Source: Chiloscyllium plagiosum (lineage: Eukaryota). Taken from it: a stretch of DNA of 39,548 nucleotides. The stretch is from contig NC_057752.1 in NCBI RefSeq assembly GCF_004010195.1, forward strand, positions 15,895,348 through 15,934,895, in the 5' to 3' direction. A program made the position numbers and the translations under genes. The notes under the pieces are model-generated. The model did not search any database. It worked only from the letters and a program-made list of their open reading frames with translations, and was not told where the DNA came from. Position 1 is the first letter of the stretch; every line of letters begins with the position of its first letter. Below are positions 1-39,548 of the stretch, piece after piece.

Positions 1-225
1 TGCCTTGTAAATAGTACACACTGCTGCTATTGAGCGTCAGTGCAAAGCAAGTGGGTTACTTTGGTCTGGGTGATATCAAACTTCTCAAGTATTGTTGGGG
101 CTGCACTCATCCAGGCAAGGGGGGGATATTCCATCACACTCCTGGCTTGTGCCTTGTAGATAGTGGACAGGCTTTGGGGAATCAGGTTACTCCTGGGAAT
201 ACTCACCACATTATTCATAAAATCA
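1..225 (-). mobile_element. CR1/L2-group LINE fragment ('family B', ORF2 C-terminal)
   Basis: STIYKAQARSVMEY..LAW; homologous to ~11020-11270. Confidence 0.75.
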
Positions 226-247
226 TAGTGGGGGGCGGGCGGGGGGA

Positions 248-587
248 AGCATGGTGGCTCTGTGGTTAGACTGCTGCCTCAGAGCGCCAGGAACCCTGGT
301 TCAATTCCAGCCTCAGTGTCTGTGTGGAGTTTGCACATTCACCTGTGTCTGCGTGGGTTTCCTCCAGGTGCTCCAGTTTCCTCCCACAATCCAAAGATGT
401 GCTGACTCAGTGGATTGACTGCGCTAAATTGCCCACAGTGTTCAGAGATGCATAGGTTAGGTGCATTAGTCAGGGGTAAATGTAGAGTAATGGGGATTGG
501 GTTTGTGTGGGATGCTCTTCGGAGGGTCGGTGTGGACTTGTTGGGCCAAGGGCCTGTTTCCACACTGTAGGGATTCTAAGATTCTAA
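248..587 (+). mobile_element. HE1-like V-SINE (tRNA-derived)
   Basis: A/B-box head (tggctctgtggtt, ggttcaattcc), V-domain tgtgtggagtttgcac...tttcctcccac, CR1-type tail gggcctgtttccacactgta. Confidence 0.9.
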
Positions 588-935
588 GCTGTACAGAATG
601 GAAACAGACCCTTCGGTCCAACTTGCCCATGCTGACCAGATATCTTAAATTAATCTAATTCTATTTACTAACATTTGGCCCATATCCCTTTTCCTAGCCT
701 GCTGTTGTAGTGACTGTATTTACGTGATCAGTCCAGTTGGGTTTCTGGTCAACAATAATCCCAGGATGTTTGATAGTGGGGAATTCAATGATGGGAACAC
801 CATTGAATACCAAAGGGTGTGGGGTGATTAGATTATTGGTGATATGGATATTGATCATATCTTGTTACATTTGACATGGACTGCTTCATGAATACTGTGC
901 AATTATTGGTGAACGAACACGCCTGCTTCTGAATT
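588..935 (-). mobile_element. Short CR1 3' tail plus family-B LINE scraps
   Basis: tgtacagaatggaaacagacccttcggtccaac matches other CR1 tails; 700-930 resembles ~11270-11540. Confidence 0.6.
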
Positions 936-939
936 TATT

Positions 940-3110
940 GTGTCTCGGTATTGTGTACCGAGGCACAGTGAAAAGCTTTGTCTTGCGAGCAATACAGGCA
1001 GATCACAGAATTAAGTAGCATAGAAAAGGAAATAATAGATAAATAGTGACAAAAACAAAAACACAGGTACAGGCGAATGTTAAGAGTTTGAGAGTCCATT
1101 CAGTATTCTAACAACAGTTGGGTAGAAACTGTCTTGAAACCGGCTGGTGCATGTGTTCAGGCTTCTGTACCTTCTCCCCGATGGTAGAGGTTGCAGAAAA
1201 ACATTGCCAGGGTGGGATGGATCTTTGAGAATGCTGGCAGCCTTTCCTTGACAGCGGGCCTGGTAGATGGATTCTATAGATGGGAGGTTGGCCTTTGTGA
1301 TTGTCCGGGCCGAGTTCACCACTCTCTGTAACCGTCTCTGATCTTGAATGGTACAGTTGCCGTACCAGGTAGTGATATATCCAGGCATAGGTGCGACATT
1401 GAGAGCATTCTAAAAGTTGTCGACGGTATTTGCCGTCATGCCAAATTTCCTCAGCTGCCGAAGGAAGAGACGTTGTTGGGCCTTTGTAGCAGTGTGTCCA
1501 CATGAAGAGTCCAAGAAAGCTTGTTGTGGATGACCACTCCCCAGAGCTTGACATTCCCCACTTGTTCCACCTCTGTGCTGTTAATGTGTAGTGGGGGGGG
1601 GCATGAGTAACATCCTGTCGAAAGTCAATAATGAGTTCCTTGGTTTTGCTGGCATTGAGAGCTAGGTTGTTCTCAGTGCACCATTTTTCCAGGTCTTCCA
1701 CCTCCCGTCAGTAGTCTGTTTTGTTGCCATCTGAGATTCGACCGACTATGTCAGCGAACTTGTAAATGGCATTAGTCTAGCATTTGGCGACGCAGTCATG
1801 GGTAATCAGTGAGTACAATAGGGGACTGAATACGCACCCCTGGGGGGACTCCAATGTTGAGTGTTAGTGAGGATGAAATAGTGTCCCTAATCTTCACTGA
1901 TTGTGGCCTGTGGGTCAGGAAACTGAGGATCCAGTTGCGGAGAGTGGGGCTTAGTCCGAGATCACTAAGTTTAGTAATCAGTTTCAAGGGGATAATAGTG
2001 TTGAAGGCTGAACTGTAGTCAATGAGTGGGATTGTGGGTCAATCTGTAGTCAATGAGCACCCGAGCTACAAATCTTCGCACAAACTTTGAATGAGTGGGA
2101 TTCTTATGTCGCTGTTCTTGGTGTCAAGATGTTTTAGGGAGGAGTGAAGGGCAAGTCATAGAGATGTACAGCATGGAAACAGACCCTTCGGTCCAACCTA
2201 TCTATGCTGACCAGATATCCCAACCCAATCTAGTCCCACCTGCCAGTACCCGGCCCATATCCCTCCAAACCCTTCCTATTCATATACCCATCCAAATGCC
2301 TCTTAAATGTTGCAATTGTACCAGCCTCCACCACATCCTCTGGCAGCTCATTCCATACACGTACCACCCTCTGCGTGAAAAAGTTGCCCCTTAGGTCTCT
2401 TTTATATCTTTCCACTCTCACCCTAAACCTATGCCCTCCAGTTCTGGACTCCCCGACCCCAGGGAAAAGACTTTGCCTAATTATCCTGTCCATGCCCCTC
2501 ATAATTTTGTAAACCTCTATAAGGTCATCCCTCAGCCTCTGACGCTCCAGGGAAAACAGCCCCAGCCTGTTCAGCCTCTTCCTATAGCTCAAATCCTCCA
2601 ACCCTGGCAACATCCTTGTAAATCCTTTCTGAACCCTTTCAAGTTTCACAGCATCCTTCCGATAGGAGGGAGACCAGAATTGCACGCAATATTCCAACAG
2701 TGGCCTAACCAATGTCCTGTACAGTTGCAACATGACCTCCCAACTCCTCTACTCAATACTCTGACCAATAAAGGAAAGCATACTAAACGCCTTCTTCACT
2801 ATCCTATCTGACATGGATCTGTTGATCCGATAGGCAAATTGGAGTGGATCAAGAGTAGTGGGAAAGCTGGAGTTGATTAATGCCATGACCAGCCTTTCAA
2901 AGCATTTCATGATCACTGAAGTTAGGGCCACTGGGTGGTAGTCATTGAGACATGCTGCATGAGCCTTCTTAGGCACAGGGATGATGTTGGCCCTCTTGAA
3001 ACAGGCAGGGGCAGTGGCCTGCTGCAGGGAGAGGTTGAAGATGTCCAAGAAGACCTCTGCCAGTTGATCTGCGCATGCTGAGAGTGCACAGCCTGGTACT
3101 TTGTCTGACC
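940..3110 (-). mobile_element. Rex1/Babar-clade LINE, decayed ORF2 3' half, interrupted by CR1
   Basis: [97 protein letters not shown]. Confidence 0.85.
2156..2808 (-). mobile_element. 5'-truncated CR1 LINE nested in Rex1
   Basis: LYRTLVRPLLEYCVQFWSP..LERVQK..FFTQRVVRVWNELP; tail ending ctctatgac. Confidence 0.92.
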
Positions 3111-3885
3111 TTATGATGGAGAAAAGATCATTGATGAAGCAGTTGGAGATGGTTGGGCCGAGGACACTGTCTTGAGGAATTCCTGCAGAGATGACTGACC
3201 TTCAAAAATCACTACCGTTTTCTTATGTGTCAGGTATGACTCCAATCACCATAGAGTTTGCCCCTGAAACCCATTGATTCCAGTGTTCCAAGGCTCCTTG
3301 ATACTGCACTCAGTCAAATGCAGCCTTGATGTCAAGGGCTGTCGCGCACCCCTCCCCAATGGAATTCAATTCTTTTGTCCGTGTTTGAACCAATGCTGCA
3401 ATGAGCTCAGGAGCTGAGTGACTCTGGAGGATCCCAAACTGGGCGTCAGTGAGCAGGTTATTGCTGAGCAGGTGCTGCTTGATAGTACTGTAAATGACAC
3501 CTTCCATTACTTCACCGATGATCGAGAGTAATTGATGGATAATTGGCTGGGTTGGATTCATCCTGCTTTTCATGTTCGGCGTATACCTGGGCAATTTTCC
3601 GCATTGTGTAGATGCCAGTGTTGTAACTGTACTGGAACAGCTTGGCTAGAGGAGTGGGAAGTTCTGGAGCTCAGATCTTTGGTACTATTGCTGGAATGTT
3701 GTCAGGGCCTATAGACTTTATAGTGTCCAATGTCTCCCTATTTCTTGACATTACATGGGGTGAATCAAATTGGCTGAAGTCTGGTATCTGTAATTGAATG
3801 ACTGAGCAGTCTTGAGAGGTAGAATGGCCTACCCCTGCTCTTAGCTTCTATGTTTCCATGTACGGAGTTGGATTGAGCTCTTGGT
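3111..3885 (-). mobile_element. Family-B CR1/L2-group LINE RT fragment
   Basis: LLSNNLLTDAQFG..HSAPELI..ALDIKAAFD; parallels 11560-12200. Confidence 0.8.
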
Positions 3886-3941
3886 GCTAAAACAATCAAA
3901 GGATATGGGGGGAAAATGAGAACAGGGCTATTGAGTTGGGT

Positions 3942-4607
3942 AGAAAGTGAGGTCTGCAGATGCTGGAGATCAGAGCTGAAAATGTGTTGCTGGAAAAGCA
4001 CAGCAGGTCAGGCAGCATCCAGGGAACAGGAGAATCGACGTTTTGGGCATAAGCCCTTCTTCAGGAATGAGGAAAGTTTGTCCAGCAGGCTAAGATAAAA
4101 GGTAGGGAGGAGGGACTTGGGGGAGGGGCATTGGAAATGTGATAGGTGGAAAGAGGTCAAGGTGAGGGTGATAGGTCAGACTGGGGTGGGGGCGGAGAGG
4201 TCAGGAAGAAGATTGCAGGTTAGGAAGGCGGTGCTGAATTCGATGGATTTGACTGAGACAAGGTGGGGGGAGGGGAAATGAGGAAACTGGTGAAATCCGA
4301 GTTCATCCCTTATGGTTGGAGGGTCCCTAGGCGGAAGATGAGGCGCTCTTCCTCCAACCTTCGTTTTGTTGTAGTCTGGCGATGGAGGAGTCCAAAGACC
4401 TGCATATCCTTGGTGGAGTGGGAGGGGGAGGGAAGTGTTGAGCCACAGGGTGGTTGGGTTGGTTGGTCCAGGTGTCCCAGACGTGTTCTCTGAAACGCTC
4501 CGCAAGTAGCCGGCCTGACTCCCCAATATAGAGGAGGCCACATCGGGTGCAGAGGATGCAATAGATGATGTGTGTGGAGGTGCAGGTGAATCTGTGGCGG
4601 ATATGGA
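3942..4607 (-). mobile_element. Penelope-like element 3' end (GIY-YIG + pLTR with degenerate hammerhead), inserted in a CR1 tail
   Basis: IIYCI.C..CGLLYIGESGR..ERFREH and RRLEEERLIFRLGTLQP; perfect 13-bp TSD tattgagttgggt at 3929-3941 and 4608-4620. Confidence 0.9.
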
Positions 4608-4684
4608 TATTGAGTTGGGTGACTAGCCATGATTAAAGTGGAGAGCTGAATGGCCTACTCCTGCTCTTATTTTCTATGTTTTTA

Positions 4685-5335
4685 GACTGGGTAAATACAG
4701 GGAGGCCTCTTCTGGAGCACTGTATGCAATCCTGATTGCCCTGCTATAGGAAGGATATAATTAAATTGGACAGAGTTCAGCAAAGATTTACCATGATGTT
4801 GCCAGAAAGGGACTATAAAGTTATAAGAATATGCCAGTCTTGACTGGACTGTAGGAGGTTGAGCATGAACATGAGCACAGATATGGTGAATAGAGTCATA
4901 GAAAGTAAGGGTCTTTTCCCTAAACTGGGGGATTTCAAAACTACGGGGAAATATAACAGATTCACAGAGAGGAAATTCCTTTTTTTGTCTTAAATGGGTA
5001 GTCACTTATTCTGACATGTTGCCCTTTGGTCCTAGACTCTCTCACAATGAGAAACCATTTTCCCTGTCAAGTTCACTCAGAATTTTGTATGTTTCACTAA
5101 GGTTGCCACTCATTCTTCCAAATTCCAATCAATATAGGCCCACCTGTGCAACCTCTCCTCCTAAGATAGACCCTCCATGTAAATTCAGCAGCACTTTGTT
5201 CCTCTTGTACTTTGTGTCCCTATTAATGATGCCTAGGATACTACAGGCTTTTTAAACTGCTGTCTCAACCCCATCCTGCCACATTCAGTGACTTCGATGC
5301 ACTTTCACCCAGGTTCTTTTGTCTTGATTCCTCTC
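4685..5335. mobile_element. Old degenerate CR1 fragments (plus strand ~4690-4960, minus strand beyond)
   Basis: ctataggaaggatataattaaattggacagagttcag..agatttacc resembles CR1 ORF2 3' end. Confidence 0.55.
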
Positions 5336-5360
5336 TTAACACAATCTCCTTAATTCTAAT

Positions 5361-6356
5361 GATTTGGAGATACTGGGATGTACAAAGTTAAAAATCACAC
5401 AACACCAGGTTATAGTCCAACAGGTTTAATTGGAAGCACACTAGCTTTCCGGAGCACAGCTCCTTTATCAGGTGGTTGTGAAGGACACAATTGTAAGACA
5501 CAGAATTTATAGCAAAAGTTTACAGTGTGATGTAACTGAAATTATACACTGAAAAATACCTTGATTGTTTGTTGAGTCTCTCATCTGTTAGAATGACCAT
5601 GATAGTTTCACTTCTTTCATGTGTAAATCACAAAACCTTTTTAAAAAGTTACATTTTCAGGTTAATTGTAACAATTAGTGTCAACGCAGATAAGATGTTG
5701 AGATATTGAAGGTGTTAGCCCCCTGTGTTCCCTGTCTGTGCCATAATGTTTAGACTGATTCTAATCTAAAAAGTGAGTTAACAGAGTCTTACATGGATTC
5801 ATGCAGTTTTTGAGCAAAGTACAATGTAACTCTGCAAGTACAAATTCACCCCACAAACGTATATGTGTATGTGTGCATGCATGTGTGTGTTGTGTTTGTC
5901 TATGAGTGTGTGTGTGTGTGTGAGTGTAAAGTGGTCTAAATCTGTAAGAGGGTGCATGTGTGAGTCCGTGTGTCTGGAGGAGTGTGTGTGTGAGTGTCTG
6001 TTTGCATGTCTATGTATAGGAATGCCTGTGTGTGTGTGCATGTAGGAGTGTCTGTGTGTGTGTGTATAGTGCAATGGTGGTCGCCTGTAATGTGACATGA
6101 ACCCAAGGTCCCGGTTGAGGCCCTCCCTATGGGTACTGAACTTAGCTATCAGCCTCTGCTCGGCCACTTTTCGCTGCTGCCTGTCCTGAAGTCCACCTTG
6201 GAGGATGGTCACCCAAAGGTCCGAGGTCGAATGTCCTGGACCACTGAAGTGTTCTCCAACTGGGAGGGAACCCTCCTATCTGTTGATTGTTGTGTGGTGC
6301 CCATTCATCCGTTGCCGTAGCCTTTGCTCATTTTCATCAATGTACCATGCCTCAGG
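5361..6356 (-). mobile_element. Penelope-like element, second family (GIY-YIG end, CA-rich tract, pLTR with hammerhead-like motif at 5437-5475)
   Basis: YI.ENEQRLRQRMNGH and RKVAEQRLIAKFSTHREGLNRD; possible TSD ta(a/g)ttctaat at 5351-5360 and 6357-6366. Confidence 0.85.
5859..6067. repeat. Imperfect (TG)n microsatellite inside PLE
   Basis: Read directly. Confidence 0.9.
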
Positions 6357-7391
6357 TAGTTCTAATTGTTGCCCGCATTCTTTCTTCCTCAGTGAATCAT
6401 TTTGTTTTCCTCTGCACTCCTCTCCAATGGTAAGTACAGTAATCTCCCAACTCAACCAGCTTGTCTATACCCTTTCTTCTGCTCCCCACTATCCTCCTCA
6501 CACTTTACAATACTTAAGTTTTTTTTATTTATCAGTTTTTTAAAACTTCAAAATCTCATCTTGCAGACCCCAGCTGAATCCCACAAAACCCAAATTTGTG
6601 TCGACTTAAAAAGATCACTTAAGACAATTATCAGTACCTTCCTAGTTCCTTCTGATCAAGCAGTAGCCACTCATCTCTGCCTCTTCTGTGGCACTTCTCT
6701 TGATTTTAATAGTGGCCTGGAATCCCCCACTCTGGTTTCAACCTCCCTCCAGTTTTCCCCCAGTAGAGCTCTAAAGGAGGACAACCTCCTGAATGTGAAT
6801 CTACTTTTACATTCCTGGCATGGTTTGTTTATTCCCCCACAAACATTTCTACTTCCCTGGTCATAGTGCCTGTGAGTCATTCCCTCCCTACAGGAGGCAC
6901 GCTGGGGAAATGCAGCAACACCAGCCAATCACTAAACATCAGACAGTAACGTCTGTCAGGAAGGAAAAGTAAAAGCAGCCTGTCAACTGTGGCAGCGAGA
7001 GAGAGATCACAAGCATTGTTACTGATTCTGGCAACCATCCTGATGAAGGTTTTAATTTCCAACCATGGAATCTGTAAAGGAGCTGCCCGTGGCCACCCAC
7101 GTGGGCCGTCAAGTTACAGGTAAAACCAGGGACGGGCCAGAGAGTCGGGAGAGAGAGAGAGATAACCGTGTTGTAGACACTAAACGCCCTCTCTTTCTGT
7201 TTCATATTCTGTACTAGTTCCAATAAAACCTTTCAGTTTTATTAAGGACAGAAAATATTGTAAATTAGCAACAAATCCATCAATGCCTGTAGCAGTAACA
7301 AGTTGATGTCTAAAGAGAAGGCAGTTTGATATTTTAGCAGAATTTACTTTCTGTTTAGAAGTCTCCAGTTGGCACTGCTTAGATTTTGTGC

Positions 7392-7473
7392 TGATGAAGG
7401 AGCGGTGCTCCGAAAGTTAGTGTGCTTCCAATTAAACCTGTTGGACTATTACCTGGTGTTGTGTAATTTTTAA
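7392..7473 (+). mobile_element. 82-bp solo PLE pLTR fragment (family 2) beginning at hammerhead core
   Basis: CTGATGA-A-GGAGC ggt GCTCC-GAAA at 7391-7415; perfect 14-bp TSD cttagattttgtgc at 7378-7391 and 7474-7487. Confidence 0.9.
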
Positions 7474-7547
7474 CTTAGATTTTGTGCAACCTTTTCATTC
7501 TCGCTTTCTTGCTGAACCTCCATGTTAAAGGTGCTTCCATTAACGAA

Positions 7548-7745
7548 CAAAGTCAAAAGTCCCACAATGCCAGGTTATATTCGAACTGTATATTTAAAAT
7601 CACAATCTTTTAGAACACTGCTCCTTCACATGACAAAGGGGCAGTGCCCCGAAACCTTGCGATTTTAAATAAATCTGTTGGACTATAACCTGATACTTTT
7701 GACTTTGTCCACCCTAGTTCAACACTGGTACCTCCACATCATTGA
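7548..7745. mobile_element. Degenerate head-to-head inverted pair of family-2 pLTRs
   Basis: Left arm aaagtcaaaagt..ccaggttata..ctgctccttca mirrors right arm aaggggcagtgccccgaaa..tataacctg..acttttgacttt. Confidence 0.75.
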
Positions 7746-7911
7746 TTTACAGAAACCAGACGAGAGACTGTTCAACTCACGCTGTTCCTGTTCTCTGTGC
7801 TCCATACAAATGAAACTCATGTCCCCACCCGTACTCGGATCTCATTCTCCCCTTTCCTTCTCCTGCTATTATACACAGAAGTAGAAGTAGGCCATTCAGG
7901 CAATCACAAGT

Positions 7912-8045
7912 AGAGTATGGGTCACTGGACCCCAAACATTAACTTGGATTTCTCTGCACAGACACTGTCTGACCTGCTGAGCTTTACAGCAACTTCTGTT
8001 TTTGTTTCTGATTTGCAGCATCTGCAGTTCTTTAAGTTTTTATTC
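7912..8045 (+). mobile_element. Old PLE pLTR-like fragment (third family)
   Basis: GGGTC actg GACCC cAAAC hairpin followed by ctgacctgctgag..cagcatctgcag shared with other pLTRs. Confidence 0.55.
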
Positions 8046-8059
8046 ATTGTTATCATCCT

Positions 8060-8182
8060 GATGATTCCTGATGAAGGGCTTTTGCCCAAAATGTCAATTT
8101 TCCTGCTCTCGGATGCTGCCTGACCTGTTGTGCTTTTCCAGCACCACTCTAATCTCCAGCATCTGCAGGACCCTCTTTCACA
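8060..8182 (+). mobile_element. Solo PLE pLTR (family 1) with degenerate hammerhead
   Basis: cCTGATGAaGGGCttttGCCCaaaa; TSD att(g/a)ttatcatcct at 8046-8059 and 8183-8196 (13/14). Confidence 0.85.
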
Positions 8183-8291
8183 ATTATTATCATCCTCAAC
8201 TCCACTTTCCAGTAAACCCTAGGTTCCCATAGTGATTAAAAATCTATCTCAGCCTTCAATATACTTAATGACCCAGCCTCAATAGCCCTCT

Positions 8292-8482
8292 TCAGTACTG
8301 AGGGAGAGCCTGTGGGAGTGGGTCTGTGGGAGTGCTGCATTGTGTTGGAGGGTCAGTACTGGTGGAATATTGAACTGGTAGAGGGTCCTGAATTTCAAAT
8401 GGCTATATTAAACAGAGACCCTTTATGATTACCAGTATCTGTAAGAGATCCTATAGTACTATTTTGAAAAAGAGCAGGGTAT
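8292..8482 (+). mobile_element. Degenerate Deu-domain SINE fragment (AmnSINE1/SacSINE1-like)
   Basis: cagtactgagggag..gagtgctgcattg..agatcctatagtactattttgaaaaagagcaggg resembles the Deu core as recalled from memory. Confidence 0.5.
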
Positions 8483-8483
8483 T

Positions 8484-9545
8484 TAGAACCCAGAACATAG
8501 ACCATTCCAGCGCAGTACAGGTCCTTCGGTCCTTATGTCTGAAGCCCATCTAACCTACACTATTCCATTTTCATCCACATGTTTATCCAATGACCTTTTA
8601 AATGCCCTTTAAGCTGCCGAGTCTACTACTGTTGCAGGCAGTGCATTCCACACCCCTACTACTCCCTGAGTAAAGAAACTACCTCTGACATCTGTTCTAT
8701 ATCTATCACCCATCAATTTAAAGCTATGTCCTTTTGTGCTAACCATCACTATCCCAGGAAAAAAGGTTCTCACTGTTTACCCTATCTAATCCTCTGATTA
8801 TCTTATTTGTCTCAATTAAATCACCTCTCAATCTTTTTTCTAATAAAAACAGCCTGGAGTCCATCAGCCTTTCCTTACAAGACCATCCCTCCAGACCAGG
8901 CAACATACTAGTAAATCACCTCTGCACCATTTCCAAAGCTTCCACATCCTTCCTATAATGCAGTGAATAGAATTTTATGTAATACTCTAAGTATGTCTGC
9001 AAATGGGTTTTTTACAGCTGCAGCATGACCTCATGGTTCTGAAACTCAATCCCTCTACCAATAAAAGCTAGCACACTGTGTGCCTTCTTAACAACCCTAT
9101 CAACCTGGGTGGCAACTTTCAGGGATCTACGTACATGGACACAGATCTCTCTGCTCAGCTACACTACCAAGAATCTAACCATTAGCCCCAGTACTCTTTA
9201 TTCCAGTTGCTCCTTCCAAAGTGAATCACCTCATTTTTCCACATTAAACTCCATTTGCTACCTCTCAACCCAGCTCTGCAGCTCATCTATATCCCTCCGT
9301 AACCTGCAACATCCTTTGGCACTATCCACAACTCCACCGACCTTAGCGTCATCTGCAAAGTTACTAACCCATCCTTCTACACCTCAGCCAGGTCATATAT
9401 AAAAATGGTCACAAAACAGATCCTTATGGTATACCAGTAATAACTGAGCTCCAGGATGAATATTTCCCATCAGCCACCACCCTGTCTTCTTTCTGCTAGA
9501 ATATTTCTGATCCAAACCGCCAAATCACCCTCAATCGCAATTCTT
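8484..9545 (-). mobile_element. CR1 LINE 3' portion
   Basis: (ttcta)n-type tail at 8484-8500; RT (FADD) region near 9350. Confidence 0.85.
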
Positions 9546-9553
9546 CCCAGTGT

Positions 9554-10605
9554 TAGAGTCATAGAATCAGAGAGATGTACAGCATGGAAACAGACACTTC
9601 GGTCCAACCCGTCCATGCCGACCAGATATCCCAACCCAATCTAGTCCCACCTGCCAGCACCCAGCCCATATCCCTCCAAACCCTTCCTATTCATATACCC
9701 ATCCAAATGCCTCTTAAATGTTGCAATTGTACTAGCCTCCTCCACATCCTCTGGCAGCTCATTCCATACATGTACCACCCTCTGCATGGAAAAAGTTGCC
9801 CCATAGCTCTCTTTTATATCTTTCCCCTCTCGCCCTAAACGTATGCCCTCTAGTTCTGGACTTCCTGATCCCAGGGAAAAGACTTTGTCTATTTATCCTA
9901 TCCATGCCCCTCATAATTTTGTAANNNNNNNNNNNNNNNNNNNNNNNNNNNNNNNNNNNNNNNNNNNNNNNNNNNNNNNNNNNNNNNNNNNNNNNNNNNN
10001 NNNNNNNNNNNNNNNNNNNNNNNNNNNNNNNNNNNNNNNNNNNNNNNNNNNNNNNNNNNNNNNNNNNNNNNNNNNNNNNNNNNNNNNNNNNNNNNNNNNN
10101 NNNNNNNNNNNNNNNNNNNNNNNNNNNNNNNNNNNNNNNNNNNNNNNNNNNNNNNNNNNNNNNNNNNNNNNNNNNNNNNNNNNNNNNNNNNNNNNNNNNN
10201 NNNNNNATCCTGTTGTAGTCTGAGGTAACCCTCTTCGCTGTCCACTATACCTCCAATTTTGGTGTCATCTGCAAACTTACTAACTATACCTCTTATGCTC
10301 GCATCCAAATCATTTATGTAAATGACGAAAGGTAGTGGACTCAGCACCGATTCTTGTGGCACTCCACTGGTCACAGGCTCCCAGTCTGAAAAACAACCCT
10401 CCACCACCACCCTCTGTCTTCTACCTTTGAGCCAGTTCTGTATCCAAATGGCTAGTTCTCCCTGTATTCCATGAGATCTAACCCTTGCTAATCAGTCTCC
10501 CATGGGGAACCTTGTTGAACTCCTTACTGAAGTCCATATAGATCACATCTACTGCTCTGCCCTCATCAATCTTCTTTGTTATTTCTTCAAAAAACTCAAT
10601 CAATG
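9554..10605 (-). mobile_element. CR1 LINE 3' portion spanning assembly gap
   Basis: [30 protein letters not shown]; tail nearly matches 2156-2500. Confidence 0.9.
9925..10206. other. Assembly gap (282 N)
   Basis: N run. Confidence 1.
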
Positions 10606-10667
10606 TTCTAGGAAGTCACAACCTCCTGAGCAACATCTCTCTAAATGAATGATCAGGACTTTTGTTT

Positions 10668-13600
10668 AAAAATTCATTTTGTGGGCTATGGGCATTGCTG
10701 GCTGGCCAGCATTGATAGCCCATCCCTATTTGCCCTTGAGAAGGTGGTGCTGAGCTGCCTTCTTGAATCGCCGCAGTCCACCTGCTGTGGGTTGACCCAC
10801 AATGCCATGAGGGAGAGAATTCCAGGATTTTAACCCAGCGACAGTGAAGGAATGGCAATATATTTCCAAGTCAGGATAGTTTTGTGGCTTGCAGGGAAGC
10901 TTGAAGGTGGTGGTATTCCCATAAATCTTTTGCCTGGTCCTTCTAGGTGGAAGAGGTTGTGGGTCTGGAAGGTGCTGCCTGAGGACCTTTGATGAATTTC
11001 TGCAGTGTATCTCGGAGATAATACACACTGCAGCGACTGAGTGTCAGTGGTGGAGGAAGTGAATGCTTATGAGTGTAGTGTCAATCAAACGGGGGCTGCT
11101 TTATTTTGGATGGTGTCAAGTGTTGTTGGGGTTGCACTCATCTTGGCAAATGGGAATATTCCATCCCCTGACTTGAGCCGTGTGGATGGTGGACTGGCTT
11201 TGAGGAATCAAGAGGTAAGTTACTTGCCGCAGTATTCCTTGCTTCTGACCTGATCTTGTTGCCACTGTATACGTGATGAGTCCAATTGAGTTTCTGCTCA
11301 ATGATAACCCCCACGATGTTGATAGTGCAGGAATTCAGTGATGGTAACATCATTGAATGCTGAGGGGCGGTGGTTAGAATGTCTCTTATTTGTGATAGTC
11401 ATAGCTTGGCATTTGTGTGGCGTGAATGTTACTTGACACTTGTCAGCCCAAGCCTGGATATTGTCCTGATCTTGCTCCATTTGAACATGGACTGCTTCAG
11501 TATCTGAGGGGTCATGAATAATAATGAACATTGTGCACACATCCCCCCTTCTGACCTTACGATGGAAGGTCATTGATGAAGCAGCTGAAGATGGTTGGGC
11601 CGAGGACAGTCCCCTGAGGAACTCCTGCAGAGATGGCCTGGAGCTGAAATGACTGACTTCTAACAACCACAGCCATCTTCCAATGTGTCAGGTATGACTT
11701 TAACCACTAGCGAGTTCCCCTTCCCCGATTACTCTTTGATTCCAGTTTTGCTAGGGCTCCAATTGCCACAGTTGTTCAAATGCAGCCTTAATGTCAAGAG
11801 CAGTCACTCTCACCTCCCCTCTGCAATTCAGCTGTTTTTGTCAGTATTTGAACTAAGGTGATAATAAGGTCTGGAGCTGAGTGACCCTGGCAAACCCCAA
11901 ACTGGGCGTCACTGAGCAGGTTATTGTTGACCTGGTGCTGCTTGATAGCGCTGTTCATGACCTCTTCCATCACTTTACTGATGATCGAGAGTAGACTGAT
12001 GGGGCGGTAATTGGCCAGGTTGGATCTGTCCTGCTTTTTATGGACAAGACATACCTGGGCAGTTTTCTCCATTGTTTGGTAGATACCAATGTTGTAACTG
12101 TATTAGAAAAGTTTGGCTAGGGGAGCAGCAAGTTCTGGAGCACATGTCTTCAGTTCTATTGCCGGAATGTTGTCAGGGCTCATTGCCTTTGCATTATTCA
12201 GTGTCAAATAACAAAGAACATTCCAGTTTAGGAACAGGCCCTTCAGCGCTCCAAGCCTGTGCCGATCCAGATCCTCTATCTAAACCTGCTGCCTATTTTC
12301 TAAGGATCTGTATCCCTCTGCTCCCTGCCCATTCATGTATCAGTCTAGATACATCTTAAATGACACTATTATTCCCACCCCTACCACTTCCGCTGGCATC
12401 GTGTTCCAGGCACCCACCACCCTCTGTGTAAAGAATTTTCCACGTATATCTCCCCTAACATTTCCCCTCTCGTGACCCCACTCTGAGAAAAAGCTTCTTG
12501 CTATCCACCCTGTCTGCACCTCTCATGATTTTGTCTGCCTCAATCAAGTCCCCCCTCAACCTCCTCCTTTCCAATGAAAATAATCCTAATCTATTCAATC
12601 TCTCCTCATAGCTAGCGCCTTCCATACCAGGCAACATCCTGGTGAACTTCCTCTGCACCCTCTCCAAAGCTTCCACATCCTTTTGGTAATGTGGCAACCA
12701 GAATTGTACGCAGTATTCCAAATGCAGCTGAACCAAAGTCTTATACAATTGTAACATGACCTGTCAACTCTTGTACTCAATAACCCGCTGAATGAAGGAA
12801 AGCATGCCATATGCCTTCTTCACCACTTTACTGACTTGCGTTGCCACCTTCAGGGAACAATGGACCTGAACACTCAGATCTTCTGTACATCAATTTTCCC
12901 TAGTATTTTTCCATTTACTGTATAGCTTGCTCTGGAATTGCATCTTTCAAAATGCATCACCTCACATTTGTCCGGATTGAACTCCATCTGCCATTTCTCT
13001 GTCCAACTCTCAAATCTATCTGTATCCTGCTGTATTCTCTGACAGCCCCTTCACTATCTGCTGCTCCACCAATCTTAGTGTCATCTGCAAACTTGCTAAT
13101 GAGACAAACTACAACCTTCCTCCAGATCATTTATGTATATCACAAACAACAATGGTCCCAGCATAGATCCCTGTGGAACATCACTGGTCACAGGTCTCCA
13201 TTTTGAGAAATCCCCTTCCACTACTACTCTCTGTCTCCTGTTGTCCAGCCAGTTCTCTATCCATCTAGCTAGAACACCCTAGATCCCATGCGACTTCACC
13301 TTCATCATCAGCCTATCATGTGGAATCTTATCAAACGCCTTACTAAAGTCCATGTATATAACATCTACATCCCTTTCCTCAAGCAACTTTGTCACCTCTT
13401 CAAAGAATTCTATTAGGTTTGTAAGACATGACCTTCCCGGCACAAACCATCACTGATGAGCCCATTTTCTTCCAAATGGGTATATATCCTATCCCTCAGT
13501 ATTTTCTCCAGCAGCTTCCATACCACTGATGGCAGGCTCACCGGTCTGTAATTACCTGGATTATCCCTACCACCCTTCTTAAACAAGGGGACACCATTAG

Positions 13601-14250
13601 CAATTCTCCAGTCCTCTGGGACTTCCCCGTGTTCAAGGATGCTGCAAAGATATCTTTTAAAGCCCCAGCTATGTCCTCTCTCACTTCCTCAGTAACCTGG
13701 GATAGATCCCATCCGGATCTGGGGACTTGTCCACCTTAATGCCTGTTCAAATACACAACACTCCTCCCTCCTTATGCTGACTTGACCTAGAATAATCAAA
13801 GATCCATCCCTAATCTCAACATCCGCCATGTCCCTCTCCTTGGTGAATATCGATGCTAAGTACTCATTAATAATCTCACCCATTTTCTCTGACTCCACAT
13901 GTATCTTTCCTCCTTTGTCCTTGAGTGAGTCAACCCTTTCCCTAGTTACTGTCTTGCTCTAACTGCTTCTTGATATCATGTGGAGTAAATTGAATTGGCT
14001 GAAGACTGGTATCTGTGATACTGGGGACCACTGGAGGAGGTTAAGATGGATCGTTTACTTGGCCCTTCTGGCTGAAGATTGCTGTACAAGCATCAGTGTT
14101 ATCTTTTGCACTGATGTGCTGAGCTCTTCCATCATTGAGGATAGGGATATTTGTGGAGCCTCCTCCAGTGCATTGCTTAATTGTCCACCACTATTCACAG
14201 CTGGATGCGACAGCACTGCAGAGCTGAGGTTAGATCCATTGGTTATGGGG
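10668..14250 (-). mobile_element. Family-B CR1/L2-group LINE, split by CR1 insertion at ~12205-13960
   Basis: VHKKQDRSNLANYRPISLLSIISKVME; IQAWADKCQVTFTPHKCQ; KSWNSLP..FKKAAQHHLL. Family-B sequence resumes at ~13961, matching 3740-3800. Confidence 0.8.
12205..13960 (-). mobile_element. CR1 LINE ORF2 remnant nested in family-B LINE
   Basis: NEYLASIFTKE..; LYKTLVQLHLEYCVQFW..LERVQRKFTRMLPG; many frameshifts. Confidence 0.9.
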
Positions 14251-14454
14251 GGATGGATTTATCACAGTGTTACTTGCAGGAGAAATGCTACTTGCATGAA
14301 TTGATTGGCTGCTGCGATTTCTACAGTGATTGTACTTCAGAAGTGCATGAATAATATATAGTGCTTCAAGGTGTCTTTGTGAAAAAGACCAAAAAACAGT
14401 GCCATTTGCCATTTTCTATCCTGATCCATATCCCTTTGCAACTTCCTTATTGAG

Positions 14455-14898
14455 TAATACAACACAGGAACAGACCCTTTGATCCAACTTGTCCACATTG
14501 ACCAGATATCACAATCTGACCGAGTGCCATTTGCCAGCATTTGACCTTCTAAACTCCACTCCAACTAGATGCCTTTTAAATGCCTCCACCACATCCTTTG
14601 GCAGCTTGTTGCACACATGCACCACCCTCTACGTGAAAAAGTTACCCCTCATGTCCTTAAACCTATGTCCTCTAGCTTTGGACACCACCACCTGAGCAAA
14701 AAGACCTCAGCTATTCACCCTATTCATGTCCCCCTCATGATTTTATAAACCTCTATAAGGTCACTCCCTCAGTATCTGACATTCCAGGCAAAAACAGCCC
14801 CAGGCTTTTGAACCTCTCCCTGCAGCTCAAACACTTCAGTCCCGGCAACATCCTTGTAAATCCTTTCTGTGCCTTTTCACAGCATCCTTCCTATGGGA
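14455..14898 (-). mobile_element. CR1 3' fragment
   Basis: Homologous to 2160-2670. Confidence 0.85.
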
Positions 14899-15052
14899 CT
14901 AAGAATAAGGACCAGATGTAAGGGGTTAGACATGAAGATCACTTAGAAAAGAAGGTAATGCAACTAGTTTCTGATACTTGCTAGTCTTTTTTAACAGTAA
15001 GTATGGATTAAGCATGTTTAAAGATTTTCTTGCCTGACAATTCTACTGGCCT

Positions 15053-15143
15053 GGAGAAAGTGAGGTCTGCAGATGCTGGAGATCAAAGTTGAAACTTTAT
15101 TGCTGGAACAGCACAGCAGGTCAGGCAGCATCCAGGGAACAGG
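15053..15143 (-). mobile_element. 91-bp solo PLE pLTR tip (young family-1 subfamily)
   Basis: Reverse complement of the 3' part of 22501-22626; perfect 13-bp TSD attctactggcct at 15040-15052 and 15144-15156. Confidence 0.92.
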
Positions 15144-15800
15144 ATTCTACTGGCCTTTAAAGCAATGGAATGCAATGAACACTGATTAAGTTTTGCCTAA
15201 TCAGGAAAGCCATTTTAGCATGGAGAGTTCCACATCGTAACTTTGGTCAACAAAATACAAACTATTAAATTTGGAGCTATTCATAGACTTATTCCTTAGA
15301 CACAAATAAAGTAATACAATAATCTCAATAGCAAACAAGAGTCCTCTGTATCATTGGAAAAACAATGGTCAGCTACTATGTGGCATTTCAGCAACATAGT
15401 GTGATAAGCACAGAAATATGCATCATGCAAGCAAAGGTGAGAACTATATAAAATCCCTAAAATATGCCAAATTAAGTCAACTGATAGAGAATATCCAGAA
15501 CATGGGTTTATGTTGAACTAGCATATATGTTTCTACGAGGAGATTACACTTATCATTTAAAATTACAGGATTAAAGTCTCGATAAAGTTGTATACATGCA
15601 CCTGATAAGGATCGAAAACCTCAAAAAGCCTCTGTCTCAAAATCTGGCTACACCATGAGCAATCTGACAAGTCTTGCTCCATCGTCCCACAACATATTTC
15701 ACCATCATGAGATCAAAATAATTATTTATTTGGCCATCTATTGTCATATCATTTGCAGATGTGTTTATTATTTTTATTACACCCAAATTATTGACAGATA

Positions 15801-15894
15801 ATGATGAATAGCAGGTCTCAAAAAAGACGCGTGACTATAAACTTCGAGGAAGCTCTGAACTCTTTAGTTTGCTTACTTCCCCCATATTCTGTAT
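15801..15894 (+). CDS. Probable first coding exon of RBR-like E3 ligase gene (MMNSRSQKRRVTINFEEALNSLVCLLPPYSV+T)
   Basis: Lies in non-repetitive DNA. Acceptor-like ttattgacag ends at 15797, ATG at 15801, open frame, GTATGT donor at 15895 gives phase 1, matching the next exon (T|AC = Tyr). No recognisable motif in this exon. Confidence 0.5.
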
Positions 15895-16270
15895 GTATGT
15901 CTCATCTTTAATTTCATCCTGATCCTTAGCCATACTCTTTTTGAAAGTGTAATTAGTGTCTGCACCCATCCTGTTCAATTGCCACATTCTGAAACTGTGG
16001 TTTTCCTGAGACATTGTGTGAATATGATCAGTATTGTAATCTCATTGATTTTAGTTCCATCCCTACTCTGAGGGAAAATGCTTCCTTCGATTGGGTGACG
16101 AGGAATTTCAACCAAAAATATTGTAACTCGGGTCGTACTGCAAGAGATTCAGTCTGGCTGGATACTGCATTGTAATGAATGTTGAAGATAAAAGGAGCAC
16201 AGTCAGCAGTGGTGCTGTTTACAGAACCGGACAGCTGTCAAAATGATTGTTTGAGTGTCCAGTAGCAAAG

Positions 16271-16366
16271 ATGGAAATGTATTGCTGGAAAAGCGCAGCA
16301 GGTCAGGCAGCATCTAGGGAACAGGAGAATCGACGTTTCGGGCATTAGCCCTTCTTCAGGAAACCC
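16271..16366 (-). mobile_element. Solo PLE pLTR with intact hammerhead core
   Basis: Minus strand CTGAAGA-A-GGGC taat GCCC-GAAACGTC; TSD tgtcca(g/a)tagcaaag at 16256-16270 and 16367-16381. Confidence 0.88.
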
Positions 16367-16435
16367 TGTCCAATAGCAAAGGGTGAACATAGCTCACATA
16401 TGTTAGAATAAAGAACAAAAAGGAAAAACAGACAA

Positions 16436-17100
16436 ACATATAAACATACAAACAAGGGGCATGAGCAGACCATTCCCTTTGAGCTTGCTCCACCGTTCAA
16501 TAAGATGATGGCTGATTTCATTATAACCTCAAATCCACCATCCTGTCTACCCTGAAATGATGGAATGCTCTTGATTAATAAAAGTCTATCCCTCTCTGTC
16601 TTAAAAAAAATTCCAGGACTCTGTCTTCACCATTAAGTCACACAGCACGGAAACAGGCCTGTCAGTCCAACTTGTTCAAGCTGACCAGGTTTTCGAACTA
16701 GTCCTAATTGCCTGCATTTAGCCCATATCCCTCTAAACCTTTCCTATCCGCGTATCTGTCTCTTCAAAGCTGTAATTGTACCATCCTCTATGACTTTCTC
16801 TGGCTGCTCATTCCATATACACACCACCCTCTGTGTGAAAAATTGCCCCTCAGGCCCCTTTTAAATCTTTCCCCTATCTCTTCTAGTTTTGGACAATCCC
16901 ACCCTCGGGAAAAGGCCTTGATTATTTATCCTATCCATGCCCTTCATGAGTTTATAATTGTCTATAAGGTCACCCCCTTATCCTCCTATGCTCCAAGGAA
17001 AACCACCTTTTCAGAGAGGAATTCAAAGACTCAAGACACTCAGGAAAAAAAATTCACCTCTCTATTTTAAACGTGTGACTCCTGGTTTTTAACCAGTGAC
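16436..17100 (-). mobile_element. CR1 3' fragments (older tail interrupted by younger CR1 at ~16636-17003)
   Basis: Similarity to other CR1 tails in the window. Confidence 0.7.
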
Positions 17101-17394
17101 ACCTAGTTTTCCCTGTTTAAATGAACAATATGGAGTCTGTCATTTTGACAGTTAATATAGCAGAGGAATGCAACAAAAATAACAGAAGATAAAGTAATCA
17201 ACTTGTGTAATAGATATTTAAATGTAAATTAATCTCATTCAAAGTACGTGTTGGGGCTGCTCAATATTTTCAGACCGCCTGAATGAAATGAATTGACAAG
17301 CATGATGCTCCTGCTGTCTTTCCTTTCCATGCATACAAACTCATGGCTTTATCTTGCAGCATGACCGATTAACACAATGATTAGTGAAACTTAA

Positions 17395-18772
17395 TTAAGG
17401 CATTCAACAAAGTGGTGGGCGGCATGGTGGCACAGTGGTTAGCACTGCTGCCTCACAGCGCCTGAGACCCAGGTTCAATTCCCGCCTCAGGCGACTGACT
17501 GTGTGGAGTTTGCACGTTCTCCCCGTGTCTGCGTGGGTTTCCTCCAGGTGCTCCGGTTTCCTCCCACAGTCCAAAGATGTGCAGGTCAGGTGAGTTGGCC
17601 ATGCTAAATTTCCCGTAGTGATAGGTGAACGGGTAAATGTAGGAGTATGGGTGGGTTGCGCTTCGGTGGGTCGGTGTGGACTTGTTGGGCCGAAGGGCCT
17701 GTTTCCACACTGTAATGTAATCTAATCTAATCTAAATAAAGTTCCACATGGTAGGCTGGTTAACAAAGTTAGATCACATGGAGTACAGGGAGAACTAGCC
17801 ATTTGGATACAAAATTGCCTCAAAAGTAGGAGACAGAGAGTGGTGGTGGAGGATTGCTTTTTGCATAGGAGAATTGTGACCAGTGGTATGCTGCAAGATT
17901 TGGGGCTGGGTCCACCACTTTTTGTCATTTATATAAATGATTCAAATGTGAATATAGGAGGTATGGTTAGAAAGTTTGTAAATAACACCAAAATTGGTGG
18001 TGTCATGGACAGCGAAGGAGATTATCTCAGAGTACAACGACAAATAGAGTTTAATCTAGATAAATGCGAGGTGCATTTCGGTACAGCAAATCAAGACAGG
18101 ACTTAAACTTAATAGTTAGGTCCTGGGGAGTGGTGCTGAACAAAGAGACCTTGGAGTGCAGGTTCACAGTTCTTTGAAAATGAAGTTGCAGTTGGATAGG
18201 ATAGTGAAGAAGGCATTTGGTATGCTTGCCTTTAATCAGTTAGTATAGGAGTTGGGAGGTCATGTTGTCGCTGTACAGGACATTAGTTAGGCCTCTTTTG
18301 GAATACTGCATTCAATTCTGGTCTCCCTCCAACAGGAAAGATGTTGTTTAACTTGAAATGGTTCGGAAAAGATTTATAAGCATGTTGCCAGGTTTGGAGG
18401 GTTTGAGCTATAGGGAGAGGTTGAGTAGGCTGAGGCTGTTTTCCCTGGAGCATTGGAGGCTGAGGGATGACCTTATTGGAAGTTTATAAAATCATGAGGT
18501 GCATGGATAGGGTAAATAGTCAAGATCCCTTTCCCCAGAGTAGGGGAGTCCAGAACAAGGTGGGCATAAGTTTAAGGTGAGAGGGGAAAAATTTAAATGG
18601 CGCCTAAGGGGCAACCTATTCACGCAGTGAATGGTGCATGTAAGGAGTGAGCTGCCAGAGGATGTGTTGGTGACTGGTACAATTACAACTTTAAAAGGCT
18701 ACTGGATGGTTATGTGAATTGGAAGGGTTTACAGGGATATGGGCCAAATGCTGGCAAACAGTACTAGATTAG
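17395..18772 (+). mobile_element. CR1 LINE RT/3' end, interrupted by SINE
   Basis: KAFNKVPHG split by the [31 protein letters not shown]. Confidence 0.88.
17414..17734 (+). mobile_element. HE1-like V-SINE, full length
   Basis: tRNA head, V-domain, (taatc)n tail; TSD-like aa(c/t)aaagt at 17406-17413 and 17735-17742. Confidence 0.93.
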
Positions 18773-19593
18773 AACATAAGAACCAGGAGCAGGAGTAGGC
18801 CGTCTGGCCCTTCGAGCCTGCTACGCCATTCAATAAGGTCATGGCTGATCCTTCCATGGACTCAGCTCCACTTACCTGCACTCCCCCCCCGTATCTCTTA
18901 TTTCCTTTACAGTTCAAAAACTATAGTTTTAAAAATGTTTACTGAAGTAGCACCAACTACTTCATTGGGCAAGAAATTCCATAGATTTACAACCCTCTGG
19001 GTGAAGAAGTTCCTTGTCAATTCAGTCCTAAATCTGCTCCCTCTAATCTTGAGGCTATGCCCTCTTGTCCTAGTTTCACCTGCCAATGAAGGCATCCTCT
19101 CTACTTCTATCTTATCTATTCCCTTCATAATTTTATGTTTCTATGAGATTCCCTCCCCCCATTCTCCTAAATACCAATGAATGTAATCTCAGTCTACTCA
19201 GTCTTTCTTCATTAGCCAACCCCGTCAACTCCACAATCAACCTAGTGAAATTCCCCTGCACCTCCTCCAGTGCCAGTACATCTTTCCTCAAGTCAGGAGA
19301 CCAGAACTGTACACAGTACTCCAGGTGTGACCTCACTAACACCCTGCAATGTAACCTCCCTGCTTTTAGCAATGAAGGATAAAATTCCATTTGCCTTCCT
19401 AATTACTTGTAGTACATGCAGACCAACTTTGTGATTCATGCACAAAGACACCCAGGTCCCTTTGCACAGCAGCATGCTGCAACTTTTTACCATGCAAGTA
19501 ATAATCCTTTTTACTGTTACTCCTACTGAAATGGATGACTTCACATTTATTAACATTGTATTCCATCTGCCAGACCTTTGCCCACTCACTTAA
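18773..19593 (-). mobile_element. CR1 LINE 3' portion
   Basis: EWAKVWQMEYNVNKCEV; LVRSHLEYCVQFWSP; FFTQRVVNLWNFLP. Confidence 0.88.
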
Positions 19594-19683
19594 TTTAGGA
19601 TATCTGGTTAGCATGGGTTGGACTAAAGGGCCTGTTTCCATGGTGTACATCTCTTTGACTTAATTCACTGACTCTGTCTCCAG

Positions 19684-19781
19684 ACACTAGACCCTGCAGC
19701 AGCCTCCGAGTCAAGGCTTCATGTGGACATATCGCAGAACCCCTGAGTCTAAAAGCCTGGGCTAAGTCTCGGATAGACACG
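19684..19781 (+). CDS. RBR-like E3 ligase exon, degenerate RING1 N-part (TRPCSSLRVKASCGHIAEPLSLKAWAKSRIDT)
   Basis: Acceptor ctctgtctccag, donor GTGAGT at 19782, 98 bp, phase 1 to 0. SCGH...W motif. Not in the ORF track. Confidence 0.85.
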
Positions 19782-19919
19782 GTGAGTTTGTCTTTTTATG
19801 TCTTTGCTGTGCTGTTTACACACCCATGATCTCTGGTATTGACCTGTCTCACAAGTTCTCCCCTTGGACACTGGTCAGTTCCTCAATTCAATGACCAAAA
19901 GGCCAGGCTGAGTCTTTTT

Positions 19920-20254
19920 TTTAATATTCACTCATGGGATTTGGCATCACAGGTTGAACCAGCATTTATTGCCCATCCCTAAGAGTCAACCACATTACCT
20001 TGGTCTGGAGTCATATATAGGCCAGATCAGGTAAGGATGCAGATTTTCTTTCTTAAAGGACATTAGCGAGCCAGAAGAGATTTTCCCAACAATCAATATT
20101 GGCTTCATGGTCACTATTAATTCCAAATAGTTTTAAACTGAATTCAAATTCTACCATCTGCCATGGCAGGATTTGAACCCAAACCCCCAGAACATTACCT
20201 GGGTGTCTGTATTAATAGACCAGTGATACATACCAGTAGGTCATTACTCCCCAT
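19920..20254 (-). mobile_element. tRNA-derived SINE with family-B LINE-type tail; a second partial copy at 20262-20348 and 21122-21158
   Basis: Minus-strand head with B-box ggttcaaatcc; tail ccagcatttattgcccatccct shared with family-B LINE end (~10706-10727). Confidence 0.7.
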
Positions 20255-20348
20255 AGGGCAGTGAAGAATCAATCACATTGCTGTAGGCCAGATCAGATAA
20301 GGATGGCAGTTTCTCTTCCTAAAGGAAATTGGTAAACCAGATGGGTTT

Positions 20349-21121
20349 TATGGAGTTCAACCTGGATAAATGCAAAGTGATGCATTTTGGAAGGTCGAAC
20401 TCAAATGCTGAATATAGGATTAAAGACAGAATTCTTGGCAGTGTGGAGAAACAGAAGGATCTTGGTTTTCAAGTTCCACCCAAGTGGATAGGGTTGTTAA
20501 GAAAGCATATGGTGTTTTGGCTTTCATTAACAGGGGAATCGATTTTAAGAGCCATGAGGTTTTGCTGCAGCTCTACAAGTCCCTGGTGAGACTACACTTG
20601 GAATATTGTGCCCAGTTCTGGTCGCCCTACTATAGGAAAGATAGAGGCTTTGGACAGGGTACAAAGAAGATTTACCAGGATACTGCCTGGACTGGAGGGC
20701 TTGCCTTGTGAAGAGAGGTTGACTAAGTTCGGACGTTTCTCTCTGGAGAGGAGGAAGAGAGGAGACCTGATTGAGGTATACAAGATAATGAGTGGAATAG
20801 ATAGAGTCAATAGCCAGAGACAATTCTCCAGGGCAGGATTGACGGGCACAAAGAGTTATAGTTTTAAGATATTAGGAGAAAGGCATAGAGGGGATATCAG
20901 AGGTAGAGAGTTGTGAATGCATGGAATACGTTGCCAGCGGTGGTGGTGGAAGCAGAGTCATTAGGGACATTCAAGGGAGTGCTGGACATGCACATGGACA
21001 GCAGTGCATTGAGGGGTGCGTAGGTTAAGTTATTTTGTTTTACATTAGAATTAATCTTTGGTACAACATCATGAGCCAAAGGACCTGTTTTGTGCTGTAT
21101 TTTTCTATGTTCTATGTTCTA
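20349..21121 (+). mobile_element. CR1 3' portion, same subfamily as 30937-32945
   Basis: MEFNLDKCKVMHFGRSNSNAEY..; (ttctatg)n tail. Confidence 0.92.
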
Positions 21122-21159
21122 CCTGACAATCAGCAATGGTTTCATGGTCATTATCACCT

Positions 21160-21404
21160 CGGGCAACTGTGTGTTTGGAGGTTGCACATTCTCCCTGTGT
21201 CTGCATGGATTTTCTCCGGGTGCTCCAGTTTCCTCCCACAGTCCAAAGATGTTCAGGGTAGGGTGGGGTGACCATGCTTAATTGCCCATAGTATTTAGGT
21301 TAGATACAGTAGTCAGGGGAATTGGTCTGGGTGGGATACTCTTTGGAGAGTCAGTGTGGACTTGTTGGGCCGAATGGCCTGTTTCCACACTGTAGCGATT
21401 CTAT
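21160..21404 (+). mobile_element. 5'-truncated HE1-like V-SINE
   Basis: V-domain and tail, no head. Confidence 0.85.
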
Positions 21405-21620
21405 GAAATAAATTCTTATTTCCAGAATACTGTCCCTTGTCTGAGTTTGAATGGGATATGAAATTGCAATTACTGTGTAAAACCTCATTCCCAGACTAGC
21501 TTTCTTCAAAACCTGCCTCACCTGGAATTGCAAGTAGGCTGCCTCCCACCTGACCATTCAAATGTCATCCTATTATGTGTTCTTTATTCCGGCAGTGACA
21601 CACAGATTGTCTCTCCTCAG

Positions 21621-21770
21621 GGAATCCATTCTTTTCCATGTCAGACCTGTAAGAAGGAGTGGGTCTGGCAGGAGGTGTGCAAATTAGCACTCTTCACAGA
21701 AGAGGAGAGGGATTGTTATGAGAAAAAATTGGTGGAACTAACCAAAGATGACACTGCTTCCTACAAAAAG
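21621..21770 (+). CDS. RBR-like E3 ligase exon, RING1 C-part and linker (GIHSFPCQTCKKEWVWQEVCKLALFTEEERDCYEKKLVELTKDDTASYKK)
   Basis: Acceptor gtctctcctcag, donor AAG|GTAATG at 21771, 150 bp, phase 0 to 0. CxxC followed by the helical linker typical before an IBR domain. Confidence 0.9.
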
Positions 21771-22420
21771 GTAATGGGCAAAATACAATGAGAGTTGGAC
21801 AGAAAGATAAAGGGTTTGAATGGTCTAATGAGCTAAAGTAGCGATATATCACATTCAAGAGTATTAACGTCAATGAAGATGCATGTTTATGCAAGCTTTT
21901 TTAAAAAAGTATAGCCCATCGTAGCCTTTGTTTGAAGGCTGGTTAGGAGTAACTAGAAAGCTGTGAAATGAGAACCTCCTATTGCATGTTTGTTGCTAAT
22001 AGGTTTATAGTCCGGTGGCTCTGGGAGACCAGGATGTAATGACACACAGCACTTACAGCATCAGAACACACCAGGACAGCTAGCTACTTGCTCAGAGACC
22101 GAGCGAGTGGCATTTTCACATGAATTGCACTGAGGTCTGCAAAATAACTCCAGAGGCTGGTATCTTATCATTAAGTCACCCTTTATTTATATGTGGAAAG
22201 TCCTCGACACTGATTCAGCTCCCTCAGACGCAGCTCTCAGAATGAACAGGATGTCTGACACTCCTGTTCTTATTTTTTTTAAATTTATTAACCAGTACAA
22301 ATTACAAACAAACATTTTACATTAACAGCTGTATACAAGAAACAGCAATTTACGGGGGAAAGGAGTGGCAAAACCAGACCCCAAACCCCACTGTACAAGC
22401 TGTTCACAGGGAAAGGAGAA

Positions 22421-22625
22421 ACTTTATTGCTGGAACAGCACAGCAGGTCAGGCAGCATCCAGGGAACAGGAGATTCGACGTTTCGGGCACAGGCCCTTCT
22501 CCTGAAGAAGGGCCTGTGCCCGAAACGTCGAATCTCCTGTTCCCTGGATGCTGCCTGACCTGCTGTGCTGTTCCAGCAATAAAGTTTCAACTTTGATCTC
22601 CAGCATCTGCAGACCTCACTTTCTC
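22421..22625. mobile_element. Palindromic solo PLE pLTR insertion (inverted + direct copy)
   Basis: 83-bp perfect inverted arms at 22418-22500 and 22506-22588; perfect 16-bp TSD cacagggaaaggagaa at 22405-22420 and 22626-22641. Confidence 0.93.
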
Positions 22626-24037
22626 CACAGGGAAAGGAGAACAAACCTCAAATCCTACCTTACATTAATCAAGAAGAAAACAGTAAACGCCATCACATAC
22701 AGACAGATCGATAAAACTGAACAAGAAAACAGTGCGTATAACACAGATACCCCTGGCAACCCAGCAAGCCACCCGTCCCTCCCACCTTCCTTCCACTCAA
22801 AGACAGACCACACCTACGCCCTTTTCGGCTCTCAGTCCACCCTGACAGATCTTCCGGCCACCTCTAGGACAGCCTGTCCTGTTTTCCCACTACTCCCCAG
22901 CAATTAGGATGGCATACCCACCTTCCAGCTTCTCTAACCACCCTTCCGTGCCTCCAAGCCACCTCTAGGACAGTCTGTCCTGGTAACTGCCCAGGTCACA
23001 GCGCTGAGGACAACCTACCTGCCTTCCAGCTCTTGGCCTGCCTGTACTATCTGGCTCTCACTCACCCTGATGCACCATCCGGCCTGTGGACTGCCCTGAC
23101 ACATCTTCCGGCCACCTCTTGGACAGCCCGTCCCCTTCCCCTGGGACGCCAGTATACAGGGCAGCCAACAAGCAGTCCGAATCTCAGCCTGCCCCTACGC
23201 ACCTTCTGGCTCTCAGCCGCTCTGAGACACCTTCCGACCACCTCTAGGACAGCCCATTCTTGGGACGACAACACTCAGAATAGCCTACTCACCTTCCAGC
23301 TTTCAGGACAGCTTACCCATCTTCTGGTTCACAGGACTGCCTACCCACCCTCCAGCTTTCAGGATGACCTTTGAGTCTCCCAGCTCAAAGTAAGGGACTA
23401 GGGACACACAAGACAGTGCAGGTGATAAACCCAACAAGCAACAAGATAGAGTCAATTACCAACAAACAGAGTCCATTTTCAGAAACAATCCTCTTTAAGA
23501 TGCAAAGTCCATTCCCAGGAACAGAGTCCACTCCAGTATACAAAATGCATTGTCAGAAATAGAGGCCACTGCCAAAAGCAGAGTCCACTCCTGAAGGCAG
23601 CAAATGCACACCCCATAGCACACTCATATAGGTGTTCAGTCTCGACAAAGGCCTGGTCCATCCATACAGATCCAGGCCCACTTACAGGAACATAGCACAT
23701 TGTAAAGGTGCAGTTAACTCACAGAGGTCTGGTCCACTCTCAAAGGCAGCAGATGATCACCTCTTAGCACACACAGGTATTCAGTCTTTACAGAGGGCTA
23801 GTCCACCCAGAGGGTCAGGCCCACCCACAGAGGACCAGGCCTACCCATGGAGAAACAGTTAATCTGGAAAGGTGCTTTTTCTCACAGGGGCTCAATCCCA
23901 ACACCAAAAAAATGAAAACACATGCAAAAAAAATAAACAGAGTGTAAAGGCTAAACCCTGCCACAAAAATCAGCATTGTACATTTCTCAAAATAAAAGAA
24001 AGGAGTACACACAGATTGTAGCCAGACAGTGAAACAA

Positions 24038-24353
24038 GGGTGGCACGGTGGCACAGTGGTTAGCACTGCTGCCTCACAGCGCCTGAGACCCGGGTTCAAT
24101 TCCCGCCTCAGGCAACTGTCTGTGTGGAGTTTGCACATTCCCCCCGTGTCTGCGTGGATTTCCTCTGGGTGCTCCAGTCTCCTCCCAAAGTCCAAAGATG
24201 TGCTGGTTAGGTGGATTGGCCACACTAAATTGCCCGTAGTGTTAGGTGAAGGGGTAAATGCAGGGGAATGGGTCTGGGTGGGTTGGTCTTCGGAGGGTCG
24301 GTGTGGACTCGTTGGACCGAAGGGCCTGTTTCCACATTGTAAGTAATCTAATC
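24038..24353 (+). mobile_element. HE1-like V-SINE, full length
   Basis: tRNA head, V-domain, taatc tail; absent from the paralogous site at ~27805. Confidence 0.93.
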
Positions 24354-26074
24354 AAAATCATCTGAAATACATCTGAAACACATTGACTGTGTAAATCAGC
24401 CAGTTTCGAGATCAGTCCTCAATAAAAAGGAATACCAATGAACAAACCGGTTATATAATTCAGACAGCTTAAGAATCAGGTTTCCCCCTAAAAATACAGA
24501 AACCAATGGCAACAGTACAAGCTGGATGTGGTCAGCCAGCTCAGAGCCAGTCCCCTGACACAAACAGAGAGTCTTTCACTGATCCAGCTCCCAGAATGAA
24601 CAGGGTGTCTGACAGTCCTGTTTATTCGATTTTGTTAACCAGTACAAATTACAAACAAACGTTTTACATAACAGCTGTATACAAGAAACAGCAATTTATG
24701 GGGGAAAGGGGCAGCAAAGCCAGACCCCCAATCCCACTGTACAAGCTGTTCACAGGGAAACAAGGATGAACCTCGAATCACACCTTACATTAAACAAGAA
24801 GGAAACAGTAAACACCATCACGTACAGACAGATTGATAAACCAAACAATAAGACAGTGCTAATAACACACACCCAGCAAGCCACCTGTCCCTCCCACCTT
24901 CCAGCTACTCAAAGGCAGCCCACGCCTCACTCCCTCCAGTTCTTGGTCCACCCCATGTCCCTTCCAGCTCTCCGTCCGCCCTGACACATCTATATCTCCG
25001 TTTCCCCCCCCGCCACTGACAACAGGACAGCCTACCACTTTCCAGCTTCCTTCACTGCCCTTTCACACCTGCCAGCCACCTCTAGGACAGCCTGACCCCT
25101 TCCTTGGGACGATGGTACACAGAGCAGCCCACTAGCCTTCTGGATCTCAGCCTGCCTCTATATGCCTTTTGGCTCACAGCTGCTCTAACACACCTTCTGG
25201 CCATTTCTAGGACAGCCTGCCTGGGGTGACGATGCTGAGGACGGCCTACCCACCTTCTGGCTCTCGGTCTGCCCTTAAGTACCATCTAGTTCTTGCCCAC
25301 CCTGATGCACCATCCGGCTTGTGGACTGCCCCAACACCGATTCCAGCCACCTCTAGGACAGCCTGTCCTCTTCCCTGGCCAATAGTGCACAGGGCAGCCC
25401 ACAAGCCATCTGATCTCAGCCTGCCCCTACACACCTTCTGGCTCTCGGCTGCTCTGACACACCTTCCGGCCACCTCTAGGACAGCCCATCCCAATTACCC
25501 CTTCTCGGGACGACAGCGCTCAGAATGACCTACCGACTCTTGGGGCGACTGGCATCGGGGTGGCCTACCCATCTTCTGGCTTTCAGGTCAGCCAACTTAC
25601 CTTCAGGTTCACACAACAGCCTACCCACCCTCCAGCTCTCAGGGTGACAGCTTTCAGGATGACCTATGAGCCTCCCAGCTCACAGTAAGGGACACACAAG
25701 ACAGTGCAAAAGGCAACAAGATAGAGTCAATTACCAACAAACAAAGTCCTTTCTGGTGCACAGAGTCCATTACTGTAAACAGTTCTCTTCAGAACACAGA
25801 ATCAATTCCCAGGAGCACAGTATACAAAATGCGTTGTCAGAAATAAGACTCCACTCCAACATGCAGAGCCAAAAACAGAGTCCACTCCTAAAGGCAGCAA
25901 ATGCTCACCTCCCAGCGCATACACAGGTGTTCAGTGTTTACAAAAGCCTAGTCCATCCACAAATGGGCCAGGCCTACCCTCAGAGGAACAGTTTATGTGG
26001 AAAGGTGCATTATTTCACAGAGCCTCAGTCCAAACACCAAACAGAAAGTGAAAACACATGCAAAAAATAAAGAA

Positions 26075-26518
26075 GGAGAAAGTGAGGACTGCAGATGCTG
26101 GAGACCAGAGTTGAAAAATGTGTTGCTGGAAAAACACAGCAGGCCAGGCAGCATCCGAGGAGCAGGAGAATCGACGTTTCGGGCATAACCCCTTCTTCAG
26201 GAATGAGGCTGATGTGCCAGGCGGGCTGAGATAAAAGGTAGGGAGGAGGGAATTTGGGGGAGGGGCGCTGGGAATACAATAGGTGGAAGGAGGTGAGGGT
26301 GAGTGTGACAGGCCGGAGAGGGGGTGAGGCGGAGAGGTCGGGAAGAAGATTGCAGGTCAAGAGGGCGGTGCTGCATCTGGGGATTGGGACTGAGATACGG
26401 TGGGAGGAGGGGCAATGAGGAAGCTGGAGAAATCTACATTCCTGAAACGTCGATTCTCCTGCTCCTCGGATGATGCCTGGCCTGCTGCGCCTTTCCAGCA
26501 CCACACTTTTCAACTCTC
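26075..26518 (-). mobile_element. PLE 3' end (family 1) with partial inverted pLTR at ~26441-26518
   Basis: Homologous to 3942-4300; hammerhead motif on minus strand at ~26165-26200. Confidence 0.88.
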
Positions 26519-26934
26519 ATCCAAATGATACAATAAATGGTAAATCTTCAGGTCGTGTGGTCTGAACTCTATGGAACCCCAAAAGTTGCCAACCATGAAC
26601 GAAACAGCTATCCAATCTCTCTGCAGTTTGTTGGCTCACCAGCCCTCTATCTAGGAGAATGACCTCCTCCCAAACCCATGTCCTCTTATTTTACAGCTTA
26701 ATATTTTGTGCAGCGTTAAATCAGTCCCTTTTCAAAGCTCAGGTACTTTGCTTCTCCAGGATCTCTATTGTCTACTCTCTTAAAAGATGTGACAAGCAAA
26801 GTAGACAATGGAATTGGCTGTGTAATTGGCTTCTGTTGCAGACTCTTTCCGGTGTTCTATGCAAAAAATAAGATCATCCTTCATTTTGTAAACTCTAATG
26901 CATATTGTATCAAACTGATCATCCTTTCCTTATA

Positions 26935-27007
26935 NNNNNNNNNNNNNNNNNNNNNNNNNNNNNNNNNNNNNNNNNNNNNNNNNNNNNNNNNNNNNNNNNN
27001 NNNNNNN
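26935..27007. other. Assembly gap (73 N)
   Basis: N run. Confidence 1.
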
Positions 27008-27760
27008 TCAGCGGGTCGTTAGTTCATGGAATGCCCTGCCAGTAACAGTGGTGGACTCTCCCTCTTTATGGGCATTTAAGAGGGCATTGGATAGGTATAT
27101 GGAGGATAGTGGGTTAGTGTAGTTTAGGTGGGCTTGGATCGGCGCAACATCGAGGGCCCAAGGGCCTGTACTGCGCTGTATTCTTCTATGTTCTATGTTC
27201 TATGTTCTACAGAGTCTGTGCTTCTGTGATTGTATGGCTGTGGAAGGTCAATCATTCAGTAGCTCAAGATAGGAATTGATGAGTTTCTGAAGAAGATCTT
27301 ATCACTGTGTATATGAGTGAACTTGTAATATCTTCTGAAAATACGCCAATGGCAAAATTAAGAGAAAAAGGTGCAGCTTACTTACATAGAACATAGAACA
27401 TAGAACATTACAGCGCAGTACAGGCCCTTGGGCCCTCGATGTTGCGCCGATCCAAGCCCACCTTAACTACACTAACCCACTATCCTCCATATACCTATCC
27501 AATGCCCTCTTAAATGCCCATAAAGATGGAGAGTCCACCACTGTTACTGGCAGGGCATTCCATGAGTCGTTAGTTCATGGAATGCCCTGCCAGTAACAGT
27601 GGTGGACTCTCCCTCTTTATGGGCATTTAAGAGGGCATTGGATAGGTATATGGAGGATAGTGGGTTAGTGTAGTTTAGGTAGGCTTGGATCGGCGCAACA
27701 TCGAGGGCCCAAGGGCCTGTACTGCGCTGTATTCTTCTATGTTCTATGTTCTATGTTCTA
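27008..27760. mobile_element. Three near-identical young CR1 3' ends (+27008-27209, -27386-27565, +27566-27760)
   Basis: Direct comparison shows 1 to a few differences; (ttctatg)n tails. Confidence 0.9.
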
Positions 27761-28195
27761 AAAGAGAATGGAGTAACAGACAGGCTGTAACCAGCCAGTG
27801 AAACAACAGTTCCCTAATGAGAACTGAAATACACCTGTAACACATTGACTGTATAAATCAGGCAGTTTAGAAATAAGTCCTGAATAAAAAAGGAATACCA
27901 GTTAACAAACTGGCTTGGTAGAATCAGCCAATTCAGGAATCAGGTTTCTCCAAACAATTGGAAACCGACAGTAACACGCACTAGATGTGGCTGGCCAGCC
28001 AGCTCAGAGTCGATCCCCTTACACAAGTAGAGGGTCCTTGACACTGATCCAGTTCCCTCAGAGTCAGCTCTCGGAGTGAACAGGATGTCTGACACTTCTG
28101 TTCTTATATCAGCTAGGGCTCCCTGATTAACAACCCCAATCAGGGAACTCACATTCTATGAATTCCATCTGGCTGACCTTGTCACAATCACTACA

Positions 28196-29150
28196 CCATC
28201 CCCCCCCCCCGAGTCCGAGGACACAGGCTAATTATTTTTGTTATAGTAACTCCTCGGCCATTTTAGCACCAGGTCAGGTTCCTTTGACTCTGCCTCAGGT
28301 ACGGGCGGTGTACAGTAACCCACCTCTCACGCCCAGAGCGCCTCAGAAGAAATTCATCCTCTTCTTCATGAAAAGTCCTGCACAGTCGACAGGGTACTGA
28401 GTCCAGAGTTTACTGTTCCATTCCCAAGAACAGAGGGGAGCTGCTGGCATAAATGTTTGTCCTGGTTGCTACTCTCGGCACTGCATCACCAATACAGCTA
28501 ATCCTGGCCACCAGACATAACTTCTGGCAAACACCTTCATTTTGGAGACCCCTGGATGGCTCTGGTGGAGTTCAGCCAGTACGTAGCGGTGACTTTTAAC
28601 TCAGGACATTCGCTCTTGATCCTTATCACAATATGCCATCCTCCTACTGTGATCTGGTCTCTCCAGGCCTGAAAAGGTTTCCATTCTGGTTTTGAATGCC
28701 TTTTGGTTTCCCCCATCGCCACCAAATATTTCAGTTTTGCCAGGACCGGAACCTTCTGCATCCAAAATCTGATATTGTCAGCTACAACTGGCAGTGTGTC
28801 CAGAATATTTAAAACCATTGCGAACTCTTCCAGTGGCGGTACCACCAGTGGTGTATCTACCAACGGGAATGCATCTGCATTTGCTACTTGGCCACTTCAT
28901 TGGTGTTCCAACTTGTAATTTTATGCATTTAGTATTAGAGCACACCACTGAGTTCCACCTGAAGCTATGGGCTGCACTGCCTTGTCTTCTTTAATTAAAC
29001 CTAACAGGGATTTGTGGTCCATTATGATTATCAGTTTACTTCCATGAAGGTATTGGTGGAACTTCCTGACTCCAAATTTTTGACCGCCAACCCTTCCTTC
29101 TTGATTGGGACATATTTAAGCTTTGCATGAGCCAAAGTCCTCATGCATAT
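28196..29150 (-). mobile_element. Gypsy (Ty3) internal remnant: RNase H, integrase Zn-binding region, PPT
   Basis: EGLAV..FGVRKFHQYLHG..DHKSL..ANADAF; ELHQSHPGVSKM..ARSYVWWPGL; PPT G11ATGG at 28196-28210. Confidence 0.85.
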
Positions 29151-29581
29151 GAGTCCTGTTGCAGCTGTACAGAACACTGGTGAGGCCACTTTTGGAGTTC
29201 TAGGCATCCTGCTATAGGAAGGGTATTATCAAATTGGAAAGGGTGGAGAAAATATTTATAAAGAAGTTACCAGGACTACAGGGTTTGAATTTTAAGGAGA
29301 AACTGGATAGGCTGGCTCTTCTTTCCCTCGAGAGTAGGAGGTTGAGGGGTGACCTTTTGGAGGTTTTTAATATTATGACGGACGTAGATAAGGTGAATAG
29401 CAAAGTGGAACTGAAAACTAGGAGACATAATTTTAAAATGGGATGAGAAATATTTAAAAGGGACCTGAGAGGCAAGGTTTTCACACAGAGGATGGTGCTT
29501 ATGTAGCAATATTGCCAGAGGAAGTTTTAGATGCAGGGACACTTACAACATTGAAAAAACATTTGGACAGGTACATGAAGA

Positions 29582-29621
29582 AGGTTCCTGAAGAAGGGCC
29601 TGTGCCCGAAACGTCGAATCT
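29582..29621 (+). ncRNA. Minimal type I hammerhead ribozyme motif (PLE type)
   Basis: AGGTTC-CTGAAGA-A-GGGC ctgt GCCC-GAAACGTC-GAATCT: 6-bp stem I, 4-bp stem II, palindromic ACGT, GUC triplet at 29613-29615. Activity untested. Confidence 0.8.
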
Positions 29622-29714
29622 CCTGTTCCCTGGATGCTGCCTGACCTGCTGTGCTGTTCCAGCAATAAAGTTTCAACTTTGATCTCCAGCATCTGCAGAC
29701 CTCACTTTCTCCAT
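29582..29714 (+). mobile_element. 133-bp solo PLE pLTR (young subfamily)
   Basis: 29587-29713 appears identical to 22501-22627; 11-bp TSD gtacatgaaga at 29571-29581 and 29715-29725. Confidence 0.93.
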
Positions 29715-29927
29715 GTACATGAAGAGGAAAGGTTCAAAAGGAGGTGGGACAAACGCAGGCAAGTGGAACTAGTTTAAGTTTAAGAAACCCGGTCAGCATG
29801 GACGAGTTGGGCTGAGGGGTCTATTTCTATGCTGTGTGACTTTATGAACTGTTGACCTAGAAGTCACCCTGCAACAGCCAAAACCCCCATCCTCTCTGTA
29901 TGAAATTGTCCAATTCCCTTATCATAA

Positions 29928-30402
29928 TGTCACAGAGATGTACAGCGCAGAAATAGACCCTTTTGTCCAACTCATCCATGCCGACCAGATATCCTAACCC
30001 AATCTAGTCCCATTTGCCAGCACTTGGCCCATTTCCCTCTAATCCTTCCTATTCATATACCTATCTAGCTGCCTTTTAAGTGTTGTATTTCTACCAGTCT
30101 CCACCACTTCCTCTGGCAACTCATTCCAAATATGCACTGCCCTCTGCCTGAAAAAGTTGCCCATTAGGTCTCTTATTTTAAATCTTTCCCCTCTTACCAT
30201 AAACCTATGCCCTCCAGCTCTGGAATCCCTCACCCCAGGGAAAATATCTTGTCTATTTATCCTATCCATGCCCTTCATGATTTTATAAACCTCTATAAAG
30301 TCACCCCTTATCCTCCGATGCTCCAGGGAAAACAGTCCCAGCCTATTCAGCCATTCCCAATAGCTCAAACCCTCCAACCCTGGTAACATCCTTGTAAGTC
30401 TT
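29928..30402 (-). mobile_element. CR1 3' fragment
   Basis: MLPGLEGLSY..RGDFIEVYKIM..WNELP. Confidence 0.9.
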
Positions 30403-30936
30403 CTGCTTGATCACTTCCTGCTTTCACATGGTACTGCAACATGAAATATCACCTGCTAACATATTCCTCCTCTGAAATGAGCACTGTCAACCAGTTTGGG
30501 AAGGACAATGAAAGAACAAACTTGCAGTAACACAACACATATCAGATCTGAAAATGCTTCACATTGCATTTAAAAAGGTGTGCAATCACGAATGTACCAG
30601 CCAAGTCCTGTCGGTAGCAAGTGAGATGATTGGCTGCAGAAAATATTCTTGACTGAGAGATGAATGTTGACCAGCGTGGCCTTGGTCCAAATGACAACTG
30701 GTTTTAAATACCGACTCCTGTCAAGGAAATGAAGGGGGCATATGGAGTAGAGAGCAGCTATGAAATATTGACTTCATGCTGTTTGTACCTCCACTTCCCA
30801 AACTGTAACTGATCACATAACTGTATTTCCAACCACACTTACTGTATTTCAACTTGTACTGATTTTATAATAACCTGCACCAACATATACACATACCCAC
30901 CGTATGTAACCAAGACCAATTGTATATCTATCAACT

Positions 30937-32945
30937 GTGAGACAGGTAAGAATGGATAAGATTAAGGAACCTTGGATGACGATAACAGAGGAACTTCTTG
31001 TCAAAAGGAAGAAGGCAGCTTACATAAGGTGGAGGAAGCAAGGATCTAGCACAGCTTTAGAGGATTACAGGCTTGCTAGAAAGGAGCTCAGAAATGGACT
31101 GAGGAGAGCCAGGAGGGGGCACGAAAAAGGCTTGGCAGAAAGGATTAGTGAGAACCCAAAGGCATTTTACTCAAACGTGAGGAATAAGAGAATGATCAGG
31201 GAAAAGATAGGGCCGATCAGGGATATCGGAGGGAAGTTGTGAGTGGAGTCTGAGCAGATAGGGGAAGCCCTAAATGAGTTTTTTGCTTTGGTTTTCACCA
31301 AGGAAAGGGAACTTGTTGTAAATAAAAACTTAGAGGAGCTGGGATATGGGCTTGACCAGATCAGGATTGATGAAGTTGATGTGCAAGAAATTTTGGAAAA
31401 CATTAAGATTGATAAGTCCCCAGGGCCAGACCAGATTTATCCTAGGCTGCTCCGGGAAGTGAGAAAGGAGGTTGCTAAGCCACTAGCGAGGATATTTTCC
31501 TCCTCACTCTCCACAGGAGTTGTACCAGAGGATTGGAAGGAGGTGAATGTTGTTCCTCTTTTCAAGAAGGGGAATAGGGAAATCCCTAGCAATTACAGAC
31601 CAGTCAGTCTTATGTCTGTGGTCAGCAAAGTTTTGGAAATAATTCTGAGGGATAGGATTTATGACTATTTGGCAAAGCATAGTGTGATTAAAAGCAGTCA
31701 GCATGGCTTTGTGAGGGGCAAGTCATGCCTCACAAATCTTATTGAGTTCTTTGAGGAGATGTCAAGACAGGTCGACAACAGTCGAGCAGTGGATGTGGTG
31801 TATGTGGACTTCTGCAAGGCATTTGATAAGGTTCCCATGGTAGGCTCATTCCTAAAGTCAGGAAGTGTGGGATACAGGGAGATTTGGCTATCAGGATTCA
31901 GAATTGGCTGGCTGACAGAAGGCAGAAGAATGGTTGTGGATGGAAAGTTTTCTGCCTGGAGGTCAGTGTTGAGTGGTGTCCTGCAGGACTGTGTTCTTGG
32001 GCCTCTGCTCTTTGTAGTTTTTATAAATGACTTGGATGAGGAGGTTGAGGGGTGGGTTAGTAAATTTGCAGATGACACAAAGGTTGGAGGTGTCGTCGAT
32101 AGTATAGAGGGCTGTTGCAGGCTGCAGTGCGACATAGACAAGGTGCAGAACTGGGCTGAGAAATGGCAGATGGAGTTCAACCTGGATAAATGCAAAGTGA
32201 TGCATTTTGAAAGGTTGAACTCGAATGCTGAATATAGGATTAAAGACAGGATTCTTGCCAGTGTGGAGGAACAGGGGGGTCAGGGTGTGCATGTACATAG
32301 ATCCCTCAAAGTTGCCACCCAAGTGGATAGGGTTGTTAAGAAAGCATATGGTGTTTTGGCTTTCATTAACAGGGGGATCGAGTTTAAGAGCCGTGAGGTT
32401 TTGCTGCAGCTCTACAAGTCCCTGGTGAGACCACACTTGGAATATTGTGTCCAGTTCCGGTTGCCCTATTATAGGAAAGATACAGAGGCTTTGGAGAGGG
32501 TACAAAGAAGGTTTACCAGGATGCTGCCTGGACTGGAGAGCTTGCCTTATGAAGAAAGGTTGAATAAGCTCGGACTTTTTTCTCTGGAGAGGAGGAGAAA
32601 GAGAGACCTGATCGAGGTGTACAAGGTAATGAGAGGCATGGATAGAATCAATAGCCAGAGACTTTTCCCCAGGGCAGGATTGATTGGGACGAGGATTGGT
32701 TTGAAGATATTAGGAGGAAGGTATAAAGGAGATGTCAGAGGTAGATTCTTTATGCAGAGAGTTGTGAATGCATGGAATGCGTTGTCAGCTGTGGTGGTGG
32801 AGGCAGAGTCATTGGGGACGTTTAAGCGACTGCGAGACATACACATGGATAGCAATGAGTTGAGGGTTGTGTAGGTTAATTTGCTATGTTTTACATTAGG
32901 ATTAAACCTTGGCCTGTTGTGCTGTACTTTTCTATGTTCTATGTA
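30937..32945 (+). mobile_element. 5'-truncated CR1 LINE with nearly open ORF2 (RT)
   Basis: KSPGPD..NYRPVSL..QHGF..SCLTNL..DFCKAFDKV..FINDL..FADDTK; stop at ~31240; (ttctatg)n tail. Confidence 0.95.
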
Positions 32946-33255
32946 TGTAACTCCACCCACAATTTCTACCCAAACTGATTGTACTCACACTGTCTGTAGC
33001 CCCACCCATATGATCCAGTCAAACCGGCTGTACATCCACACTGACTGTATCTTCACTCATACTATATCTCCAATCAAATCAACTGTACCTCAACCCATAC
33101 TGACTCCATCTCAACCCATACTGATTGTACTTCCAGCTAAACTGATTGTACCTTGAGACAAATCAACTCCACATCCATACTGAGTGCATCTTCAGTCAAA
33201 TAAAATGTATCAGCACCCACACTGTACTTCCAGTCAAACCAACTGAGCTGCACCT
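32946..33255. repeat. Degenerate AC-rich minisatellite (actgtac/actgattgtac-like); also 30785-30936
   Basis: Recurrent motif on both sides of the CR1 insertion. Confidence 0.55.
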
Positions 33256-34525
33256 TTATTGAATGTCCTTGTACCTTCAGAAGCATTGACTTCACTTCCA
33301 CCTATATTTTACCTGGATCTCAAACTGCACTGGCTGAAACTCTGCAACATGTTAAGCTTTGGAACAGGTCAGGCTGTTTATCAGTAACTGTGAAAAACTG
33401 CAAATGAATGTTGCACTTGGGATCTTTTGTCACAATATGATCTTTCCTCCTTTAAATTCTCATGACCTGTGGTGTATTTTTAGCACTTTGTGATGATCTG
33501 GGTTCATATGATGCATTTTTTCACTCTCTGGAACGAAGAGTTGGACTCTAGGCAGAGTACAACAGCTTTTGAAATGGGGGCATGTTGAAGGATGCTTCAA
33601 ATTATTTGGATGGACATTAGGACCAATGGGTGTGTTGATCAATAGAAGAAGTTCAGGAATCAAAAGGGTTGCTATCTACAGTTAGAGACAAAAGGTAGCC
33701 AAGTTCAGTCATTGGAAATAAAGACCCATTGGCCACCTTGGCAAAAGCTGATGGAGAGATTGAGCATTAAATTGATACAGAAAGGGAAGTGTCAGGCGGG
33801 TGGATAACACTGAGATATGAACTCAGGGAGGCACAACAATACTGATGGTCCCACTAAAGTGACAGTGAAAATAAATTAAAGCTGATGATGATAACCCTTC
33901 ACCAGCTCAGAAATGTAGCTGGTGGTCACACCGTTGACATTATGTTCTGTAAATCTCTGCTGATATTAACTTCTGCTTTGAATAACTATCTTTCTCGTCT
34001 TTCCACCATGACCCCTACTTGGAATACAGTTCCAGAACAACACTGCAGTGGTTATCTATCATGCTGCAAGGACTGTTAGCATGGCTTCTCAACCAAGGCC
34101 ATCACAACTGACCAAGCAGAATTAGCAACACTCTTCTCCTTAAGCTATGCCTTCAAGCTGAGTTGGAGACAGGGTGTGGTGGTGCGTAAGCAGAAAAATT
34201 AAGGAAGAGCTGGGAAAAGGAGACACTCTGTAAAGATTTTAATTTTGTATTCATTAGCACAGATGCATGAATATCAAATTTCCAACCAAGAATACCACAG
34301 AAATGTCTTGGTCAATAGAATCCATTTACCAAACCATTGACACTTTGCTTCTTGTTCAACATAAATTGTTGCTCCCTTTGAGATTGGGCGTTGTTGCAAT
34401 TCTGTCCTGATGTGGAAGTGGAAAGGTTCAACATTATTTCTTTTTTGTCAATAATTCTCAAATTGTGGACCAACAAATGGTTATTATATCTATTAATTCT
34501 CTCTTTCTTTCTCTATTAATGTTAG

Positions 34526-35050
34526 TGTCCTGACTGCAATTACCTTGTGCAGAGAGTGGATCCAGACAACCTGTGTGTGGAGTGCCTGTCATGTTCTAAT
34601 GTGAAAGGGAAACTCTACCAATTCTGCTGGGATTGTATGAGAGAGTGGAATAACCCAGCATCACAGAACACTGACTGCGGCAACAAATCCTGCAGCATCA
34701 CCGCAATGCTGCTGTCCTGTCCACTCATCGAGGCCCCCAACATTGAGGTACACCAGTGCCCAGTGGTGAGGGCATGTCCCAATTGCGAGACCTTGGTTTC
34801 TCACTGTCAGCAGGGCTGTCCACAAGTAATGTGTCCCAACTGTTTTTATGAATTCTGTTATCGTTGCCTGGGCATTGAAGGGTGTAAATTTGCTGAATTT
34901 GTGGAACTGAGGGATGAAGATGATGATGATGATGATGATGACTCAGTTTACGAAGATCTTAATGATTTCTCCGAGTGTATCAGAGCTGGAAGACAGAAAA
35001 TTACTGGCAGAAAGAACTATAAAATTAATCCAAACTGGACAGGGATTTGA
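34526..35050 (+). CDS. RBR-like E3 ligase terminal coding exon: IBR + RING2(Rcat)-like + acidic tail
   Basis: Pyrimidine tract and ttag acceptor. Reads CPDC..CLSC..FCWDCMREW (IBR) and CPNC..GCPQVMCPNC..FCYRC (RING2), TGA at 35048-35050. In frame with the upstream exon. Confidence 0.92.
   Translation, partial: CPDCNYLVQRVDPDNLCVECLSCSNVKGKLYQFCWDCMREWNNPASQNTDCGNKSCSITAMLLSCPLIEAPNIEVHQCPVVRACPNCETLVSHCQQGCPQVMCPNCFYEFCYRCLGIEGCKFAEFVELRDEDDDDDDDDSVYEDLNDFSECIRAGRQKITGRKNYKINPNWTGI
34919..34942 (+). repeat. (GAT)7GAC coding microsatellite, poly-Asp8
   Basis: Read directly in the terminal exon. Confidence 0.95.
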
Positions 35051-35156
35051 CAGATAGTGAAGTGGAAGGTGATTTTAATTATCAATTCAGCTAACCTCAA
35101 AACAGTCATGATGTAAGGAATGAGAGACTCAATCTCCTCCTCCCAGTCAGGTTCTA

Positions 35157-35265
35157 CTGATGCAGTAGTCATGTCCCAACCTGTGTGGCAGGAGGCCATG
35201 GTTCAGGTTCCACCTGCTCCAGAGATGTGTTATACCATCTCTGAACAGGTTGATTAAAAATATCC
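35157..35265 (+). mobile_element. Possible short decayed tRNA-derived SINE
   Basis: A-box-like tgcagtagt, B-box-like ggttcaggttcc. Confidence 0.35.
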
Positions 35266-35337
35266 TCTTCTTTCCAGTGTTGGTCAAGTCACAAGAAAAG
35301 CTGTGCGCAGAACAGCTTTGATATGAACTGATTTAAA

Positions 35338-37801
35338 GTGGTCACTTTAAATCACGACCACTTCCACCCCTACCCTCGCCCCCTTCAGATCCCACAGTCA
35401 CCATCTCCTCCCCCACCGACACCCGAGGTGAGTGTCACTTCTGGACATGACGTCATCCCAGTCCCTCCACTACCACGCCACTCCAGTTAGAGTCTCCACC
35501 CCCACTCCCAGCTCCACTCGGTAATGGCTCCCAGCCCTGCCAAGTTTTCACCATTCCCCCCAGATCTCCCCCTCACTGAGGATAAATGAACAGTCCTCAG
35601 CAAACACCTTACCTTCATCCCCCTCTACTCCCGGATCAACAAATTCAACACTCGTTGAGGCAGTGAAAACTTCTTCCACTGTCTCCGCCTTGAGCTTACT
35701 TTTTCCATCAAGACTCCTGCCCACCTTCCAAGGACCCCTTCGCCCGCCTCCAATACACCCTATCCACCTGGACACTCCGTGTCGGTCTGTTACCCGCCCT
35801 CGACCTCTTTATTTCCAACTACCGCTAGGACATTGACCGCCTCAACCTGTCCACCCCTCTCACCCACTCCAACCTCTCACCCTCACAATGCGCAGCCTTC
35901 CACTCCCTCTGCTCCAACCCCAACCTTACCTTCAAATGGACAAGTGGGGGGGTTGCAGTGGTAGTTTGGCGCACTGACCTCTACACTGCTGAAACCAGGC
36001 ACCAACTTGAAGACATCTTCTCCTACCGCCCCCTCGACCATGACCTCACCTCCCATCACCAAACCATCATCTCCCGGACCAAACACAATCTCATCACCTC
36101 AGGGGATCTCCCACCCACAGCTTTCAACCTCATAGTTCGGGAACCCTGCACCAAGCCTGACTACCCTGGCCCAGCCATCATCTCAGCCTGCTCCTGCCCC
36201 ACTGAATTCTCTCCATATCTCTCGATACTGTCCTATTCCCGCCTGATCCAGGAACTCCCCACGCACATTCAGGACACCACCCACGCCTTCCACCTCCTAC
36301 AAGACTTCCGTTTCCCTTGCCCCCAATGCCTCATCTTCACCATTGACATCCAGCCCCTATACACCTCCATCCACTATGATCACGGCCTCCAAGCCGTCCG
36401 TTTCTTCCTCTCCCGACATTTCCACCAGTACCCTTCCACAGACTACTCTCATTCATTTGGCGGAACTGGTCCTCACCCTCAACAATTTCTCTTTCAAATC
36501 CTCCCACTTCCTCCAGATGAAAGGGGTAGCCATGGGCACCCACATGGGCCCCAGCTATGCCTGTTTCTTTGTTGGTTACGTGGAACAGTCCATCTTCTGC
36601 AGTTACACTGGCACTACTCCCCACCTTTTCCTCCGCTACATTGATGACATATCAGCGCCACCTTGTGCTCCCATGAGGAGGTTGAACAGTTTGTCAACTT
36701 CACCAACACATTCCACCCCAAACTTAAGTTCACCTGGACCATCTCAGACACCTCCCCACTTCCTGGACCTCTCCATCAATGGTGACTGACTCAATACTGA
36801 TTTCTACAAATCAGCCGACTCCCACAGCTACCTGGATTACATCTCTTCCCACCCTGCCTCCTATAAAATGCTATGCCTTATTCCCAATTCCTCTGCCGCA
36901 TCTGTTCCTAGGAGGACCAGTCACACCACAGAACACACCAGATGGTCTCCTTCTTTAAAGATCGCAATTTCCCCTCCCACGTAGTTGATGATGCCTTCCA
37001 GAGTATCTCATCCACTTCCTACATCTCCACCCTCGAACCCCACCCCTCCAACCCACAGAAATTGCAAAACCTGCACCCAAACCTCCCCCCCCCCCCCCCC
37101 CACCTCCATCCAAGGTCCCAAAGGAACCTTCCACATCCATCAAAGTTTCACCTGCACATCCACACGTCATTTACTATATCCGTTGCTCCCGATGCAATCT
37201 CCTCTACATTGAGGAGACAGGACACCTATTTGCAGAGTGATTCAGAAAACATCTCCGGAACACCTGCACCCAACTCCAACTCCACCACCCTGTGGTAGAA
37301 CACTTCAACTCCCTCTCCCACTCCGCCAAGGACGTGCAGGCCCTGGGCCTCCTCCAGTGCCACTCCCTAACCAACCAACGGCTGAAGGAAGAACACTTCA
37401 TCTTCCGCCTCAGAACCCTCCAACCCCATGGCATCAATGTGGATATCACCAGTTTCCTCAATTCTCCTCCCCAATTTCCCATTTCCCCTTCCCCCCCCCT
37501 TATCCCAGTTCCAACCTTGCAGCTCAGCAGTGCCCTCACGACCTGTCCTACTTGTCTACCTTCCTTCCCACCTATCTGCTCCACCCTCCCCTCCGACCTA
37601 TCACCATTACCCCCACCTCCATCCACCTATCGCACTCTTAGCTACCTTCCCCCAGCCCCAACAACACCCTCCCATTTATTGCTTACCCCCGAGGTTCCCA
37701 GACTCATTCCTGATGAAGGGCTTTTGCCCGAAACGCCAATTCTCCTGCTCCTTGGATGCTGCCTGACCTGCTGTGCTTTTCCAGCATTACACTCTTGACA
37801 C
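35338..37801 (+). mobile_element. Penelope-like element (family 1), decayed RT + GIY-YIG + pLTR
   Basis: QMKGVAMGTHMGPSYA..FLRYIDD; RLKEEHFIFRLRTLQPHGIN; mutated hammerhead at ~37705-37742; perfect 14-bp TSD tgaactgatttaaa at 35324-35337 and 37802-37815. Confidence 0.93.
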
Positions 37802-38794
37802 TGAACTGATTTAAACACTTACCTTCACAAATATTGGCAACCCGACTCTATCCAACAAGAATGACAAAAATAACAAAAAGCTAAAACTTTCATGTATTGC
37901 AACTCTTAATCCTTAATGTGCATTCATATTACAAATGAATTTTGAAGTGTATCAATTATTGTCAGAGATAGATAATCTATTTCACTGTATCCTACCTATA
38001 GGTCTACCACCTAATTCACAACAGAGTCTCTACACTTTCAACAGCTTCACAATCCTCTGCCATCTCTATAGTTTTGTAAAGCACCATAGAAGAGATGAGA
38101 AAAAAATGTCTTCCCTCAAAAGGGTTGTTATGAATCTTTATAATTCTTTCCCAAAGTGGATGCTTATTTTTTGAATATATTTAAGACTTGTTTGTTGGTC
38201 TCTCACAGTATCAAGTGAAAGCCCAAATAGTTGAAGCCCAAGATTAACTACTGATTGCAGTGAAAGCCAGAGTATGCTTGACGGGCTAAATGGTCTGCTC
38301 CTACTCCTATTTCTTGTATTCTTATTTATAACAATAAAGGCGAAGAGAAATGCACATTTTGAGCAATGTCATTCCGCCATACTATTTCAACATACTGAAG
38401 TAAACTTTATGTTGGAATTAACATACATTTTTGTAATGTGTTTCTTTTAATTTTTCTCCTCCTCTGTTAAAGGGATAGGATCCTGAACAGATACCATTCT
38501 ACACAAGTCTTGTCCCATCTTGGCCAGGTTATAATTCTTTATATGGGTCTAGCCAATTTGTCTGCAGGAGCGAGAACCATGTTTTAATCTTCACTTGTCC
38601 TCAATTAATGTCTGTTTGCACTTTGTTGCGAAAATAATAGGATATGGCAATCAGGAGCACAAACCCAGATATGTTTCCCATTCCTGGAATTTCTTTGGTT
38701 AATGAGTGCAGGAAGGCTATTCAGCCCCTCCATCCTGATACATAAGTGCAGAAGAAATAAGATGTGCATTTACATAATGCATTTAGCAACCACT

Positions 38795-39265
38795 GGTTGA
38801 GTCGAAGATTTTTCCTTGAGTTAATGATGTTAAGATCAAGGACTCAGGGGGTTGAGTTCTAGGGAAAAGTTGAATAAATTGGGGTATTTTCCTTGGAGCA
38901 TCACAGCCTGAGGCATGACCTTATAGAGTTTCATAAAATCATGAGGGGCATGAATAGAGTGAATAGCCAAGGTTTTTTTTTTAGGTTGGGGGAGTCCAAA
39001 ACTAGAGGGCATAAGTTTAAGGTGAGAGGGGAAAGATTTAAAAAGGACCTGGGGTAGATTTTACACACACAGAGTGGTGCATGTATGGAATGAGCTGCCA
39101 GAGGAAATAGTGGAAGTGGGTAGAATTACATTTAAAAGGTGTTTGGATGGATACATGAATAGAAAAGATTTACAGGGATCTCGGCCAAATGCTGGCAATT
39201 GGGACTAGGTCTGGTCAGCACAGACAAGTTGAACCAAAGGGTCTATTTCCATGCTGTATGACTAA
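38795..39265 (+). mobile_element. CR1 3' fragment
   Basis: Matches other CR1 ends (gtatggaatgagctgccagagg..ccatgctgtatgact). Confidence 0.88.
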
Positions 39266-39444
39266 GTGTAACATTAGAAACGCAGCAGTCAAGTATTACA
39301 CAGTAAGCTCCCACAGACAGTACAATATCTGTTGTTAACATATTGTATGAAAGACAAATATAGGGCAACATATTGATGATAATAACTGATATTGATATAG
39401 TGCCACAGTATCTTCAATATCCAGAGAGACCAAACACTCTGTTC

Positions 39445-39548
39445 ACCCCCAGCACCCACATCTCCAACACCACCCACACTATCCACCCCATAACTAACAT
39501 CTTCAACACCATCCATACTATCCACACCCTCAACACCACCCACATTAT
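39445..39548. repeat. CA/CCA-rich low-complexity repeat
   Basis: caacaccacccacactatccacacc-like units; runs off the window. Confidence 0.7.

Follow-up and report, generated by a model that had tools for sequence, protein, structure and literature searches.

Short Penelope-like insertions in a shark genome end at the 5' edge of their hammerhead motif

The short pLTR insertions derived from two families of Penelope-like elements (PLEs) in the shark Chiloscyllium plagiosum have their 5' ends clustered at the 5' edge of the hammerhead ribozyme motif, and not at its cut site. The position, just upstream of the ribozyme core, is probably explained by reverse transcription (RT) that starts inside the front pLTR of a capped RNA and runs off the 5' end of this template, the stubs being then copies of its initial 90-130 nt. 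The analysis was based on a window of 39,548 nt from NC_057752.1, with pLTR arms from the whole genome and from other loci being also examined. The positions are numbered from the C of CUGANGA as +1, with the preceding base as 0, and the predicted cut falls after +28. The 3' ends of young arms on one contig are bimodal, at about +90 and at +125 to +127, and the 36 nt between +90 and +126 are called the tail.

The abundance of subfamily A was estimated by the genome-wide counts of exact matches to four segments along the pLTR, while the end positions of its young arms were taken from the first 100 arms on one contig. A random 1 Mb sample gave 251 raw matches, from which 88 were dropped (tail-only or reference-flank-only matches, another repeat with the same central motif, and ends beside N or a locus edge) and 163 arms were kept. 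The initial genome search, being biased to the query's own 5' end, was excluded from the 5'-end histograms.

Insertions in the window and their parent families

All six insertions of the original prediction, together with their flanking direct repeats, are present in the window. They had been described as solo pLTRs, each with its own TSD and with a match to the 3' pLTR of longer PLE copies in the window; the TSDs are real and the sequences are PLE-derived, but one of the six, 22421-22625, is a head-to-head pair, and two families are represented, with 7392-7473 belonging to family F2 and the other five to family 1. The F2 insertion is a single arm on the plus strand, running from the hammerhead core (+1/+2) to the inner 3' end without a tail, between exact 14-bp repeats (7378-7391 and 7474-7487). 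The single arm 8060-8182 (plus strand, an older subfamily of family 1) has its -3 at 8064 after GATG, thus with a G before it, and bears the tail; its TSD (8046-8059 and 8183-8196) is of 14 bp with one mismatch, 10 bp being exact. On the minus strand, 15053-15143 of the young subfamily A extends from the tail end to +34/+35, without the ribozyme core, and is flanked by an exact 13-bp TSD (15040-15052 and 15144-15156), while 16271-16366 of subfamily B ends at -2 (16362) plus a short filler, has no tail and is flanked by a 15-bp TSD with one mismatch (16256-16270 and 16367-16381; 8 bp exact). The pair, of subfamily A, consists of a minus arm at 22421-22500 (+5 to +84, no tail) and a plus arm at 22501-22625 (from 0 to the tail end, about +125), within an exact 16-bp TSD (22405-22420 and 22626-22641). 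The last single arm, 29582-29714 (plus strand, subfamily A), begins with an AGG filler followed by -2 (29585), has the core C at 29588 and the predicted cut after 29615, and reaches the tail end, +125, at 29712; the TSD is of 11 bp, exact (29571-29581 and 29715-29725). Among 297 control trials at random window positions, chance exact repeats of at least 13 bp occurred in 3 and of at least 11 bp in 4.

Longer copies of both families are found in the same window. Family 1 is represented by the 5'-truncated copy 3942-4654 (minus strand; GIY-YIG remnant, 3' UTR and pLTR with tail), by the copy 26075-26434 (minus strand, with 3' UTR), which adjoins the opposite arm 26438-26521 (plus strand) within the whole of 26075-26521, and by the decayed longer copy 35600-37790 (plus strand, left edge approximate), with RT and GIY-YIG remnants and a pLTR whose core lies at 37710. 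Family F2 has a 5'-truncated copy at 5385-6275 (minus strand), comprising the endonuclease C-terminus, 3' UTR and pLTR. The single ORF, encoding a reverse transcriptase and then a C-terminal GIY-YIG endonuclease with two Cys in its core, is read through at locus L154, where the GIY-YIG is matched by Pfam with an E-value of 7e-4, below the curated cut-off, and the reverse transcriptase is 60% identical to the remnant in the window; the Pfam search with the window fragments alone gave no match. The CX2-5CxxC linker between the two domains, as defined for EN+ PLEs in the accessible part of PMC8557442, is present as C-x4-C-x2-C at locus L158. In real copies the pLTR continues into the ORF, with the first ATG about 40 nt past the tail, and the tails, inversions and TSDs are as in EN+ PLEs. 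The family is inferred to be an EN+ PLE of the Neptune/Nematis type, the choice of Neptune over Nematis following from the vertebrate host. All six inserts can be assigned to two ordinary PLE families with hammerheads, as their short insertion products, and do not constitute a new element class.

Ends, tails and the candidate RNA start

The exact arms of subfamily A number genome-wide 23,082 for +59 to +82, 20,931 for +29 to +50, 15,508 for +1 to +20 and 5,928 for -9 to +13, with a loss per nucleotide between the successive segments of 0.003, 0.011 and 0.096. Of the arms that reach +29, 74% also include the cut site and extend as far as the core. About 26% of arms run past -9, which counts against the run-off reading. 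Among the 100 young arms, 54 end at -6 to +3, none at -11 to -7, none at +29 and 2 at +27 to +31; the same zone was found in the TSD-confirmed single arms (17/21 at -5 to +1) and in the random 1 Mb (68 of the 163 arms at -6 to +3). The arms of family F2 from this sample end at -12 to +2 in 12 of 26 cases; their greater scatter and weak initiator match also speak against run-off. The 5' ends thus peak sharply near the ribozyme, far above chance genome-wide and without a smooth truncation decay, so that the original prediction withstood the test that it had set for itself, although the end at 15143, which it had placed 6 nt past the cleavage site, falls in a background zone with no peak. With the ends on the 5' flank of the hammerhead and none at +29, their position is determined neither by the fold nor by cleavage of the ribozyme.

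A G precedes 50 of the 100 ends at -3 by hand count, against 26% expected (p 3e-7), and at locus L368 a lone G stands between the TSD and the element; an extra 5' G in L1 and SVA insertions is attributed to the cap in the available portion of PMC3287187. The excess is partly confounded, with G as the last TSD base in 2 of 30 loci checked, and the target ends are G-rich nearby. An earlier test on 9 arms gave no clear outcome for or against the excess. A splice acceptor was rejected as the cause of the end, there being no AG at -3 and no peak that coincides with the candidates at about -17 and -25. In a poly(A) single-cell RNA run, 96% and 84% of reads run into unlike sequence, mostly as read-through of embedded copies, and no pile-up of read starts or ends was seen, which leaves the case for a start at -3 unchanged. 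The ORF-side units of subfamily C at 30 loci, as estimated with several units ending prematurely at reference mismatches and with a second reading used alongside, include one start at -7, one upstream unit at -3 and about 10 at +83 to +119; such a scarcity of ORF-side units at -3 counts against run-off, as do the internal jump junctions of subfamily A, 5 of 14 at -6 to +5 and 9 of 14 at -17 to -63.

Every one of the 31 head-to-head pairs has exactly one tail, across 26 distinct junction types, and the single arms include 23 with the tail and 20 without it. Three pairs have the common junction with an overlap of 3 nt, and in these the tail sits on the trimmed arm and is missing from its partner, a combination that fold-back self-priming, by copying of the first cDNA, cannot yield; this candidate was rejected. 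Two different common loop-II alleles are never split between the arms of a pair (0/48 readable pairs). The same concordance is also expected if the subfamilies were active at different times. A target-element overlap of 1-4 nt is common at the RT start sites. Polyadenylation was rejected as an explanation for the 3' end at +90, since AATAAA occurs in subfamily A alone and all subfamilies have this end.

Alternative explanations of the ends

Both families carry a predicted minimal type I hammerhead, with the core boxes, helix II, a palindromic helix III and a short helix I, as assigned by eye against the published minimal HHR consensus. The motif favours self-cleavage of a ribozyme-delimited mini-RNA as the origin of the ends, and a few arms do start at +29 to +31 (6/163 in the random 1 Mb; also loci L265, L227 and L229). 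However, cleavage predicts ends at +29, whereas the peak lies about 30 nt upstream of the predicted cut, the density at +27 to +31 (1.2 per nt, random 1 Mb) is similar to that of neighbouring positions, and most arms pass the site; moreover, HHR mutants leave insertion by PAc, a Poseidon element of Anolis, unaffected in vitro, according to the accessible text of PMC11167929. Self-cleavage is therefore highly improbable and is refuted as the main cause, though it may account for a few percent of ends, and ribozyme cleavage contributes no more than marginally to their position. In a small set of 12 rows (one mis-specified), pairing is of 96% in helix II and 67% in helix I, with no compensatory changes in the helices, and an Rfam scan of the window returned no hammerhead family, only chance matches to the palindrome. 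The fold as a preferred stop for RT, also put forward originally, fails too: the enzyme copies RNA from 3' to 5', so a stop is expected at the 3' foot (about +33), but the ends lie beyond the already copied fold, and the predicted fold of the pLTR is no more stable than that of shuffled sequences (z 0.04). Little credence can likewise be given to an independent, non-autonomous mini-element of the SINE or retrozyme kind, with solos as master copies. Its very high copy number, reflected in the exact arms of one subfamily, and the short tandem arrays in the genome, whose units of about 190-350 bp each hold a single hammerhead, would suit it, but the pLTR at 29582 is identical to copies with an upstream 3' UTR at 88/88 and 125/126 positions, every subfamily has long copies and no solo-specific alleles were found. 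The sequence past the tail, needed for PAc activity according to the same partial source, is missing from the solos, and none of 318 arms has shared element sequence on that side of the tail; the junctions vary from pair to pair and, in the tandem units, from locus to locus, and the flanks upstream of -3 differ, each matching its insertion's TSD. The mobilisation of the inserts by PLEs, in turn, is borne out.

It is unlikely, though less so, that -3 marks a stop on a longer RNA, at a bound protein or an upstream structure. The quarter of arms passing -9 indicates that longer templates exist, and ORF-side units show no build-up at -3; nevertheless, the upstream edge is sharp at the base level and common to subfamilies with different upstream sequence, the G excess is set against such a stop, and the hammerhead fold is weak and lies on the side already copied. 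Longer products could instead be trimmed by the element's GIY-YIG endonuclease, through a cut in the nascent cDNA duplex at the ATT that immediately precedes the core: ATT occupies -3 to -1 in 30/30 long family 1 copies, and PAc prefers 5'-ATT-3' beside its ORF-pLTR junction in the accessible part of PMC11167929. Such trimming seems hardly probable, as the target sites are G-rich before the TSD with no ATT preference, many F2 copies without ATT still end at -12 to +2, and the extra G is left unexplained.

A possible insertion mechanism and related systems

For the run-off reading, the RNA would start at about -3, where an initiator-like TCATTCC has its A, and helix I of the hammerhead would then take its 5' strand from the first bases of the RNA. 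On the model of the Anolis element, RT would initiate internally at +90 or +126, the observed fixed 3' ends. The TSDs of 12-19 bp show a staggered cut of the two target strands, and the pair anatomy points to priming by both nicks, one per site, with both cDNAs running toward -3. Their joining by a microhomology or filler of 1-3 nt would give a head-to-head pair with one tail, whereas the failure of one cDNA would leave a single arm with or without the tail; the copies running further upstream may come from pLTRs inside longer or tandem transcripts. A wider proposal can be advanced only tentatively, namely a Neptune-type, obligatory asymmetric twin priming in which a single complex would prime both target nicks at two fixed internal sites of a capped RNA beginning exactly with the hammerhead, and by which most of several hundred thousand insertions would be run-off copies, while an RT jump back to the ORF start would build the 190-350 bp hammerhead arrays in one step, as the origin of animal retrozymes.

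The accessible parts of PMC3846280 and PMC8557442 describe for EN+ PLEs head-to-head inverted pLTRs, a 30-40 bp tail at one end, TSDs, heavy 5' truncation, solo pLTRs and an Inr-like motif in the pLTR, all of which the shark families resemble. The latter differ from these accounts, as far as available, in the dominance of short products, the single base-resolved 5' end and the strict one-tail rule; the inversions are there ascribed to self-priming on an antisense template, whereas the shark junctions fit better priming from both target strands. PAc shares the two internal RT start sites bounding the tail, with both strands cut and extended, RNA beyond the tail needed and hammerhead cleavage dispensable in vitro (PMC11167929, in part), but it is a Poseidon whose ORF begins in the ribozyme, while the shark element has a Neptune/Nematis-type Cys linker. 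The published minimal hammerheads of PLEs have the same CUGANGA core, extra base before helix II, G-C first pair, palindromic loopless helix III and short helix I, and their thousands of lone motifs and opposite-strand pairs were ascribed to truncated PLEs; the role in cleavage and circularisation proposed there contrasts with insertion ends that ignore the cut site. The non-LTR retrozymes are likewise non-coding, with a type I hammerhead and a PLE pLTR origin, but are described in the available text as tandem units with at least two ribozymes processed into circles, against at most one ribozyme per strand in the shark inserts (PMC7229834; Li et al. 2026, bioRxiv 10.64898/2026.07.22.740005). 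Tandem arrays in which two or more hammerheads follow each other are absent from the six inserts and occur at other loci, and the 100 young arms, with no start at +29, give no RNA unit delimited by cleavage sites.

The formation of the inverted pLTR and one-sided tail is described as unresolved in the PLE literature, as far as consulted, and this genome offers tens of thousands of near-identical insertions with ends at base resolution, which predict the transcript start, one RT start site per strand and a ribozyme that does not set the ends. The stubs are thus a testable clue to the insertion of a poorly understood PLE class. By titles and the beginnings of abstracts, no PLE-mechanism paper on twin priming and no shark PLE paper was found; subscription papers, Repbase and supplements may already describe the ends. 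In the twin priming of L1, both target strands prime cDNA and the second priming site is variable. The priming by both strands, the microhomology joints and, in the part of the L1 literature consulted, the extra G at full-length 5' ends are shared with the shark insertions. However, the L1 pieces cover different parts of the RNA, whereas here the sites are fixed and both cDNAs copy the same stretch.

Insertions and the Position of Their 5' Ends

The six short insertions noted in the window (G000:C43:15895348-15934895, in an assembly of 3.56 Gb), named here by their starts, are all present, each with its own target-site duplication (TSD) of 11-16 bp: the flanking direct repeats are exact at 7392 (14 bp), 15053 (13 bp), 22421 (16 bp) and 29582 (11 bp), and carry one mismatch at 8060 (14 bp) and 16271 (15 bp). 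Exact repeats of at least 11 bp arose by chance at 4 of 297 random positions. The insertions are real; their description as six solos does not hold for 22421, which is a pair of head-to-head arms, an arm being one pLTR copy. The insert 29582 belongs to the young subfamily A of family 1, and 7392 to a second Penelope-like element (PLE) family, F2, with a long copy at 5385-6275. Directly adjoining 7392, at 7547-7708, lies a decayed element with inverted repeats and an F2-like pLTR, probably an older relative.

With the C of the CUGANGA core numbered +1, the preceding base 0 and the predicted hammerhead cut after +28, an arm starts between -3 and +2 in five of the six inserts. The end at 15143, previously assigned to the cluster as lying just past the cleavage site, falls at +34/+35 and represents ordinary background truncation. 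In 100 unselected 10-kb stretches (1,000,000 bases, 41,074 N), 163 of 251 raw family 1 matches were kept after filters, with the exclusion of an abundant repeat sharing only the central +39..+78 pLTR motif (L031, L046, L047, L050, L055, L063, L064, L066), probably a third PLE family. Among them, 68 of the 163 5' ends lay at -6..+3 (6.8 per nt), against a background of about 1 per nt at +4..+41 and, beyond -12 on the upstream side, 0.05-0.1 per nt; extrapolation gives an order of magnitude of 600,000 arms genome-wide. The F2 ends peak at -12..+2 (12/26). Exact whole-genome counts for subfamily A were 23,082 (+59..+82), 20,931 (+29..+50), 15,508 (+1..+20) and 5,928 (-9..+13), a loss per nucleotide of 0.003, 0.011 and 0.096 over the successive steps toward 5'. 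On contig C1, the 5' end of the first 100 subfamily A arms falls at -6..+3 in 54 cases, at -12 or further in 15 and at -11..-7 in none; where a single arm has a TSD, it ends at -5..+1 in 17 of 21 cases. The predicted clustering of ends near the ribozyme, without smooth truncation decay, is therefore borne out: there is a true peak with an abrupt upstream edge, some 30 nt from the cut site. Four of the 100 young arms (L281, L308, L326, L334) start at +25, in the palindromic helix III, three bases before the predicted cut.

Ribozyme, Proposed Transcript Start and the -3 End

The original prediction regarded the inserts as ribozyme-delimited or, alternatively, the ribozyme fold as a stop for reverse transcription (RT), and neither reading found support. 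Cleavage would give ends at +29, where none of the 100 C1 arms ends (two at +27..+31); a few ends at +29..+31 do exist, and cleaved RNA may be a rare template. In the Anolis Poseidon element PAc, insertion persists when the ribozyme is mutated, and none of the reads terminated at the cut site (PMC11167929). A structural block should halt RT at the fold's 3' foot, since RT would unwind it from that side; no ends of this kind appeared, and the folding of the pLTR does not surpass that of shuffled sequence.

The A at -3 sits in TCATTCC, which fits the initiator consensus YYANWYY, and a PLE transcript start within the pLTR is already known. The base before arms starting exactly at -3 is G in 50 of 100 among the matches listed (of 1,426; hand count), versus 26% expected (p 3e-7), and in 50 of 83 after removal of two recurrent junctions; an initial look at only 9 arms had given no clear outcome on this G. 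Among 30 loci inspected, a lone G stands between TSD and element in one and belongs to the TSD in two. Untemplated G at full-length L1 and SVA ends has been ascribed to the cap (PMC3287187). The simplest account of the -3 end is internal RT initiation in the front pLTR, followed by what would be run-off at the capped RNA 5' end. It fits the in vitro need of PAc for RNA beyond the tail (PMC11167929), because such RNA exists only at a pLTR-ORF junction; in the present elements the tail is the 36 nt between +90 and +126.

No RNA start was observed in the RNA reads examined. Units that run from the ORF side into the 5' pLTR mostly end within it: among 30 subfamily C loci, a single one starts at -7, and a single upstream unit starts at -3. 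For subfamily A, -6..+5 accounts for 5 of the 14 internal jump junctions, the other 9 lying upstream of it, and about a quarter of arms extend past -9. RNAs reaching upstream are therefore common templates too, and a stop on long RNA is a rival, though unlikely, origin of the -3 end. The target context, G-rich and not ATT, makes endonuclease trimming at ATT a weaker explanation.

Tails, Paired Arms and Parent Elements

The 3' ends of the C1 arms fall at about +90 or +125..127, the tail bounds, equivalent to the two internal RT start sites of PAc in vitro (PMC11167929); a 30-40 bp tail is known from PLEs (PMC3846280; PMC8557442). Together the 100 arms represent 74 insertions, of which 31 are pairs and 43 are single arms (23 with the tail, 20 without). 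Exactly one tail occurs in 31/31 pairs, 26 of which have a 12-19 bp TSD, and the random sample holds 37 more pairs of like appearance. The 31 pairs show 26 distinct junction types, so the palindrome is made afresh at each insertion. A recurrent junction has a three-base overlap (GAA with TTC), the trimmed arm being either tailed or untailed. Fold-back copying cannot supply a tail absent from its template arm, hence two RNA-templated cDNAs are needed. At the loop-II allele the arms differ in 4 of 48 readable pairs, and no pair combines two common alleles, which fits one RNA per event but also subfamilies active at different times. One junction (L363, L374-L377, near 1511) is common to 13 of the 100 ends at -3; here the opposite arm passes from about +53 directly to the putative RNA start, apparently via a repeated CCTGA, with loss of the whole hammerhead. 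A second recurrent type occurs 4 times among these ends.

Longer copies, both in the window and elsewhere in the genome, retain RT and GIY-YIG remnants and a C-x4-C-x2-C linker, a type assigned to the Neptune and Nematis clades (PMC8557442). Walking in the 5' direction found copies whose pLTR runs past the tail into the ORF, a junction spanned in subfamilies A/B by 328 exact matches. The proposed separate non-autonomous family with solo-specific mutations found no support in this sample: across 30 long copies, each subfamily is represented by relatives on the ORF side whose core is preceded by ATTC, and the 29582 pLTR matches two long copies at 88/88 and 125/126 positions, so the solos carry no alleles of their own.

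Subfamily A carries AATAAA at +77..+82. At L258:1545 (element about +92), a poly(A) run directly follows the untailed end in 30 reads of a poly(A) library, and a host transcript may thus take its polyadenylation signal from a copy of the element. Elsewhere in the window are a LINE RT, presumably CR1-like (31243-32874; 543-aa open frame, RVT_1), many pLTR insertions sitting within LINE remnants of such kind; a host exon with IBR domains (34526-35050; RBR E3 ligase-like) with an acidic run at its end; and near-perfect inverted and direct repeats of ~180-370 bp (27015-27760), unrelated to the pLTR, which lie beside an N gap and may be an assembly artefact.

Comparison with Known Systems

Retrozymes are defined by tandem units and ends at the cut site, and the six inserts show neither. 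Retrozyme-like arrays of 190-350 bp are present elsewhere in the genome; the tandem arrays (L230:1546-2821; L243/L244 and L261-L263, anchors at 1501; G000:C8:24157648-24158508) satisfy the tandem-hammerhead definition. Their units of ~190-280 bp comprise the pLTR and the first ORF part, joined back just upstream of the core, and look like repeated template jumps within one insertion, since the junctions vary among units and loci. Both solo and inverted pLTRs that have a tail and TSD (PMC3846280; PMC8557442), as well as dispersed single minimal hammerheads, were already described, and no report of a fixed 5' end, of the G mark or of a strict one-tail rule was found in the openly accessible literature searched. 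The inserts are a real feature that refines the mechanistic picture of a known class.
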